The notes below the pieces were generated by a model. The model was not told where the DNA came from, ran no database searches, and worked only from the letters and a program-made list of their open reading frames with translations. A stretch of DNA of 64,000 bases from Candidatus Poribacteria bacterium. Its GTDB lineage: Bacteria > Poribacteria > WGA-4E > WGA-3G. Location of the stretch: assembly GCA_965214095.1 (NCBI GenBank), contig OZ243938.1, positions 96,001-160,000 on the forward strand, given 5' to 3'. How positions within the stretch are numbered: position 1 is the first letter of the stretch; each line of letters starts with the position of its first letter. The position numbers and the translations under genes are program-made. Positions 1 through 64,000 of the stretch are shown in pieces.

Positions 1-1
1 C

Positions 2-115
2 AAGTAATGCAGTCAAAGGTCCTATCAATTGTGGTATTACTGCCTCAGCAGTAGAAGTAAAACAGACAATAACAGACAAGATACTCAATGATAGTATCTT
101 TGCTATATTTCGCAT
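2..115 (-). CDS. 5' end of a secreted or membrane protein running off the window start (MRNIAKILSLSILSVIVCFTSTAEA...)
   Basis: ATG at 115 preceded by GGAG; the frame stays open to the window edge; signal-peptide-like N-terminus ending in AEA. Confidence 0.7.
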   Translation of the reverse strand, partial: MRNIAKILSLSILSVIVCFTSTAEAVIPQLIGPLTALL

Positions 116-141
116 ACTTGGGTGACTCCAACAATATGGAT

Positions 142-1311
142 CTACTTTAGAAATTCTACCGTATAATGCAGAAGATTTTCAAGTAATTGACGATTCTTAT
201 TCGTATTCTGCTTATTATCGTTGCGAAGGTTTGTAATGAGATACATCCCTTTTCCATATCTAAGTTTTGCAACGACTATCTCTTTACCGTTATTGGTCGT
301 AGCGAGCACTTCAAATTTATCGTTCCAACCGTTCCATGAATCATCAAGTGCAAGTTTTCCTGAACGAATTTGGTGTGGTGACTTAAATAGATCGCCAGCT
401 TTTGAAGTCGGTTTAAAATCGTCTCTGATATTACTTTCAATACCTCTGAGTGGCTCCGACAACCAACCTACACCACAAGGACGATTCTGATCGCTATCCT
501 GTCCAGAAACTATGACAACACCGCCAGACTTCACATAATCTTTAATCCGCTTCTCATGGTTCTTATTCAGGCGATATTTACCATCATCAATTGCACGGTA
601 TCCAAGCCATAATATATCAAAATCCTTTAATCCATCCAACTCACGTTCTGTAGTCTGTTTACAGGCTATATATTGACCATCAATCCTATTAAGGTCAGAT
701 ATGAAATGAAGTTCCTCTTCATATCCTTTTCTGTTTAGAAGTAGGAAGTTCATCATTCTGCCATCCAACATAGACCGTAATTCTTTTTGGAAATCTTTAG
801 TTGAGTCACGTTTGGAAACTTTGTCTTGATTGAGGTATTTCTCAAAGTGTGTAAACCCCCATCTACCCCATCCTCTTTCACGATCCTTCGTTAGCTGCAG
901 TTGAAACCATTTTCCCCTTGTGTGTGCCAACGCGTCAATACGTCTATCTTCTTGTAGGTAACACACAACAATCTGTTCATCCTTCTTCAAGAAACGGGAA
1001 AGTTCGCCCCTATGATCTGCTTCACCTTTATATATATCAAAGCGAATTTTAATAACATCAAATTCACTTCGTCCTTTAATGTTATGTTCTACCTTAATAT
1101 TGGCAGTCTTTCGTTGCGTGTTTACCTCTTCAATTGTGCCAAACACGATATTAGAACTTTCATTGACAATTTGCGGAATAGTATACCGTGCTGCAATGTA
1201 GGCATCCGTGTACAGGTGTGTAAATATAAACAGATTTGTAAGCAGTATTCCTATCGTCCATTTTGTCTTTAGTTTCAAATTCTGTTGGTTTTTTATACTA
1301 AGTTTGTGCAT
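142..1311 (-). CDS. Hypothetical secreted protein, possibly with a C-terminal class I glutamine amidotransferase-like domain
   Basis: 389-aa ORF with GGAG RBS and a hydrophobic N-terminus. The C-terminal 'FDILWLG...IKDYVKSGGVVIV...YGKG' pattern is typical of GATase1-like domains. Confidence 0.6.
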   Translation of the reverse strand: MHKLSIKNQQNLKLKTKWTIGILLTNLFIFTHLYTDAYIAARYTIPQIVNESSNIVFGTIEEVNTQRKTANIKVEHNIKGRSEFDVIKIRFDIYKGEADHRGELSRFLKKDEQIVVCYLQEDRRIDALAHTRGKWFQLQLTKDRERGWGRWGFTHFEKYLNQDKVSKRDSTKDFQKELRSMLDGRMMNFLLLNRKGYEEELHFISDLNRIDGQYIACKQTTERELDGLKDFDILWLGYRAIDDGKYRLNKNHEKRIKDYVKSGGVVIVSGQDSDQNRPCGVGWLSEPLRGIESNIRDDFKPTSKAGDLFKSPHQIRSGKLALDDSWNGWNDKFEVLATTNNGKEIVVAKLRYGKGMYLITNLRNDNKQNTNKNRQLLENLLHYTVEFLK

Positions 1312-1345
1312 AGACTCCCTCCTTTAGAAATCCTTGATGATGAAA

Positions 1346-1672
1346 TTAGCTTAATTTAACTGCAGTTCCAGTTCCAGTAGCAGTTACCATCAGCATTCCA
1401 TTACTGGACCCAAGCACTTGATAATCAATATCAATACCTACGACAGCATCTGCACCTTTATTACTTGCTATTTCTTGCATTTCACGGATGGCAGTTTCAC
1501 GCGCTTCTGCGAGTTTATCCTCATAAGTATTAGAACGTCCACCGATCATGTCTGTAATTCCAGCAAGAAAATCACGGAATATGTTTGCACCCATGATCGC
1601 CTCACCTGTTACCAAACCAAGATATTGTCCAATCTGTCTACCTTCAATAGTATTTGTCGTTGTTGAAATCAT
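1346..1672 (-). CDS. YbjQ/UPF0145 family protein
   Basis: Motifs 'TTTNTIEG...[19 protein letters not shown]...GGRS...[12 protein letters not shown]'. Start reassigned to ATG 1672, which overlaps the upstream stop (TAATG). Confidence 0.9.
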
Positions 1673-2781
1673 TATTGTGATCTCCCTCTTGCTGCTATTT
1701 CCCACACTGTCTCCACGATTTCATTCCGAATACCATAAAACCTGTCATGAAGGTTAACATTAGTACAACAGTGTGTCGGTAAAATTTCAAGCTTATCTGT
1801 CGGTTTTAGTGAAATATCTTCATTGGATACATGCATTTTCCCATGTTCTTCGGAAAGACCGGTCATTTCGACACCCTGCAAACCAACAGGTTGTGGTATA
1901 CCAAACTCTTTTGTTAACACCTTTAGACCAGTATCTACAATAATCCTGTTTTTTTCTGGACGACTAACAACTGTCGCTAAGACTGTTAACGCACAACCAA
2001 ATTTCTCACCGACACCTTCAACATTACGATATGTTGAATCCATAAAGACATAAGAACCAGCCTGTACCTCAGTCATTTCAAGGATACTGCCTGTTATATC
2101 GTAAGTGCCAGTTCCGCCACCGCTCATTATGGCTACATTGATACCGTTTTTTTCAAGGAGATGTTTTGTATCAATTAGACGTTGCATTGCTGATTTCGTA
2201 GCAGCTACACGTTCAGTTTTATTCGGTTTTGCAACGGTATGTCCTTCATATCCCATCAAACCTTCAAACTTTAGGCTTGGACTCTCACCTATAATATTAA
2301 CCAACGAAAGTGTTTCAGGTCCAGGTTCAACACCACACCGATCCATACCGATATTGACTTCAACCAAAACCCTAATCGTAACACCTTTTTCTGCTGCTGC
2401 CTTGGAAATTGCATGAACATTGTCATCGTTGTCCACTGCAATCATTATGTCAGAATGTTTTGCTAAGTTTATAAGTCGAGCTATTTTATGTGTACCGACA
2501 ATCTGATTTGCAATTAAGACATCTCTGATGCCTGAATGAACAATTGCTTCTGCTTCTCCTAATTTGGCACATGTCACACCAATTGCTCCAGCAGCAATTT
2601 GTTTATGTGAAATAATTGGAGTTTTATGTGTTTTGACGTGTGGTCTTAGTTCTGTGTTTACTGTAGCAAAATAATCTGCCATTTTCTGGATATTCGATTC
2701 CATTATATCCAGATCAATCAACAATGCAGGCGTATCTAATTCCGTTTTATGTCTACCGATATACGTCTCGACATCGGACAT
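1672..2781 (-). CDS. DSD1/D-threonine aldolase family PLP-dependent enzyme
   Basis: Motifs 'LDTPALLID', 'LRPHVKTHK' (PLP Lys), 'GGGTGT', 'SEEHG', 'PTHCC'. Start at MSDVETY after a GAGG RBS. Confidence 0.9.
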
Positions 2782-2791
2782 ACACCACCTC

Positions 2792-3745
2792 TTAAAGTTG
2801 TTGGACAGGATTAGAAAGTGTGCCAAATCCTGGGATTTCTATCTTGACAATATCGTTCGGAGCCAGTGGTAAATCATTTGGAACGATTATTCCTGTACCA
2901 GTTGAGACAACAGTCCCATAAGGTATTGGGTTATCTCGCATTAAAAATTCGGTGAGTTGTTCAAACTTCCAATTTATCTGCGATGTATTTACTGCACCTG
3001 CAAAGATCTCTTTGTCCTCACGAAGAATAGTACATTTAATTTCCAAATTATAAGGATCATCTACTTCAGAAGGAGTAACGAACATCGGTCCAAGAGCACA
3101 ACATCCATAGAATACCTTTGATTGTGGTAAATATAACGGATTATCGCGTTCAATGTCCCAAGCGGACACATCATTACATAAGGTATAGCCGACTATTTCA
3201 CCTTCAGCACCGAGAACATAAGCAAGTTCTGGTTCAGTAGCAGTCAATGCAGAGTCGCTTCGTATACCAATGTATCCATTCGGTCCAACACAACGAGATG
3301 GTGTCGCTTTAAAAAATATCTCTGGTCTATCTGCATGATATACACGACTATAGATATCTTGTTCTGAATCGTCATCACGCATATCCGCACTACGTTTATA
3401 GGTAACGCCACATCCCCATACTTCTGGAGGGTCTATGGGCATCAATAGATGTGGTTTTTTTTCTGATGGATTTACATTCAACTTGTCCAATGTCAATCCG
3501 TTGTCTTCTGCTGAAACACTATCTGTTTCTCGGAATGCTGTAAACCGCATCGGTGGAGGGACAGATACCTTTTCCTGTATATCTGCAAGCAATACACCTA
3601 AACTCACGCGTTCTTTATGCGCAAGTTTAAGCACATCTAACACACTCCTCGATTCTTCACTGGTTACATCAATTACACTGTTTTCGCGGGTAACAACCCC
3701 GACACGCTTACCTAAGTTAGGCAAATGATATTGGATAAGTTTCAT
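2792..3745 (-). CDS. Fumarylacetoacetate hydrolase family protein (2-keto-3-deoxy-pentonate dehydratase-like)
   Basis: Motifs 'EVWGCGVTYKRS', 'RPEIFFKAT', 'EPEL', 'NDVSAWDIERDNPLYLPQSK'. Confidence 0.85.
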   Translation of the reverse strand: MKLIQYHLPNLGKRVGVVTRENSVIDVTSEESRSVLDVLKLAHKERVSLGVLLADIQEKVSVPPPMRFTAFRETDSVSAEDNGLTLDKLNVNPSEKKPHLLMPIDPPEVWGCGVTYKRSADMRDDDSEQDIYSRVYHADRPEIFFKATPSRCVGPNGYIGIRSDSALTATEPELAYVLGAEGEIVGYTLCNDVSAWDIERDNPLYLPQSKVFYGCCALGPMFVTPSEVDDPYNLEIKCTILREDKEIFAGAVNTSQINWKFEQLTEFLMRDNPIPYGTVVSTGTGIIVPNDLPLAPNDIVKIEIPGFGTLSNPVQQL

Positions 3746-3824
3746 AAAACACCGTAAATTACCATTATTCTCAGTTGTCCGTCCTATATCTAAGATCTGA
3801 CTAACTTAATATCAGAATTTACCT

Positions 3825-4442
3825 TTATCTATCGGATGGGATTAAGTTCATTGTCTCAAGATATGAAATCACCTTTTGTGCTGATTCAAGAATTGAAAGA
3901 TCGGCACTATTCACAAGCACTTCAGGTTTATTCGGTGCTTCATAGGGTGCACTAATTCCAGTAAATTCTTTGATCTCTCCTGAACGGGCTTTCTTATACA
4001 ACCCTTTCGGATCGCGTTCTTCACATACATCAAGAGGACATTCAACATAAACTTCAACGAATCTATTTTCAGATATTAGTTCTCTTGCTTGGTCCCGATC
4101 AGCGCGGTAGGGTGAAATGAAGGCTGTCATGACAACTGTGCCTGCGTCAACGAATAGTTTCGAGACTTCACCGACTCTGCGTATGTTTTCTTCACGATCC
4201 TCAGGAGAAAATCCTAAATTTTTGTTCAATCCGTGTCGCACATTGTCACCATCTAACACATAAGTGTGATGCCTACGTTCATGTAACAAGTGTGCCACTG
4301 CGTTTGCCAATGTTGATTTTCCTGAACCTGAAAGTCCTGTAAACCAAACTACACAACCTTTCTGGTTGAGTAGTTGTTCTCTATCTTCCACTGTAACAGT
4401 GGTTTCATGCCATGTTATATTTGTTGCTTTCTGTTCTGCCAA
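3825..4442 (-). CDS. cysC: Adenylyl-sulfate kinase
   Basis: 'NITWH', P-loop 'GLSGSGKST', '[10 protein letters not shown]', 'FTGISAPYE'. Probable TTG start at 4442 after GAGGA. Confidence 0.95.
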
Positions 4443-4684
4443 ACGATTGTTCCTCAGTTCTTTGTAGTAGTTAATAAGGAAGGTTACATTAATCAATAAT
4501 GTATTCTGGAATGTTACTTCTAATCATACTTATTGAGTGGAATGCACTTAGAAATAGTATATCAGATGTAGTTGTCAAGTGCAAACAATTATGGTATGCT
4601 ATATATTATACCTTATCTAAATTGAAAAATGCAAAAGATTTTAGGTTATTTCACAGTGTGAAAGAAATTGCAGAAAGTTTATAT

Positions 4685-4788
4685 TATAGATGCATTATAA
4701 ATATAAGTTGACACTTTCGACCCACGGTAGGCGAGGTTTCCTAACCTCGCCGACGCAGAGTGTTCAAGTAATTTCAAAATCTACTATA
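4685..4788. repeat. GTAG-type REP hairpin (4726-4751) inside a short TATAG...CTATA-bounded element
   Basis: GGTA-GGCGAGGTT-TCCT-AACCTCGCC is a perfect hairpin. It is flanked by imperfect inverted TTGACACT/AGTGTTCAA and by TATAG/CTATA ends. Confidence 0.65.
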
Positions 4789-4871
4789 ACAATGTTATAA
4801 TTGGCACTCAAATACAACTATGATAGATACAAATTGAATAGTGTTTATTTTAAGTTTGAGAACGTTTAAAA

Positions 4872-5288
4872 ATGCCGGCAAAAGATATTTATCACGACAC
4901 GGTTAAGAATGCACTTGTTAAAGATGGTTGGACAATTACACACGATCCATTAAGATTAAAATGGGGTAGTAATTTTCTGTATGTGGATTTAGGTGCGGAA
5001 AAATTATTGACAGCTGAAAAAGACAATCAAAAAATCGCAGTTGAAGTTAAGAGTTTTGTAAGTCCATCCAATCTTTCTGACCTTGAAAATGCTCTTGGTC
5101 AATATATTCTGTATCGCAATATCATAGAAGAGCTTGAACCTCAGCTTAAATTGTATCTTGCTGTTCATGAAGAGATATTTGCAACCGTTTTTGAGGAGTC
5201 GCTTGGACAAATGCTTATCCGTAAGAACAACTTGAAACTAATTGTCTTTAGAATCACTGAGGAGGAGATTATCAAATGGAACGAATAG
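4872..5288 (+). CDS. xisH: XisH family protein (PD-(D/E)XK-like)
   Basis: Motifs 'MPAKDIYHDTVKNALVKDGWTITHDP', 'DLGAE', 'KIAVEVKSF', 'ALGQY'. Confidence 0.93.
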   Translation: MPAKDIYHDTVKNALVKDGWTITHDPLRLKWGSNFLYVDLGAEKLLTAEKDNQKIAVEVKSFVSPSNLSDLENALGQYILYRNIIEELEPQLKLYLAVHEEIFATVFEESLGQMLIRKNNLKLIVFRITEEEIIKWNE

Positions 5289-5608
5289 AAAAATATCGAG
5301 AAATAATAATGCAAATCTTTCGTGAATTTACAGAAACTCCTCATGTCTATGATGAACTAACTGATGAGATAATCGTTGACAGGGAAACTGACCGGTTTCT
5401 CTGGATGACAAGAGGAGTACAGAAACAAAAAAGGATTCATGCTTGTGTTGTACGGATTGATATTATTGATGGTAAGTTGTGGATTCAACAAGATAACACC
5501 GAAGGTATAGCACCAGAATTAGAACGGTTTGGAGTCCCCAAAGAACATATTGTATTGGGATTTCGATCACCCGATATTCGTCCATACACGGGTTACGCTG
5601 TAGATTAG
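5276..5608 (+). CDS. xisI: XisI family protein
   Basis: 'IDIIDGKLWIQQDNTEGIAPELERFGVPKEHIVLGF...PYTGYAV'; overlaps the end of xisH. Confidence 0.92.
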   Translation: MERIEKYREIIMQIFREFTETPHVYDELTDEIIVDRETDRFLWMTRGVQKQKRIHACVVRIDIIDGKLWIQQDNTEGIAPELERFGVPKEHIVLGFRSPDIRPYTGYAVD

Positions 5609-5659
5609 ATGAGCCTTAACAACAATGATAGAGATAGATACGGTATAGGAATATTATAT

Positions 5660-6502
5660 ATGTCAAAAGATGAAATAAGAGTCGCAGCATGTCAATTGCT
5701 AACAAGCAAAGATGTAGTGTCAAGTACAGATAAAGTTTTGCAGCAAATAGAGCAATGTGCTGAACATCAGATACAGATTGCTGCATTTCCAGAAGGATGC
5801 TTGTTCGGATACTGTTGTGAGACTAAATATTGGGAACAGATATCACCCCAAGTGTTCAAAGAAGCGGAAGCAAGAATTGCCGAAGCCGCTCGAAGACACA
5901 AAATAGCGGTCATCGTTGGAACTGCACATCATGATGGTGAAAATTGGCACAACGACTTAGCAATATTCGATCAACACGGTTCTTTAAGATACCGTTATGG
6001 AAAGACATTTCTGGCAGGAGAAAAGTGGTGTACAAACAATCGTGGAAAATTGCCAATTGTCCGATTAGTTGATGTTGATTGTTGCTTTATTATATGTCAC
6101 GATGTCCGTTATCCTGAATTGGTTAAACTGCCGGCTGCGATGGGTGCACAAATCTGTTTCTTCTGTTCTTGTGAATCGGGTCTACTTTCTGAATATAAAC
6201 TCTCGGCATACCGAGCAATGCCAATTTCACGCGCAACTGAAAACGGGATTTATCTTGTGATGGCAAACACACCTGCAAATCCTGATAATATTAAGTCACC
6301 AGGATCTTCTCATGGCAACTCAAAAATAATACATCCTAACGGGAATGTTATCAAGGAAGCAGGATTCTTCGGTGATGAAATCGTTTCTGCAACAATAGAT
6401 ATTTCTCAAGCTAATGGCGGACAAGCAAAACGCACATACAACGAAGATACTATTTTGCGTGAGTGGTTTCAGAAAGGAACAGATTTTGTTGAAAAGGTCT
6501 AA
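5660..6502 (+). CDS. Carbon-nitrogen hydrolase (nitrilase superfamily)
   Basis: Glu-Lys-Cys triad motifs 'FPEG', 'YGK', 'ICHDVRYPE'. Probable start at MSKDE. Confidence 0.88.
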   Translation: MSKDEIRVAACQLLTSKDVVSSTDKVLQQIEQCAEHQIQIAAFPEGCLFGYCCETKYWEQISPQVFKEAEARIAEAARRHKIAVIVGTAHHDGENWHNDLAIFDQHGSLRYRYGKTFLAGEKWCTNNRGKLPIVRLVDVDCCFIICHDVRYPELVKLPAAMGAQICFFCSCESGLLSEYKLSAYRAMPISRATENGIYLVMANTPANPDNIKSPGSSHGNSKIIHPNGNVIKEAGFFGDEIVSATIDISQANGGQAKRTYNEDTILREWFQKGTDFVEKV

Positions 6503-6515
6503 GTTCAGTTGAGCA

Positions 6516-7952
6516 CTACCGCTCTCTATCAGACACAAGCAGATCATACGAATTGCTCTGCCATCCACCCTCCATCACAATGTTGTCTCTTGTATCACGT
6601 AACCATCTAACCATACGATCCTTCATACGTCTTAGCACGTGTTTATAACCAAGATGTGTTGCAAGGTTATGGAGTTCATGTGGGTCACTCTTCATATCGT
6701 AGAGTTCATCTTCACTATATGGATTATACACATATTTCCAGGAATCAGTTCGCACCATCCGCACAGTAGCAAGTGTTGCTTCATAGCCATGAAATTCTGC
6801 AAAGACATCATCTGGCCAGTCATCAACAGTGTCCCCTCTGAGCAGAGGAACAATTGACCTACCGTCAAGATTATTCGGTATTTCTGCGCCACCTATTTCC
6901 AAAAATGTTGGCATTAGATCAACAAGATTAACAAATTCATTACATGTAGAACCCGCTGATGTTATACCAGGCCATCTCATGACAAGCGGTATGTGATGAG
7001 TCTCCTCATACATGTGAAAACCTTTGTTAAAGAGACGATGACTACCAAGCATATCACCATGGTCAGTTGAAAAAATGACAATTGTGTTCTCTGATAAACC
7101 GTTCTGTTCAAGGCAATCAAGGATCCGTTGAACTTGGTCATCAATGAATGTGCAGAAACCCCAATATGCAGCTATCACCTTCTGCCAATCTTCCCAAGTC
7201 AAATGACTTGCATTCCATCGCAACATCTCTTTCTGTTGAATCAGTGGTTTATTGATAAACAGTTCATCAAAGTTTCCCCAACGTTCAACAGATTCTGGGT
7301 CATACATCGTATCATAAGGCTCTGGAACAGCATAAGGAAAATGTGGACCGAAGAAATTCGCCGCAATCATAAAAGGTTTTTCTGAATTCTGATAGCCATC
7401 AATTAACTCAATGGTCTTATCTGCCGTCCACGCCTCCATTGTCCGTTCAGCAGGAAGTGGAAGTCTACCATAAAACGGTGCCTCTCCACCCCATTCATAG
7501 GGTTGCACTGCATCTCGGTCAATCCGAAAATCTATACCATCATCACGAAGCCACTGATGCCATTCACTATACGGATGCCACTTGTCGTAACCCCAGAACT
7601 CAGTGTCTCCTTGTTTAGCAAGATGCCATTTACCTATACATGAAACATCATAATCTGCTGCCTTTAATAATTGTGGATACGCGGGTTTATCAAGAATCTG
7701 TTCTCCAAATACTGCATTGAAATTACCCATATTAGATAACTGTCCATGATTATGAGGATAGAGACCTGTAAGTAGAGAACCACGCGCAGGTGAACAGAGT
7801 GCTATTGGTGTATAGGCTTTTGTGAAACGCATTCCTGTAGCAGCCACACTGTCTATTGCTGGTGTTTGACATATAGTTGCACCATTACAACCCAATGAAT
7901 CGTAACGTTGTTGATCAGTTAAAAGAAAAAGAATATTTGGAGTATCAGTCAT
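6516..7952 (-). CDS. Formylglycine-dependent (S1) sulfatase
   Basis: 'PNILFLLTDQQR', CxPxR signature 'CSPARGSLLTG', 'GKWHL', 'STDHGD'. Confidence 0.95.
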   Translation of the reverse strand: MTDTPNILFLLTDQQRYDSLGCNGATICQTPAIDSVAATGMRFTKAYTPIALCSPARGSLLTGLYPHNHGQLSNMGNFNAVFGEQILDKPAYPQLLKAADYDVSCIGKWHLAKQGDTEFWGYDKWHPYSEWHQWLRDDGIDFRIDRDAVQPYEWGGEAPFYGRLPLPAERTMEAWTADKTIELIDGYQNSEKPFMIAANFFGPHFPYAVPEPYDTMYDPESVERWGNFDELFINKPLIQQKEMLRWNASHLTWEDWQKVIAAYWGFCTFIDDQVQRILDCLEQNGLSENTIVIFSTDHGDMLGSHRLFNKGFHMYEETHHIPLVMRWPGITSAGSTCNEFVNLVDLMPTFLEIGGAEIPNNLDGRSIVPLLRGDTVDDWPDDVFAEFHGYEATLATVRMVRTDSWKYVYNPYSEDELYDMKSDPHELHNLATHLGYKHVLRRMKDRMVRWLRDTRDNIVMEGGWQSNSYDLLVSDRER

Positions 7953-7964
7953 AATAAAATCCTT

Positions 7965-8546
7965 TTATGTCAAATCTGATAAAAAGTTGGTTTGTATATC
8001 ATCCACTAATGATAACCACCACATATCGTCGGAGTTCACACGTAAGATGTAAGTGTTGTTAGGAGAATCATTTGCCCCTAAACCCTTTTCAATAATTTTT
8101 GTATCCTTGTTATTCTCAAGAAAAGTACCAATTGTATTCTCCAATCGTATAGGAGATCGAATTGCTATAAGATTTATTATCTCAGATATTTCTAAATCCA
8201 GTAAATGGTCTATGTTCCAAAACAATTTCTTACCGTTTTTTGGTAATGGGTTTGAAGGTCCTAACCCACATGCTTGGAACTGATTCAACATGTCATCTCG
8301 AATTCTATGAGGTGGTTTGGAACTTGTTCTTGTAGCGTGTCTAACAAGCCTTCTGGCAAGAGAAGTTGAACCTTTCTCAGAAAGTGCAGACCCCACATAA
8401 CTATAATCACCTGCAGGTAATGAAATCAATTTTCCTTTCTTAAATCCACCAAATTTTAGTTTGGTATTCTTGCTCAGTCGAATTCTTAGCACATAAGTTC
8501 CTGCTTGTGAATCGTCACCAAGAATTGATATTTTTGGTATTTCCAT
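7965..8546 (-). CDS. DUF123 / GIY-YIG (Uri) superfamily protein
   Basis: Pattern 'GTYVL...G.YSYVGSA...LARRLVRH...WNIDHLL...GLGAND'. Confidence 0.75.
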   Translation of the reverse strand: MEIPKISILGDDSQAGTYVLRIRLSKNTKLKFGGFKKGKLISLPAGDYSYVGSALSEKGSTSLARRLVRHATRTSSKPPHRIRDDMLNQFQACGLGPSNPLPKNGKKLFWNIDHLLDLEISEIINLIAIRSPIRLENTIGTFLENNKDTKIIEKGLGANDSPNNTYILRVNSDDMWWLSLVDDIQTNFLSDLT

Positions 8547-8652
8547 GATTTACTAAGAAATGCAATAAGGTGCGAATTAGTTGTCTATATTTGCTATGTC
8601 AGTGTAATCACTATACTACATTATGTCAAGAAAAAACACAGATAAATCAATC

Positions 8653-8789
8653 TATGGTAAACTTTTGAATTAATGGGACATTTTGAGATGTAGGCGGGAA
8701 CTCCGATTTCCGATTATCACTGAGTTAAATCGCGATTCGGAGATCGCTCCTACAGGAACTTTGTATTATTATTTTCAATGTTAGCTATA
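8653..8789. repeat. Degenerate REP doublet (8690-8753) inside a TATRG...CTATA-bounded element
   Basis: GTAGGCGGGAACTCCGATTTCCGATT and AATCGCGATTCGGAGATCGCTCCTAC are imperfect inverted copies. The outer ends are weakly inverted. Confidence 0.6.
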
Positions 8790-8799
8790 AATACACTGA

Positions 8800-8985
8800 C
8801 AGGGTTATTTAAGTTTTCGGTTTTTCTGCTATATTTTTCACATTTCAATATAACACCTGTAGGTCGGGTAGAGGCACGAAACCCGACAAGCATTGAACGT
8901 GTCGGGTTTCGTGCCTCTACCCGACCTACGATATAAACTCTTAGTAACGTTCATCAATTGAAAATTATTAAACTAAATAACCCTG
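8800..8985. mobile_element. 186-bp MITE with 12-bp perfect TIRs and a 9-bp target-site duplication, carrying a REP doublet
   Basis: TIRs CAGGGTTATTTA...TAAATAACCCTG; ATACACTGA repeated at 8791-8799 and 8986-8994; internal perfect 30-bp inverted repeat at 8859-8888/8900-8929 beginning GTAG. Confidence 0.88.
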
Positions 8986-9086
8986 ATACACTGAAGTATT
9001 TCTTGACTTCAGTGACCATATATGATATTACTTTGTTGAACAAATATCAAAACCATGATGAAATGTAAATCACCCAATATTATTTT

Positions 9087-11138
9087 ATGAAAAAGTTAGA
9101 TAGACTTACACTTGGAAAGACTGTTGTCTTAGTATTATTTTTGATACACCTATTACCTGTATGGATTTTCCAGTATTTTCCGACACAGGATGGGGCAAGT
9201 CATATATACAATGCTTATGTACTGAAAGAATACCACAACCACGACAACTATAGACTTCGTGAAGTCTACGAATTAAACACAACTTTATTCCCCAATTGGA
9301 CTTCACATGTTTTGTTGGTAGGCTTAATGTACATCTTCCCGCCGATTATATCTGAAAAAATAGTCATTACTTTGTGCATCGCGCTTTTACCGATTTCTCT
9401 ATTCTATTTCCTTAGATGTGTCCAGAAGAGTAATCTACTATTTGGCCTTATAGGATTCTTCTATGCCTACAATTATCTGCTGCATATGGGATTTTACAAC
9501 TTTGTTCTCAGTATATCGTTATATTTCTTTACTGTTGGATATTGGTGGAGAGTCAAAGACAATTTACGTTGGAATAACATACTAATCATATATCTAATGC
9601 TCATATTGACTTACTTTACACATTACCATTCCTATGCTTTACTCCTTATTTCTCTAACAATCTTATCGTTACTTTCATCAGTCTACAATGCAATGCATTC
9701 AGTAACAGACAAGAATAATATATCAGATGCACAGATGTCAAAATATAACTTTGCATTTAACAATTTCAAACCTACACTGAGATTGATAATTTCCCTAATA
9801 CCAGCATATTGTATAATGTTGGCTTACTACCTTTATCTTGTAAAAGCACATGGAAGTGATGGAGATTATAGAGGTATAGGTTGGCTTGTCAATTATTTTT
9901 TCTCTATGAAATCATTAGTTTCTTTTCGTGATGAGCACATACTTATTGGACAGATGCTATTGCTTGTGTTTGGAGTAGTATTTGTAATCTCTGTTCTCAA
10001 TAGAATCCGACTGTATAAAAATGGATTGAACACTGTCCCTCAACAATTTTGGTCAAGTATTGTCACTAAAACAGATGCATTTATGATCCTGGCAATTATT
10101 GTATCTGGAATGTATTTCATTTCTCCTTGGTCTGGTTACAGTGGGGGTTGGATAAATGACCGCTTTCATATATACATCTTCCTCATAATACTACCCTTCT
10201 TTACAGTCAACATACATCGATATATGAATAATATAATTGCGGGAACAATTATTTTCCTAGCCCTTTTGCACCTTGGTTTCAATGTACACACTTATGCCAT
10301 GTTGAATCGTGATATATCTGAAGCACTTTCGTTAGATGGAATGGATGAACGACATGCTGTTCTCAGTAGTATACCAGGTGAATGGAATGGAATCTCAGAT
10401 TCGCTCGGTTTTGAATCCAAGTATGTTGAACCATTTGGACATTTAGAGTGTCTGTTAGCAACAAATATGGGGATTGCATATCTTAATAACTATGAAGCTA
10501 ATACAGACCACTTTCCGCTACAATATAAAAATAAGGATTTGACTGTTGACTATATCATCGTTTGGAAAACTGAATTTCACGATACTGAAGGATTGGAACA
10601 AGAATATGACCTAATTGATTCCAATGACTACAACCGTCTATATCGTAGGAAAACGACTCCATCTGACAATCCACTTTGGATAGGATCAGATAGTTTGGCA
10701 TTTGACATGCAACCTCATGATGCAGAAACTGCCCTTGGGCACATTGCTATCTATAAAGATACTGTATACGAAGATGAAAGATTCGGATGGTTAACACAAT
10801 CAGAAAAGGATGGTCTTAGTAGTTCTGCAGGGACTCAACCTTATTCCGACAGCATTACAGGTGAGGATGATGGTGTTTTCCGTTTGGTTCTTCCTAACGG
10901 AATTTATGAAGTTATATGTTATTTCAATACGACAGAATCTGAACCTATTGAGATAAACCTAATTGCAAATGGCGAACATAAAATACAGCAATTGCAAATT
11001 TCTGATGGATATGAGAAAATTCAAAGAAGGTATAATATCACAATTACTGATGAACAACTGACCCAGGTGATATATACACGTGGCAAATCAGGTTATAACA
11101 GATGGGGATGGAGCGGTTTCTCAATTCAAAAACAATAG
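9087..11138 (+). CDS. Polytopic membrane protein (GT-C glycosyltransferase-like) with a C-terminal galactose-binding-like domain
   Basis: Many TM segments and a 'PTQDGASH' acidic loop after TM1. The soluble C-terminus 'AFDMQP...YEDERFGW...LPNGIYEV' resembles carbohydrate-binding beta-sandwiches. Confidence 0.6.
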   Translation: MKKLDRLTLGKTVVLVLFLIHLLPVWIFQYFPTQDGASHIYNAYVLKEYHNHDNYRLREVYELNTTLFPNWTSHVLLVGLMYIFPPIISEKIVITLCIALLPISLFYFLRCVQKSNLLFGLIGFFYAYNYLLHMGFYNFVLSISLYFFTVGYWWRVKDNLRWNNILIIYLMLILTYFTHYHSYALLLISLTILSLLSSVYNAMHSVTDKNNISDAQMSKYNFAFNNFKPTLRLIISLIPAYCIMLAYYLYLVKAHGSDGDYRGIGWLVNYFFSMKSLVSFRDEHILIGQMLLLVFGVVFVISVLNRIRLYKNGLNTVPQQFWSSIVTKTDAFMILAIIVSGMYFISPWSGYSGGWINDRFHIYIFLIILPFFTVNIHRYMNNIIAGTIIFLALLHLGFNVHTYAMLNRDISEALSLDGMDERHAVLSSIPGEWNGISDSLGFESKYVEPFGHLECLLATNMGIAYLNNYEANTDHFPLQYKNKDLTVDYIIVWKTEFHDTEGLEQEYDLIDSNDYNRLYRRKTTPSDNPLWIGSDSLAFDMQPHDAETALGHIAIYKDTVYEDERFGWLTQSEKDGLSSSAGTQPYSDSITGEDDGVFRLVLPNGIYEVICYFNTTESEPIEINLIANGEHKIQQLQISDGYEKIQRRYNITITDEQLTQVIYTRGKSGYNRWGWSGFSIQKQ

Positions 11139-11207
11139 AAACTGAATCTGTATAATCTTGAAGAAAATTAAATCAGAGTATTCAAAAATTAATGAAAGGA
11201 TACAAAT

Positions 11208-12827
11208 ATGATTGAAGTACAAGATATTGGATGGCATGCAGAAAGCAAAATAGGTGTTGTTGCTGCAGGTGGTGCAAAGGCAGTTGCAGCAGGAATTGAG
11301 CTCTTGGATGCAGGTGGAAACGCAGCGGACGCAGCAACTGCAACGATACTCGCTCTCAATGTTACTGACCATGGTGCGTGTTCAATTGGCGGTGAGGTGC
11401 CACTGCTCATCTATGATGCAGAGAAACATGAAGTGAAATCATTGTCTGGACTGGGACGCGCACCTCTCTCTCAAAAAGCAATCGACTGGTATATAGAAAA
11501 CGAGATACCAAACTATGATGTAAAAATGGCTCCTGTGCCATCTGTTGTTGACCTATGTACCACAACACTCAAACTCTATGGAACAATGACATTTGGGCAA
11601 ATCGTCTCACCTACCTTGAAAATCCTTGACGAAGGAAATGCAGAATGGCATCCTGATTTAGCTGCTACACTACGAAGATTAGTCTCTGAAGAAAGAAACA
11701 CTTCCGGAACTCGTGAGCAAAAAATTCAAGCAGCAAGTGATAGATTTTATGGACGAAACGATGTAAACAGCGACATTGCTGATGAATTAGAAGCCTTTTA
11801 CATTGAAAATGGTGGGTTTCTTCGAAGGAATGACCTCGCAGCACATGTTACATTAATTGAAGACCCTATAACCGTGGAATATCAAGGATACACAGTGTGT
11901 AAATGTGGCACATGGACACAAGGCCCCTACCTTTGTCAAGCATTGAGACTCTTGGAAGGATTTGACCTTAAATCTATCGGACATCTATCCGCAGATTATG
12001 TGCATGTAGTCACAGAAGCACTGAAGTTAGCGATGGCGGATAGAGATGCGTATTATGCTGATCCCGAATTTGTTGATGTACCGATGTCCACATTGCTCTC
12101 GGATGCTTATACTGAGATGCGTAAACCATTAATTGATATGGAAAAAGCATCCAATGAAGCACGACCAGGTGATGTAGAAAATATGAAACCGACAAAAGAT
12201 AATGGAGTATTTCGTCCAGGTGTTGGTGGAACAACAACCTGTGTTGTCGCTGACCGATGGGGGAACGTTGTTTCTGCTACGCCGAGTGCAAACGTGTACC
12301 ACGCAGGAGGTACTGGCACTACCGGTGTTAGTTATGGCAACCGTCTACGTAGTTTGAACACAACAGAAGGACACCCGAATTGTATTGAAGCGGGAAAACG
12401 TCCAAGAATTACCTTGACACCAACACTTGTTCTGAAGGATGGAAAACCTATATTGGCAATCAGCGTTGCTGGAGGGGACTTGCAGGATCAAGCAACGATG
12501 AACTTACTGCTTAATTATGTTGAGTTTGGTATGAAACCAGAAGATGCAGTGACGGCACCTCGGTTTGCAACTGCACATCATGAAGATTCGTTTGACCCAA
12601 ATCCTAATCGCGAACAGACATTCAAAGGACCAGGATCTCTGACTATCAACAATAGTGTCAACGAAGATATCCGGGAAGACCTTGCAGGTCGCGGACACAA
12701 GGTAAGTGCAGTCTCTTCAGCAATTGCTGCACCTTCAATGCTCTATATTGACCAAGATTCAGAAACTTATTATGCTGTGGGTGACCCTGCAGCTGGTAGA
12801 CATGCTGCCGGTTTATCTGGAGAATAA
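11208..12827 (+). CDS. Gamma-glutamyltransferase family protein
   Basis: 'GGNAADAA', 'MADRDAYYADP', autoprocessing 'GTTTCVVADRWGN', 'GKRPRITLTP', 'GGDLQDQ'. Confidence 0.9.
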   Translation: MIEVQDIGWHAESKIGVVAAGGAKAVAAGIELLDAGGNAADAATATILALNVTDHGACSIGGEVPLLIYDAEKHEVKSLSGLGRAPLSQKAIDWYIENEIPNYDVKMAPVPSVVDLCTTTLKLYGTMTFGQIVSPTLKILDEGNAEWHPDLAATLRRLVSEERNTSGTREQKIQAASDRFYGRNDVNSDIADELEAFYIENGGFLRRNDLAAHVTLIEDPITVEYQGYTVCKCGTWTQGPYLCQALRLLEGFDLKSIGHLSADYVHVVTEALKLAMADRDAYYADPEFVDVPMSTLLSDAYTEMRKPLIDMEKASNEARPGDVENMKPTKDNGVFRPGVGGTTTCVVADRWGNVVSATPSANVYHAGGTGTTGVSYGNRLRSLNTTEGHPNCIEAGKRPRITLTPTLVLKDGKPILAISVAGGDLQDQATMNLLLNYVEFGMKPEDAVTAPRFATAHHEDSFDPNPNREQTFKGPGSLTINNSVNEDIREDLAGRGHKVSAVSSAIAAPSMLYIDQDSETYYAVGDPAAGRHAAGLSGE

Positions 12828-12860
12828 TGTTATGGTCTGATTAAACAAGCATTATATTAT

Positions 12861-13658
12861 TCAATAACCCAAACTCCGCAGATATTCTCGATTTACTTTC
12901 GCAGCTTCAGCAGGTGGACGTGGCGGGTACGGACGGTCCAGTTCTACTGAAACCCATCCATCATATTCAACAGATTCAAGTCCTTCAAGCACTGCTTTAA
13001 CATCAAGTCCAAGATTACCTGCACCAAGTTCTGCAAAGCGTGCCTTTTCACCGAATCGTTGGGTTCTATAATTCCATGTATCGGGTTCATCTGCATGACA
13101 GTCTTTGAGATGCACGTGTCCAATGCGATTACGCAAGAGTTCACTATCAAACACCTTCATCGGATCGCTGCCTGCTGCAAGCATGTGGCCTGTATCAAAC
13201 AATAACCAAAGACTTGGAGCAACGGATAATAGACGTTCTGCATCTTCAACCGTCTCAATCAATGTGCCGAGATGTGCGTGATGGAACCCTTTGATTTGGT
13301 GTGCATCACAATAGGCAAGAATATCATCAAGTGTTCGCGCACCATTTTCTATATCACTATCACTTGGATCAGCACCACCCCATTCACTACGTCGCAGTGC
13401 GGGGACCTCTGCTGCGTAATTTCCAAGTGTTACGTTGAACCTTACTCTATCAAGTCCAGCACCACCTGCGTTGACGATGTGTAACCCTAAACTACGAGCA
13501 AGTGTTGCCATTTCAATCAGATTTTCTGCACCATCAATAGGGACACTTTCCACACCTTCCCAACCAGCCTCTGCGACTTCACGCAATACTTTTTCAGGAT
13601 TATCTCTCTGCTCACCGCCAAACTGAATTAAATGGCAAGCGAATCTTAAGTTACTCAT
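12861..13658 (-). CDS. Sugar phosphate isomerase/epimerase (AP endonuclease 2 / IolE-like TIM barrel)
   Basis: Motifs 'HHAHLGT', 'FDTGH', 'HVHLKD', 'YDGWVSVELD'. Confidence 0.85.
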   Translation of the reverse strand: MSNLRFACHLIQFGGEQRDNPEKVLREVAEAGWEGVESVPIDGAENLIEMATLARSLGLHIVNAGGAGLDRVRFNVTLGNYAAEVPALRRSEWGGADPSDSDIENGARTLDDILAYCDAHQIKGFHHAHLGTLIETVEDAERLLSVAPSLWLLFDTGHMLAAGSDPMKVFDSELLRNRIGHVHLKDCHADEPDTWNYRTQRFGEKARFAELGAGNLGLDVKAVLEGLESVEYDGWVSVELDRPYPPRPPAEAAKVNREYLRSLGY

Positions 13659-13825
13659 GCGTATACTCCTATCTCAACCAACTGAATTATGTATTTTTTA
13701 CCTACAGTATTAGCATACTATCCAAGAGTGAAAAGCGTAAAATTCTCTGCATGTTTTTCTATTCTTGAGATAGTTTATTTTTGGAGTAGATCTAATATTT
13801 GACTTATCCTTATCTTCTGGCACTA

Positions 13826-14590
13826 TCAATTGAGCATTTTGAGCATCCCCCAAGTCGTTGCTGCTTTCTCTAATGGAGAGACACTCAGAACCTGATCCAT
13901 ATCCTGCTTGATCTCAGCTTTAGTCAGAACACGGTTATAGATAACAAATTCATCAAGCATACCCTTATAAGGCCACGCGCCGTCTAACCGATTACCAAAC
14001 CAGTGGTCTGCTTGAGAAACAGGAATCTCTCCTTCCAACTTGTGTGTTTCATCAAGTTCACCGTTTATATAAATCCGAAGTTCTTTATTGAACTCATAGA
14101 CTGCGGCAACGTGTGACCATCTATTCTGTGAAATTATGTTTTTAGCACTATTCCAGGTGCCTCCACCTGCTCCAGCACTTCCAATCCATACTGAAGGTTT
14201 GCCTTGATGCAGACTCAAATAATATGTATGAGGATCTGCCTGTCCACGTATATTCCGATATTCACCAACACTTTGTGGGTATAGCCATACACCCATCGTA
14301 AAACTCTTGGTAATCGCCAGACTATTTGACGCTTTGACTGCAACCACGCCTTGCTGAACTTGTTCATCAAAATACACTGCTGACTTTATTTTGCCGTTGT
14401 GCATCCATTTTACATCACCTTCAAGGATACCATCATTACCTTTGCCACTAAGATCCTCTACATCTTTTCCGTCACCCTCATCGAATGACAGATAAAGTAC
14501 CATCGCATCGTCCTTAATTGCTTCAACGACAACAGGCAATGTCAACATAATTGTCGTGCACATTACAAAGATAAGTATTCTTTTCATCAT
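13826..14590 (-). CDS. Secreted LamG/concanavalin A-like domain protein
   Basis: Signal peptide; 'LYLSFDEGDG', 'WSHVAAVY', 'IYINGE', 'GMLDEFVIYNRVL'; C-terminal 'SVSPLEKAATTWGMLK'. Confidence 0.9.
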   Translation of the reverse strand: MMKRILIFVMCTTIMLTLPVVVEAIKDDAMVLYLSFDEGDGKDVEDLSGKGNDGILEGDVKWMHNGKIKSAVYFDEQVQQGVVAVKASNSLAITKSFTMGVWLYPQSVGEYRNIRGQADPHTYYLSLHQGKPSVWIGSAGAGGGTWNSAKNIISQNRWSHVAAVYEFNKELRIYINGELDETHKLEGEIPVSQADHWFGNRLDGAWPYKGMLDEFVIYNRVLTKAEIKQDMDQVLSVSPLEKAATTWGMLKMLN

Positions 14591-14599
14591 AAGAAGAAC

Positions 14600-14920
14600 C
14601 TACTTCCAATCATCATCTGGAGGGTATATTGTGTAACTTCCACCCCCAGCACCTTTATATTCGTTCTCTGCAAACCAATCCTTAACGGTATCACGCCACT
14701 TGATGAAGTGTGGTGTTTCCAGATGTGCTTTGAATGCATCCTCATCTAAATACACCTCATAAAGCCAAATCCGATTCTCATCAGAACCATCTTGTATCAC
14801 ATCAAATCTTAAACAACCCGGTTCATCACGAACTGAACCCCGAGCATCGTCTAACATCGCTTCTATAAATTCTTCACGTTTACCTTCTTTTATCTGAATT
14901 GGGGCAATTATTACAAACAT
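14600..14920 (-). CDS. Antibiotic biosynthesis monooxygenase (ABM/LsrG-like) protein
   Basis: 'EPGCLRFDVIQD...LYEVY..EDAFKAHLETPHF'. Confidence 0.88.
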   Translation of the reverse strand: MFVIIAPIQIKEGKREEFIEAMLDDARGSVRDEPGCLRFDVIQDGSDENRIWLYEVYLDEDAFKAHLETPHFIKWRDTVKDWFAENEYKGAGGGSYTIYPPDDDWK

Positions 14921-15063
14921 ATTCTTTCTCCCTTAAATGAGTATAGTTATGGGTAAAATCTAACTTATCATACTGAATATCAGATGTCAAGTTGAAAGTT
15001 GTGGAAGTTTTAATTATTCGTAAAAAGGAGGAAACTAATCTAATTCAAACCTGCTTAAGACTA

Positions 15064-15822
15064 CTAACTACGAAGTGTCAAATTGTCAGCCATCACTACT
15101 CCATCTCGGTTCTTTGTACCTGAGGACATGTAATGGATGACCATTGCACGTCTGTCTCGTGGTGATCTGTTCGGATTAGTTTGATGAAGTGTCATACAGT
15201 GATGTAACATGACATATCCCGCTTTGACTGGAACCGCAACAGCACGAGTCTCATCTGCATCGACCTCCAAAAGCGCAGGTAATTCACCCTTTTCTGACTT
15301 AGCACGTCCGTGAGAGGTCAATCCCTCTAAATGACTACCGGGAATTACATTCATACAACCGTTTTCCTCATCCGCATCATCAAGTGCAATCCAGATACTC
15401 ACAAGATTCGGAGGATCACATTGCCAATATGCGTTGTCCTGATGCCAAAAAACTTCTCCACCATGATAAGCAGGTTTATAGAGTGCCTGATCATGAAATA
15501 ACTGGATTTCAGTTCCAATCAAACTCTCTGCTATATCTAATAACGGTTTGTGGTAGAGCAGCTTTTGATACTCCTCATCTAATCGCCACATCTCCATAAT
15601 CTGCAACATCTCTTCAGCGCGATCAGTAGCATCATCATTTTCCGAATTTTCAACAACTGCAAGGTTTCGCATTCCTTTTCCAGTAGTACCTCTTCTCTCT
15701 GCAAAAAGCGTGTCATAATGTTCACGCAGCACAGTGAGATGATTGTCATCAATAACTCGTTCATTTATCTTGAGATACCCTTCACTCTTGAATGTTTCTA
15801 CCTCTTGTAAACTAAGTTTCAT
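15064..15822 (-). CDS. Phytanoyl-CoA dioxygenase (PhyH) family Fe(II)/2OG oxygenase
   Basis: Motifs 'WHQD', 'WIALDDA..ENGCM.VIPGSH', 'TLH...NRS...RR'. Confidence 0.92.
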   Translation of the reverse strand: MKLSLQEVETFKSEGYLKINERVIDDNHLTVLREHYDTLFAERRGTTGKGMRNLAVVENSENDDATDRAEEMLQIMEMWRLDEEYQKLLYHKPLLDIAESLIGTEIQLFHDQALYKPAYHGGEVFWHQDNAYWQCDPPNLVSIWIALDDADEENGCMNVIPGSHLEGLTSHGRAKSEKGELPALLEVDADETRAVAVPVKAGYVMLHHCMTLHQTNPNRSPRDRRAMVIHYMSSGTKNRDGVVMADNLTLRS

Positions 15823-15858
15823 ATATCTCCTCTATCATATCATAAGTTATTATTATTT

Positions 15859-15880
15859 GTAGGAGGGGTTTCTAACCCGA
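15859..15880 (+). repeat. Degenerate single GTAG-type REP
   Basis: GTAGGAGGGGTTTCTAACCCGA shares the GTAG tail and GGTT..AACC core of the other copies. Confidence 0.5.
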
Positions 15881-15888
15881 GTATTATT

Positions 15889-16836
15889 TTATGTTTTAGA
15901 TAGCGATGCTAACCGAATATCGTTTAACTCTTTTGCACTGAATACTCCTGCTTTGTAAAGATTCAGGTATTCTTCAGATACACTTTGACCAAAGATAATC
16001 AGATCGTCTGTATTAATCGTGACTGCTACACCGTTATCATACAGGATCCGAATAGGATGAGAAGCAAGGTTAGGAACTGCACTCAACATCACGTTACTCG
16101 TGGGACACACATTTAATTGTATCTGATTCTGAGATAACCACCGCATCACTTCAACCGATTCTGCTGCAGCGATTCCGTGTTGCACCTCGTCCAAGTCAAG
16201 GATTTCAACTGTTCTCCGTATCTCTTCTGTGTCTCCAAATTCACCGACATGTGCTTTGAGTTTCATTCCAGCTGCGCGCGCCGCACCATATAAAGGTTTT
16301 ACTTCTTCAGGAGCACATGCTTCTTCAAAACTATACAGATCTATTGATTTAAAAACGCCTAATTCCACTGCTTCATGTGCAAACTTCATGAGACTTGCAT
16401 CGCTAACATGTGTCCGTGGAATACCGAGTTCAGGTCGTAAGTTTACTTGTGGTTTAAATCTATCAACTAACCCCTCAATAAACGCTTTTACACCCACTAA
16501 TCCATCGGGATAAAACCTTGTCATCATAATATCAAAACTCATTTCAAGGTAGACCACACCATCCTCTATGGCATCGTTTACGCCTGATGATGAAACAAAT
16601 TCAAAACCTTCACGGGATTTCTGGAGAGGTGCTAAAACTGCGAGAATATACTCCATCATCCCCTTAAGTCCTTTCATCATACGAGGAGGTCTCGGCACAG
16701 AATGTCCTAACCATTCTTCCAAATTCTGCAATCTTGTGCTAAGAAAAGCGTGAGAATGGACATCTGTTTTGGGTGCTGCTCTTAATCCATCAAGATTATA
16801 TGTTGATAATGCTGTAACAAAATCTGTGTCTTTCAT
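15889..16836 (-). CDS. Adenosine/adenine deaminase family metallohydrolase
   Basis: Motifs 'PKTDVHSH', 'KAHVGE', 'QHGI', 'VCPTSNV', 'INTDD'. Confidence 0.87.
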   Translation of the reverse strand: MKDTDFVTALSTYNLDGLRAAPKTDVHSHAFLSTRLQNLEEWLGHSVPRPPRMMKGLKGMMEYILAVLAPLQKSREGFEFVSSSGVNDAIEDGVVYLEMSFDIMMTRFYPDGLVGVKAFIEGLVDRFKPQVNLRPELGIPRTHVSDASLMKFAHEAVELGVFKSIDLYSFEEACAPEEVKPLYGAARAAGMKLKAHVGEFGDTEEIRRTVEILDLDEVQHGIAAAESVEVMRWLSQNQIQLNVCPTSNVMLSAVPNLASHPIRILYDNGVAVTINTDDLIIFGQSVSEEYLNLYKAGVFSAKELNDIRLASLSKT

Positions 16837-16990
16837 ATCAATTTATGTCATTCATAATTCACCTATACTCATTTTATTGTAGCACGAATCTCAAAATGTA
16901 TGCTAAACTAAAAACACTATTAGCAGATGAATATAGTTTCTTGTTAGTTCAATACAAATCATACATTGTAATGTGAGATAACACTGACAA

Positions 16991-18598
16991 ATGTTTGGCA
17001 CAATGATGGACAATCCTCTTTCAATATCGTTAATAATTGAACACGTTAATCGGATACACGGTGATAAGCATGTCTTTTCTCTCTCACCAAATGGAGAGAT
17101 ACACAACTATACCTATTCTAACCTCTATTCCCGTACAATGAAGTTAGCAGATGCGATCACAGAATTAGGTATACAACAAGGGGAAGTTATAGGCACTTTT
17201 TCATCCAATAATCACCAACACTTAGAACTTTCCTTTGCTATTCCAATTATAGGTTCAATTATCCATCCTATCAACATTAAACTCTCACCTATTCAACTTT
17301 CAAAGATTATCAGAGAAGCAGATGACAAAATCATATTTGTTGATGGAATGATGTTTGATAAATTTACTAACTTACGCAATGAAATAGAGGGTCTACATTC
17401 TATCGTATTCAACTCACAGAATTCTAAGACTGAATCAAAATGTGAATATGAGATGTTGATATCCAATGCAAGTGATAATTACTCGACAGAAATCCAAGAC
17501 GAAAATATGGCAATGGCATTATGTTATACAAGTGGTACAAATGGCGAACCGAAAGGAGTTCTCTATACTCATCGTTCCATGCTATTACATACTTTGGCTG
17601 TCAATCAAGCTGATGTGTTTGGTCTAACAGAAGCAGATGTTGTGATGCCACTTGTACCAATGTATCATGCAATGGGTTGGGGACTACATTATGCTGCTAT
17701 GTTTGCTGGTGCGGATCTCGTACTAACCGATCCAATCAATCAACATATTATTGATCTCATCGCAGAAACCAAAGTTACTATTGCAGCAGGTGTGCCAACT
17801 GTTTGGAAAAAACTAATACCTGAATTACTGAAAAGAAGAAACGATGTGCCTTCACTACAACGAATAATCGTAGGTGGAGAACCGATGCCAGTGAATCTCA
17901 TTGAAATATTTGAAAAAGAGCTTAATATAGAAATAAGGCATGCATGGGGAATGACAGAAATGTCTCCGACAGGAACATTTTCCACACTAAAGAAGAAACA
18001 TCATAAATTATCTGACCAAGAAAAATACAAGATTAAAGCATTACAAGGTCAACCCATTCCAGGTGTTCAGCTACGGATCGTTGATGAGAATCAGTATATA
18101 CTTCCTAATGATGGAATTTGTGTGGGAGAGGTGCAGGTAAAAAGTCCATGGACAGCGAGTAGTTACTTTAAAAACGGAATAGATGGCTATAGTTTTACTG
18201 AAGACGGATGGTTTCGAACAGGTGATCTGGCAACAATCAATGAGGATGGATATATGAAGATTGTTGACAGATTGAAATCACTTATCAAAAGTGGTGGAGA
18301 GTTCATATCTCCTAAGGAATTAGAGACTGCACTTTTGAAACATCCAATTGTTACGGATAGTGCAGTTGTCGGTATTTCTGATGACAAATGGGGTGAAAGA
18401 CCAGTCGCAGTTATTGTAATATCAGATCAGGATAACGTTGATATATCAGAAATATTGAAAGAACATCTGTCTAAGGATTTTCCAAAATTCTGGATTCCAG
18501 ACAAGTTTATTATTGTTGAAAAAATACCGAAAACAGGATCAGGAAAAACTGATACAGTTGCGATTAGAAGGACATTAAATGGAGTTTTTACGAAATAA
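16991..18598 (+). CDS. Acyl-CoA ligase (long/medium-chain fatty acid-CoA ligase, AlkK/DmdB-like)
   Basis: Motifs 'YTSGTNGEPKGV', 'AWGMTE', 'WFRTGD', 'IKSGGE', 'KWGERP'. Confidence 0.9.
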   Translation: MFGTMMDNPLSISLIIEHVNRIHGDKHVFSLSPNGEIHNYTYSNLYSRTMKLADAITELGIQQGEVIGTFSSNNHQHLELSFAIPIIGSIIHPINIKLSPIQLSKIIREADDKIIFVDGMMFDKFTNLRNEIEGLHSIVFNSQNSKTESKCEYEMLISNASDNYSTEIQDENMAMALCYTSGTNGEPKGVLYTHRSMLLHTLAVNQADVFGLTEADVVMPLVPMYHAMGWGLHYAAMFAGADLVLTDPINQHIIDLIAETKVTIAAGVPTVWKKLIPELLKRRNDVPSLQRIIVGGEPMPVNLIEIFEKELNIEIRHAWGMTEMSPTGTFSTLKKKHHKLSDQEKYKIKALQGQPIPGVQLRIVDENQYILPNDGICVGEVQVKSPWTASSYFKNGIDGYSFTEDGWFRTGDLATINEDGYMKIVDRLKSLIKSGGEFISPKELETALLKHPIVTDSAVVGISDDKWGERPVAVIVISDQDNVDISEILKEHLSKDFPKFWIPDKFIIVEKIPKTGSGKTDTVAIRRTLNGVFTK

Positions 18599-18655
18599 AT
18601 TACGTGAGTTTGGTATATTCACGGAACAATTCTATCATATTTAAAGGATGCCAGT

Positions 18656-19390
18656 ATGTCAAATAACAACTATAGATTGAGTTCAGAGGAAGCAAATCAA
18701 TTTCGGAATCAAGGTTACCTTGGCCCCTATACTCTCTGCAGTCCAGAAGAAATGCGCAAACAACAACCAGAAGTTGAAAAAATACTCAAAACAGATGCAC
18801 CAGATCATAAGAATAGAGTCCATAACCGTCATCTTGACTATCCATTAATTCACGACCTTGCTACACATCCATCTATCGTTGAGCGCATGGTATCTCTTTA
18901 TGGACCCGATCTGTTGCTATGGAGAACACGGTTTTTCATCAAAGAACCTGGAGCAAAAGAGATTCCGTGGCATCAAGATTTCTTTACTGTACCCCTTGAA
19001 CCCCCACTTATAATATCAGCATGGATCGCAATTGATCCGGTTACAAAAGAAAACAGTTGTCTTCAGATTGTGCCAGGATCACATCGCAAAGTAATACCTC
19101 ACGTTAAATCAACTCCAGATATGGCATTTGGGCAAATGGGAGATCCTAACTATGTTGATGGAAGCAATTATGAGAATCTTGAGTTGCAACCGGGAGAATT
19201 TGTTCTGTTTAATGAACGGACATTACACCACTCTGATGCAAACCGTTCTGACAAGAGACGTATCGGACTAGCTGTTCGTGTGATCGTACCAATTGTGAAA
19301 GTCTTAAAATGGGATTCACCCAAACACGAGCCAATAGTAATAAGTGGAGAAGATAAAGTACAATTCAATAAAAGGAGTGAAGATGAATAG
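18656..19390 (+). CDS. PhyH family dioxygenase, duplicate copy 1
   Basis: 'WHQD...VPGSH...TLHHS..NRS..RR'; 244 aa. Confidence 0.92.
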   Translation: MSNNNYRLSSEEANQFRNQGYLGPYTLCSPEEMRKQQPEVEKILKTDAPDHKNRVHNRHLDYPLIHDLATHPSIVERMVSLYGPDLLLWRTRFFIKEPGAKEIPWHQDFFTVPLEPPLIISAWIAIDPVTKENSCLQIVPGSHRKVIPHVKSTPDMAFGQMGDPNYVDGSNYENLELQPGEFVLFNERTLHHSDANRSDKRRIGLAVRVIVPIVKVLKWDSPKHEPIVISGEDKVQFNKRSEDE

Positions 19391-19680
19391 ACAAATAACA
19401 TTAGCCGCACGTCCCGTTGGATATCCAAAAGAATCAGATTTTAAACTTGTTGAAACCCAATTCCAACCCCAGAAGATGGTTAAGTCTTGGTGAAAATCAT
19501 TTACCTTTCAGTGGATCCGTATATGCGTGGACGAATGAATCAGGCGCGGTCTTATGCTGCCAACGTTGAATTCAATGAAGTGATGGTTGGTGGTGTGGTC
19601 GCTCAGGTAGTAGAATCAAAACACACAGATTGTCAAGCAGGTGATATTGTCAACGCACATATCGGTTGGCAAGAATACGG
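19383..19680 (+). pseudogene. Truncated 5' fragment of the NADP-dependent oxidoreductase
   Basis: Copy of 20439-20737 with a 1-nt deletion near 19456 and CAA>TAA at 19480; it ends at the duplication junction. Confidence 0.93.
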
Positions 19681-19711
19681 AACAATTCTATCATAATTAA
19701 AGGATGCCAAT

Positions 19712-20446
19712 ATGTCAAATAATAACTATAAATTGAGTTCAGAGGAAGCAGATCAGTTTCGGAATCAAGGGTATCTTGGTCCCTATACACTCTGCAGTCC
19801 GGAAGAAATGCGCAAACGACAACCAGAAATTGTAAAAATACTCGAAACAGATGCACCAGACCATAAGAATAGAGTCCATAACCGTCATCTTGATTATCCA
19901 TTAATTCACGACCTTGCTACACATCCATCCATCGTTGACCGTATGGCTTCACTCTATGGTCCTGATCTCTTGCTTTGGCGAACTAATTTTTTCGTCAAAG
20001 AACCAGGGGCAAAAGAAATTCCGTGGCATCAGGATTTCAACTATTGGCCCCTTGAACCCCCAATCATCATTTCCGCATGGATAGCGATTGATTCAGCCAC
20101 ATTAGAGAACAGTTGTCTACAGATTGTGCCGGGATCACATCGTAAAGTAATTCCACATGTAAAAGCAACATCAGATATGGCATTCGGACAGATGGGAGAT
20201 CTTGACTATGTTGACGCAAGCAATCATGTCAATCTTGAAATGCAACCGGGTGAATTTGTTCTCTTTAACGAACGGACACTTCACCACTCTGAAGCAAACC
20301 GTTCTGATAAGAGACGTATCGGACTGGCTGTTCGTGTGATCGTACCAATTGTAAAGGTATTTAATTGGGATTCACCCAATCATGAGTTGATAGAAATTAG
20401 TGGAACAGATAGAGTACAATTCAATAAAAGGAGTCAAAATGAATAA
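19712..20446 (+). CDS. PhyH family dioxygenase, duplicate copy 2
   Basis: 'WHQDFNYW...VPGSH...TLHHS'; 244 aa. Confidence 0.92.
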   Translation: MSNNNYKLSSEEADQFRNQGYLGPYTLCSPEEMRKRQPEIVKILETDAPDHKNRVHNRHLDYPLIHDLATHPSIVDRMASLYGPDLLLWRTNFFVKEPGAKEIPWHQDFNYWPLEPPIIISAWIAIDSATLENSCLQIVPGSHRKVIPHVKATSDMAFGQMGDLDYVDASNHVNLEMQPGEFVLFNERTLHHSEANRSDKRRIGLAVRVIVPIVKVFNWDSPNHELIEISGTDRVQFNKRSQNE

Positions 20447-21449
20447 ACAAATAACATTAGCCGCACGTCCCGTTGGATATCCAAAAGAATCAGATTTTAA
20501 ACTTGTTGAAACCTCAATTCCAACACCAGAAGATGGTCAAGTCTTGGTGAAAACCATTTACCTTTCAGTGGATCCATATATGCGTGGACGAATGAATCAG
20601 GCGCGGTCTTATGCTGCCAACGTTGAATTCAATGAAGTCATGGTTGGTGGTGTGGTCGCGCAGGTAGTGGAATCAAAACATACAGATTTTCAAGTAGGTG
20701 ATATTGTTAACGCACATATCGGTTGGCAAGAATACGGCATTTCTGGTGGAGATGGTTTGCGAAAGATTGATCCTTCAATCGCACCGATCTCAACGGGAAT
20801 TGGCATTCTCGGTATGCCAGGGTTGACAGCATATTTTGGGTTACTTGAAGTAGGTCAACTTCAAGATGGAGAAACTGTATTCGTCTCAGGTGCAGCGGGT
20901 GCTGTAGGTTCTGTCGTCGGACAGATTGCTAAAATAAAAGGGTGTCGTGTGATCGGGGCAGCAGGTTCAGACGAAAAGATTGCTTATATCACAAACGAAC
21001 TCGGTTTTGATGAAGCCTTCAACTATAAGAATGTCAATGATTATCCTGCAAAGTTAGCGGAACTATGTCCTGATGGAATAGATGTGTATTTTGATAATGT
21101 CGGTGGTAAAATTACAGACGCTGTTTTTCCAAACTTAAGGTTAAAAGGACGTGTTATTATCTGTGGACAGATTTCACAATACAACTTAGAAAGTCCGGAA
21201 ACAGGTCCGCGTTTTCTATGGTATATGATTACAAAACGAGCGCGTATTGAAGGTTTCCTTGTCTCCGATTTTTTTGACAAACAAACTGAGGCACTTGCTC
21301 AAATGGCTGAATGGCTGCAGCAAGGTAAATTAAAATATCGTGAAACAATTGCTGAAGGCGGCATAGAAAATGCTCCAGCTGCGTTTATCAGCATGCTCAA
21401 AGGTGGTAATATCGGAAAACAGCTGGTAAAGATTTCAGATCCAAGTTAA
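20439..21449 (+). CDS. NADP-dependent oxidoreductase (CurA/PTGR-like MDR family)
   Basis: 'LSVDPYMRGRM', 'GMPGLTAYFGL', 'VSGAAGAVGS', 'YFDNVGG', 'GNIGK'. Start at MNKQITL after AGGAG. Confidence 0.93.
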   Translation: MNKQITLAARPVGYPKESDFKLVETSIPTPEDGQVLVKTIYLSVDPYMRGRMNQARSYAANVEFNEVMVGGVVAQVVESKHTDFQVGDIVNAHIGWQEYGISGGDGLRKIDPSIAPISTGIGILGMPGLTAYFGLLEVGQLQDGETVFVSGAAGAVGSVVGQIAKIKGCRVIGAAGSDEKIAYITNELGFDEAFNYKNVNDYPAKLAELCPDGIDVYFDNVGGKITDAVFPNLRLKGRVIICGQISQYNLESPETGPRFLWYMITKRARIEGFLVSDFFDKQTEALAQMAEWLQQGKLKYRETIAEGGIENAPAAFISMLKGGNIGKQLVKISDPS

Positions 21450-21462
21450 ACCACTATAAAAC

Positions 21463-22407
21463 CTAATATCCCTTCCGCTTGTCTATCACACTAAGCAGCG
21501 GTTTGCCAACAAGAAATCGTTCTAAGTTATCACAAAACAGTGATACAGTCCGATCCATCCGAATCGGTGAACCGCCCGCGACGTGGGGTGTAATAATTAC
21601 ATTGGGCATATCCCACAAAGGATTATCATCAGGAAGTGGTTCAACAGGTGTAACATCCAAACCGGCACCACCTATTTGTCCTTCATGCAATGCGCGAATA
21701 AGGGCTGGACCATCTACAATCTTACCACGAGTAACGTTAATCAGTAATGCGTGTGATTGCATTTTACCAAATGCATCATCGTTAAACATACATTCTGTTA
21801 CAGGTGTCAATGGTGCACAGATACAGACAATATCGGATTGTGATAACAAATCATCTAATCTATCCATTTTCCATACTTCATGAACAAATGTTGGTGCATC
21901 TACGGATTCTGGGTCAACAGCAATAACACGCATTTCAAAACCTTGTGCCCGGCGTGCAACTTCTATTCCCGTACCACCCAGACCAACAATACCCAGTGTC
22001 CGTTCTCCAAGTTCCCATGCAGCTAAACGGATTGACATCTTATTATCCCACGTCCGTTCACGTACTGATCGACCAATACCACGAAGTAGACCCAAAATCA
22101 ATGCCCACGCCTGATCGGCAAGATGTGTCCCAACATATCCCTTTGCACTTGTCAGAACGACATCGCTCTCAACGAATTCTGGAAACAGGATTCCGTCTAC
22201 GCCAGCTGCCCACACTTGCACCCACTTCAATTGCTTAGCTTTTTCAAAAAGTGTTCGATTGAATCCACCGAATACAATGTCAGTGTCAACGATTTCTTCT
22301 AACGCTTCAGTGGAATTCTTAGGGGTTACTATATTCAATGTATCAGAAATTGATTCTATCTGTTGTTTCTGTTCAGATGTGATCTCAGAGTTTATCATTA
22401 TTTTCAT
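21463..22407 (-). CDS. D-2-hydroxyacid dehydrogenase
   Basis: Motifs 'GIVGLGGTG', 'INVTRG', 'LDVTPVEPLP', 'ITPHVAG'. Confidence 0.92.
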   Translation of the reverse strand: MKIMINSEITSEQKQQIESISDTLNIVTPKNSTEALEEIVDTDIVFGGFNRTLFEKAKQLKWVQVWAAGVDGILFPEFVESDVVLTSAKGYVGTHLADQAWALILGLLRGIGRSVRERTWDNKMSIRLAAWELGERTLGIVGLGGTGIEVARRAQGFEMRVIAVDPESVDAPTFVHEVWKMDRLDDLLSQSDIVCICAPLTPVTECMFNDDAFGKMQSHALLINVTRGKIVDGPALIRALHEGQIGGAGLDVTPVEPLPDDNPLWDMPNVIITPHVAGGSPIRMDRTVSLFCDNLERFLVGKPLLSVIDKRKGY

Positions 22408-22480
22408 CTTGAAATCTTCTCCGATTCTTGTTATTCTAATTATATTACTATGACAACCGTTTTTCTAAGGAGGAAATAGT

Positions 22481-22972
22481 TTGGAAAATATAAAATTAAT
22501 TCATGTTCGTACAATGTTATTTGTGATATTTGCAATCAGTCTCTTAGTTTCTGCCGGATTAATTTCCGGTTGTGGTGACGAAGGTGATTCTCCTACTGAG
22601 ATGGTCACCGGAGAAGGTGATGAAGTCACAGAAACTGAGCCTGTAGATCCTGTTGTTGATCCTGAACCCGTTGATCCACCTCCAGCACCTGGCGTTTCCT
22701 ATAATGATGATATTAATCCAATCCTTGCTGAGAGTTGTGCAGTTGCTAATTGCCACGACAATGTTGCTTCTGGTGGTCTGGACCTTACTTCTTATGACAA
22801 CTTCAAGAAAGGTGGAAACAACGGACTTGCCTTTGTTGCAGGAGATGGTGAAGACAGTCTCGTTGTAAAACGTATTGATGGTGGAGGTATGCCTCCCCTT
22901 GGTCCACCACTAAATGCAGACCAAATCCAGCTCTTTGTAGATTGGATCAACGAAGGTGCAGAAAACAACTAA
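22481..22972 (+). CDS. Lipoprotein with a Planctomycete-type cytochrome c domain
   Basis: Lipobox-like 'LISGC', acidic/Pro-rich linker, and 'VSYNDDINPIL..SCAVANCH..GGLDL...MPP...WINEGA'. Confidence 0.8.
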   Translation: MENIKLIHVRTMLFVIFAISLLVSAGLISGCGDEGDSPTEMVTGEGDEVTETEPVDPVVDPEPVDPPPAPGVSYNDDINPILAESCAVANCHDNVASGGLDLTSYDNFKKGGNNGLAFVAGDGEDSLVVKRIDGGGMPPLGPPLNADQIQLFVDWINEGAENN

Positions 22973-22998
22973 ATTCTTTAGTTTGAAATTCAATCTTG

Positions 22999-23030
22999 GG
23001 GCGAGTTTTATATCTTGCCCTATTTTTGTT
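22999..23030 (+). terminator. Probable intrinsic terminator
   Basis: GGGCGAG/CTTGCCC stem followed by a T-rich tail, just after the stop at 22972. Confidence 0.6.
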
Positions 23031-23132
23031 ACCCCCTCAATTAACAATACTACATTTTCTCAATCTAATGCATTATCATAACAACATTAGACATATAAGT
23101 CAATATTCCAGAGTCCCGTATAGTTCATATTC

Positions 23133-23161
23133 TTGACACTTTTATGAAATATTGATACATT
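23133..23161 (+). promoter_or_regulatory. Sigma70-like promoter of the enolase gene
   Basis: TTGACA-17 nt-TACATT with an extended TG. Confidence 0.55.
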
Positions 23162-23220
23162 TATATTACGTTTTAAATTCAATCTTTCAATCCAATCTAC
23201 TACTGTCATAGGAGTACCCC

Positions 23221-24492
23221 ATGAAAGTAACAGATATTGACCGCATCCTGGTTGATGTTCCATTCACACCGCGCCAACAAGAAATAACTACTACCAGTGT
23301 CTCAACAGTTTACAATTGGTCTCTCCTTGAATTGTGTAAAGTTACTACAGATACGGGACACATTGGGTGGGGTGAAACCGTTATCCACTACACATATAGC
23401 CGCGTAAGTGATGGCAGTGTGGCACGTGTGCTCGGACAAAATCCAGCAGAATATATGAACGATGACTCTCTCGGTGCTGGACTACAAATTGCACTCTTTG
23501 ATGTCGTCGGTAAAATCTTAGAAGTTCCTGTCCATAAACTCCTTGGCACAAAATGTCGTGCCGAAGTACCAATCTCTTGGTGGAGCATTGACTCATCACC
23601 AGAAAAGTGGGCAGCAGAGGCAGCAGATTCTGTCGCAAAAGGTTACACCAGTTTCAAGAATAAACCGCGTCCATGGTGGGATATTATTCAGCAGGTTGAG
23701 GCAGTCGCAGAAGTTGTGCCAAACGACTACAATTTGGATCTTGATCCAAATGCCTGCTTACGTGATGCAGAGACAGCAATTCCTTTGTTACAGAAACTCG
23801 CAGCACATCCAAATGTTGCAATTTTCGAATCACCCATTCCACAGAATGATGTTGAAGGGAACAAACAGATACGACAAGAAGTTGATTGTCCAATTGCGAT
23901 GCATTTTGGGTCTCCACCTTATACCACATGCATTAAGGAAGAGGTCTGCGATGGATTTGTGATCGGTGGTGGTAAATCCCGGACGATGTATGACGGATAT
24001 CTGAGTGCAGCTGCGGATATGCCTTTCTGGCTCCAAATTGTTGGCAATGGATTGACAACGACTTGGGCAGCACATCTCGGTTGTGTCCTAACACATGCTA
24101 CATGGCCAGCTATCACATGTCTAAATCTTTACAGTGATCATCTGATTACAGAACCCATAGAAGTATCAGAAGGATGTCATACTGTACCTGATACGCCAGG
24201 ATTAGGTGTTGTCGTGGACGAAGCAGCAATTGAAAAATACCGCGTCTCTGATGAAGATTTAGATGATGATGGATATACCATTCACCCACATCCTCGGATT
24301 ATAAAAACCGCCGTCTATCCTGACGGAAATTGCATCCACATGGTTGGTGACGGTTTGAGTTATTTCAATGCGGGGAATGGTGATGCTTATGTTGAAGGAG
24401 CAAAACTTGAACTGACCTTTGACGATGGCACAAAGGAGTGGTCAGATCTATATGAGAAAGCATTAGAGAAACCTGTACATGCCCAATGGTAG
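23221..24492 (+). CDS. Mandelate racemase/muconate lactonizing enzyme (enolase superfamily)
   Basis: 'TDTGHIGWGE', 'ALFDVVGK', KxK motif 'FKNK', 'LDPN', 'FESP', 'PGLGV'. Confidence 0.88.
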   Translation: MKVTDIDRILVDVPFTPRQQEITTTSVSTVYNWSLLELCKVTTDTGHIGWGETVIHYTYSRVSDGSVARVLGQNPAEYMNDDSLGAGLQIALFDVVGKILEVPVHKLLGTKCRAEVPISWWSIDSSPEKWAAEAADSVAKGYTSFKNKPRPWWDIIQQVEAVAEVVPNDYNLDLDPNACLRDAETAIPLLQKLAAHPNVAIFESPIPQNDVEGNKQIRQEVDCPIAMHFGSPPYTTCIKEEVCDGFVIGGGKSRTMYDGYLSAAADMPFWLQIVGNGLTTTWAAHLGCVLTHATWPAITCLNLYSDHLITEPIEVSEGCHTVPDTPGLGVVVDEAAIEKYRVSDEDLDDDGYTIHPHPRIIKTAVYPDGNCIHMVGDGLSYFNAGNGDAYVEGAKLELTFDDGTKEWSDLYEKALEKPVHAQW

Positions 24493-24530
24493 GTTGAGAA
24501 AATTGTATGTGAATTAGATAAGTTGGATTG

Positions 24531-26447
24531 ATGTCCCATACACAACAGCGTGTTCTTACTTGGCGCGCAGTCCTCATTTTCGTTGTTATTGCTCCAGTCA
24601 ACTGCTATTTCCTTATCCAAATGGAATTGGTGCGATATACCTTTCCTACTTGGGTAGTTCCTTTTTCAAATGTCATCTTTGTTCTGATTGCAATTCTAAT
24701 ATTCAATCAATTGGTTCGTATCCTGAAAATCAATTATGCACTTGAACAAGGTGAACTATTATTTCTTTATGTATCACTGAGTTTTGCAACAACGCTTGCA
24801 GGATGTGATATACTACAGGCTGTCCTCTCTGTGCTTGGACACGGTTTCTGGTTTGCTTCAGAAGAAAATGAATGGCAAACACTTTTCTGGCATCATATAC
24901 CTCAATGGCTAACAGTCTCAGATAAAAAAGCATTACAAGGGTATTATCAAGGAGATTCTTCACTTTATATTTCTCATCATTTACGTGTGTGGTTACCAGT
25001 CGTTGGGGCATGGCTATTGCTATTTACAGTGATAGCCTTTATTTATCTCTGCTTGAACACAATCTTACGGCAGCAATGGACACAACGCGAGCGATTGACT
25101 TTTCCTGTGATCCAACTTCCACTTGCTTTAGCAGATCCGACTTCTGCTTTCTTTCGGAACAAACGGATGTGGATAGGATTCTCAATCGCTGCAGGAATCA
25201 GCCTATTCAACGGGTTGAGCCATCTATATCCTGTAATTCCACATATACCAGTAACAAGACGTTTTTTCCGATTCAGCGAACCACCCTTAAGCCTATACGG
25301 AACGATCATCACAGCCTTCTATCCATTTGCAATCGGTATTATGTTCCTCATGCCTTTGGATGTCCTGTTCTCCACAACCTTTTTCTATTTTATCTATCGA
25401 AATGAAGTTGCATTGGCTGATGCAGTGGGATGGAAAAGCATTCCGCGCTTCCCGTATCTCAACGAACAAACTATTGGTGCATTTATCGGTTTATGCTTTT
25501 TCTTCTGGTGGACAGGCAAAAGACATTTCAAGGCAGTGATACATAACGCACTCAGATTTGGACGAGATCCACCCGGTCAATCGTCTGATCAACCCATGCC
25601 ATATCGAGTAGCAGTTTGGGGATTTGTTGGAGGAATTCTGCTATTCGCTTTCTTACTATACAAAGCTGGCATGGCAGTATGGTTGGCTATTGCTTTCGCA
25701 GTGCTTTTTCTCATCACACCATTGGTAACAACGCGCATCCGTGCAGAATCTGGTATCTTTGTCCACGCCTATCACTGGCAAGCTCCACGATACATACTAA
25801 ACACATTTATCGGTACACACCGTCTCGGTGCAAAGAACTTAACAGCAATGTCGGTCTGCTTTTTCAACCGTGATTACCGTCCACAGATGATGCCACATCA
25901 ACTTGAAGCGTTTAAAATAGCTGAGGTAGCACACATTAACCCACGAAGAATGTTGTATACCATTCTAATAGCAACTGTTGTCGGTGGTCTTGTTGCATTT
26001 TGGGTGCAACTACATCTATACTATCAATTCGGTGCTGATTCTGGATATTACGGTCCGTGGGCACTCGGATATGGTCGGCAATACTTCAGCAGACTTACGA
26101 ATTGGATAACATATCCACTTGACACAGATTGGATTGGCGTAATCTTCATCGGGATTGGGTTTTCTGTCATGATGGTATTGACCTACCTACGTGTCAAATT
26201 TTTTTGGTTACCATTACACCCCCTCGGCTATGTAATGGCAAGTAACCAAGAGATGTCTGACCTATGGATCCCGTTAGTTATAGCGTTGACTCTCAAATGG
26301 TTGATCTTGCGACATGGAGGCATAAGGAGTTATAGAAGAGTCGTTCCATTCTTTCTTGGATTAGTTCTCGGTGATTTTCTTATGGGCACTACCTGGAGCA
26401 TTTTGAACGTTATACTAAACACAACGATGTATCAGTTTTATCCGTAA
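24531..26447 (+). CDS. Polytopic membrane protein (DUF6785/DUF6784, OPT-like putative transporter)
   Basis: Many TM helices; 'QWTQRERLTFP', 'RIRAESG', 'WLPLHPLGY', 'PFFLGLVLGD'. Confidence 0.65.
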   Translation: MSHTQQRVLTWRAVLIFVVIAPVNCYFLIQMELVRYTFPTWVVPFSNVIFVLIAILIFNQLVRILKINYALEQGELLFLYVSLSFATTLAGCDILQAVLSVLGHGFWFASEENEWQTLFWHHIPQWLTVSDKKALQGYYQGDSSLYISHHLRVWLPVVGAWLLLFTVIAFIYLCLNTILRQQWTQRERLTFPVIQLPLALADPTSAFFRNKRMWIGFSIAAGISLFNGLSHLYPVIPHIPVTRRFFRFSEPPLSLYGTIITAFYPFAIGIMFLMPLDVLFSTTFFYFIYRNEVALADAVGWKSIPRFPYLNEQTIGAFIGLCFFFWWTGKRHFKAVIHNALRFGRDPPGQSSDQPMPYRVAVWGFVGGILLFAFLLYKAGMAVWLAIAFAVLFLITPLVTTRIRAESGIFVHAYHWQAPRYILNTFIGTHRLGAKNLTAMSVCFFNRDYRPQMMPHQLEAFKIAEVAHINPRRMLYTILIATVVGGLVAFWVQLHLYYQFGADSGYYGPWALGYGRQYFSRLTNWITYPLDTDWIGVIFIGIGFSVMMVLTYLRVKFFWLPLHPLGYVMASNQEMSDLWIPLVIALTLKWLILRHGGIRSYRRVVPFFLGLVLGDFLMGTTWSILNVILNTTMYQFYP

Positions 26448-26503
26448 TGCATACTTAACAATTACCCTTAATCTCTAAATACAATGAAAACTTAGTTCAT
26501 CTT

Positions 26504-27118
26504 TTACTGCGCATCAACAAATTTTATAGTCGTGAGTTTTCCTTGATGAATTGTAAAGTCTTGTTCTATCCTCTTATCAGGCTTTTCACTCATACTTGTT
26601 CCAGATTCTCTTACCATGTAGCTAATAGAAATGATATCAGATGTTACAGGTAGTTTGTACGAAGCTACATTGTTTATCACTACTCTATCTCCAAGTAGAA
26701 ATTGCTTTTCTCCTCTAAGAGTTGTTTTATCAAATGCGGTTAGATAATAAAAAGTTCCAGATCCACCCCAATTATAAGAAACCACAGCAAATATATACCT
26801 ATTGCCTTCAACTACATGCTGTTTGAAGAAATTATACTGAAACTCATGTAACTCACCATTACCTATTGAGAACTCTCTTGTTCCACTATAGTCATCACCA
26901 ACCGTAAATTCTATCGGTTTTCCGTTTTCATCATTTTCACCAGGAGCAACCAAAGTCAGTTTTGGTAATACCTCCTCAAGTGGCGCATCCAATTTAATAA
27001 AATCTCCGCTTTGGGTTGGATTACACCCATAAATCACTATCAATGAAAGTAAAATTATTACAGGAATACTTATTTTTTTTACTGACTGATGATGGTTATT
27101 GTTAACTTTAAATAACAT
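26504..27118 (-). CDS. Hypothetical lipoprotein
   Basis: Hydrophobic stretch ending 'IYGC'; motif 'NWGGSGTFYYL...LLGDRV'; GGAGG RBS. Confidence 0.7.
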   Translation of the reverse strand: MLFKVNNNHHQSVKKISIPVIILLSLIVIYGCNPTQSGDFIKLDAPLEEVLPKLTLVAPGENDENGKPIEFTVGDDYSGTREFSIGNGELHEFQYNFFKQHVVEGNRYIFAVVSYNWGGSGTFYYLTAFDKTTLRGEKQFLLGDRVVINNVASYKLPVTSDIISISYMVRESGTSMSEKPDKRIEQDFTIHQGKLTTIKFVDAQ

Positions 27119-27169
27119 TGATTTTTCCTCCGTTATATTGTATGTATCTATATCTATTTTGATATTTTA

Positions 27170-27613
27170 ACCTAAGTTGCTACCTATAAATTGATTTTAT
27201 ATTCATAGGATTTTCTCTATGATGTTTGACATTATTTTTACAATGAGAAACCCATGGAATTAACTATTGTAGCAGTATATACGATTTGTGAGGATCTTTT
27301 AATCTCACGCAGACATCATTTTAAGAAAAACGCGCTTGTAGCACAAATCATTACGCCTCGGGCATTCTTTACTTAAGTCTAAATTCACAGTCTCATAATG
27401 AGATATTCTCTGTTAGAAATGGTATTATTTAACACCTATTGAATTTGAATAGGAACTTGTCTTAACTTTATGAAATTATGGTCTAAAAGATCGATGACAC
27501 TTCAGTTTGTAACCCTGATTTATAAGAAGTGATACCAAACTAAGCAGAAATCCTTTGTTCCTCCGTTTGATAAAGTAATTTGATGGTTAATATTCAGTAA
27601 GTAGCAACTTGGT
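27170..27613 (+). mobile_element. Decayed, internally deleted IS982-like insertion sequence
   Basis: Inverted ends ACCTAAGTTGCTAC / GTAGCAACTTGGT. The ORF stub from 27254 ('MELTIVAVYTICEDLL...ALVA') resembles IS982 transposase N-termini; this is from memory, not a search. Confidence 0.6.
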
Positions 27614-27664
27614 CTTTTAGTAATATACATATTAAGACATCTTATTATGTAAAAATAAATATGA

Positions 27665-27693
27665 TTGTCAAATATGGCTTAATATGTTATAAT
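27665..27693 (+). promoter_or_regulatory. Sigma70-like promoter
   Basis: TTGTCA-17 nt-TATAAT with an extended TG. Confidence 0.65.
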
Positions 27694-27793
27694 AATATGA
27701 AATTTAATCAATAACGTGACTATAAAAAAGAAAGAAAATAAAAAAATACTACATATTTGCTCAAATACACTTACTATTTATAGGAGATATCTC

Positions 27794-30700
27794 ATGTTAA
27801 TCAAAAACTATCTGGCTCACGAAAAGATGCAGCGACCCCTCAGAATCGCGCTAATTTCGTTTATCCTTTTTTGTGGTTCGGTTTCTCAAGGTATCACTTT
27901 TGATTTCAATTGGGAAATAAACGAGACACCTGAAGGCAGTGAAAGTGCAACTATCATTGAACCTGTCCAAGTAGTAATGTTAGATGAAGTCATACAAGTT
28001 CCATCACACAGCGCGTCTTTACGGTTGATGCAGAAGTATTCTGTATATCTTGGTTCTGAATGGGATGCTGGACATGCATACAGATTGCTAAAGACGTTTG
28101 AAACAATACCGCAGGATGTCAACTACTCTTACGATGGGAACCACGAAGTGCCTACTTCTTTGTGGCGGTTGACAGATACTCATGTTCAAGATGACATCAA
28201 GGTTGAATTAATAAATAGACAAACAATTGTAACGATAGCAGCGGAAACGTTTACGTATGCAGATCCGCTTTTAGCAGAAATTGATGGTGTGCGTGGCAGG
28301 TATTTCTCCAAACGGCTGCATCAGGCTGTCGTTCGGTTTGTAACCGATAACGGTGCTGATAAAGAGGCACTTGAACGGATATTACAGGAACGCTACGCTG
28401 TCAGCTTAAACGTACCGGACTATACCGAACTGACGAGTAACACAACAGGTGAAGATGCAGGAAGATTCACAACATTCAAAAACGAAGAACTTATCGCAAT
28501 TGCAACGATGTTTGAAGAATATCCACAAGGCATGCATAAAATAGCAGGACTTAAATATCTGGTTAGACGGTTAGATGGCACACCGCACCCCCTTTATCCG
28601 AGTGCACCTGCAGTCGCTTGGACGACGAGCGGTTATATTGAATTCATGGAATCCGCTTTTCAGGCACAAGGCTCGGATTATATCAATCGGTTGATCCTTC
28701 ACGAAAAAGCACATTTTTTGTGGGACCACCTTTTTGATGAGCAACTCAGACAGGATTGGATTGAACTCGGTGGTTGGTATGAAAATCCTGACAATGAAGA
28801 TGGATGGTCAACGACTAAGCAAACTGAGTTTGTGTCCGCTTATGCACACGCTAAGAACCCCAACGAAGATATGGCGGAGTCCATTAGTTTTTACATCGTG
28901 AATCCGGACAAACTCCGCTCGCGGTCACCCGGAAAATATCAATTCATCCAAGACAGGATTATGCACGGTACCCGATACATCTCAAAAATACGTGAAGATT
29001 TAACGTTTGAGGTCTACAATCTGTATCCAGATGCTGTATATCCAGGACGGATTATCAGGGTGGATATACAGGTGATTGGTGAACCGATGGAGGATAAAAC
29101 TATCATAGTAGAACTTGAACTTCATAAGACAGGTGAACATGACGATGCTCAAGCGTCTCAGCTCAGAATAATAAGTTCAACAGGCACCTTTTTTGATATC
29201 TGGCTTGATCCAATCGGCTCCGATGGTGTATCTCAGGTAGGTGCGTCTCATATTCTACGAGGTAAAAAGACGATCTCGCGCTTCGCAGCAGACGGTTATT
29301 GGGGACCGGACCAGATTACGCTCACAGATTCACAAGGCAATGAACGCCACCAATCACAAACTGATTTTGGATGGAAGCTCTTTGTTACCAATCCCTTGGC
29401 AGACGATGAACCGCCGATTTACGTCAAAAACTCAATGAAACTCTCTTTATCAGACGGTATGGAAGATGGGAGACGCTACCAAATTCTTACGGCTCGTTGG
29501 CAGATTCTAGAAGAAAATGAGGTGGCAGTAGTATATGCACATGCATACGATACAAACGATGAGACCTACTCTCGTAGGAATGAGAAACAGGGGACATATA
29601 ATAAGGAAACCGGTGAAGCGACTGTTGATCTCATAATTCCTGATTACTATCAGACGGGGAACTATGTGCTTAATTATATTAGTATGATAGATATAGGTTT
29701 AAACGAGAGGGGAGTCTACTTCACGAGAGCAGAGGGTACTCTAAGAGAGGAACAGGAGGTAATGGATGAGAAACCTACCACCATTGAGATCCAATCAATA
29801 AACCCTGATAGCACACCGCCAGTGCTTGATTTGAACCGGATTACAGTGACTGCAGTACCGACAAATCCTGAACAACCAAATGGGGAAACACAAGTAGATA
29901 TTACTTTTAGAGTCAAGGACAATATCAGTGGCTATTCATATTCAGGAATCTATTTGCGTGATCCGCACGGTGTGACGTACTCCTTTAGACATTATCATGA
30001 TGATTTTGAGAAAATCTATTTTTCAGACAACCCGACTGTCTATTCTACATACCACAAGACGATTATCTTACCTGTTGGCAGTATCCCTGGGACTTGGGGA
30101 ATTGCGGAAATGACTGTTACGGATAAGGCAAAAAATAAACTTCTCGCAGACTTTACTGAAATCGTCCGTTTTGAAGTTGATAGTGAACCTGAATATAGTC
30201 AGTACGATATCAACCAAGATGGGAGTGTTAACATTCTTGATCTGATACTGGTTGCAAAAGCATTCGTAGCGTATGACGAGAAAGCGGATGTTAACGCTGA
30301 TGGTGTCGTGAATATTCTTGACTTGACACTTATTGCTTCTGCATTTGGCACTACTTCTAATGCTGCGCCAGCATTATGGACTCTGAATGCTGACAACATA
30401 CCAACACGCGCCACAGTGGAAAAGTGGTTACAGGATGCACGGCAGGTTAACTTATCTGATCCGGCATTTCAACGCGGTATCTTTACACTGGAAAATCTGT
30501 TGAAGACGTTGACACCAAAGGAGACTGCACTCCTACCGAACTATCCGAACCCGTTCAATCCAGAGACGTGGATACCTTATCAGTTAGCTACTCCTGCTGA
30601 TGTTAGCATTGCTATCTATACGTCAGATGGTAAACTAATTCGACAGTTGGATTTGGGGCATCAGCCTGTTGGAATCTATCGTCACCGTAGTCGCGCTGCA

Positions 30701-30811
30701 TATTGGGATGGTAGAAATACGCTCGGTGAACCTGTGGCAAGTGATGTCTATTTCTACACACTCACCGCTGGCAAATACACCGCAACACGGAAGATGTTGA
30801 TAAGGAAGTAA
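27794..30811 (+). CDS. Secreted zincin-like metallopeptidase with a dockerin-like domain and a T9SS-A/FlgD-like C-terminal domain
   Basis: HExxH 'ILHEKAH' with downstream 'NPNEDMAES'; 'DINQDGSVNILDL...DVNADGVVNILDL'; 'NYPNPFNPETWIPYQL...TRKMLIRK'. Start after AGGAG at 27782. Confidence 0.8.
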   Translation: MLIKNYLAHEKMQRPLRIALISFILFCGSVSQGITFDFNWEINETPEGSESATIIEPVQVVMLDEVIQVPSHSASLRLMQKYSVYLGSEWDAGHAYRLLKTFETIPQDVNYSYDGNHEVPTSLWRLTDTHVQDDIKVELINRQTIVTIAAETFTYADPLLAEIDGVRGRYFSKRLHQAVVRFVTDNGADKEALERILQERYAVSLNVPDYTELTSNTTGEDAGRFTTFKNEELIAIATMFEEYPQGMHKIAGLKYLVRRLDGTPHPLYPSAPAVAWTTSGYIEFMESAFQAQGSDYINRLILHEKAHFLWDHLFDEQLRQDWIELGGWYENPDNEDGWSTTKQTEFVSAYAHAKNPNEDMAESISFYIVNPDKLRSRSPGKYQFIQDRIMHGTRYISKIREDLTFEVYNLYPDAVYPGRIIRVDIQVIGEPMEDKTIIVELELHKTGEHDDAQASQLRIISSTGTFFDIWLDPIGSDGVSQVGASHILRGKKTISRFAADGYWGPDQITLTDSQGNERHQSQTDFGWKLFVTNPLADDEPPIYVKNSMKLSLSDGMEDGRRYQILTARWQILEENEVAVVYAHAYDTNDETYSRRNEKQGTYNKETGEATVDLIIPDYYQTGNYVLNYISMIDIGLNERGVYFTRAEGTLREEQEVMDEKPTTIEIQSINPDSTPPVLDLNRITVTAVPTNPEQPNGETQVDITFRVKDNISGYSYSGIYLRDPHGVTYSFRHYHDDFEKIYFSDNPTVYSTYHKTIILPVGSIPGTWGIAEMTVTDKAKNKLLADFTEIVRFEVDSEPEYSQYDINQDGSVNILDLILVAKAFVAYDEKADVNADGVVNILDLTLIASAFGTTSNAAPALWTLNADNIPTRATVEKWLQDARQVNLSDPAFQRGIFTLENLLKTLTPKETALLPNYPNPFNPETWIPYQLATPADVSIAIYTSDGKLIRQLDLGHQPVGIYRHRSRAAYWDGRNTLGEPVASDVYFYTLTAGKYTATRKMLIRK

Positions 30812-30885
30812 AATCTGGAACTTTCAAAATTGAGTAATGTAATACCATTTTAAATGACAGTCTAACATTACCAAAAAACATGTTT

Positions 30886-31160
30886 GTAGTCGCGCAATTT
30901 ATTGCCCCTCTTACATTATACCAAATTAACCTGATTTGTAGCGCGAGGTCTCCGTGCCTCGCAATGCTGACTTTATCAAAAAAATAATAATCACGTCAAT
31001 TTGGTATTAGACATCTTATGGTACATAACACAAGTGATAAACATCAAAGTACAAGTGAACAATGCAAACCACCAACGCTACTGGTGTTTGTTCAGTCACA
31101 TAGATGCGGTTGGAAAACCGCATCTACCGAGAATGTGCACATATTTTTTGATTTCACTAC
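30886..31160. repeat. Cluster of REP-like hairpins and a short TIR-bounded element (30919-31006)
   Basis: GTAGTCGCGCAATTTATTGC at 30886; TACCAAATTAAC...GTCAATTTGGTA enclosing GTAGCGCGAGG..CCTCGC; hairpin TAGATGCGGTT-GGAA-AACCGCATCTA at 31101-31126. Confidence 0.6.
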
Positions 31161-31398
31161 AAAAGATCGTTGGCACTTCAGAGCGTAGAAGATTGATATA
31201 ATTGCAAATTATAGCAAATGATACATCAAATCAAGAACCGAAGCATCTTTGAAAGCGACAACATCAACATTATACTCGGATTTGACAGCGAAACGATAAA
31301 CCTCAACTTATACAAGGAGCATTATATTGAAATCAGTTAAATTCTATTTACAGAAACAGAGCCTTTTTAGAAAATGTGTAAACCATGGTGGCGGTTGT

Positions 31399-31554
31399 AT
31401 GTCAGTAACAATACCAACGATATGCCCAGAATGTGGTGAAGATGTTTTGTTTAGAACATGTATGGACGGATCTAGAGTATTCTTAAATAAATCAAATAAG
31501 CAAGGCGTTGCACCAACAAAGCACTTGCCATACGGCACCTGCCCAAATGCGTAA
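31399..31554 (+). CDS. Small putative zinc-ribbon protein
   Basis: 'MSVTIPTICPECGEDVLF...GSRVFL...H...CP'; contains a CxxC motif. Confidence 0.45.
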   Translation: MSVTIPTICPECGEDVLFRTCMDGSRVFLNKSNKQGVAPTKHLPYGTCPNA

Positions 31555-31650
31555 TTTTAACATATCGTATTCTATATAAAAGGTGAACAACATTCATGAA
31601 CAATAAAACTAGACATAACAGAACAAATCAGAATGACGTAACCGTAAAGG

Positions 31651-31947
31651 TTGACAAAGGTGATGTCACGCAAAATGTGCCAAAGTTGTTGTCCATGTCG
31701 ATCAGGAAAAAAAACAGATTCCAAAGGGAATGATTCTTATGGAACAGCCGCAGCCATCGGTTGTGGTATTGGTTGTTTTATACTTATATTCCTTATGTTA
31801 TTCGAATCTATAGTAAACGCAACTGTTTGTTCTCTTTTAAATATATATATCAAATTAAAAATCGAACCATCTTTGACAGCTATAACTTCGCAATTCTATG
31901 GGCATAGTTCCAAATGCCTTGACCTTTTTATTGCAATAAGGAAATAA
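31651..31947 (+). CDS. Possible small membrane protein or gene fragment
   Basis: Cys-rich start and a hydrophobic 'AAAIGCGIGCFILIFLML' segment; no clear RBS. Confidence 0.25.
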   Translation: MTKVMSRKMCQSCCPCRSGKKTDSKGNDSYGTAAAIGCGIGCFILIFLMLFESIVNATVCSLLNIYIKLKIEPSLTAITSQFYGHSSKCLDLFIAIRK

Positions 31948-31951
31948 ACAA

Positions 31952-32371
31952 ATGATACTTGAAGCTCCTTGCTCCGCATTAAACTTTCATTCAAATGAAA
32001 AAGACTATCACAGCGTTGCCCGTGAAGTATTCCCAATTCTTATTCAACTTGCTACTGATAACACACGTCCGACTATTTCCTATGGACAACTTGCTGAAAA
32101 AGTTGGAGTTACACATATTCCTTCAAATAGAAGAGGACATTGGATGCGTTGGCCACTTGGATCTATATGGTGTACGCTTTTTGAATACCAACAGGAGTCA
32201 GATTTAGACATACCCTATTTAACAACTATTGTTGTCAACAAAAGTACTGGTATCCCCACCGTTTTCAAAGAAAGGTTGAATTGGTCAGAGGAAAAAATCA
32301 AATTGGAACAAGATGCTGTATACAAATTTGAACACTGGACCGATATCATGGAAGCAATCTGCCAAAAGTAG
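31952..32371 (+). CDS. Hypothetical protein, possibly winged-HTH-like
   Basis: Pattern 'TISYGQLAEKVG...LGSI...PYLTTIVVNKSTGIP'. Confidence 0.65.
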   Translation: MILEAPCSALNFHSNEKDYHSVAREVFPILIQLATDNTRPTISYGQLAEKVGVTHIPSNRRGHWMRWPLGSIWCTLFEYQQESDLDIPYLTTIVVNKSTGIPTVFKERLNWSEEKIKLEQDAVYKFEHWTDIMEAICQK

Positions 32372-33589
32372 TCTCCCCACGATCTGACATCTATTGTTAT
32401 GCCCTAACAAATCAAGAATCGCACCCTCTTCATATCAGACGATCTGTCATCAGAAGCTTGCTCGTTCCATTTCGTTTCACATGGCTATGATGAGACGTAA
32501 CTACATTTCACTACGACAACGCCACAGGTACTTCACTACTGCTACGGTTGTATGCTGACGCACCGGCCTTGGCAGACGCATCATACACCCGCATTCACTC
32601 CACCATCCCCGTCTGTTGCATCTGTCCCGTTGCTTTATGAAACCCTTCATAAATACCCAATGACCACCCGTAAAACTGAAACGCAAAACCTGTCAAATCC
32701 GTAATCGTATGCAAAACCTTGACAAACGTGTTCAAATTACTTCCGTATCAACATCTTGCGCGTCGCAGTCCAATCACCCGCTTTGAATGTATAGAAATAC
32801 ACACCTGCCGCAACCTTTTCACCGATTGCGTTCCGACCATCCCAATGTGCAGCACGGCTACGACTTCTGTAGAAACCTGCCTTCTGATGTCCTAACACTA
32901 ACCGCCGCACGACGACACCACGCATATTGTAGATTGTTATTGTGACATCCGATGCTTTGGACAATTGATACGGTAGCCATGTTTCAGGGTTGAACGGGTT
33001 GGGATAATTCAACAGTAAAGCAGTAGTGTTTGGTGTAGCATCTTTGTTAAGGGAAGGCGCGCCGGTATCAGCAGCGTAGATTTCTACCGGCAAGCCTGTG
33101 GAAGGTTTGACGAATCTGTAGCCGGTATGATAATAGGCGGGGATAACTACTATATGGAAAATATCTACAGTGACAGCTTCTGTTGTTCCGGGGGTACGCG
33201 TAACAGTAAAAGTACTACTTTCATTCATTCCTGTGGAAATTCGGAGGACTTTTGGATCAGGGTTTGTCCCATGCTCAAGCTTGATATATACAACAACGTC
33301 ATACGGTGCACCTAATGGTATCACTGCCTTGACTTTCCCGTCTTCAACTTTCTCCAGCGATACAGTAAACAGCATCGGGTCTACGAGGTTACCTAATAAC
33401 CAGAGTCCTAGCAGATCGAAGAGTCCGTTACAGGTGCCCGGTGGTAAAGAACTCAATCTGTTATGCTCCAGATAAAGTAATTGCAATTTAACAAGATTAT
33501 TAAAGATGCCTGATGGCAAGGAACTCAAATCGTTATGATCCAGATCAAGGTATACCAATTTAGCAAGGTTATCAAAGATATCTGGTGGT

Positions 33590-33990
33590 AAGGAACTTAA
33601 ATCGTTATTGCCTAGTCTAAGTTCTTCCAAATTTGTAAGGTTGTCAAAGAGACCCGGCGGTAAAGAACTCAAATCGTTATTGCCTAGTCTAAGTTCTTCC
33701 AAATTTGTAAGGTCGTCAAAGATATCTGATGGTAAGGAACTCAAATCGTTATTGCCTAGTCTAAGTTCTTCCAAATTTGTAAGGTTGTCAAAGATATCTG
33801 ATGGCAAGGAACTCAAATCGTTATCGTACAGCAGAAGCTGTTTCAAATTTGTAAGGTTGTCAAAGAGACCTGGCGGCAAGGCACTTAAATCGTTATTGGC
33901 CAATATAAGCATTCTCAATTTGGTAAGGTTGTCAAAGAGACCCGGCGGTAAAGAACTCAAATCGTTATTGTCCAAAGAAAGTAGTTCCAA
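33590..33990 (-). repeat. 72-bp tandem repeats encoding 24-aa LRRs
   Basis: ATCGTTATTGCCTAGTCTAAGTTCTTCCAAATTTGTAAGG recurs at 33601, 33673 and 33745. Confidence 0.95.
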
Positions 33991-34918
33991 TGCAGTAGTG
34001 TTATCAAAGAGACCCGGTGGCAAGGAACTCACGCTGCCGTATCTCATAAAAAGCGTTTCCAATGCAGGCAATTCATCAAAAATACCTTCGGGTAAAGAAG
34101 TAAAATCATTATAACCCAGATCAAGCTTTCTCAATCGGGTGAGTCCATTGAAATCGCCGGCACTCAACGATGTGATTGCGCGTCTGTCGCGTCTGTTTAG
34201 GTCCAAATCTCTGATTTTCGCCAGATCTTCTGGTGTTACATCATCATCAGTTGCTACGCCAGCTGCAGCAACGATAGCATCCCGAACTGCTGGTGTTCGA
34301 CTGCTAATCGGCGGATCAATAATTTCGGGTACATCGGTAACATTTATCGTCACTGTGATGCTGTCAGTACCATTGTTCCCATCAGAGACAGAAATTATGA
34401 GCGCATACAAGGTTTTCGTTTCATAATCCAACGTTGAACTTGTTTTCAGTATACCGTCATCACGACCAATCTCAAACGCATTATGATCCGTGCTGTTATT
34501 ACTACTGAGACTGTAGATTAAGGTGTCACTGGTATCCTGATCTGTCGCTGTGTAAGTGCCGATCTCTCTGCCAATTGCCACAGTCTCAGCAACATCTATG
34601 CTTGTCCTATACCCTGGTGTGAATACTGGAGGATCGTTGTCATTTGTAACGTTAATCGTGATACCAATAGTATCGCTTGCCTCCTCATCGGAGACAATCA
34701 CTGTTATCAAATAACTGGCTTTGGTCTCATAATCAAGCACAATACCGGTTCTGAGTTGTCCTGTGTTTGGAACAATAGTGAACGCGGCAGCATCACTATT
34801 GATACCGATCCGATAGGTTAAGGTATCACCAGTATCCTGATCTGTTGCAGAAACAGGCGTGCCGACATTCGTTCTCACCTGTGTATTCTCAGCAACGTAA
34901 CGCACTGCGGTAGTGCCT

Positions 34919-36120
34919 TCTGTGAACACGGGTGCATTATTCGGTGTTTGCGTACCCTGATCCGTTTCACCGGCGCGTTGAGGTGTTCCATCGTCATTCT
35001 GACCCGTTTCACCGCTGCCTTGATTCGTAGGTTTATCATCGTCTTTATTTACGACGGTCTCATCTTTATCAGATATATTGACGATGACATCAATGCTGGT
35101 GATGTGTGTGCCATCAGAGACAGTTACTCTTACCTTATAAGTCTTATCTGGGTCTAAAGTGACACCTTCTTTAACTCCCAATTCTCCTGTTTCGGGATCA
35201 ATATCAAACAATTCAGCATCGTCACCGCTGAGCGAATAAGTCAACGTATCGCCATCCGGGTCTGTGGCAGTGATGGTTCCCTCTGTTGTTTCTGTTTCCG
35301 CTTCTGTTGTGATGGTGATAGTCGTGGTTGTGCCTTGGGTGAACACAGGTGGGTTTTCCTCAACATCAATAATATTAATGACAACATCAATACTTGCGGT
35401 GCGTTCTCCATCAGAGGCAGTGATGATGACTGCGTAAGAGTTGTTTGTTTCATAATCCAGTGGTGCTTCTGTTTTCAATTGTCCAGTCGTGCTATCAATA
35501 CTAAACAATGCATCGTCAGTGCCAGCAAGGCTATAGGTAAGGGTGTCGTCATCAGGATCCGTGGCAACAACGGCATCCCCGATGTTAGTCCCTGCCGTTG
35601 TATTTTCTGTCACAGAACGTCTGGTGTTTGTGCCTTCTGAGAACACGGGTGTGCGATTTGACTGGGGTGGTGGTTGTGTTTGTGCTGTTTCGTCAATATC
35701 CGTGACGTTTATCGTAACGTCAATCCTATCTGTGACCTTCCCATCTGTCACGGTAATCGTCACCGAATAGATTGATTGTGTTTCGTAATCCAAAGCAATG
35801 CTGGTTTGCAGCTGCCCTGTGTTATTGTCAACACTGAAAGAACCAGCATCTGTACCACCAAGTGTATAAATCAACGTGTCATTGTCGGCATCTGTTGCTG
35901 TAACGGCATCCCCGATGTTTTCACCTATTTCAGTATTCTCTTCGACAGATCGGGTGGTGGTGCTGCCCTCTGTGAACACGGGTGCATTATTCGGTGTTTG
36001 CGTACCCTGATCCGTTTCACCGGCGCGTTGAGGTGTTCCATCGTCATTCTGACCCGTTTCACCGCTGCCTTGATTCGTAGGTTTATCATCGTCTTTATTT
36101 ACGACGGTCTCATCTTTATC
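34919..36120 (-). repeat. Apparently exact 152-bp direct repeat (34919-35070 and 35969-36120) encoding a disordered linker
   Basis: Identical DNA for 'DKDETVVNKDDDKPTNQGSGETGQNDDGTPQRAGETDQGTQTPNNAPVFT', 1050 bp apart. Confidence 0.93.
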
Positions 36121-39100
36121 GGAGATGTTGATGTTGACATCAATGATGGTGTTGTGTGTGCCATCAGAAACAGTTACCGTTACCATATAAGTCTCACCTA
36201 GTTCTAAAGTTACACCTTCCTTGACTTTCAATTCCCCGGTGTTGGGATCAATATCAAACAGTTCCGCATCGTCGCCACTGATCGAATAAGTCAATGTGTC
36301 GCCATCCGCGTCTGTGGCAGCGATAGCCGCTTCTGTTTCCAATTTCGTTGTGATGGTAATAGTTGTGGTTGTGCCTTGGGCGAATACAGGTGGGTTCTCC
36401 TCAACATCAATAACGTTGATGATAACATCAATATTTGCTGTGAGTTCTCCATCAAAAGCAGTTACCTTCACTGAATAGGATGATTTTGTTTCATAATCCA
36501 ATGGAGATCCTGTTCTCAATTGTCCAGTCGTGTTATCAATACTAAACAATGCAGCATCAGTGCCTTCAAGGCTATAAGTGAGAGTGTCGTCATCAGGGTC
36601 CGTGGCAACAACGGGATCCCCGATATTTTCACCTATTTCAGTATTTTCCTCCACATTCCGAGTCGTGCTGCTACCCTCAGTAAACATCGATGCGCGATTT
36701 TCATTTACATCAGTTATTATGATCGTCACCGAAATGCTTGCAATAGTATCACCATCGGTAGCGGACACGATAACGGTATAGGTAGACTTTGTTTCAAAAT
36801 CAAGGTCTTCCTTCGTTGTCAATTGCCCCGTTTCAGGATCAACCTCAAACGCATCAGCATCTTCTCCGCCCAGGGTATAGGTAAGCCTATCGTTATTCGC
36901 ATCAAGTGCTGTGAATGCTGTGCCGATGTTTATGCCTTCTTCTGTGTTTTCTGGAACAGAGTATGTGGTTGGCGTGGTTTGTGTGAATATAGGTGCTACA
37001 TTGATTAGGGGAAAGATTTCAAGCGGCAAGGCATCTGATTTGACTAACTCGTAGCCTGCATGTAGTGATGGTATGTGTGGGAGTTCACTAATATCTACGG
37101 TAACAGCATCAATCGTGTCTGGCGTTCGGGTGACAGTGTAAGTGTCGCTTTCCACACTACCTTGTGGGATTGTGATGGTGTCTATACTATCAGATATAGT
37201 TCCATTTGTGGTGGTCAGTGTGAGCGATATATCAAACGGCGCACCTGTGGGAATAACCGCTTTGAAACCGTCTTCATCAACCTTTTCTAACGATAAAGTC
37301 AGTGTTAAAGGATCAACGGCGTTTCCACTGAGATCCAATGATTCCAATGACACAAACCCTTCAAAAATACCATCCGGCAGATATGTCAGTTTGTTACCCC
37401 GCAGACTCACTGTTTTCAGTGATAATAGACCATCAAATATGTCTTCTGGTAGATGTGCTAATTCGTTATTGTTGAGATAGAGTGTTGTCAGTGCCAGCAT
37501 ACCAGAGAAGTCATGTGTCCTGAGTGATTTGATCCGCATATCAACTAAATTGAGGTTTGTGATAACAGCAAGATCAACATCTGCCACGTTCTGACAATGC
37601 ATCAATAGTGGATACATCGCTTCAATCGCCGTTACCACTTCGGGTGTGCGATTACACGCAGTTGATCTGGCAAGAACATAGCCGTAATGATTTAGCGGAA
37701 TATCGGCTAACTTCCCTATATCCATAATCGGTGTTTCCCCTGTGGGTACAATCGTAAAAGTTTCACTCTTCAGTGTGCCTTTCTGCACAGTAACCGTTGT
37801 TGTATCTCCGCTGATATTGCCATCGGTAACGATAATCGGTACAACAATATCAAAAGGTGCACCTGTCGGCACAATCACTTGAAATTGGTTTGTGTCAACC
37901 TGTTGTATTGAAACAAAAATCGGCATCGGATTAAGCAGATTATTGCCTAATCGCAGTGTTGTAAGTGCTGTCAAACCTTCAAATATACCAGCAGTCAGAC
38001 CTGTTAGTTTGTTACCGTGAAGGTTGATATCGGAGAGATTAGGCATACCAGAAAAATCACCAGTCTTCAGTCTTGTGATACCGGTATCGCGAAGATTGAG
38101 TGCTGAAATTGCCGCGATCTGTGCATCGGTTATCTCGTCTATAGCAGGTGTCTCTATGAGATTGTTAGCGACTACGACGTTTTCCACTATTGCATCGCGC
38201 ACTTGTGGTGTCCGTTCGCTAAGAGGTAGTGATACAGAGACAAATTCTGTGTCCGCCAAGTCTATCAGACGGATAATGACAGTTATCGTGTCGGTGAGTT
38301 GTCCATCTGATGCAGTGACACTTACAAGATACAACGGCTTCCTTTCAAAATCCAAAGCTGTCTTCGTTTTGAGTTGTCCAGTTTCGGTATCAATATCAAA
38401 TGCATCTGCATCAATACCACCAAGTGAGTATGTGAGGGTGTCGTCTGGTGTGTCGGGAGCATTGTCCATATCTGCTACTGTATCTATAGCCGTGATAGGT
38501 GTGCCAATGTTTTCACCTGCTGCCGTATTCTCTGTTACTGTGCGGACAGTGATAACACCATCAGTGAAAGTCGGGGCGAAGTTGTCTAACACATCAATGA
38601 CATTGATGGTAACTGTGATAGTATCTGTGAGCAGTCCATCGGAAGCGGTGAGCGTGACTGAATAGAAGAACTTTGTTTCGTAGTCTAATGCTGTTTTTGT
38701 TTTAAGTTGTCCAGTTTCAGGGTCAATATCAAACGCCTCTGCGTCAATACCTCCAAGTGTATATGTAAGGGTGTCGTTTGCGTCCATATCTGTTGCAGTA
38801 ATGGGATTACCGATGTTTGTGTCTGATGCCGTATTCTCATCAACAGAAACCGTGATACTTGCACCATCCGCAACACAGGTGGGACATTGCCAATAATAGC
38901 AACAATCGGAAGTGTCTCAGATTTGGATAACACATAACCGTAGTGGTTGCGCGGTAGGTTCGGTAGATTTCCGATGTCCGCAGTGGCATCCAATCTTGAA
39001 TCGGGTGGACGATTGACTGTGATACTCTCGCTAACCATACTCCCTATAGGTATGGTAACCGTCGTGACATTATCCATAAGTATACCGTTGGAAACGCTAA

Positions 39101-39584
39101 TCGGCAGGACAATATCAAATGGAGCACCTTCCAGGACAACAGCCCTAAACTTCCCTTCTGCGACCTTCTCCAATCCGATAGTAAGTGGCAGCGGATCAAC
39201 CGTATTGCCACCTAATCGTAGCGATGTCAAGGCATCCAGTCCTTCAAAAATACCAACCGGCAGACGTCTGAGTTCGTTGGCATATAGGTTCAGATTTGTC
39301 AACCCTGTCAAGCCTGAGAAATCACCAGTTTGCAGTTCAGAAATAGCTGCATTTCTCAGATTGAGCTCAGTTATTGCAGCCAGATGTGCTTCGGTCAATT
39401 GGTCGGCAGTATTGACACCCGCAGCAGATGTGATAGCATCCCGCACCTGTGCTGTGCGTTCACTTGCAGGGACGACTTCGGCTGAAATACCAAAATTCAT
39501 ACCAATAGGAAAAATAACCAATAAAACGGTCATAACACAATTTTGATTCAAAAGTTGCGTAATCACAAGTAACTCCACTTTCAT

Positions 39585-39792
39585 TACCAGGACCGGTAGG
39601 TTCGGTTTCCTAACCGAACCATGGGCGTCAATTTAGTGTAAATTAGGCGTTTTCCCCAGGACGGTAGGTTCGGTTTCCTAACCGAACCGGATCCTACGCG
39701 AGAACCTCTATGAAGGTATTTGGCACAAAGCCGGTTCGGTTTCCTAACCGAACCTACCGGCCCTTGGAAGGACACTAAATTGACCACCCATG
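39585..39792. mobile_element. MITE-like element (39620-39792) containing a REP doublet, plus an adjacent third REP
   Basis: TIRs CATGGGCGTCAATTTAGTGT / ACACTAAATTGACCACCCATG; GGTTCGGTTTCCTAACCGAACC at ~39599, 39667 and 39733. Confidence 0.8.
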
Positions 39793-39838
39793 ATGCGATT
39801 TCCAAACTGCACTATTTACTCAGCCCTGAAAAAACTCC

Positions 39839-42800
39839 TTACTTTCGTATCAACATCTTCCGCGTAGTCGTGAAATCTCCTGCCTTGAATGTGACAAAAT
39901 AGACTCCTGCAGCTACCTTCTCACCAATACTATTTCTACCATCCCAATAAGCAGCACGGTTCCGATTCATGTAGAAACCTGCTTTTTGATGTCCCAATAC
40001 TAACTTACGTACAACAACCCCACGCATATTGTAGATCGTCAATGTAACATCCGATGCTTTCGCTAACTGATACGGTATCCACGTTTCAGGATTGAACGGG
40101 TTGGGGAAATTGGACAAGAGAACAGTCTTGTCGGGTGGCTGGATGTTGCTGGGTGCAGGAGGAATAGCATCAATCACCGTCAACGGCAAATCATCGGATT
40201 TTGTATAATTGCAGCCAGAAAAGCCGGAGAGCGTTGGTAATGTACTAATATCTACCGTAACAGCCTCGGTTGTACCTGCAGTGCGTGTAACGGTGAACTC
40301 ATCACTTTCCACTTCACCTGCTTCCATGACAATACTTGTGACATCACCTGAGATACTTCCATTCGTAACAGCAACGACTGTAGTTGCTTCCTTGGGTGCT
40401 CCTGCGGGTATTTTTACCTTGAACTTTCCATTTGCTGTCTTTATGAGCGTTACGGGGATAGGGACATTGATATACGTCCCAAAACTAACATTGTTGTGAC
40501 TCAGACCAAGATAGCTCAGGTTGGAGAGAACTGTAAAGAACCCATCCGGTAACCTAAGAATATTGTTATTGAAAAGTTCGAGTCTCCTTAGAGCGGTAAG
40601 TGGTTTAAAAGCATCAAGATTTATATTTGCATTAAAACTATTTCCACTGAGATTAAGACTCTGAAGTTTGGTATTATATTTGAAAATATCAGAATGGAAA
40701 TTGAGTAAGTTGCTCTCACCTAATTTAAGGTCAGTCAAATTAACGAGATCATCAAAAATACCTACCGGTAAATTAGTACTATAGAATGAGAACTCTAAAT
40801 GAACCAAATTTACAAGGTCATTAAAATCACCACTGTTTGGATTCCCCACGCCATGGGCAATGTATGTCAATCTCCTAATAAATGAGAGATGATGATTTAG
40901 CAGGTCATCTCGCCTAAGATTCGGAAATCTATCCTTAAGAGCCCACATAATAGAACCATGAAGAGTAGCACCATCATCACTACCAAATATGATTCTTTGT
41001 GTGCGTTCACTAAGAGGAGGGTCAGGTGGGGTTTCATCTATGTCGTTGACCTCAATTGTGACAGCAAGCGTTGCACTATCATTACTTGAACCACTATCAT
41101 CCGTCACCTTGACGGTTATGGAATATGAAGATTGTTCTTCGTAATCCAGTACAACAGCTATTTTGAGCTGCCCGGTTTCACTGTTAATACTAAACGAATC
41201 CGCATCCGTCCCCTCCAGACTATAGGTCAACGTGTCCTCGTCTGCATCCGTTGCTGTAAAACGACTACCAAGGTTGGCATTTATCCTGTTTTTTTCATCA
41301 ACACTCAAGGTTGTACTGACACCGTCATTGAACACAGGCGGATTATTCGTACCAGGTATAATATTTATGTTTGGACCTTTTATGAGACTATATCCGTAAT
41401 GACCTGAGGGCAGGCTTGGTAGGCTGTCAATAGATGCATTGACTCTACTTGTAGAGCCAGAGTTCCGTGTGGCCGTAAGTGTTTCACTATCTGTGCTACC
41501 TCGTGAAATGGAAACACTTGTTACACTGCTATTAATAGTAGCGTTTGAGACACTTACAGGTACTTCTATTTCAAAAGGTGCCCCAACAGCTACCACGACT
41601 TTGAACTCACCGTCTTGGACTTTCACCGCAGTTATATCAAGTGGCAGTGGATCAACGCTGTTGTTTCTTAGGTCAACTCTGTCAAGACTCGAAAGGTTGA
41701 GAAATAACCCGTCCGGTATAGAACTGAAACTGTTGTTTGATAGGTTAATTTCATCAAGTGAAGTGAGTGTATTAAAAATACCATTAGGTAGACTGCTCAA
41801 ATTGTTCTCGCTGAGATCAATTGACTTGAGCGAAGTGTTGTTATCAAAAATCCCCGCGGGGACACTAGTTAAGTTATTCTCATCGGCTCTAAATGAAGTT
41901 ATTGACGTAAGTTCATTGAAAAGACCAGAAGGAAACGTTGTCAAGCTGTTATTTTCGAATGAAATTGCTGTTACACCGGTAAGATCATCAAAATCTCCAG
42001 TTTGAAGACTCGAAATATTCTTTTGTTTGAAATCGAGTGTGCCAGTAATAGCTGCCAGGTCGTCTGCTGCTATATATGCTGGATCGCTTATACCTGTTAC
42101 CGAGATGAGTTTATCGCGTACTTGTTGTGTGCGTTGATTGACAGGTGTGGATGTCTCCGTAGCGTCAAGGATATTGATGGTTACATCAATAGTATCACTG
42201 TTATCGCTATGACTGCTGTCATCAGTTACCTTGACGGTGACGGAATATGAAGATTCATCTTCAAAATCTAATTCTGCACTGGTTTTGAGCTGCCCGTTTG
42301 TGGTGTCAATGCTAAAGGATGCGGCATCTGTGCCTTCCAGGCTATATGTGAGTATATCAAGATCATCTGCATCTGTTGCGGTTAATGGAGCACCGATATT
42401 TGTACCGGGAGCTGTTATCTCCCTCACTGAAAGGGTGATACTGCTACCATCGTTAAATACTGGGGCATTATATTCAGTCCTAATTAAATTTATATTTGGA
42501 CCTTTCCTCAGCCTATAACCATAATGGTTCCAGGGGAGAGAAGAAAACGATCCCAAACTTACAGTGACATTCCCAGTTGTACCTTCGTCGCGTGTGACAG
42601 TAAATGTCTCGCTATCTGTACTGCCCTGTGAAATGGTTGCACTTGTGGCACCACCAGTGATGGAACCATTGGTGACACTCAGTGCCACTGTGATGTCAGT
42701 CGGTGCACCGGTAACTGCGACGACTTTGAACTGATCCACTGCAATTATTTCAAAAGTTATTTCCAGTGGCATCGGATCAACGGGGTTGCCATCCATATCA

Positions 42801-45800
42801 AGTTTGTTGAGACTGGTAAGACCGACAAATACTTTGTCTGGTATAGACTCGAATTTGTTACCATCTAAATACAGTGTTTCCAGTGAAGTTAGGTTCTCAA
42901 AAATATTTTCAGGTAATGAGGTTATTTTGTTGAGACCTAAGTCAAGTGTTACCAGTGAAGTTAGGTTATCAAAAATACCAGCGGGTAATGTTCCTATATT
43001 GTTTAGTTTTAACTCAAGTTTTGTGAGGGATGTGAGACTGGCAAAGACCCCTGCATCATAACTCTTGATATTCATATTATCCATATCAAGTTCTTTGAGT
43101 GATGTAAGATCATCAAAAATACCAGAAGGTAATGTTCCTATATTGTTGTTAGCCAAGTAAAGCTTTGTCAAACTGGTAAGTCCATCAAAATCTCCAGATT
43201 TTAGTGAACTTATGTCCTCACTATAGAGATTTAGCGTACCTGTTATTCCTGCAAGGTCGTCTGCTGTTATATTCGCTACATTTCTTTTACCAACAAGATC
43301 AGCAATTGCATCTCGTACCTTTCTTGTACGTTGTCTGACAGGTGTGAAACCTTCGTCTACATCGGTAATATTGATGGTGACATCGATTGTGGCACTTGCA
43401 TTACTCAGACCACTATCATCGGTAACTTTGACAGTAACTGAATAGGAATCCTTGGTTTCAAAATTCAATGAAGCACTGGTTTTCAACTGTCCGCTTGTGC
43501 TAACAATACTAAATGATGATGCATCTGTGCCTTCCAAGCTATATGTCAAGGTGTCATCTGTATCAACATCTGAAGCGGAAACAGGATTGCCAATATTGGT
43601 GTTGGTAGGCGTGTTTTCAGCGATTGAACGGGTGACAGGGGCAGTCTCGTCAAATGTAGGTGTGTTGTTAACCGTTTGCGATAAAATTCTGAGAGCAGCC
43701 TCGACCGTTCCCGAAACTTCAGCTGTTCCACCATTACTATCATCGGCTATAACCTTGATGGAGTAGTTTGATTTTGTATCGTCAATGAGTGCTTGTGTGA
43801 CTTTCAGTTGTCCTGAATTATCAATATCGAATTTCGCTGCATCATTACCACTAACACTGTATGTCAAAGTGTCGTTATCAGGGTCAGTTGCAGTGAGTGC
43901 ATCCCCAATACTATCCCCGACGGATACATCGCCAATATCTGCGATTCGGTAGGTGAAACTCGTGACCGAGAATGTTGGTGCGCGGTTCTCAACAACATCT
44001 GTAATATTGATCTCGACATCAATCGTAGCACTGTTATTACTCTCACCACTGTCATCCGTTGCTGTGACGGTTACCGAGTAAGAGGAATCATCTTCAAAGT
44101 CAAGTGCGTCCTTCGTTTTTATCTGTCCTGTGTCGGTATCAATGTCAAATGAAGATCCGTCCGTTCCACCGAGGCTGTATTCCAAGTCATCGCCATCTTC
44201 ATCCGTAGCAGCTACAGGCGTTCCGATGTTTGTATCCGCAACAGTATTCTCAGCGATGGCGCGTGTGACAGGACTTGTTTCGGTGAATGCTGGTGCATCG
44301 TTCTCATCCGAAACATTAATCGTGACATCAATGGAAGCACTGTTATTGCTTTCACCGCTGTCATCTGTGACAGTGACGGTTACCGAATGTGAAGCACTTG
44401 CTTCGTGATTAAGTGCGTCCTTCGTTTTGATCTGTCCAGTGTCAGTATCAATGTTAAATTTAGAACCGTCCGTGCCACCGATGCTGTATTCAAAATCATC
44501 ACCATCCTGATCAGTAGCAGGGAAAGGACTGCCGATGTTGACACCCGCGATAGCATGCTCTCCTATAGAGAATGTGATGGAACCTGTCTGTGTGAATTTC
44601 GGCGCATCATTCGCATCTGTGACATTAATTGTGACAGTAATTTCATCTTCAAGGCTGCCATCCGAAACGTTGACCGTCACCGTATAGGAGTCCTTCGTTT
44701 CAAAGTCTAATTCATCCTTTGTGCGGAGTTGTCCGTTTGTGCTATTGATATTAAACGACGCGGAATTCGTCCCGCCGAGAGTATATTCCAATTCGTCTTC
44801 GTCAGCATCAGAGGCTTCCACAGCAGTCCCAATATCTAAACCAGACCCGGTATTCTCTTCTACTGAACGCGTGGTTTCTGAACCTTCAGCAAACTCAGGG
44901 GCACTATTCTCGACTACATCAGTGACATTGATTGTAACATCTATGGTTGCCTCGCCACCATTGTCATCGGATACAGTTATTTCCACAGAATAAGATTTCT
45001 TTAATTCAAAATCTAATGCTGCATTGGTTCTCAACTGTCCGTTTGTGCTATTGATACTAAACGATGTTTCATCTGTACCACTCAGCGCGTATGTTAATGT
45101 ATCTTCATCCTCATCTGTGGCAGTAACTGCATCACCAATGTCTTCACCAGAACCAGTATTCTCTGCAACTGAACGCGTGGTTTCTGAGCCTTCCTCAAAC
45201 ACAGGGGCACGGTTCTCATCTACATCCCTAACCATAATGGTAATTGCAATACTATCGGATAGCTCACCATCAGACACCTTGAGTGTCACAGAATAGGAGG
45301 ACTTATTCTCATAATCCAATGCTGCCTTCGTTTGAAGTCTCTTTGTCGTACTATTGAAATCAAAGGATGTAGCATCATCACTTTCAAGGCTATAAGTTAA
45401 GGTCGTGTTCGCATCTGGATCCGTTGCAACAAAAGCATGTCCGAAATCAACTCCTGAAGCAGTATTCTCAGCAATGCGACGTATAGTATTTTCGCCATCC
45501 TCAAATACGGGTGCTTCATTGACATTCGACACATTGATTGTAACGGTGATCTCGTCTTCAAGACTACCATCCGATACAGTGACTGTCACCGTATAAGATG
45601 TCTTATTTTCATAATCCAGGGTACCGCTGGTTTTGAGTTGACCTGTTTCATCGTCAATGCTAAACGAAGAAGCATCTGTGCCACTGAGGAGATAAGCAAA
45701 CGTTTCGCTGTCTTCATCTGTTGCAGCGATTGCCTCACCAATATCAGTGTCTTCTGCCGTATTCTCTGGTACAGATCGGGTTGTGTCCTCTCCATCTTCA

Positions 45801-48800
45801 AAAACAGGTGCGATATTTGACGGTGTTTCGTCTAAGTCTCTGACAGATATAGATACTGTAATAGAATCGCTCAAACTACCATCGGTAACAGACACAGTGA
45901 CCGTGTATGAGGCTTTATTTTCAAAATCCAAAGCTGCTTTTGTTTTGAGTTGTCCTGTCCTTTCATCAATAGCGAATGAAGCAGCATCTGTACCACCGAG
46001 GCTATATGTCAGTGTAGTGTTAGCATCTACATCGGTTGCGGTCACTGCGGCACCGATGTTAATGTTGGCTTTAGCGTTTTCTGCAATGGTACGTGTAGTA
46101 CTAACACCACCTATGAACGACGGTGCCTCGTTGACATTTGAAACTTCAATAGTGACATCAATGCTATCACTCCCACCTTGACCATCAGATACGTTCACTG
46201 TCACCGTATACGATGATTTAGTCTCATAATCCAAGGCATCTTTCGTTTGCAGCTGCCCTGTCTCAGAATCAATGTTAAATGCAGCAGCATCTGTGCCACC
46301 AAGACCAAAAGTCAGTGTGTCATCGTCCGCATCCTCCGCAGATACAGGACTTCCTATATTAGTGTCTGCATCTGTGTTCTCAGGAACAGAGACGGTGATG
46401 TCATCTGAAGCAAACTCAGGTGAGTTGTTTGTCGGTGCTTCGTCCACATCCGTGACATTGACTGTTACAGTGATGCTATCACTGCCACCTTCACCATCGG
46501 AGACATTGACTGTTACCGTATATGATAACTTTGTTTCATAGTCAAGTGAGGCACTGGTTCGTATCTGACCTGAACTACTATTGATTGTAAATGAAGATGC
46601 GTCTGTTCCGCTAAGGCTATATGTTAATGTGTCTTCATCGTCATCGGTGGCGGACACAGCACTCCCAATGTCCACACCAGAACCTGTATTTTCTGCAATG
46701 GAACGAGTTGCAGTACTACCTTCCGTAAACTCAGGTGCGGTATTGGCAGGTCTCTCGTCTACATCGGTAACATTGATTGTGACGCTGATGCTGTCGCTGC
46801 CATTCTTGCCATCTGAAACATTTACTTTTACCGTATAAGACGACTTATCTTCATAATCCAAAGCTGCACTTGTTCTTATCTGTCCATTTGTACTATTGAT
46901 ACTAAACGAATCTGCATCCGTGCCACCAAGACTATAGGTTAGTGTGTCTTTGTCGGCATCGGTCGCACCAACTGCACTTCCTATGTCTACACCAGAACCC
47001 GTATTTTCTGCAATGGAAAGTGTAGCGGATTCACCATCTGTGAAGACAGGGGCGTTATTTGGAGGATCATCTTTTACATCTGTTGTTTCATCAACTACTG
47101 CTGTTTCATCTATGTCGGTGATGTTGATTGTGACATCTATAGAGTCTGAAAGACTACCATCAGAAACTGTGAGTGTGACCGAATATGAGCTCTTAGTTTC
47201 ATAATCCAGTGCTGCTGATGTTTGCAACTGTCCTGAAGTACTATTGATACTAAATGAAGATGCGTCAGTTCCACTAAGACTGTATGTCAATGTGTCTTCA
47301 TCATCATCGGTAGCGGACACAGCACTCCCAATGTCTACACCGGAACCCGTATTTTCTGCAATGGATCGAGTTGCAGTGCTACCTTCCGTAAACTCGGGTG
47401 CAGTGTTGGCAGATCTCTCGTCCACATCGGTGACATTGATTGTGACAGTGATACTATCACTGCCTTCATTCCCATCAGAAACATTTACTTTTACCGTATA
47501 AGACGACTTATCTTCATAATCCAAAGCTGCACTTGTTCTTATCTGTCCATTCGTGGTATTGATACTAAACGACGCAGTATCCGTGCCACCGAGACTATAT
47601 GTGAGTGTATCCTCATCTTCATCAGTCGCAGAGACTGCATCACCGATATCCACACCGGAATCTGTATTCTCTGCAACGGTTCGTGTGGTACTACTACCCT
47701 CTGTGAAGACAGGGGCGCAGTTTTCATCTACATCAGTCACATTGATGGCGACTGTGATGCTGTCGGTTAGACTACCATCTGATACTGTTACAGTTACCGA
47801 AAATGATGATTTGGTTTCATAGTCAAGGGCTGCTTTGGTTTTGAATTGACCTGTGTTCGCGTCAATATTAAAAGATGTTGCATCTGTCCCACTCATACTA
47901 TATGTTAGGTCATCATTGTTTGCATCCGTTGCCGAAACAGCATTGCCAATATCAACACCGGCTTCAGTGTTTTCTGGAATGGTGCGCGTCGCAGTTGTGC
48001 CTTCTGTGAACACAGGAGCAACATTAATCTCGCTGAAAACCTCCAATGGTAGTTCAGTAGATTTGGCAAACGCGTACCCAGTATGACCAGTAGGCAGACT
48101 TGGCAAAATACCGATGTCAACAGTGACAGCATCATAGGTGTTAGGCGTACGAATGACGGTTAACGGTTGACTTTCCACACTCCCAGCAAGGATCGTTATT
48201 GTAGTCACATTATCGGCAAGGTTTCCGCTTGTGACAGTTATCGGCAAGACAGTGTCTGATGGGACACCACTCGGTAGGACAGCTTTGATTTGGTTTGTAC
48301 CGACTTTTTGTAGTGATACAGTAAGCGGGAATGGGTCAACTGAATTGCCACTCAAATCCAACGTTGTTAGGGATGGTAGACCTTCAAAGATACCAGCAGG
48401 CAGCCCAGCCAATTGGTTATTGCTCAAGTTGAGGGATGTAAGAGACAGCAATCCTGTGAAATCATCTGATTTGAGTGTTGAAACTGACATACCACTCAGG
48501 TCCAGCGATGTAATTGATGCAAGGTGAACATCCGATACGTTACGGCAATCATCAATACCTGTCAGTGCATCTACAATCGCATCACTCACTTGGAGTGTCC
48601 GATTGCAAACATTAGATTTCGCAAGTATATAACCGAAATGGTTCGCAGGTAAGGATGGCAATGACCCAATACTTACATCTGATGTAGTAGCAGTAAATGC
48701 CGTGCTCTCAAGGCTTCCCTTAGGAATTGTAACAGAGGTAATGCTTGCACCATTGAGTGGCAACACAACATCAAACGGTGCCCCTGTCATAATAACCGCT

Positions 48801-50221
48801 ATGAACTGATTCAGCTCACTTTGTTGTAAAGATACCATCAATGGGAACGGATCAACGGAGTTACCACCTAATCGTAGGCTTGTAAGAGAAGTCAATCCAT
48901 CAAATATGCCGATTGGCAGGCTGCTAAGCATATTACCGTATAGATTCAGGTTGGTTAATCCTGTCAATCCGGAAAAATCACCGCTTTTCAGTTCCGTAAT
49001 ACCAGCATTACGTATATTCAGACTTGTAATGGCTGCAAGTTGTGCTGCGGTCACATCAGATGCAACACTTACACCAGAAACGGCTGCAACAATCGCATCC
49101 CGAACCTGTTGCGTGCGATCACTCATAGGTAGCACTGTTGATACCAAGGTCGTTTCTACTACGTCAACTACGCTGATGACAACGGTGATTGTATCTGTGA
49201 GAGTGCCATCAGAGACAGAGACAGTTACCGTATAAACACGTTTTGTTTCATAGTCTAAATCAGCCTTCGTTTTCAACTGTCCAGTTGTATTGTCAATATC
49301 AAATGAACCAGCATCTATTCCGCTCAGTGTGTATGTCAACGTATCGGTATCTACATCCGTTGCCGAGATAGCATTACCTATACTTTCACCTATAACCGCA
49401 TTTTCAACGACAGATCGGGTAGTGATTGTTCCGTCAGTAAATGTGGGTGCAGTGTTTTCTGATGTATCAGTTGTGTCTGTCGTATCAGTCGTGTCTGTCG
49501 TATCAGTCGTGTCTGTCGTATCGGTCGTTTCTATTACAGTACTGATAACTTCAAGTGGTAACCCCTCAGATGTCGTCAGCGCATAACCGTAATGGTTTTG
49601 TGGCAAAGTGGGTAAAGTGCCAATATTTGCTGAGACAGCCGCCGTAGAGTTTGCTGTGCGGGTAACAGTAACCGCATCACTTTCTGTTGCACCTATAGAG
49701 ATCGTCAGACTTGTTGTATTATCCGAGAGTGTTGCATTTGTAACGCTGATTGGCACTTGAATGCTAAAAGGCGCGCCTGTAGGGGCAACCGCTTTGAATT
49801 GATCCTCTCCAACCTTTTCAAGCGTAACGGTGATGGGAATAGGGTCAACGGTGTTGCTTCCTAATCGCAAGCTTGTCAGAACAGTCAATCCCTCAAAGAT
49901 ACCATTTGGCAAACTGCTGAGTTCATTGTTGTATAAATTCAGATTGGTTAAGCCAGTCAATCCAGAAAAATCTCCAGTCTTGAGTTCGGTTATACCGGCA
50001 TCTCGTAGATTGAGATCGGTAATCGCAGCAAGGTGGGTATCGGTTACCTCATCAGCTGTGTTGACTTCAGCTGCAGCAATAATTGCATCCCTAACCTGTG
50101 ATGTACGGTCACTCACTGCTGTGATTTCTGAAAAACTTGGAACTTGTAGGTTTAGTATTAAAATAAGTGACAAAGCAATTGGCAAGTAACCTTTTACATT
50201 TCTAATGATTGTGTTCAACAT
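39839..50221 (-). CDS. Giant cadherin-repeat/LRR secreted protein B (3460 aa) with a T9SS-A/FlgD-like CTD
   Basis: Signal peptide; three short N-terminal LRR modules; long run of 'NxAPxF...ATDxD..L.Y...F.I....GQL.T...LDYE' repeats; three C-terminal LRR modules; CTD. Confidence 0.93.
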   Translation of the reverse strand: MLNTIIRNVKGYLPIALSLILILNLQVPSFSEITAVSDRTSQVRDAIIAAAEVNTADEVTDTHLAAITDLNLRDAGITELKTGDFSGLTGLTNLNLYNNELSSLPNGIFEGLTVLTSLRLGSNTVDPIPITVTLEKVGEDQFKAVAPTGAPFSIQVPISVTNATLSDNTTSLTISIGATESDAVTVTRTANSTAAVSANIGTLPTLPQNHYGYALTTSEGLPLEVISTVIETTDTTDTTDTTDTTDTTDTTDTSENTAPTFTDGTITTRSVVENAVIGESIGNAISATDVDTDTLTYTLSGIDAGSFDIDNTTGQLKTKADLDYETKRVYTVTVSVSDGTLTDTITVVISVVDVVETTLVSTVLPMSDRTQQVRDAIVAAVSGVSVASDVTAAQLAAITSLNIRNAGITELKSGDFSGLTGLTNLNLYGNMLSSLPIGIFDGLTSLTSLRLGGNSVDPFPLMVSLQQSELNQFIAVIMTGAPFDVVLPLNGASITSVTIPKGSLESTAFTATTSDVSIGSLPSLPANHFGYILAKSNVCNRTLQVSDAIVDALTGIDDCRNVSDVHLASITSLDLSGMSVSTLKSDDFTGLLSLTSLNLSNNQLAGLPAGIFEGLPSLTTLDLSGNSVDPFPLTVSLQKVGTNQIKAVLPSGVPSDTVLPITVTSGNLADNVTTITILAGSVESQPLTVIRTPNTYDAVTVDIGILPSLPTGHTGYAFAKSTELPLEVFSEINVAPVFTEGTTATRTIPENTEAGVDIGNAVSATDANNDDLTYSMSGTDATSFNIDANTGQFKTKAALDYETKSSFSVTVTVSDGSLTDSITVAINVTDVDENCAPVFTEGSSTTRTVAENTDSGVDIGDAVSATDEDEDTLTYSLGGTDTASFSINTTNGQIRTSAALDYEDKSSYTVKVNVSDGNEGSDSITVTINVTDVDERSANTAPEFTEGSTATRSIAENTGSGVDIGSAVSATDDDEDTLTYSLSGTDASSFSINSTSGQLQTSAALDYETKSSYSVTLTVSDGSLSDSIDVTINITDIDETAVVDETTDVKDDPPNNAPVFTDGESATLSIAENTGSGVDIGSAVGATDADKDTLTYSLGGTDADSFSINSTNGQIRTSAALDYEDKSSYTVKVNVSDGKNGSDSISVTINVTDVDERPANTAPEFTEGSTATRSIAENTGSGVDIGSAVSATDDDEDTLTYSLSGTDASSFTINSSSGQIRTSASLDYETKLSYTVTVNVSDGEGGSDSITVTVNVTDVDEAPTNNSPEFASDDITVSVPENTDADTNIGSPVSAEDADDDTLTFGLGGTDAAAFNIDSETGQLQTKDALDYETKSSYTVTVNVSDGQGGSDSIDVTIEVSNVNEAPSFIGGVSTTRTIAENAKANINIGAAVTATDVDANTTLTYSLGGTDAASFAIDERTGQLKTKAALDFENKASYTVTVSVTDGSLSDSITVSISVRDLDETPSNIAPVFEDGEDTTRSVPENTAEDTDIGEAIAATDEDSETFAYLLSGTDASSFSIDDETGQLKTSGTLDYENKTSYTVTVTVSDGSLEDEITVTINVSNVNEAPVFEDGENTIRRIAENTASGVDFGHAFVATDPDANTTLTYSLESDDATSFDFNSTTKRLQTKAALDYENKSSYSVTLKVSDGELSDSIAITIMVRDVDENRAPVFEEGSETTRSVAENTGSGEDIGDAVTATDEDEDTLTYALSGTDETSFSINSTNGQLRTNAALDFELKKSYSVEITVSDDNGGEATIDVTINVTDVVENSAPEFAEGSETTRSVEENTGSGLDIGTAVEASDADEDELEYTLGGTNSASFNINSTNGQLRTKDELDFETKDSYTVTVNVSDGSLEDEITVTINVTDANDAPKFTQTGSITFSIGEHAIAGVNIGSPFPATDQDGDDFEYSIGGTDGSKFNIDTDTGQIKTKDALNHEASASHSVTVTVTDDSGESNNSASIDVTINVSDENDAPAFTETSPVTRAIAENTVADTNIGTPVAATDEDGDDLEYSLGGTDGSSFDIDTDTGQIKTKDALDFEDDSSYSVTVTATDDSGESNNSATIDVEINITDVVENRAPTFSVTSFTYRIADIGDVSVGDSIGDALTATDPDNDTLTYSVSGNDAAKFDIDNSGQLKVTQALIDDTKSNYSIKVIADDSNGGTAEVSGTVEAALRILSQTVNNTPTFDETAPVTRSIAENTPTNTNIGNPVSASDVDTDDTLTYSLEGTDASSFSIVSTSGQLKTSASLNFETKDSYSVTVKVTDDSGLSNASATIDVTINITDVDEGFTPVRQRTRKVRDAIADLVGKRNVANITADDLAGITGTLNLYSEDISSLKSGDFDGLTSLTKLYLANNNIGTLPSGIFDDLTSLKELDMDNMNIKSYDAGVFASLTSLTKLELKLNNIGTLPAGIFDNLTSLVTLDLGLNKITSLPENIFENLTSLETLYLDGNKFESIPDKVFVGLTSLNKLDMDGNPVDPMPLEITFEIIAVDQFKVVAVTGAPTDITVALSVTNGSITGGATSATISQGSTDSETFTVTRDEGTTGNVTVSLGSFSSLPWNHYGYRLRKGPNINLIRTEYNAPVFNDGSSITLSVREITAPGTNIGAPLTATDADDLDILTYSLEGTDAASFSIDTTNGQLKTSAELDFEDESSYSVTVKVTDDSSHSDNSDTIDVTINILDATETSTPVNQRTQQVRDKLISVTGISDPAYIAADDLAAITGTLDFKQKNISSLQTGDFDDLTGVTAISFENNSLTTFPSGLFNELTSITSFRADENNLTSVPAGIFDNNTSLKSIDLSENNLSSLPNGIFNTLTSLDEINLSNNSFSSIPDGLFLNLSSLDRVDLRNNSVDPLPLDITAVKVQDGEFKVVVAVGAPFEIEVPVSVSNATINSSVTSVSISRGSTDSETLTATRNSGSTSRVNASIDSLPSLPSGHYGYSLIKGPNINIIPGTNNPPVFNDGVSTTLSVDEKNRINANLGSRFTATDADEDTLTYSLEGTDADSFSINSETGQLKIAVVLDYEEQSSYSITVKVTDDSGSSNDSATLAVTIEVNDIDETPPDPPLSERTQRIIFGSDDGATLHGSIMWALKDRFPNLRRDDLLNHHLSFIRRLTYIAHGVGNPNSGDFNDLVNLVHLEFSFYSTNLPVGIFDDLVNLTDLKLGESNLLNFHSDIFKYNTKLQSLNLSGNSFNANINLDAFKPLTALRRLELFNNNILRLPDGFFTVLSNLSYLGLSHNNVSFGTYINVPIPVTLIKTANGKFKVKIPAGAPKEATTVVAVTNGSISGDVTSIVMEAGEVESDEFTVTRTAGTTEAVTVDISTLPTLSGFSGCNYTKSDDLPLTVIDAIPPAPSNIQPPDKTVLLSNFPNPFNPETWIPYQLAKASDVTLTIYNMRGVVVRKLVLGHQKAGFYMNRNRAAYWDGRNSIGEKVAAGVYFVTFKAGDFTTTRKMLIRK
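49463..49530 (-). repeat. (TTD)7 linker tandem repeat
   Basis: 9/18-bp periodicity; the paralogous site at 57787-57834 has (TTD)5. Confidence 0.9.
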
Positions 50222-50269
50222 TTTTTTGTCCTTTCTTTGTGGAGAAAATCCACCTTTTAGTAATAGAAA

Positions 50270-53200
50270 CTATTTACGTATTAACATTTTCCGAGTAGAA
50301 GTATAATCATCTGCGTTGAAAGTGATAAAATAGATCCCTGCTGCGACCTTCTCACCATTACTGTTTCTACCATCCCAATAAGCTGCCTGTCTTCGATCTT
50401 TGTAAAAACCTGCTTTTTGATGTCCCAACACTAATTTACGAACCACAACACCGCGCGTATTGTAAATCGTCAACGAAACATCCGCGGGCTTGGACAACTG
50501 ATAGGGTATCCACGTCTCTGGATTGAATGGGTTCGGATAATTTGATAGGAGTTGCGTATTGTCAGGTATCTCAATACTGTTGCTTGGTCCAGGAGGAACA
50601 GCAGGGATGACTTCTATCGGTAGACTATCTGTGTCTACTACAAAATTATAACCGTGATTATATATACCGCGCTGAGACTTAACGTCAGTGAGATTAACAG
50701 TAACAGCATCAGTCGTTCCAGCGGTTCGGATTACGTCAATAATACCACTTTCAGATTGACCAACTTTAATCAAAATATCATAAAAATAATCCTCACCGGT
50801 ATCGAATGCACCAGTTCTCTCATCAGGGTCAATATAGCCGTTGGTGACGGTTGGGTGTGGGTGAATATGGAATTTGCTTGGAACACCTACAGGACACACT
50901 GCTTTGAATTGACCATCTGCCACCTTTTCCAATTTGACTTTAAGTGTCAACCCACCACCTTCAAAACTTGTAAGTTTCGTAAGACCGACAAACAATCCAT
51001 CCGGCAAGGTTGACAAATTGTTACCTCCCATGTAAAGATTTGTCAATTTGGTCAAAGAACTAAAAGTATTGGCTGGTAATGAACTAATATTATTACTTGC
51101 GATGTTTAAATATCTAAGGTTGGTGTTGTTCTCGAAAATTCCAGACGGCAATGTAGTTAAATCATTTGATGATAGGTTCAATTGATTCAAATTTGTTAGT
51201 CCGTCAAAAATCCCATCAGGTAATGCACTCAAACCGTTTTGCAGTAAGTTGAGATAGTTAAGTTTGGAATTATTGTCAAACATATCAGCTGGTAACGATG
51301 CTAAATTGTTTATATGAAGACCAAGATGTTTCAGTTCAGAGTTTTTGTCAAATATCCCAGCAGGTAAAGTAGTTAAACCGTTGTAATATATAATTAACTC
51401 TTCCAAATTCGTATTTTTGTCAAATATCCCAGCAGGTAAAGTAGTGAGTTTGTTACCCCACAATTGAATATTTTTAAGAGAAGTGAGTTCATCAAATACA
51501 CCGACTGGCAACGAAGCTAATTGGCTATCGGTTTGGTCTTCATCGTTGTATAAATCCAGATGTTCTAATGCAGAGAGTCCATTAAACATACCACTGGAGA
51601 GGGTAGTGAAATTATTTACACCTAAGTCAAGATATGTTAGATTGGAAAGTTCTGCAAAGATATTATCAGGCAAAGATGTCATACCGTTGAATGGAAGTTC
51701 AAGAGACTCAAGAGCAGTGAGACCATCAAAAATCCCGTCGGGTAACGTTGGCAATGCGTTGAATAAAAGACTAAGCTCCGTCAGACCAGTGAGACCATCA
51801 AAATCACCAGCTTGTAATGCGGTTAATTTTGGCGACCAATTACCCCGCGATATATAACCCCCTATAATGCTAAGTGATGTAATTGCAGCAAGGTGTTCCG
51901 CAGTTACATCGTCAGCGGAATTAACACCATCAACAGCCGCAACAATTGCATCACGCACCCCTGCAGTACGTTCGCTAACAGGTGTGATACCTTCGTCTAC
52001 ATCCGTAACATTGATGGTGACATCTATTGTAGCACTTGCATTACTTACACCACTGTCATCTGTTACCTTAACAGTAACTGAATAGGAATCCTTGTTCTCA
52101 TAATCCAATGGAGCACTGGTTTTCAACTGTCCGCTTGTGGTAACAATACTAAATGATGACGCATCCGTACCTTCCAAGCTATATGTCAATGTGTCGTCTG
52201 TGTCATCATCTGAAGCAGAGACAGGTTCACCAATATCGGTATCGGCAGGGGTATTTTCAGCGATTGAACGGGTGACAGGGGCAGTCTCGTCAAATGTAGG
52301 TGTGTTGTTAACCACTTGCATTGAAATTCTGAGAGCAGCAGTGACCGTTCCCGAAACTTCAGCTTTTCCACCATTACTATCATCGGCTACAACCTTGATG
52401 GAGTAGTTTGATTTTGTATCGTCAATGAGTGCTTGTGTGACTTTCAGTTGTCCTGAATTATCAATATCGAACTTCGCTGCATCATTTCCACTAACACTGT
52501 ATGTCAATGTATCGTTATCAGGGTCAGTTGCAGTGAGTGCATCCCCAATACTATCCCCGACGGATACATCGTTAATATTTGAGATGCGGTAGTCGAAACT
52601 ATTGACCGAGAATGTTGGTGGGCGGTTTTCAGTGACATCCGTGATATTGATGTCGACATCAATCGTAGCACTGTTATTACTCTCACCACTGTCATCTGTT
52701 GCAGTGACGGTTACCGAGTAAGAGGCATCATCTTCAAAGTCAAGTGCGTCCTTCGTCTTTATCTGTCCAGTTTCATCATCAATACTGAATGAATCAGCGT
52801 CCGTGCCACCGAGGCTATATTCCAAGTCATCGCCATCTTCATCCGTAGCAGCTACAGGCGTTCCGATGTTTGTATCCGCAACAGTATTCTCAGCGATGGC
52901 GCGTGTGGCAGGACTTGTTTCGGAGAATGTTGGTGCATCGTTCGCATCCGTAACATTAATCGTGACGTTGATGGAAGCACTGTTATTGCTTTCACCGCTG
53001 TCATCTGTGACAGTGACGGTTACCGAATGTGAAGCACTTGCCTCGTGATTAAGTCCGTCCTTCGTTTTGATCTGTCCAGTGTCGGTATCAATGTCAAATG
53101 AAGAACCGTCCGTGCCACCGATGCTGTATTCAAAATCATCACCATCCTGATCAGTGGCAGGGAAAGGACTGCCGATGTTGACATTCGCAGCAGTATGCTC

Positions 53201-56200
53201 TGCTATAGAGAATGTGATAGGACTTGTCTGCGTGAATTTCGGTGCATCGTTCGCATCGGTGACGTTAATTGTAACAGTGATTTCGTCCTCAAGGCTGCCA
53301 TCGGATACGGTGACCGTCACCGTATAGGAGTCTTTCGTTTCAAAGTCTAATGCATCCTTTGTCCGTAGTTGTCCGCTTGTGCTATTGATACTAAACGCTG
53401 CTGCATTCGTGCCACCGAGCGTATATTCCAATTCGTCTTCGTCAGCATCGGAGGCTTCCACAGCATCCCCGATATCTAACCCTGTCCCGGTATTCTCTGC
53501 AACTGAACGTGTTGCCGTTTCCCCTTCAGAGAATTCTGGTGCGGTATTCTCGTCTACATCGGTGACATTGATTGTAACCTCTATGGTTGCCTCGCCGCCA
53601 TTGTCATCAGAAACAGTAATTTCCACAGAATAAGATTTCTTTTCTTCAAAATCTAACGCTGCATTGGTTCTCAACTGTCCGTTTGTGCTATTGATACTAA
53701 ACGATGTTTCATCTGTGCCACCGAGCGTGTATGTTAGTGTATCTTCATCTGCATCTGTGGCAGTAACCGCGTCCCCGATGTCTTCACCGGAACCAGTATT
53801 TTCTGCAACGGAACGCGTGGTATCCGCGCCTTCTTCGAACACAGGTGCACGGTTCTCATCTACATCCCTAACCATAATAGAAATCTCAATACTAACGGAT
53901 AGTTCACCATCAGATACCTTGAGTGCTACAGAATAGGAGGACGTATCCTCATAATCGAGGGCTGCTTTGGTCTGTAATCTTTTAGTCGTGCTATTGAAAT
54001 CAAACGATTCTGCATCATCACCTTCAAGGGTATATGTTAACGTAGTGTTCTCATCTGGATCCGTTGCAACAAAAGCGCGTCCGAAATCTACACCTGAAGC
54101 CGTATTTTCAGCGACGCGTCGTGTCGTGCTTTCACCATCTTCGAATGCAGGTGCTTCGTTGACGTTTGACACATTGATTGTGACGGTGATCTCGTCTTCA
54201 AGGCTACCATCCGACACGGTGACCGTCACCGTATATGAATTCTTATCTTCATAGTCCAGGGCAGCACTTGTTTTGAGTTGTCCTGTTTCATCGTCAATGC
54301 TGAAAGAAGAAGCATCCGTACCACTGAGTAGATAAGCAAGCGTTTCGCTGTCCTCGTCTGTTGCAGCGATTGCCTCACCAATATCAGTGTCCTCTGCCGT
54401 ATTCTCTGGCACAGATCGGGTTGTGTCCTCTCCGTCTGAGAAGACAGGCGCGATATTTGAAGGTGTCTCGTCTAAATCTCTCACAGATATAGATACTGTA
54501 ATAGAATCGCTCAAACTACCATCGGTAACGGACACAGTGACCGTGTATGAGTCTTTATCTTCAAAATCAAGAGGTGCTTTTGTTTTGAGTTGTCCTGTCT
54601 TTTCATCAATACTAAACGAAACGGAATCCGTACCACCGAGACTATATGTCAGTGTAGTGTTAGCATCTACATCCGTAGCGGACACTGCGGCACCGATGTT
54701 AATGTTGGCTTTAACGTTTTCTGCAATGGAACGCGTCGTGGTTTCCGCACTAAACACTGGTGCCTCATTGACGTTTGACACGTTGATTGTAACCTCTACG
54801 CTATCACTACTTCCCTCACCATCTGAGACATTCACAATCACCGTATATGCGGATTTGGATTCGTAGTTAAGTTCCGATTTTGTTTTCAATTGTGCAGTCT
54901 CAGTATCAATGTCAAATTCTGCGGCATCCGTGCCACCAAGACTATAAGTCAACGTGTCATCGTCATCGTCTGTTGCTGAGACCGGACTACCTATATTAGT
55001 GTCTGCATCTGTGTTCTCAGGAACTGAGACCGTGATGTCATCTGAAGCAAACTCAGGTGAGTTGTTCGTAGGTGCTTCGTCTACATCGGTGAGATTGATT
55101 GTTACAGTGATGCTATCGCTTCCACCTTCACTATCGGAGACATTTACTGTTACCGTATATGATGACTTTGTCTCATAATCAAGTGATGCACTTGTTCTTA
55201 TCTGTCCATTCGTGCTATTGATACTAAATGAAGATGCATCAGTTCCACTAAGACTGTATGTCAATGTGTCTTCATCCTCATCGGTAGCAGACACAGCACT
55301 CCCAATGTCTACACCAGAACCTGTGTTTTCTGCAATGGAACGAGTTGCAGTACTACCTTCCGTAAACTCGGGTGCAGTGTTGGCAGATCTCTTGTCCACA
55401 TCGGAGACATTGATTGTGACAGTGATACTATCACTGCCTTCATTCCCATCAGAAACATTTACTTTTACCGTATAAGACGACTTATCTTCATAATCCAAAG
55501 CTGCACTTGTTCTTATCTGTCCATTGGTACTATTGATACTAAAAGATTCTGCATCTGTACCGCTAAGACTATAGGTTAGTGTGTCTTTATCCGCATCGGT
55601 GGCGGACACAGTACTTCCGATATCTACACCGGAACCCGTATTCTCAGCTATTGAACGTGTGGCAGAGTCACCTTCTGTGAATTCAGGTGCGTTATTTGGA
55701 GGATCATCTTTTACATCTGTTGTTTCATCAACTACTGCTGTTTCATCTATGTCGGTGATGTTAATTGTGACATCTATAGAGTCTGAAAGACTACCATCAG
55801 AAACTGTGAGTGTGACCGAATATGAACTCTTAGTTTCATAATCCAGTGCTGCTGATGTTTGCAACTGTCCTGAAGTACTATTGATACTAAATGAAGATGC
55901 GTCAGTTCCACTAAGACTGTATGTCAATGTGTCTTCATCATCATCGGTAGCGGACACAGCACTCCCAATGTCTACACCGGAATCTGTATTCTCTGCAACG
56001 GTTCGTGTGGTACTACTACCCTCTGTGAAGACAGGGGCGCGGTTTTCATCTACATCAGTCACACTGATGGCGACTGTGATAGTGTCGGTTAGACTACCAT
56101 CTGATACTGTTACAGTTACCGAAAATGATGATTTGGTTTCATAGTCAAGGGCTGCTTTGGTTTTGAATTGACCTGTGTTCGCGTCAATATTAAAAGATGT

Positions 56201-58516
56201 TGCATCTGTCCCACTCATACTATATGTTAGGTCATCACTGTTTGCATCCGTTGCCGAGACTGCACTGCCAATATCAACACCGGCTTCAGTGTTTTCTGGA
56301 ATGGTGCGCGTCGCAGTTGTGCCTTCTGTGAACACAGGAGCAACATTAATCTTGCTGAAAACCTCCAATGGTAGTTCAGGAGATTTGGAAAACGCGTACC
56401 CAGTATGACCAGTAGGCAGACTTGGCAAAATACCGATGTCAACAGTGACAGCATCATAAGTGTTAGGCGTACGAATGACGGTTAGTGGTTGACTTTCCAC
56501 ACTCCCAGCACGGATCGTTATTGTGGTCACATTATCGGCAAGGTTACCACTTGTGACGGTGATCGGTAAGACAATATCTGTGGGTGCACCACTCGGTAGG
56601 ACAGCTATGATTTGGTTTGTACCGATTTTTTGTAATGATACAGTAAACGGAAGTGGATCAACGCTGTTGCCACGCAAATCTAATACCGATAGAGATGTCA
56701 AACCTACAAATATACCATTGGGAAGTCCTGATAATTGGTTATTGCTCAAGTTGAGGGTTGTCAATGACAACAAACCTGAAAAATCATCTGAAGCAAGGTC
56801 GGTTATGGAACTATTATTCAGATCGAGAGATGTAATAGTTGCTAAGTGAAACTCACTAATATTCCGACAGTCTTCTATATTCTCAAAAGCTTCAACAATC
56901 GCATCACTCACTTGTAACGTCCTGTTGCAGACTTTGGATTTGGCAAGGATATAGCCGTAATGGTTCGCTGGAAGTGATGGCAACTCGCCAATGCTAATTT
57001 CAGCACCAGTCGCTGTGAAAGACGCACTTTCAAGAGACCCTTTAGGTATAGTAACTGTTGCAGTATTCCCACCATCAATTGGTAGTAAAATGTCATAAGG
57101 AGCACCAGTCGGTATAATTGCATTGAACGCATTCTCATCAACTTGCTGCAATGAAACAATCAAAGGGAATGGGTCAATCTGGTTACCACCTAAACGTAGA
57201 CTTGTAAGAGAGGTCAAACCATGAAAGATTCCTACCGGTAGGCTGCTCAACATGTTACCGTATAGATTAAGACTGGTTAATCCTGTCAACCCAGAAAAAT
57301 CTCCTGATTTAAGTGATGCAATATTACTATTACGGAAATCCAGACTGGTAATGGCTGCAAGGTGTGCTGCGGTCACATCAGATGCATCGGTCACACCCGA
57401 AATGGCTTCGACAATCGCATCTTGCACTTCTTGCGTGCGTTCACTCACAGGTAGGAAAGTCGAGGTAATAGGTGTATCGTTGACATCAATAACTCTAATA
57501 ATCACAGAAATGGTTGCTGTAAGTTCGTTATCGGAAGCCGTAACGGATACGACGTAGACGCGTTTCGTTTCGTAATCCAAATCTGCCTTCGTTTTAAGCT
57601 GACCAGTTGCACTCTCAATATCAAATGAACCGGCATCTATTCCGCTCAGTGTATATGTCAATTGATCGTTATTGACATCTGATGCTGAGATAGGACTTCC
57701 GATATTTATACCATTATCCGTATTTTCAACGACAGATCGGGTAGTGATTGTTCCGTCAGTAAATGTAGGTGCAGTGTTTTCTTGTACATCAGTTGTATCG
57801 GTAGTATCAGTTGTATCGGTAGTATCAGTAGTTTCTATTACAGCACTGATAACTTCAAGTGGTAACCCCTCAGATGTCGTCAGCGCATAACCGTAATGGT
57901 TTTGTGGCAAAGTGGGTAAAGTGCCAATATTTGCTGAGACAGCCGCCGTAGAGTTTGCTGTGCGGGTAACAGTAACCGCATCACTTTCTGTTGCACCTAT
58001 AGAGATCGTCAGACTTGTTGTACTATCGGAGAGCGATGCATTTGTAACGCTGATTGGGACTTGAATATTAAAAGGTGCACCTGTTGGTGCTATCGCTTTG
58101 AATTGATCCTCACCAACTTTTTCAAGCGTAACGGTGATGGGAATAGGGTCAACGGTGTTGCTTCCTAATCGCAAGCTTGTCAGAGCAGTCAATCCCTCAA
58201 AGATACCATTTGGCAAACTGCTGAGTTCATTGTTGTATAGATTCAGATTAGTTAAACCTGTCAATCCTGCGAAATCACCGGATTTCAGTTCAGTGATGCC
58301 TTTGCCTCTAAGGTCAATACTTGTTATTTCTGCTAAATGTGTGTTGGTTACGTCTGTTGCGGTGTTGACACCTGCAGCAGTCACGATTGCATCGCGTACC
58401 TCTGCTGTGCGATCACTCACATCCGCATACGTTGATACACCCAGAGTCAATAATATCGTCCATAAGACAATAAAAGTCGATTTTGTCCAACTGCTTCTCA
58501 TAGTATTCATTTTCAT
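50270..58516 (-). CDS. Giant cadherin-repeat/LRR secreted protein C (2748 aa) with CTD; close paralogue of B
   Basis: Same N-terminal modules and stalk as B, but a single long C-terminal LRR module. Confidence 0.93.
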   Translation of the reverse strand: MKMNTMRSSWTKSTFIVLWTILLTLGVSTYADVSDRTAEVRDAIVTAAGVNTATDVTNTHLAEITSIDLRGKGITELKSGDFAGLTGLTNLNLYNNELSSLPNGIFEGLTALTSLRLGSNTVDPIPITVTLEKVGEDQFKAIAPTGAPFNIQVPISVTNASLSDSTTSLTISIGATESDAVTVTRTANSTAAVSANIGTLPTLPQNHYGYALTTSEGLPLEVISAVIETTDTTDTTDTTDTTDVQENTAPTFTDGTITTRSVVENTDNGINIGSPISASDVNNDQLTYTLSGIDAGSFDIESATGQLKTKADLDYETKRVYVVSVTASDNELTATISVIIRVIDVNDTPITSTFLPVSERTQEVQDAIVEAISGVTDASDVTAAHLAAITSLDFRNSNIASLKSGDFSGLTGLTSLNLYGNMLSSLPVGIFHGLTSLTSLRLGGNQIDPFPLIVSLQQVDENAFNAIIPTGAPYDILLPIDGGNTATVTIPKGSLESASFTATGAEISIGELPSLPANHYGYILAKSKVCNRTLQVSDAIVEAFENIEDCRNISEFHLATITSLDLNNSSITDLASDDFSGLLSLTTLNLSNNQLSGLPNGIFVGLTSLSVLDLRGNSVDPLPFTVSLQKIGTNQIIAVLPSGAPTDIVLPITVTSGNLADNVTTITIRAGSVESQPLTVIRTPNTYDAVTVDIGILPSLPTGHTGYAFSKSPELPLEVFSKINVAPVFTEGTTATRTIPENTEAGVDIGSAVSATDANSDDLTYSMSGTDATSFNIDANTGQFKTKAALDYETKSSFSVTVTVSDGSLTDTITVAISVTDVDENRAPVFTEGSSTTRTVAENTDSGVDIGSAVSATDDDEDTLTYSLSGTDASSFSINSTSGQLQTSAALDYETKSSYSVTLTVSDGSLSDSIDVTINITDIDETAVVDETTDVKDDPPNNAPEFTEGDSATRSIAENTGSGVDIGSTVSATDADKDTLTYSLSGTDAESFSINSTNGQIRTSAALDYEDKSSYTVKVNVSDGNEGSDSITVTINVSDVDKRSANTAPEFTEGSTATRSIAENTGSGVDIGSAVSATDEDEDTLTYSLSGTDASSFSINSTNGQIRTSASLDYETKSSYTVTVNVSDSEGGSDSITVTINLTDVDEAPTNNSPEFASDDITVSVPENTDADTNIGSPVSATDDDDDTLTYSLGGTDAAEFDIDTETAQLKTKSELNYESKSAYTVIVNVSDGEGSSDSVEVTINVSNVNEAPVFSAETTTRSIAENVKANINIGAAVSATDVDANTTLTYSLGGTDSVSFSIDEKTGQLKTKAPLDFEDKDSYTVTVSVTDGSLSDSITVSISVRDLDETPSNIAPVFSDGEDTTRSVPENTAEDTDIGEAIAATDEDSETLAYLLSGTDASSFSIDDETGQLKTSAALDYEDKNSYTVTVTVSDGSLEDEITVTINVSNVNEAPAFEDGESTTRRVAENTASGVDFGRAFVATDPDENTTLTYTLEGDDAESFDFNSTTKRLQTKAALDYEDTSSYSVALKVSDGELSVSIEISIMVRDVDENRAPVFEEGADTTRSVAENTGSGEDIGDAVTATDADEDTLTYTLGGTDETSFSINSTNGQLRTNAALDFEEKKSYSVEITVSDDNGGEATIEVTINVTDVDENTAPEFSEGETATRSVAENTGTGLDIGDAVEASDADEDELEYTLGGTNAAAFSINSTSGQLRTKDALDFETKDSYTVTVTVSDGSLEDEITVTINVTDANDAPKFTQTSPITFSIAEHTAANVNIGSPFPATDQDGDDFEYSIGGTDGSSFDIDTDTGQIKTKDGLNHEASASHSVTVTVTDDSGESNNSASINVTINVTDANDAPTFSETSPATRAIAENTVADTNIGTPVAATDEDGDDLEYSLGGTDADSFSIDDETGQIKTKDALDFEDDASYSVTVTATDDSGESNNSATIDVDINITDVTENRPPTFSVNSFDYRISNINDVSVGDSIGDALTATDPDNDTLTYSVSGNDAAKFDIDNSGQLKVTQALIDDTKSNYSIKVVADDSNGGKAEVSGTVTAALRISMQVVNNTPTFDETAPVTRSIAENTPADTDIGEPVSASDDDTDDTLTYSLEGTDASSFSIVTTSGQLKTSAPLDYENKDSYSVTVKVTDDSGVSNASATIDVTINVTDVDEGITPVSERTAGVRDAIVAAVDGVNSADDVTAEHLAAITSLSIIGGYISRGNWSPKLTALQAGDFDGLTGLTELSLLFNALPTLPDGIFDGLTALESLELPFNGMTSLPDNIFAELSNLTYLDLGVNNFTTLSSGMFNGLSALEHLDLYNDEDQTDSQLASLPVGVFDELTSLKNIQLWGNKLTTLPAGIFDKNTNLEELIIYYNGLTTLPAGIFDKNSELKHLGLHINNLASLPADMFDNNSKLNYLNLLQNGLSALPDGIFDGLTNLNQLNLSSNDLTTLPSGIFENNTNLRYLNIASNNISSLPANTFSSLTKLTNLYMGGNNLSTLPDGLFVGLTKLTSFEGGGLTLKVKLEKVADGQFKAVCPVGVPSKFHIHPHPTVTNGYIDPDERTGAFDTGEDYFYDILIKVGQSESGIIDVIRTAGTTDAVTVNLTDVKSQRGIYNHGYNFVVDTDSLPIEVIPAVPPGPSNSIEIPDNTQLLSNYPNPFNPETWIPYQLSKPADVSLTIYNTRGVVVRKLVLGHQKAGFYKDRRQAAYWDGRNSNGEKVAAGIYFITFNADDYTSTRKMLIRK

Positions 58517-58559
58517 AATAGATTCCTTTCGGTGTTGACCATAGACATATCATTTTTAA

Positions 58560-58790
58560 ATAACTTCTGACCTGCTGCTATGAAGGTGTAAAAATAAGGA
58601 CCAGTTGCGATTCTTATCAATGCAGTCTAGTTCATCCCAATGTTTAGTACCGCCTCGGGTGGCAGAATATCTGCGTGCCAACGGCTTAACGAGTGCACCA
58701 TTCGTGGCGTTAACCGGAACAAAAAGAGGAGTATGTCCCGGTTGTTGCCACGATTTTTGGACTTGTCAGCTCCTGCTATTTACGATGACT
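58560..58790 (-). pseudogene. Heavily decayed relic of an LRR-module/CTD gene
   Basis: Frame-hopping translation gives 'GADK..IVATTG..VPVNATNG' (compare GEDQFKAVAPTG..VPISVTN) and 'HWD...IATGPYFYTF' (compare HWDGRN..VAAGVYFYTF). Confidence 0.5.
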
Positions 58791-58919
58791 GATTGATTCT
58801 GATAGTATCTCTATTCAAGTGAAATCCCTTTCGTTATAGTTTTGGTTACTTTTCTGAGTTCTCTACGATTAATGTCTAGCGATTCGGCCACTGTTTCTAC
58901 TGTTCCTCTTGTTGTGTAC

Positions 58920-60357
58920 TCAGAATTTTAATTCTGTCCACGAACAGATAGACCTACTTTTTGCAGACACAAACCCATGCATGCGAACGGTAACTAACTG
59001 AGTCTGATCTCCAGCATACGAGACATCCTCAAGACGATAATAGTAATCCGTATTAGGCTTGGCGGTGGTGTCTATCCAAGTGTATTCGGTGCGTTCTGCT
59101 GTTGTGCCTGACCCTATGACCATATTTGAGTTGACTATCCTGAATTCGCCACTCTTTGTTTCGCTGCGATAGATATGGAAACCTGCGTTGTCTACCTCCG
59201 ATTCGGTTGTCCATTTCAGCACAACACTTACATCAGTACGTTCTGCTCAGAATTGTCACTCGGATTGTTACAGATAAGCTGCTATCACTTACAATCACCT
59301 CTATTTCGTAGCTTTGCTGTGTTTGATAATCCAATGCTGCAAAGGTCAACAACTGTCCTGTGTTTTCATCAATCCGAAAGGATTCAGCATTGTGTCCGCC
59401 AAGTTGATATATGAGCGTATCACTACTATCGGGATCGGTTGCTAAGATGGGATTGCCGATATTGCTATCAGCACCTGTGTTTTCTGCAATTGATCGTGAG
59501 GTGGATAGACCTTCCGTAAATGACGGTGGACTGTTCTCAGGTTCTACATCAGTGACCTCAACTATAACTTCAATAGAATCCGTATTGACTACATTTCCAG
59601 GATTGCTATTTCTGTCTGATGCATTTTCATGATCACTATCATCAACACCTAACGTGAATGAATATGTATTATTGCCATCTTCATCAACAGGTGCTTCAAA
59701 ATCAAGCCGAGTAGATAACACTAATTGCGCACTACCATCAAATTCCATAAGAGAGAAATAATTGCTATCAGGTGTGTCCTGAAGGCTATATTTCAAACTA
59801 TTCTTTCCTTCATCAAGATGTATGTCATCTCCATCTGTGGCATTTATCACAACACCAATATTACTACCGACCTCTTGACTTTCTGGTATGGTGATTCGGA
59901 TCGGACCCTCCGATGAAAATTCTGGTGAATGTTCGTTTAGGTTGTTCACCAGAATAATAAGAATCATAGAGTCATGGTTCAAATACTGATCCATAACCCG
60001 AATTTTAACTTTATATTTTCTCTTTACCTCATAATCCAATTCAGTGACTGTTGTCACTGCACCGTTACGAAGGTCAATTGCAAAGTCGTCAGAGTCTCTT
60101 CCATACCAAGCATCAATCATATATTCCATTGGTTCATCTCCTGGATGCGATGCTGTTATTGTTATTAAATGTGTCCCAATGGCTTCCCCCTCATCCACAT
60201 TCGTATAAGATTCATGACTTGGAAGTCTGGGTGAATCATCACCATGTGGATGTGCATAAACCTGATTCCAGATGTCAAAACACATGTATTGATATAGAAC
60301 AGATGTTAGAAAAGTTATCAACAGACAAATTGTTCGGTTTGAGTTATTAATTCTCAT
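58920..60357 (-). pseudogene. Secreted cadherin-repeat protein D joined out of frame (near 59249) to a C-terminal 'LKWTTESEVDNAGF' Ig/FN3-like domain
   Basis: ORF 59233-60357 stops just after its third cadherin repeat. Another frame reads 'AERTDVSVVLKWTTESE...' from the same point to 58920. Confidence 0.75.
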
Positions 60358-60387
60358 GAAACCTTCCCTTGTTTCATTTTGTAGAAT

Positions 60388-63300
60388 TTACTTTCGTATC
60401 AACATTTTTTGCGTAGCATAAAAATCTCCTGCTCTGATAGTGACGAAGTAGACTCCTGTTGCCACCTTCTCCCCGATGTTGTTTCTTCCATCCCAATGTG
60501 CCGCACGGCTTCTGCTGGTATAGAAACCCGCATTTTGATGACCAATTGCCAACTCACGTACCACCACACCACGCATATTGTAGATTGTCAACATAACATC
60601 CGCTGACTCTGACAACTGATACGGTATCCATGTCTCTGGGTTAAATGGATTCGGGAAGTTGGGTAAGAATGCAGTATCTTTGGGAACTTGTTGCTTATTT
60701 GATGGTGCTCCAGCAGGTTCACTAAAACCGTCTAATGCTGGAGGATCCGTTAATGTATAACCGCTATGATGACTTGGTGGATCTGTAACAGTCTGCAATA
60801 TCACACTGACTTCATCCCAATCGAATTTGTCATCGCGTGCAATTGTAATCGTTTCACTATCAGTGTTACCTTTGGCAATTGTAAGTTCGGGTCTATCCGG
60901 CCCAGTTTCATCCCCAACGTAACCTTTGACTATCCAAACCTGAGCAGTCATAGGATACGGTGCACCTGCTGGAATGACGATTTTGAATTTATTGTTTTCT
61001 ACTTTCTCTAAAGTAACCGTAAGGTCGAGTTCTCCTGCTTCTTGTTGGCTTAAGTAGAGATAATTTAACGCTGTAAGGTTGACGAATAAACCATTCGGAA
61101 AAGTCGTTAATTTATTGCTTCTCATGTTGAGTGTTGTGAGAGAAGTTAGCTTTTGAAAAATGGTTCCGGGTAGCGAACTCAACTCGTTACGTTCAAGGCT
61201 AATGGCTACCAGTGAGGTTAACGGATCGAAGATACCGGATGGCAGTGTGGTCAGTTTGTTATTCGACAATGTGAGATTGGTTAACGCAGATAAACCATCA
61301 AAAGCATCTGAGGGTAAAGATGCCAATCCGTTTTCACTTAGATTAAGATTTGTTAGTGCAGTGAGATTATCAAAGACACTGGATGGGACCGTGGTTAATT
61401 TATTATTATTCAATGGAAGGTTAGTTATACCACTCAAACTATCAAATAAACCTGCGGGTAAGGAAGCGATTTCGTTGTAACTTAAATTAATCTCCTCCAA
61501 TGCAGTAAGACCCTCAAAGTCATCTGAGGCAAATGTTTCAATATCTCCACCGCCAAGATTGAGAACCTTTAAGCTTGACATATCGTCAAAGAGACCATCA
61601 GGTAATGCTGTGAAATCGTTTCCCGCCAGCGATAAAGTCTCAAGAGAAGTTAGATCTGCAATAACATCAGGCACAGTTTCAAAATAATTTCCTTCAGTAT
61701 CAAGGGATGTTAGTAAAGTGAGACTGTCAAATATGCCATCTGGTAGGGTGGTTAAACTGTTATAACTAATATCAAGTGACGTTAATTGCGTGAGTGAGTC
61801 AAAAACACTATCTTGTAATGAATCAATGCCATTAACTTCTAAATCAAGTTTTTGTAGTGATGTCAAGTCGTCAAAGATATTATCTGGAAGAGACTCTAAG
61901 AAAATATTCCCTGTTAATGAAAGTGAAGTTAGTCCTGTGAGTCCGCTGAAATCACCTCCCATAAGTTCATAAATACTGTCACTGATACCTGGTGCTGAAT
62001 AGGAAAGGCTTGTAATGGCTGCAAGGTGTTCAGCAGTTACATCCGCGGCATCATCTACATCCGTAATAGCATCAAGAATCGCATCTCTTATTTGCTGTGT
62101 GCGATCACTAACAGGAACAAAGGCACCAGACTCGTCGGTTATATTGATCGTAACTATGATCGTATCCGTTGCCCCAGCGGCATCCGTCACTTTAACTGTC
62201 ACTGTGTATATGCTTTTCGTTTCATAGTCTAATTCATCCTTCGTTTTTAATTGACCCGTGCTGCTATTGATGTCAAACGAAGCTGCATCTGTGTCCGTGT
62301 CTTCAAGTGAGTAAGTTAATGTGTCATTTTCATCTGCATCCGTTGCAGACACAGGGTCACCGATCGGTGTATTGGAGAGTGTATTCTCACCAACCGAACG
62401 ATTCGCCGTTTCACCTTCATCAAATACGGGGGCATTGTTCGGCTCAGCACGGGTAACATTAACAGTCACATCGACCCATGAAGATTGTCTAACGACAGAG
62501 GCAAATACCCTAAAAGAATAGGAGAGTCTTCTATCGTCAATGAGTTCTGTTGTAGCTTTCAGCTGTCCCGTTTCACTATCAATATCAAATAGATCGCCAA
62601 CAACAACGACACTGTATGTGATCGTCTCACCCTCAGGATCCACGGCTACATAAGCATCACCGATAGCATCTCCATCCGATAAATTATTTATGTTGTCTAT
62701 ATCAATAGTCGTAGGTGCTGTAGTAAATACGGGACGTTCATTTACTGCTGTAACATTGATCGTTACGGGAATGGTCGTACTATTATTCTCTTCACCACTA
62801 TCTTCTGTTGCTGTAACGGTCACGCTATAGGTTGTCTGTGCGTTTGCAGCGTCAACATCCAGTTCATCCTTTGTTTTCAACTGTCCTGTGCTTGTATCAA
62901 AATCAAATGATGCCGCATCTGTCCCACCAAGGCTATAGGTAATGGTATCCCCATCTTGGTCAGTCGCAGCAATTGGACCACCGATGGCTGTATCTACAGC
63001 AGTAGTCTCAGGAACAGAACGGGTCGCACTCTCACCATCAACAAACGTGGGTGCATCGTTGACATCTCTGACAGAAATAGTCACTGTGATTGATGAACTA
63101 CCACTATTTGTGTCAGTAGCAACAACTCTTACGGTGTAGGTTGACTTCGTTTCATGGTCAAGTGCGTTCTTCATTGTTATCTGTCCTGTGGTATGATCAA
63201 TATCAAACGATGTCCTATCTGGACCTCTCAATGTATATGTGATTGTGTCACCTTCCAGATCCGTCGCAGAAACAGGTTGTCCAATGTTTGTATCTATCGG

Positions 63301-64000
63301 ACTGTTTTCATCAACAGCACGGGATGTCGTCGCACCCTCAGTGAAGGTTGGCACATCATTCGCATCTATTACCTTGATTGTTACCTGAATATTAGCAGTT
63401 TCATTATCCGCTCCGACCACTCTCACCGTCACCGAATATGTTGATTTATTTTCAAAATCAAGATCAGCAGCAGTTTTGATTTGCCCCGTAGCACTGTCAA
63501 TGCTAAACGATGAAGCATCCGTGCCACCAATCTGATAAATGAATTCGTCATTACCAACTACTATAGCTGTGACAGGGGCACCGATGTTGACACCAGAAGC
63601 CGTGTCTTCTGCAATCTCGCGCGTGGCAGAACTGCCATCGGTAAATACAGGTAAATCCGTTACAGTTATCGTGACCGTAATTGAATCGCTGAGTTCCCCA
63701 TCAGAGACGGTGATGCTAACGGAATAGGAGTTTTTGTTTTCAAAATCCAAGTCTCCACTTGTTCGCAATTGACCTGTTGTGCTATCAATGCCAAACGACG
63801 ATGCATCCGTGCCACCAAGCGTATATGTTAATGTATCGGTGGTATCCTGATCTGTCGCCGCAATTGGATTCCCTATATCTACTCCAGAACCTGTATTTTC
63901 AGCAACAGACCGCGTGGTACTGCTACCCTCTGTGAAGACTGGTGCTCTGTTAGGGTCTCTGACAACATTTTCCTGTTCGTCTGTGACACTGATATTCACC
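60388..64000 (-). CDS. Cadherin-repeat/LRR secreted protein E with CTD; 5' end lies outside the window
   Basis: Frame is open at the window edge; about six cadherin repeats, one long LRR module, and 'NFPNPFNPETWIPYQL...TQKMLIRK'. Confidence 0.92.
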   Translation of the reverse strand, partial: VNISVTDEQENVVRDPNRAPVFTEGSSTTRSVAENTGSGVDIGNPIAATDQDTTDTLTYTLGGTDASSFGIDSTTGQLRTSGDLDFENKNSYSVSITVSDGELSDSITVTITVTDLPVFTDGSSATREIAEDTASGVNIGAPVTAIVVGNDEFIYQIGGTDASSFSIDSATGQIKTAADLDFENKSTYSVTVRVVGADNETANIQVTIKVIDANDVPTFTEGATTSRAVDENSPIDTNIGQPVSATDLEGDTITYTLRGPDRTSFDIDHTTGQITMKNALDHETKSTYTVRVVATDTNSGSSSITVTISVRDVNDAPTFVDGESATRSVPETTAVDTAIGGPIAATDQDGDTITYSLGGTDAASFDFDTSTGQLKTKDELDVDAANAQTTYSVTVTATEDSGEENNSTTIPVTINVTAVNERPVFTTAPTTIDIDNINNLSDGDAIGDAYVAVDPEGETITYSVVVVGDLFDIDSETGQLKATTELIDDRRLSYSFRVFASVVRQSSWVDVTVNVTRAEPNNAPVFDEGETANRSVGENTLSNTPIGDPVSATDADENDTLTYSLEDTDTDAASFDINSSTGQLKTKDELDYETKSIYTVTVKVTDAAGATDTIIVTINITDESGAFVPVSDRTQQIRDAILDAITDVDDAADVTAEHLAAITSLSYSAPGISDSIYELMGGDFSGLTGLTSLSLTGNIFLESLPDNIFDDLTSLQKLDLEVNGIDSLQDSVFDSLTQLTSLDISYNSLTTLPDGIFDSLTLLTSLDTEGNYFETVPDVIADLTSLETLSLAGNDFTALPDGLFDDMSSLKVLNLGGGDIETFASDDFEGLTALEEINLSYNEIASLPAGLFDSLSGITNLPLNNNKLTTVPSSVFDNLTALTNLNLSENGLASLPSDAFDGLSALTNLTLSNNKLTTLPSGIFDPLTSLVAISLERNELSSLPGTIFQKLTSLTTLNMRSNKLTTFPNGLFVNLTALNYLYLSQQEAGELDLTVTLEKVENNKFKIVIPAGAPYPMTAQVWIVKGYVGDETGPDRPELTIAKGNTDSETITIARDDKFDWDEVSVILQTVTDPPSHHSGYTLTDPPALDGFSEPAGAPSNKQQVPKDTAFLPNFPNPFNPETWIPYQLSESADVMLTIYNMRGVVVRELAIGHQNAGFYTSRSRAAHWDGRNNIGEKVATGVYFVTIRAGDFYATQKMLIRK

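Follow-up and report, generated by a model that had tools for sequence, protein, structure and literature searches.

Introduction

The internalins of Listeria (InlA, InlB, InlJ and further members) form a multigene family of surface proteins in which a cap is followed by leucine-rich repeats (LRRs) and a fused beta-rich domain of Ig-like, inter-repeat type, with the concave face of the repeats binding host molecules. A different arrangement is found in RTX adhesins such as MpIBP and LapA and in SiiE, where a stalk of Ca2+-binding beta-sandwich repeats holds binding modules off the cell; these proteins leave the cell by the type I route and lack LRR modules. LRR surface proteins with a type IX sorting domain include InlJ of P. 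gingivalis and BspA of T. forsythia, both from the Bacteroidota, a phylum with a complete type IX secretion system (T9SS). The bab/sab/alp genes of Helicobacter pylori encode outer-membrane adhesin paralogs whose gene ends are homogenized by gene conversion and whose binding region is divergent.

Sponge symbionts are known for their richness in eukaryote-like LRR and cadherin domains, and the form of the whole molecules and their evolution are little described. LRR, cadherin and TIGR04183 domains have been noted in poribacterial single-cell genomes (PMC3909097), and sponge metagenome-assembled genomes are enriched in LRR and cadherin genes (PMC8163846). The proteins described here belong to the same phylum, Poribacteria, and the same domain classes; these two accounts, in the sections considered, present domain counts, whereas we describe whole genes and arrays. 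The text covered by our literature search contained no description of the module reported below, of arrays carrying it or of their evolution; supplementary gene tables, which lay outside that search, may list such genes.

We analyzed a stretch of 64,000 nucleotides (the window) from a Candidatus Poribacteria bacterium (assembly GCA_965214095.1, contig OZ243938.1, positions 96,001 to 160,000), together with the rest of the genome. The giant proteins predicted from it resemble RTX adhesins and SiiE in combining a long repeat stalk with binding modules, but differ in having a hydrophobic N-terminus, a T9SS-type C-terminal domain (CTD) and LRR modules. InlJ of P. gingivalis and BspA of T. forsythia, in contrast, have single LRR regions of other LRR classes and lack cadherin stalks.

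Results

A co-oriented array of giant modular genes

The array occupies window positions 32737-64000 on the minus strand and runs on to 68019 beyond the window. An earlier note on this DNA had reported co-oriented giant genes at 32737-64000, and the minus-strand open reading frames (ORFs), together with the whole genome, confirm this. Since gene E, which encodes 2543 aa in the whole genome, reaches position 68019, the array spans approximately 35.3 kb. It comprises three intact giant genes (B, C and E), a frameshifted one (D+A) and a relic made of cadherin repeats, with intergenic gaps of 30-716 bp, which leave no room for silent cassettes. Each gene encodes, in order, a hydrophobic N-terminus, three short modules composed of a cap, LRRs and a tail, a cadherin stalk, one to three long modules of the same composition and a T9SS type A sorting domain. 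The features are as follows:

32737..38787, minus strand: ORF A (2016 aa), remainder of the broken gene D+A; short modules 37645-38229 and 37018-37665, head module 33082-34314, CTD 32740-33024
33440..34031, minus strand: LRR tandem array inside the A head, 72-bp (24-aa) units, 8.2 copies, 80% matches (Tandem Repeats Finder)
38685..39584, minus strand: ORF D (299 aa), N-terminal piece of the broken gene A; hydrophobic N-terminus, first short cap-LRR-tail module 38901-39473
39839..50221, minus strand: gene B (3460 aa), 17 cadherin repeats; CTD 39842-40126
49550-50122, 48596-49132 and 48041-48616, minus strand: short modules of gene B
42482-43345, 41357-42148 and ~40175-41038, minus strand: long modules of gene B, the third with a degenerate cap, single cadherin repeats between them
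47120..48199, minus strand: tract of gene B nearly identical to gene C (dS 0.044, 255 aligned codons); counterpart in C at ~55745-56521, estimated from alignment offsets
50270..58516, minus strand: gene C (2748 aa), cadherin stalk; CTD 50273-50557
57854-58426, 56918-57454 and 56363-56938, minus strand: short modules of gene C
50612-51985, minus strand: long module of gene C, 341 aa from cap to tail, 10 regular LRRs found
59233..60357, minus strand: relic ORF (374 aa), hydrophobic N-terminus and 3 cadherin repeats, ~35% identical to the stalks
60388..64000, minus strand: in-window part of gene E (C-terminal 1203 aa), long module 60730-62118, CTD 60391-60675
65878-67950 in window coordinates, outside the window, minus strand: three short modules of gene E

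The layout claimed earlier (cadherin repeats, a module of cap, LRRs and tail, and a common CTD) is present according to Pfam, NCBIfam and custom HMMs. Terminal LRR heads had been described; the long C-terminal modules are indeed there, and every gene also has its three short N-terminal ones. ORF D, which had been taken for a broken gene of its own, is broken but is the N-terminal piece of A, split off by a single frameshift: the frame switches near 38870-38900, where the D frame encodes a tail and the A frame the next cadherin repeat. The relic is present as well, consists of three cadherin repeats only, and carries neither an LRR module nor a CTD. An internal duplication of ~670 bp lies in the cadherin stalk of ORF A. 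Scans of positions 32000-40000 yielded 15 promoter sites against a shuffled mean of 17.0, which is no excess, and 8 terminator sites against a shuffled mean of 5.9, which we also counted as no excess.

The cap-LRR-tail module belongs to a genome-wide family

Each LRR unit measures 24 aa, as given by the 72-bp period detected by Tandem Repeats Finder and by concordant repeat lists. Pfam finds 10 LRR_8 stretches in A, 12 in B and 9 in C. Against the PDB, the module profile matches jawless-vertebrate VLR A/B, repebodies, LRRTM and LGR4/5 at E values of 1e-28 to 1e-66, and the closest LRR resemblance is to metazoan extracellular LRR proteins (LRRTM, LGR4/5, IGFALS, VLR). The period, the repeat lists and the matches to VLR and its kin bear out the earlier assignment to the typical 24-aa class.

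Caps and tails are conserved, as detected with custom HMMs. From cap to tail, the C-terminal modules measure 308 aa in A, 186 and 162 aa in B, 341 aa in C and 358 aa in E, and their nearest paralogs in the genome are 40-53% identical; the heads differ in both sequence and repeat number, as had been stated. The module family is not special to the array: across the genome, 24 ORFs contain 86 caps and 76 tails, which pair into 74 modules. In 34 of these 74, cap and tail lie 86-90 aa apart, and the distance extends up to 403 aa in steps of ~24 aa. Together, the 24 ORFs amount to ~56,300 codons, or ~3% of the genome, and the modules are repeated four to seven times inside cadherin proteins of 2000-4700 aa. 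The tail domain occurs in 55 of 151 genomes of the phylum, at 0 to at least 32 copies per genome, and is represented by 1060 cluster representatives in public data.

The tail had been called Ig-like, a label that is putative. Searches with it found no match in Pfam at E values up to 5 and no meaningful match among PDB sequences at E values up to 10, and neither its sequence nor a stored homolog is present in the ESM Atlas. The possibility that it is a divergent cadherin repeat was rejected, as hhalign gave a probability of only 1.8% when the tail profile was compared with a cadherin-repeat profile. The tail appears to be an uncharacterized, so far undescribed domain that closes the module.

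The order of cap, LRRs and closing domain, as well as the existence of a multigene family, recalls the internalins, with which the caps align weakly: a stretch of the module profile matches an InlB-derived cap at an E value of 0.032, and a cap-only profile matches the InlJ cap region at 0.19. The differences are several. The array LRRs are of the 24-aa typical class, whereas those of internalins have 22 aa; the array tail lacks a sequence match to Pfam or solved structures; in place of LPXTG or GW anchoring, the C-terminus has the T9SS type A domain TIGR04183; and the modules of this family recur within giant cadherin proteins.

A cadherin stalk and a type A sorting domain

Pfam reports 10 Cadherin (PF00028) stretches in A, 18 in B, 15 in C and 5 in the in-window part of E, with E values of 3e-57 to 2e-198 (1e-104 to 2e-198 for A, B and C). 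The repeats are spaced by 99-116 aa. Cadherins have Ca2+-site motifs at their repeat borders (LDRE-like, DxD and DxNDN). Regular-expression searches found similar motifs in each gene: 8-17 that are LDYE-like, 7-18 of the form xTDxD and 0-6 of the form Dx[ND][DE]..PxF. The LDYE-like and xTDxD motifs recur every ~100-105 aa. We infer that these repeats would form a stalk stiffened by Ca2+.

The CTDs match TIGR04183 of NCBIfam, the T9SS type A sorting domain, at 33.4 bits in A, 28.4 in B, 27.1 in C and 29.8 in E (cut-off 23); the Pfam model Por_Secre_tail scores 18.6-24.9 on them, under its cut-off of 27. The motif NPFNP[ES]TW occurs 67 times genome-wide, and the CTD motif is found in 18 of the 24 module-holding ORFs. 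For the T9SS machinery, the SprA-, PorU- and PorV-like matches are sub-threshold: the SprA-like ORF, of 2196 aa, reaches 67.9 of the 200 bits required, three PorU-like ORFs reach 252-284 of 420 bits and the PorV-like ORF 97.5 of 250 bits. A PorP-like match has 25 bits. Models for GldL and GldM have no match in the genome, yet they were silent in the control genomes as well. The array proteins are probably exported, adhesin-like proteins of the cell surface.

CTDs of type A usually serve to anchor a protein. If the CTD marks the anchored end here, as in T9SS type A cargo, the C-terminal "heads" adjoin the cell and the conserved N-terminal trio of modules forms the distal tip, in which case "variable head" may be the wrong picture.

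Mosaic divergence and conflicting trees

Divergence between genes B and C varies steeply along their length. Their dS amounts to 0.044 at aa 691-1050 and to 0.22-0.49 across most of the stalk, and rises to 1.08 at aa 1281-1400, to 1.41 in modules 2-3 and to 1.0 in the CTD. At most 70 consecutive codons are identical, a length that none of 2000 shuffles reached. When B, C and E are compared, the site patterns, counted as BC|E : BE|C : CE|B, change from 47:2:0 at aa 180-229 to 7:40:4 at aa 579-629.

For comparison we used arrays from two other species (G020 and G003), which are built alike; one flank is common with G020. In the N-terminal tree, B, C and E form a clade (support 98), as do genes g1-g4 of G020 (support 100), and the first, second and third N-terminal modules each form genome-specific clades in the three genomes (support 92-100). 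The heads pair across species instead: the C head with G020 g4c and p3030 (99/98), and g2_3863 with p3047_3904 (96/88). Two further pairings of the first module tree (E with g3, g2_3464 with p3047_3456) are absent from the later, more careful head tree. In AU tests, the N-terminal data reject C+g4 (p 3e-48), E+g3 (2e-36) and g2+p3047 (2e-6), and the head data reject C+E (0.009), C+E+A (0.003) and a single clade of the nine G020 heads (1e-5), p values that are optimistic because the tested clades were named after the first module tree had been seen.

Homology between B and C stops 14 aa into the head cap and restarts directly after the tail; between g2 and g3 (91%) it stops 58 aa past the cap start and again restarts after the tail. 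Chimeric modules occur elsewhere in the family, such as p3021_1344, with a cap 0.80 identical to that of p3458_35 and a tail 0.85 identical to that of p3458_1924. Over 2701 pairs, cap and tail identity correlate at r = 0.26. The C head and its counterpart in G020 share 56% identity. The counterpart is located behind the stalk most like that of C, and in G020 this head and stalk make up one reading frame cut by a single stop.

The dS mosaic, site patterns, tree conflict and AU tests agree that recombination has shaped these genes, as had been proposed, and the module phylogenies are incongruent between N-terminus and head. What recombination visibly homogenizes is mostly the N-terminus and stalk, between close paralogs. 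The head modules, judged by their divergence, are old and very different lineages. Homogenized, conserved gene ends and a divergent binding region are also the pattern of H. pylori bab/sab/alp, from which the array differs in folds, size, domain modularity and host.

Diversity is concentrated on the concave face

In the nearest head pairs, the concave positions 2, 3, 5, 7 and 8 are identical at 10/50, 8/45, 3/15 and 3/25 sites (12-20%), and other variable positions at 46/100, 40/90, 22/40 and 22/50. N-terminal modules compared across species are identical at 36 of 45 concave positions (80%) and 59 of 90 other variable positions. The entropy per position, taken across 249 head repeats, reaches 3.42 bits on the concave face, against 2.26 bits for the other variable positions. 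An excess of variability at concave positions, which had been anticipated, was found, and no part of these proteins diverges faster than the concave faces of their C-terminal modules. The dN/dS ratio at concave positions is ~1 (0.70-1.36) but saturated, and so does not separate relaxed constraint from positive selection, which we do not claim.

Caps, tails and the search for dedicated machinery

Conserved caps and tails had been proposed to act as homology arms. As a general rule this is not supported: when caps or tails of two different modules are compared, their longest exact DNA match is typically short (median 8-9 bp, 95th percentile 13-15 bp), and matches of at least 25 bp occur in only 11 of 2701 cap pairs and 19 of 2701 tail pairs. 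Among the pairs listed, the longest matches join same-position modules of close paralogs. Some modules have near-identical tails (a 96-bp exact match) and unrelated LRRs, and others have only the cap in common. The idea of exchange at module borders fared better, in that break points do lie there, although the right-hand one falls after the tail, near the CTD, and not within the tail.

Three kinds of dedicated system were considered and rejected. A diversity-generating retroelement was rejected because no reverse transcriptase domain (PF00078, RVT_1) was found in the genome; 3 of 14 control genomes were positive. Invertase- or shufflon-type variation was rejected because no recombinase adjoins the array (a scan of 25 flanking ORFs found no such domain, and the five resolvase genes, at 2.45-3.41 Mb, are all outside LRR loci) and because the inverted repeats between 27000 and 64000 consist of matches of one CTD to another, REP-like palindromes and short, imperfect pairs (25-29 nt). 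VLR-like cassette assembly was rejected since B, C and E are complete from the hydrophobic N-terminus to the CTD, and D+A is off by one frameshift. The array does share with VLRs its LRR class (VLR A and B chains, E values of 1e-30 to 1e-38) and the centering of variation on concave positions. Unlike VLRs, its genes are complete apart from the D+A frameshift, there are no arrays of partial donor cassettes, and we see no sign of somatic or programmed assembly; its diversity, unlike that of VLRs, is germline and old.

Close variants in public data

A protein search with the C head gave 1502 matches at E ≤ 1e-30, and the best 120 of the 1502 were all at most 51% identical, with no close variant among them. 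A search with the C head plus the end of the stalk gave 890 matches, the best full-length ones 55-56% identical. Scanning metagenome contigs yielded 242 pattern-matching stretches, none of them a relative. Run X1, a second sponge metagenome from another study, contains pieces close to the array: the eight contig pieces listed match the B and C heads at 93.9-95.7% and the stalk at 91.9-95.1%, on contigs too short to bridge a head/stalk junction. Run X2 contains scattered pieces only.

Discussion

We consider it probable that this locus belongs to a large paralogous family of giant, exported, probably surface adhesin-like proteins and that its pattern arose from four ordinary processes. Family genes would be duplicated in tandem and dispersed; repeated ordinary homologous recombination (gene conversion) between close paralogs would limit divergence among a genome's N-terminal modules, stalks and CTDs; divergent LRR-module lineages would persist for long, escape homogenization and occasionally be exchanged at module borders; and 24-aa LRR units would be gained and lost. 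A constant stalk with variable LRR modules would in this manner build up over evolutionary time, on a protein plan with a stalk of up to ~18 cadherin repeats and one to four long modules whose concave faces are nearly wholly different. We infer that the proteins may adhere to host, matrix, particles or other cells via these concave faces and that head diversity has been selected for. The evidence is suggestive of an adhesin repertoire, not of a programmed system that shuffles genes. Complete genes reveal a repeated building plan, in which a chassis homogenized within the genome carries LRR binding faces that are old and hyper-divergent, and they turn a domain census into testable hypotheses on the ligands of the modules in the sponge and on head sets in relation to host species.

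A more far-reaching version, which we regard as rather unlikely, is that the family constitutes a germline recognition repertoire of the symbiont. The chassis (N-terminal trio, stalk and sorting domain) would be interchangeable over ~20 genes by gene conversion, and diversifying or balancing selection would preserve many ancient LRR lineages, with an occasional new deal at the borders of caps and tails. If so, the sets would differ between poribacterial species and strains and would determine the host, host tissue or partner to which each can attach, and the family would be a bacterial counterpart of LRR-based immune receptor families, built around an undescribed tail domain.

Other explanations differ in where the protein goes or in how its parts came together. 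The proteins might be released and, as eukaryote-like effectors or decoys, act on phagocytosis or immunity of the host, with the CTD serving for export only. The metazoan-like LRRs would suit such a role, and eukaryote-like symbiont proteins altered sponge uptake when expressed in other bacteria, according to the portions considered of two reports (PMC13747020, PMC8163846). We nevertheless think it unlikely: 10-18 cadherin repeats and 2000-3500 aa would fit a surface spacer better than a diffusible factor, and the usual anchoring role of a type A CTD also points away from release. Were caps and tails instead maintained as homology arms, with heads swapped often, the locus would be a rapidly shuffled, strain-polymorphic receptor repertoire like VLR or antigenic-variation cassettes. 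The break points at cap starts and tail ends, the chimeric modules with their 96-bp tail match or shared cap, the near-uncoupling of cap and tail similarity and the head-stalk tree conflict are all in keeping with this. It is quite unlikely, however, given the median match of 8-9 bases (at least 25 bp in 11 and 19 of 2701 pairs), the lack of any donor above 53% identity to the array heads anywhere in the genome, the C-like head and most C-like stalk found together in G020, the X1 pieces listed that match heads and stalk alike, gaps too short for silent cassettes, and the absence of RVT_1 from the genome and of a recombinase beside the array.

Gene conversion could also be dispensed with if each species had built its array independently through tandem duplication and heads had been inserted later, by domain insertion or by lateral transfer from other loci or co-resident symbionts. 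N-terminal parts do cluster by genome, the family is patchy (tail domain in 55 of 151 genomes), and the sections considered of PMC8163846 report that cadherin and ELR genes have moved laterally between symbionts of sponges. This account is very unlikely in our judgment: simple duplication would not be expected to produce a 30-fold range of dS in one gene pair or site support that switches between BC|E and BE|C inside the N-terminal 830 aa, and placing the heads would still require recombination at module borders. It is extremely unlikely that the array is an assembly artifact, a collapse or chimera of repeats, even though the region is highly repetitive and contigs of runs X3 and X4 contain many short "joints" (sides of 24-70 nt, in repeats), which we do not interpret as rearrangements. 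Those listed at depths 154 and 206.4, which have the depth of one 8092-nt contig extending towards gene E, are most simply E repeats matched to B and C. The chromosome is a single 5.2-Mb contig. X3/X4 contigs with 0 differences cover 39729-43643, 49906-51371, 51416-52283 and 58210-59499 and bridge both head/stalk junctions and the B/C gap, although X3/X4 may be the source sample and so do not count as independent support. The like-built arrays of G020 and G003 likewise speak for a genuine locus.

A minus-strand array of giant cadherin and LRR genes

The source genome of Candidatus Poribacteria (5.2 Mb, 41% GC) has one large contig, C1, of which the window is positions 96001–160000. Open reading frames together with Pfam and NCBIfam searches confirmed the earlier note's observation of a co-oriented array of giant genes that combine cadherin repeats, LRRs and a C-terminal domain (CTD). 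In window coordinates, the array comprises:

32737–38787, minus strand: gene A, ORF of 2016 aa
38685–39584, minus strand: D, ORF of 299 aa
39839–50221, minus strand: gene B, ORF of 3460 aa
50270–58516, minus strand: gene C, ORF of 2748 aa
59233–60357, minus strand: relic ORF, 374 aa
60388 to 68019 (past the window end), minus strand: gene E, ORF of 2543 aa in the whole genome

Pfam assigned 10 cadherin and 10 LRR_8 stretches to A, 18 and 12 to B, and 15 and 9 to C, and A, B, C and E each carry TIGR04183 (T9SS type A sorting domain) at a score above its cut-off. The broken D and the relic that had been described both exist, and their nature can be refined. Where D overlaps A, the two are read in different frames, with the tail of a module closing the D frame and the next cadherin repeat read in the A frame; they are thus one gene bearing a single frameshift near 38870–38900, D being its N-terminal piece. 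The 374-aa relic consists of three cadherin repeats only, ~35% identical to the cadherin stalks. All 10 related loci found in our species collection are labelled as Candidatus Poribacteria.

Contigs from X3 and X4, metagenome runs possibly of the source sample, cover 39729–43643, 49906–51371, 51416–52283 and 58210–59499 with zero differences, spanning both junctions between stalk and C-terminal LRR module as well as the B/C gap. Mis-assembly of the array is unlikely.

Several local repeats accompany these genes. In gene A, 34914–35586 and 35964–36627 form an internal duplication (86.5% over 673 bp) containing an acidic, Gln/Gly-rich linker, present twice, between cadherin repeats. In the linker behind the first module, an in-frame 9-bp repeat encodes (Thr-Thr-Asp)n, with 7.7 copies in B (49464–49532) and 5 in C (57788–57832). 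The B–D gap holds three copies, spaced ~67 bp, of a 22-nt palindrome (39599–39620, 39667–39688 and 39733–39754) that looks like a REP-like intergenic element; allowing ≤2 mismatches, it occurs genome-wide at 190 forward and 176 reverse sites, with 0 for a reversed control pattern. Read depth in the bin 39500–40166, which includes the CTD of B, is ~100x that of neighbouring bins in both X3 and X4.

A cap-LRR-tail module defines a genome-wide family

HMMs of the module's cap (61 positions) and tail (102 positions), built from the window's modules and searched against the six-frame genome translation, detected 86 caps and 76 tails, with 74 cap-tail pairs among them, in 24 ORFs spread over ~ten loci. 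With ~56,300 codons in total, these ORFs take up roughly 3% of the genome, in which the CTD motif occurs 67 times. A common plan is followed by B, C and E and by at least five genes at other loci: three short modules (near residues 45, 370 and 540) precede a cadherin stalk, which is followed by one to four long modules (the heads) and then the CTD. Of the 74 modules, 34 have a cap-to-tail distance of 86–90 aa; the distance reaches up to 403 aa in increments of roughly 24 aa, equal to whole LRR units. The unit itself is 24 aa, and the module profile matched typical-class LRR proteins in the PDB (designed LRRs, LRRTM, LGR4/5, VLR A/B and repebodies; E 1e-28 to 1e-66), in keeping with the repeat class shared with VLRs that had been assigned. 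Resemblance of the cap to internalin caps is weak by profile (E 0.032 for a stretch; InlJ E 0.19).

The tail had no match in Pfam at E up to 5 and no meaningful match among PDB sequences, and profile comparison did not relate it to the cadherin repeats. Among 1.84 billion proteins it retrieved 1060 cluster representatives at E ≤ 1e-3 and 821 at E ≤ 1e-10. It occurs in 55 of 151 sampled genomes of the phylum (the source genome counted), at 0 to at least 32 copies per genome; almost all of these genomes belong to a single family, with 51/99 genomes of f1, 1/10 of f2, 2/26 of f3 and 0/15 of the remaining six families. On these sequence matches, the tail is a real protein family. Several C-terminal modules in the array of G003, another poribacterial genome (loci L032–L034), have a cap and no tail detectable by HMM (e.g., four caps in a 4037-aa gene), so the tail is not obligatory in every module.

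Two inverted family loci on C1, at 3.00–3.05 Mb (minus) and 3.458–3.485 Mb (plus), contain near-identical modules (cap identity 1.00, tail 0.96–1.00; DNA identical for up to 210 bp), and modules adjoining them in the same genes have unequal LRR numbers (166 vs 282 aa). The pair has the look of a recent inverted segmental duplication whose modules were later remodelled.

Recombination has acted on the array genes

Several independent lines agree that recombination has acted on these genes, as the earlier note had proposed. Nucleotide identity between B and C ranges from 54% to 100% in 180-nt windows, and their dS is mosaic: 0.044 at B aa 691–1050, 0.22–0.49 for most of the stalk, 1.08 at aa 1281–1400, 1.41 over short modules 2–3 and about 1.0 in the CTD. 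Identical codons run for up to 70 in a row, a length reached in 0 of 2000 shuffles. Informative sites among B, C and E alternate along the genes, favouring BC|E at aa 130–330 and 679–780 (e.g., 47:2:0) and BE|C at aa 329–379 and 479–629 (e.g., 7:40:4).

The closest species examined, represented by genome G020, carries an array of the same build adjoining a remnant of the same flanking gene, with genes g1 (3387 aa), g2 (4273 aa), g3 (2552 aa) and g4, a continuous reading frame split into 1785+936 aa by a lone in-frame TGA. In an N-terminal tree (589 columns), B, C and E form a clade (support 98), as do g1–g4 (100). In the cap+tail tree of long modules, C instead groups with g4c, the C-terminal module of g4, and p3030 (99/98), and g2_3863 with p3047_3904 from another locus of the source genome (96/88). 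AU tests on the N-terminal data rejected C+g4, E+g3, g2+p3047 and B+g2+p3047 (p 3e-48 to 9e-6), and those on the head data rejected the clades C+E, C+E+A, the three large G020 heads and all nine G020 heads (p 0.009 to 1e-5); these p-values are optimistic because the groups were chosen after the first module tree had been seen. Two pairings in that first tree, E+g3 and g2_3464+p3047_3456, are absent from the careful tree. The three short-module classes each form genome-specific clades with very short branches (support 92–100; G000, the source genome, G003 and G020), and the best relative of A's head lies in G003 (54%, vs 40% within its own genome).

The shared flanking gene is a 1167-aa ORF divergent from gene E (L031 4380–7883; window 68380–71883, outside the window) with no Pfam match. 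Its 106-aa remnant (56% identical) adjoins the first G020 array gene and is the sole flank common to both arrays. In the G020 counterpart of gene C, the lone TGA (L029 13883–13885) lies within an odd stretch repeating a nearby TDAGSFDID peptide, as if a short local duplication had disrupted the gene.

Break points and the proposed exchange of heads

Break points lie at module borders. Homology between B and C (86% over 4.4 kb) stops 14 aa into the head cap and restarts just past the tail; that between g2 and g3 (91%) stops 58 aa past the cap start and restarts after the tail. Chimeric modules occur elsewhere in the genome. One, p3021_1344, pairs a cap like that of p3458_35 (0.80 identity) with a tail like that of p3458_1924 (0.85; 96-bp exact DNA match); the intervening LRRs are 0.45–0.46 identical and not equal in number. 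Over 2701 module pairs, the correlation of cap identity with tail identity is only r = 0.26.

The earlier interpretation, in which conserved caps and tails serve as homology arms for exchanging heads, holds in part: its recombination stands, but caps and tails fit poorly as general arms. Across different modules, the longest exact cap or tail DNA match has a median of 8–9 bp and a 95th percentile of 13–15 bp. Matches of ≥25 bp occur in 11 of 2701 cap pairs and 19 of 2701 tail pairs, and most of the 12 longest-matching pairs listed join modules at the same position in close paralogs. The right-hand junction in the array lies past the tail, adjoining the CTD, and the visible outcome of exchange is a homogenised N-terminus, stalk and CTD. 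Array heads have no relative in the genome above 53% identity, and in G020 the counterpart of C's head (56% identical) occurs together with the stalk that best resembles C's (63% over 1792 aa). In eight listed contig pieces from X1, a metagenome run of a different study, B and C heads are 93.9–95.7% and stalks 91.9–95.1% identical to the window, so that at this distance (~5% divergence) heads are no more variable than the stalk. A genome search found no reverse transcriptase domain, the 25 flanking ORFs scanned encode metabolic or unknown proteins, five resolvase genes are located elsewhere in the genome, and the intra-array gaps (30–716 bp) are too small for donor cassettes.

Concave faces of long modules diverge fast

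Concave LRR positions (2, 3, 5, 7 and 8) vary more than other non-anchor positions: in 249 LRR units taken from 41 long modules, their entropies are 3.42 and 2.26 bits, respectively. Nearest head pairs are identical at 10/50 (C vs g4c), 8/45, 3/15 and 3/25 concave positions, vs 46/100, 40/90, 22/40 and 22/50 other variable positions, with anchor positions 75–85% identical. The concave faces of long modules thus diverge fast. The reverse holds for short N-terminal modules in cross-species comparison, with 36/45 concave and 59/90 other variable positions identical. Among repeats within one head, concave dN/dS is 0.70–1.36, near 1 but saturated, which supports fast divergence and no claim of positive selection.

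Predicted export, topology and function

The array proteins have hydrophobic N-termini, which together with the type A CTD would direct export through both membranes by a putative T9SS-like route. The portions consulted of an earlier poribacterial single-cell study describe the CTD without T9SS machinery (PMC3909097), and T9SS structural genes reportedly went undetected in the phylum. We found sub-threshold matches to SprA (2196 aa, C1 2.57 Mb), PorU (three ORFs, 252–284 bits; 2153, 2161 and 1752 aa at 2.64, 2.78 and 3.09 Mb) and PorV (401 aa, 1.41 Mb); GldL and GldM had no match in the genome, in searches whose controls were uninformative. Judged by sequence, the SprA-, PorU- and PorV-like ORFs may constitute divergent machinery by which the 67 CTD proteins are exported and attached.

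LDYE-like and xTDxD motifs recur in the cadherin repeats at ~100-aa spacing, and such repeats could form a Ca2+-stiffened rod. In type A cargo, the CTD end is usually the anchored end. Were this so here, the conserved N-terminal trio would be distal and the variable long modules near the cell, and because of this possible topology "head" is a term for careful use. By analogy with sponge-symbiont domains, for which the sections consulted propose a part in attachment to host cells, to matrix or to other microbes (PMC8163846, PMC13747020), the array proteins may serve the same role.

The array is a variation on known kinds: its proteins are of the type seen in symbiont eukaryote-like adhesin families, its LRR modules are internalin-like, and, like paralogous adhesins under concerted evolution, it homogenises N-terminus, stalk and CTD. 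Its own features are a notable build and an uncharacterised tail domain; the main-text literature searched gave no description of the cadherin/cap-LRR-tail architecture or its evolution.

Contig C2 of the source genome (32,066 bp) has a GC content of 0.64 vs 0.41 for the chromosome and is possibly foreign or a bin contaminant. Convergent with the array, 27716–30811 (plus strand) encodes a 1031-aa protein ending in the same CTD and carrying a dockerin type I repeat (E 5e-8), with no Pfam match at E ≤ 1e-5 in its remainder. Upstream of the array lie three PhyH dioxygenase genes (15064–15822, 18656–19390 and 19712–20446) and a sulfatase gene (6516–7952).

What the first reader, a model, noticed from the sequence alone, without database searches (positions are those of the whole stretch)
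39839..58516. Paralogues B and C share ~2200 aa, then switch abruptly to different heads
Seen: DNA is nearly identical in long patches (e.g. 43621 vs 52261, 49541 vs 57845) up to 'TDVDEG(F/I)TPV' (~43350 vs ~51990). After that, B has three short LRR modules separated by single cadherin repeats, while C has one module of about 12 LRRs. Similarity returns in the CTD, and the signal peptides are unrelated. Inference: cassette-like head replacement at the module cap, with patchy gene conversion along the stalk.
Basis: partly seen in the sequence, partly recalled or inferred. Interest (0 to 1): 0.75.

Follow-up and report, generated by a model that had tools for sequence, protein, structure and literature searches.

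The report
Shared-stalk, different-tail giant adhesin paralogues
Two neighbouring giant surface-protein genes of a sponge-symbiont bacterium (Poribacteria) keep most of their length alike by repeatedly copying DNA from one another, while their old and different leucine-rich-repeat tail regions stay distinct; this is a clear but not unprecedented case of concerted evolution.

Summary
B (3460 aa) and C (2748 aa) align over about 2160 residues at 80-89% aa identity. Nucleotide identity is patchy, 0.63-0.99 per 150 nt. It falls to about 0.55 right after TDVDEG(F/I)TPV, at the boundary between the last cadherin and the LRR cap. Only the C-terminal sorting domain is similar again (79% aa).

The cassette-swap reading is only partly supported. 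No other copy of either "head" exists in the genome; the best matches are 53-55% and 47% aa. Almost all head-like matches lie inside long family ORFs, so there is no archive of silent cassettes. A second locus (E/F) shows the same break at the same junction. B's head and signal peptide resemble E's, and C's head resembles F's. The heads are therefore old lineages.

What is young is the internal tract from about aa 100 to aa 2295. Its silent-site difference ranges from 0.03 to 0.72, and one patch is D-like. This points to recurrent gene conversion among tandem paralogues that stops where homology ends. Three further pairs in two congeneric genomes break near the same junction.

Independent contigs cross both junctions with even depth, so this is not an assembly artefact. 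If the proteins are anchored as in type IX secretion, the "heads" would be the cell-proximal end.

The parts
50270..58516 (-). Gene C, 2748 aa. Order: signal peptide; three short N-terminal [cap-LRR2-Ig] modules with one cadherin; about 14 cadherin repeats; one long LRR module; T9SS-type CTD.
39839..50221 (-). Gene B, 3460 aa. Same N-terminal layout as C; about 15 cadherin repeats; three [cap-LRR-Ig] modules separated by single cadherins; T9SS-type CTD. It starts 48 nt after C's stop codon.
43337..49935 (-). B side of the homogenised tract (about aa 96-2295). Nucleotide identity to C is 0.63-0.99 in patches. 35 of 43 150-nt windows have third-position identity of 0.60 or more (my count from the table).
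51977..58236 (-). C side of the same homogenised tract (about aa 94-2180).
43337..43366 (-). B junction motif TDVDEGFTPV: the end of the last (pre-cap subtype) cadherin, immediately before the LRR cap (cap starts at aa 2296).
51977..52006 (-). C junction motif TDVDEGITPV, immediately before the LRR cap (cap starts at aa 2181).
40145..43336 (-). B C-terminal variable region (aa 2296-3359): three LRR-Ig modules with two spacer cadherins of the pre-cap subtype. Closest relative is paralogue E (53-55% aa).
50576..51976 (-). C C-terminal variable region (aa 2181-2647): one module of 11-13 LRRs plus an Ig-like domain. Closest relative is paralogue F (47% aa).
39842..40144 (-). B CTD (101 aa), a T9SS type A sorting domain. 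TIGR04183 scores 39.2 bits against a cut-off of 23.
50273..50575 (-). C CTD (101 aa). TIGR04183 scores 37.7 bits against a cut-off of 23. It is 79% aa identical to B's CTD, but silent-site difference is pS 0.61.
47342..47680 (-). B's extra cadherin repeat (about aa 848-960). It is 88% nt identical to C aa 952-1082 and 86% to B aa 1069-1196, which indicates out-of-register copying within the repeat array.
48326..48625 (-). Patch of B (aa 533-632) that is D-like. B-D nt identity is 0.85-0.90 (third position 0.74-0.82), against 0.65-0.73 for B-C. This is a three-way mosaic.
49541..49718 (-). 178-nt run identical to C 57845-58022.
60388..64000 (-). Paralogue D, C-terminal 1203 aa within the window (whole gene G000:C1:156388-164019, 2543 aa). 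It has a C-type single long LRR module. It exchanges sequence with B and C mainly in the N-terminal ~730 aa.
32737..39584 (-). Paralogue A, with a C-type long LRR module. It is split by a frameshift near 38790-38900 into a 299-aa N-terminal ORF and a 2016-aa ORF. It rarely appears among B's nearest matches apart from the CTD.

Best explanation
B and C are two old members of a family of about 20 giant secreted surface proteins in a Candidatus Poribacteria genome.

Each protein has a signal peptide, three short cap-LRR-Ig modules, a long array of Ca-binding cadherin repeats, a C-terminal LRR region of variable design, and a T9SS type A sorting domain.

The tandem paralogues D, C and B repeatedly copy stretches of DNA from one another by non-reciprocal homologous recombination (gene conversion), including out-of-register copying within the cadherin array. 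This has overwritten most of the tract from about aa 100 to the last cadherin. The tract is now 86% identical in nucleotides overall, with patches of very different age.

Conversion cannot run into the C-terminal LRR region, because there the two genes have different architectures and no usable homology. Identity therefore collapses exactly at the cadherin/LRR-cap boundary. The C-terminal regions are older lineages: a B-type shared with E, and a C-type shared with F.

Shown here: the mosaic, the boundary, its recurrence, the absence of donor copies, and the relatedness of the ends to E and F.

Inferred: the recombination mechanism and its direction, the idea that the LRR regions carry different ligand specificities for life inside the sponge host, and the idea that selection also helps keep them apart.
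For: 1. Mosaic. Longest identical run is 214 nt against at most 89 in 2000 permutations. Third-position window variance is 79.5 against at most 17.3. Silent-site difference per 100 codons ranges from 0.03 to 0.72.

2. Three-way exchange. B aa 533-632 is D-like.

3. Same break in a second locus. E/F are 0.83-0.99 nt identical up to 120 nt before the cap, 0.73 across it, and 0.33-0.61 after it. B/C behave the same way.

4. Discordance. B-E identity is continuous across the junction (0.48-0.77 before, 0.53-0.79 after). C-F is 0.57-0.81 before and 0.52-0.67 after. Head Ig domains group C with F (SH-aLRT 88) and B with E and H (90). B's signal peptide is closest to E's.

5. Silent sites. B-C stalk pS is 0.33 and E-F stalk 0.14. 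B-C head is 0.69, B-E head 0.67, C-F head 0.70 and B-C CTD 0.61.

6. No donor. Best other copies are 47-55% aa. 842 of 857 head-like hits lie inside 28 long ORFs. No protein among the best 120 of 1582 database hits exceeds 51% identity to C's head. The best hit in 30 related genomes is 46-52%.

7. Recurrence. Pairs g3a/g3d, g3a/g3b (G003) and g7a/g7b (G007) lose identity within about 100 residues of one partner's cap.

8. Assembly. Contigs from runs X4 and X5 cross both junctions with 0 differences and even depth. No alternative stalk-head joint was reported.
Against: Direction cannot be proved from one genome. A long conversion of the stalk and a swap of the 3' region produce the same product.

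Gene order differs between the loci: C lies upstream of B, but E lies upstream of F. The two loci are therefore not a simple segmental duplicate.

C's signal peptide is not clearly F-like (score 30).

In g7a/g7b the signal peptide is shared (0.96). That fits duplication followed by a 3' change equally well.

The pre-cap cadherin is unusually conserved between loci (0.69-0.81 nt against about 0.6 elsewhere). Together with the CTD it could flank a cassette.

The Ig tree is short and mostly unresolved: 25 of 42 inner branches are below 80.

Runs X4 and X5 may be the sample the genome was assembled from. Contigs also drop rare variants.
Confidence: 0.7

Rival explanations
1. Cassette-like replacement. 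A stalk was duplicated, and a different C-terminal LRR region was recombined onto it by crossovers in the conserved pre-cap cadherin and in the CTD. Conversion along the stalk came later.
For: The break is sharp and sits at a domain boundary. It recurs at or near the same junction in 5 of 5 pairs examined. The pre-cap cadherin is a conserved subtype that also serves as the spacer inside B- and E-type tails. The repeated unit is therefore [pre-cap cadherin + cap-LRR-Ig]. The variable region is flanked downstream by a conserved CTD. g7a/g7b share even the signal peptide.
Against: There is no donor or silent copy. B and C also differ at the 5' end. B is E-like at both ends. B-C CTD silent sites are nearly saturated, so there was no recent crossover there. 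No alternative joints appeared in the laid runs.
Confidence: 0.2
2. A recent whole-gene tandem duplication was followed by very fast divergence of the C-terminal region under positive selection.
For: The genes are adjacent, 48 nt apart. dN in the heads is higher than in the stalk: 0.56 against 0.08.
Against: The two tails differ in architecture (three modules with spacer cadherins against one long module), not just in residues. Their silent sites are saturated (pS 0.69) while the stalk averages 0.33. Each tail has a closer relative at another locus. dN/dS in the heads is 0.22-0.29, not above 1.
Confidence: 0.04
3. Assembly artefact. Collapsed or chimeric repeats create the identical patches or the junctions.
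For: Repeats of 6.5 kb at 86% identity are hard to assemble. Short contigs break at the identical patches, so the phase between patches is not checked.
Against: Contigs of 3915 nt and 868 nt cross both junctions with 0 differences. Unique parts have even depth. Roughly double or higher depth was seen at the few stalk positions for which table 3 gives a figure. The B-versus-C identity profile is unchanged by any phase switch between the two copies. The same pattern appears at a second locus and in two other genomes. The chromosome is a single 5.2-Mb contig.
Confidence: 0.03

Closest known systems
Paralogous adhesin genes homogenised or shuffled by ectopic recombination: Helicobacter pylori babA/babB/babC and yeast FLO genes
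   Same: These are surface adhesin paralogues within one genome that exchange segments non-reciprocally. The result is chimeras in which part of the gene is nearly identical and the specificity-bearing part stays distinct.
   Different: Here the genes are 8-10 kb, tandem, and built from cadherin and LRR modules in an uncultivated sponge symbiont. The exchanged part is the long repetitive middle. No switching within a population was seen. Basis: the bab and FLO biology is recalled. PMC4552749, PMC5483490 and PMC3512402 were seen only as search listings with the start of the abstract.
Eukaryote-like repeat proteins of Poribacteria (Kamke et al. 2014, PMC3909097)
   Same: That paper reports LRR, cadherin and Ig-like domain genes with signal peptides and the TIGR04183 C-terminal sorting domain in poribacterial single-cell genomes (passages read).
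   Different: In the passages I read, the paper lists domain counts only. It does not describe the giant tandem paralogues, their module grammar or their concerted evolution. It reports that no Por secretion structural genes were found. Here distant PorU-, PorV- and SprA-like ORFs were found, all below the curated cut-offs.
Internalins of Listeria (cap - LRR - Ig-like inter-repeat domain)
   Same: The predicted module has a helical cap, a parallel-strand LRR solenoid and a following beta-sandwich (pLDDT 96). Foldseek aligns the InlB internalin domain over 287-310 columns.
   Different: TM-score is only 0.43-0.44 and rmsd 11-12 A. The LRRs have a 24-residue spacing. The best structural matches are to VLR/repebody, LRRTM2 and Nogo-receptor LRRs (Z 18-21). 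The modules are strung many times along one protein, with cadherins between them.
Large T9SS-secreted adhesins of Bacteroidota (for example SprB of Flavobacterium johnsoniae; recalled)
   Same: These are giant repetitive surface proteins that end in a C-terminal sorting domain.
   Different: The phylum is different (Poribacteria) and the machinery is found only as distant matches. Domain content differs (cadherin + LRR). There is no evidence of gliding.
Polymorphic toxins (CdiA-CT, Rhs) with a conserved body, a sharp demarcation motif and a variable tip
   Same: There is a long conserved body, then an abrupt switch after a short conserved motif.
   Different: The variable part here is made of LRR, cadherin and Ig binding modules and is followed by a conserved CTD. 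Pfam finds no toxin domain. No immunity-like small gene is present; the next gene, 48 nt downstream, is the paralogue itself. There are no orphan tips.

Membership tests
Cadherin-repeat proteins (Pfam PF00028) | Repeats score above Pfam's gathering threshold | tested here: met
   B scores 643.9 bits in 18 stretches, C 534.9 bits in 15, A 343.2 bits in 10; cut-off 28.8.
Cadherin-repeat proteins (Pfam PF00028) | Ca-binding linker motifs (xEx, DxD, LDRE-like, DxNDNxPxF-like; the motif names are recalled) | tested here: met
   the consensus of 235 family repeats is NEAPVF...VAENT...ATDADNDTLTYSL...LDYE...VTDVNE.
T9SS type A cargo | C-terminal sorting domain TIGR04183 above its cut-off | tested here: met
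   39.2 bits (B) and 37.7 bits (C) against a cut-off of 23. Pfam Por_Secre_tail alone was below its cut-off (18.6-24.9 against 27). FlgD_ig was above its cut-off.
T9SS type A cargo | The genome encodes the T9SS machinery (SprA/Sov translocon, PorV, PorU) | tested here: inconclusive
   SprA_N Pfam gave no hit, but the controls did not ring either. PorU-like: 3 ORFs at 252-284 bits against a cut-off of 420. PorV-like: 97.5 bits against 250. SprA-like: a 2196-aa ORF with five collinear pieces, best 67.9 bits against 200.
T9SS type A cargo | The CTD is cleaved and the protein is anchored to, or released from, the outer membrane | not testable with these tools
   This needs proteomics or microscopy.
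Internalin-type domain (cap + LRR + Ig-like IR) | Three-part fold | tested here: inconclusive
   The model has helices at 5-15 and 25-29, seven short parallel strands, and a beta-sandwich at 189-285. InlB chains align over 287-310 columns but with TM 0.43-0.44 and rmsd 11-12 A. The VIA second look ranks LRR-only proteins on top. The Ig part was not searched on its own.
Internalin-type domain (cap + LRR + Ig-like IR) | 22-residue LRR period (recalled) | tested here: not met
   LRR motif starts are spaced by 24 residues.
Cassette-based antigenic variation (one expression site plus silent donor copies) | Silent, promoterless partial copies of the variable part | tested here: not met
   842 of 857 head-like hits lie inside 28 long ORFs. 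The other 15 lie at A's frameshift or at the 5' end of paralogue Q; no copy is above 55% aa.
Concerted evolution by gene conversion among paralogues | Within-locus identity exceeds between-lineage identity over part of the gene only | tested here: met
   B/C and E/F are 0.77-0.99 before the cap (0.70-0.73 in the window that spans it), while B/E and C/F are 0.48-0.81 before it. The order is reversed after the cap.
Concerted evolution by gene conversion among paralogues | Clustered (over-dispersed) silent differences, that is, mosaic tracts | tested here: met
   permutation tests; pS 0.03-0.72.
Polymorphic toxin systems (CdiA/Rhs-like) | Variable C-terminal toxin domain with an adjacent immunity gene | tested here: not met
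   Searches find only LRR families in the variable regions. One search shows that the next gene starts 48 nt downstream and is the paralogue.

The most novel reading that the evidence does not exclude
The family could be a combinatorial repertoire. On this reading, the unit [pre-cap cadherin + cap-LRR-Ig] is flanked by the conserved pre-cap cadherin on one side and the conserved CTD on the other. It would be a true exchangeable specificity cassette. Recombination at the cap junction would reassort VLR-like LRR binding modules onto a common chassis within symbiont populations. This would be a bacterial counterpart of LRR-cassette diversification, tuned to recognition by or of the sponge host.
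Probability: 0.12. Interest if true: 0.75.

Novelty: new member of a known kind. Interest (0 to 1): 0.4.

Why it matters
Poribacteria are dominant, uncultivated sponge symbionts. Their LRR and cadherin "eukaryote-like" proteins are the main candidates for contact with the host.

This locus shows how that repertoire is organised and maintained. About 20 giant genes lie in a few tandem clusters. They share a common chassis that recombination keeps uniform. They carry a small set of old, distinct C-terminal LRR designs that are kept apart.

This gives concrete targets for binding studies, namely the B-type and C-type LRR regions. It also gives a clear caution for annotation and assembly of such genomes.

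The phenomenon itself, concerted evolution of adhesin paralogues, is well known elsewhere.

Tried and rejected
1. Silent cassettes. The genome-wide tblastn with the four head pieces found none.

2. Strain-level copies of C's head on another stalk. The database search lists nothing above 51% identity among its best 120 hits, with the lowest listed score at 709 bits. The ranking favours proteins with many LRRs, and the query itself was not listed, so this is a weak negative. B's head was not searched in that database.

3. Orthologues in 30 related genomes. 20 of them have matches, but none above 52% identity.

4. Tree of all Ig-like domains. It is mostly unresolved (25 of 42 inner branches under 80) and was used only for the C+F and B+E+H groupings.

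5. The 374-aa cadherin ORF between D and C (59233-60357). I considered it as a possible silent fragment. It is a divergent small secreted cadherin protein, 33-39% identical to family repeats, and carries no head.

6. NCBIfam hits of the LRR regions to XopL, XopAC, XopAE, SlrP and LIC_11051. All are far below the cut-offs (30-77 bits against 450-1113) and reflect generic LRR likeness only.

7. SprA_N Pfam search. Neither the genome nor the controls gave a hit, so it is uninformative.

8. Runs X1 and X3 (other studies). They hold 97-99% fragments, including parts of B's tail. Two low-depth joints (52270/56320 in X1, 45475/44284 in X3) were not followed up and may come from paralogues or relatives.

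9. Literature. Searches for Poribacteria with cadherin/LRR, type IX secretion or gene conversion found no description of this locus type.

10. Earlier notes of this scan. Nothing was on record near this place.
Full report
**What is there.** The window is G000:C1:96001-160000 of a 5.2-Mb chromosome with 41% G+C. Its relatives are Candidatus Poribacteria MAGs, which are sponge symbionts. Four large genes lie head to tail on the minus strand:
- D: 60388 to beyond the window, 2543 aa in the genome.
- C: 50270-58516, 2748 aa.
- B: 39839-50221, 3460 aa.
- A: 32737-39584, split by a frameshift.

B starts 48 nt after C's stop codon.

Pfam finds Cadherin, LRR_8 and related LRR families, Big_9 and FlgD_ig in all of them. 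The last 101 residues pass the curated cut-off of TIGR04183, the T9SS type A sorting domain.

I built profiles from the family itself. They give this grammar:
- a signal peptide;
- [cap-LRR2-Ig] cadherin [cap-LRR2-Ig][cap-LRR2-Ig];
- 12-19 cadherins;
- a C-terminal LRR region;
- the CTD.

The C-terminal LRR region comes in two designs. One is a single long module of 11-14 LRRs (A, C, D, F, K, N). The other is several shorter modules (B, E, H); in B and E they are separated by single cadherins, in H they follow one another directly.

The cadherin consensus keeps the Ca-binding linker motifs. A model of B's first C-terminal module has mean pLDDT 96.1 from a 33-row alignment. It shows a helical cap, an LRR solenoid with 24-residue spacing, and a beta-sandwich. 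The best structural matches are VLR/repebody, LRRTM2 and Nogo-receptor LRRs. The InlB internalin domain aligns over the full length, but loosely.

**Checking the observation.** Every element is confirmed.
- B 36-2310 aligns with C 33-2195 at 80-89% aa identity.
- The first 32 residues are unrelated (15.6% identity).
- After TDVDEG(F/I)TPV (43337-43366 and 51977-52006) identity falls to 33-55% in fragments.
- The CTD is 79% identical.

Nucleotide identity in 150-nt windows runs from 0.63 to 0.99 along the shared part and 0.49-0.57 beyond it. The patchiness is far beyond chance. The longest identical run is 214 nt, against at most 89 in 2000 permutations. The variance of third-position mismatches per window is 79.5, against at most 17.3. 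Silent-site difference per 100 codons ranges from 0.03 to 0.72.

There is a breakpoint. The patches are not collapse artefacts. In runs X4 and X5, contigs of 3915 nt and 868 nt cross the two junctions with no differences. Depth of the unique parts is even, and no alternative joint between stalk and tail was listed. X4 and X5 belong to one study and may be the source sample. Contigs cannot phase successive patches, but the B-versus-C identity profile does not depend on phase.

**What it is.** The genome holds 69 ORFs with this CTD, and about 20 of them are giant cadherin/LRR genes in a few clusters.

Neither C-terminal region has a close copy anywhere else. The best matches are 53-55% aa for B's modules and 47% aa for C's. 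Of 857 head-like matches, 842 lie inside 28 long ORFs. The other 15 lie at A's frameshift or at the 5' end of one paralogue. There is therefore no store of silent cassettes.

The best matches point to a second locus near 3.02-3.05 Mb. There, E (4298 aa, B-type with four modules) and F (C-type) repeat the whole pattern. F 1-1860 matches E 843-2687 at 87-100% aa. The similarity then ends at the same cadherin/cap boundary and returns in the CTD at 88%.

I measured nucleotide identity in 90-nt steps relative to the start of the cap.

| Pair | Up to -120 nt | Across the junction | After the cap |
|---|---|---|---|
| B/C | 0.77-0.99 | 0.70 | 0.39-0.60 |
| E/F | 0.83-0.99 | 0.73 | 0.33-0.61 |
| B/E | 0.48-0.77 (before) | continuous | 0.53-0.79 |
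| C/F | 0.57-0.81 (before) | continuous | 0.52-0.67 |

So each tail has its true relative at the other locus, while each stalk resembles its neighbour.

Other observations point the same way:
- B's signal peptide is most like E's (score 68, against 24 with C).
- Silent sites are saturated in the tails (pS 0.67-0.70) and nearly so in the B-C CTD (0.61). The B-C stalk is 0.33 and the E-F stalk 0.14. The CTD similarity is therefore purifying selection, not recent exchange.
- Within the stalk, one patch of B (aa 533-632) is D-like rather than C-like.
- B's extra cadherin is an out-of-register copy of a later repeat.

**Generality.** In two other species of the same genus, tandem paralogues behave alike.
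- g3a/g3d are 0.97-1.00 identical over most of the tract (four windows are lower, 0.77-0.91) up to the window that holds the cap (0.88), and then 0.53-0.65.
- g3a/g3b are 0.69-0.99 in patches up to about aa 2430, about 100 residues before g3a's cap at 2529.
- g7a/g7b are 0.69-1.00 in patches up to g7a's cap at 1923.

That makes five of five pairs examined. C's tail itself has no close orthologue. The best match in 30 related genomes is 46-52%, with matches in 20 of the 30. The best in the large protein collection is 51%.

**Most likely mechanism.** B and C are old family members. Recurrent non-reciprocal recombination among the tandem copies, also involving D, has overwritten most of the tract between about aa 100 and the last cadherin. 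I count 35 of 43 windows with third-position identity of at least 0.60 in the table. The tails and the between-locus comparisons show about 0.3-0.5. Conversion stops at the cap because homology stops there. Selection for distinct binding regions may reinforce this.

The alternative is that a tail was recombined onto a duplicated stalk. One genome cannot exclude this for any single event. It is helped by the conserved pre-cap cadherin, which also forms the spacers inside B- and E-type tails. But it needs donors that are not there, it does not explain the different 5' ends, and it does not explain the many tract ages.

**Function (inferred).** These are secreted, probably surface-held, Ca-stiffened rods carrying LRR binding modules at both ends. 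They fit the eukaryote-like proteins long suspected to mediate contact between Poribacteria and the sponge (PMC3909097, passages read).

The genome has only distant PorU-, PorV- and SprA-like ORFs, all below the curated cut-offs (one search was uninformative). The export route is therefore T9SS-like but unproven. If anchoring works as in known T9SS (established knowledge, recalled), the variable region is next to the cell and the shared N-terminal triple module is the distal tip. "Head" is then a misnomer.

**Comparison and novelty.** Concerted evolution with chimeric adhesin paralogues is known from the H. pylori bab genes and the yeast FLO genes (recalled; the papers were seen only as listings). 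This case is a new and unusually clean member of that kind, in a new protein architecture and in an uncultivated symbiont phylum. Searches of the held literature found no description of it. It is not a polymorphic-toxin system and not a silent-cassette variation system; the defining features of both were tested and not met.

**Verdict.** Interest is moderate.

Noticed in passing
window 39586-39790 (between genes B and A): Three copies of a 22-nt palindromic element (a REP-like hairpin). It has 246 exact copies in the chromosome. Contig depth here is about 50 times that of the flanks, with many loose ends (15138 against 292 in X4).
   Followed up: partly
window about 38790-38900: Gene A changes reading frame inside its first stalk cadherin. 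A 299-aa N-terminal ORF (38685-39584) and the 2016-aa main ORF overlap. This is either a pseudogene or a single-base assembly error.
   Followed up: partly
G000:C1:3030911-3031843 (locus L095): Paralogue F is interrupted by a 933-nt insertion element. The element has two overlapping transposase-like ORFs (154 and 175 aa) on the opposite strand. There are 8 identical copies and one 97% copy in the chromosome. F's N-terminal 888-aa piece lies upstream. I think it looks like an IS5-family element, but that is from recall and was not tested.
   Followed up: partly
window 59233-60357: A small (374 aa) secreted protein with three divergent cadherin repeats and no CTD lies between D and C. It is only 33-39% identical to repeats of the family.
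   Followed up: partly
window 49466-49528 (B) and 57788-57832 (C): A (TTD)n run of 7 units in B and 5 in C lies after the first N-terminal module. It is a short coding tandem repeat that differs in length between the paralogues.
   Followed up: no
window 27716-30811: A 1031-aa ORF on the plus strand has a dockerin type I domain and the same kind of CTD, 63% identical to B's.
   Followed up: no
G000 contig C2 (32066 bases): Its G+C content is 0.641, against 0.411 for the chromosome. It may be a foreign contig binned into this genome.
   Followed up: no
G000:C1:2636073-2642528, 2779829-2786311 and near 3093005-3097372: Three large ORFs (1752-2161 aa) match the PorU sortase model at 252-284 bits, below the 420 cut-off. 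All three also match the part of that model that corresponds to the CTD; two of them were also found as CTD-bearing ORFs.
   Followed up: no
window 52270/56320 (run X1) and 45475/44284 (run X3): Low-depth contigs from other studies join distant points of the cadherin arrays, with 11 and 26 extra letters between them. They may be stalk-length variants, or they may come from paralogues or relatives.
   Followed up: no
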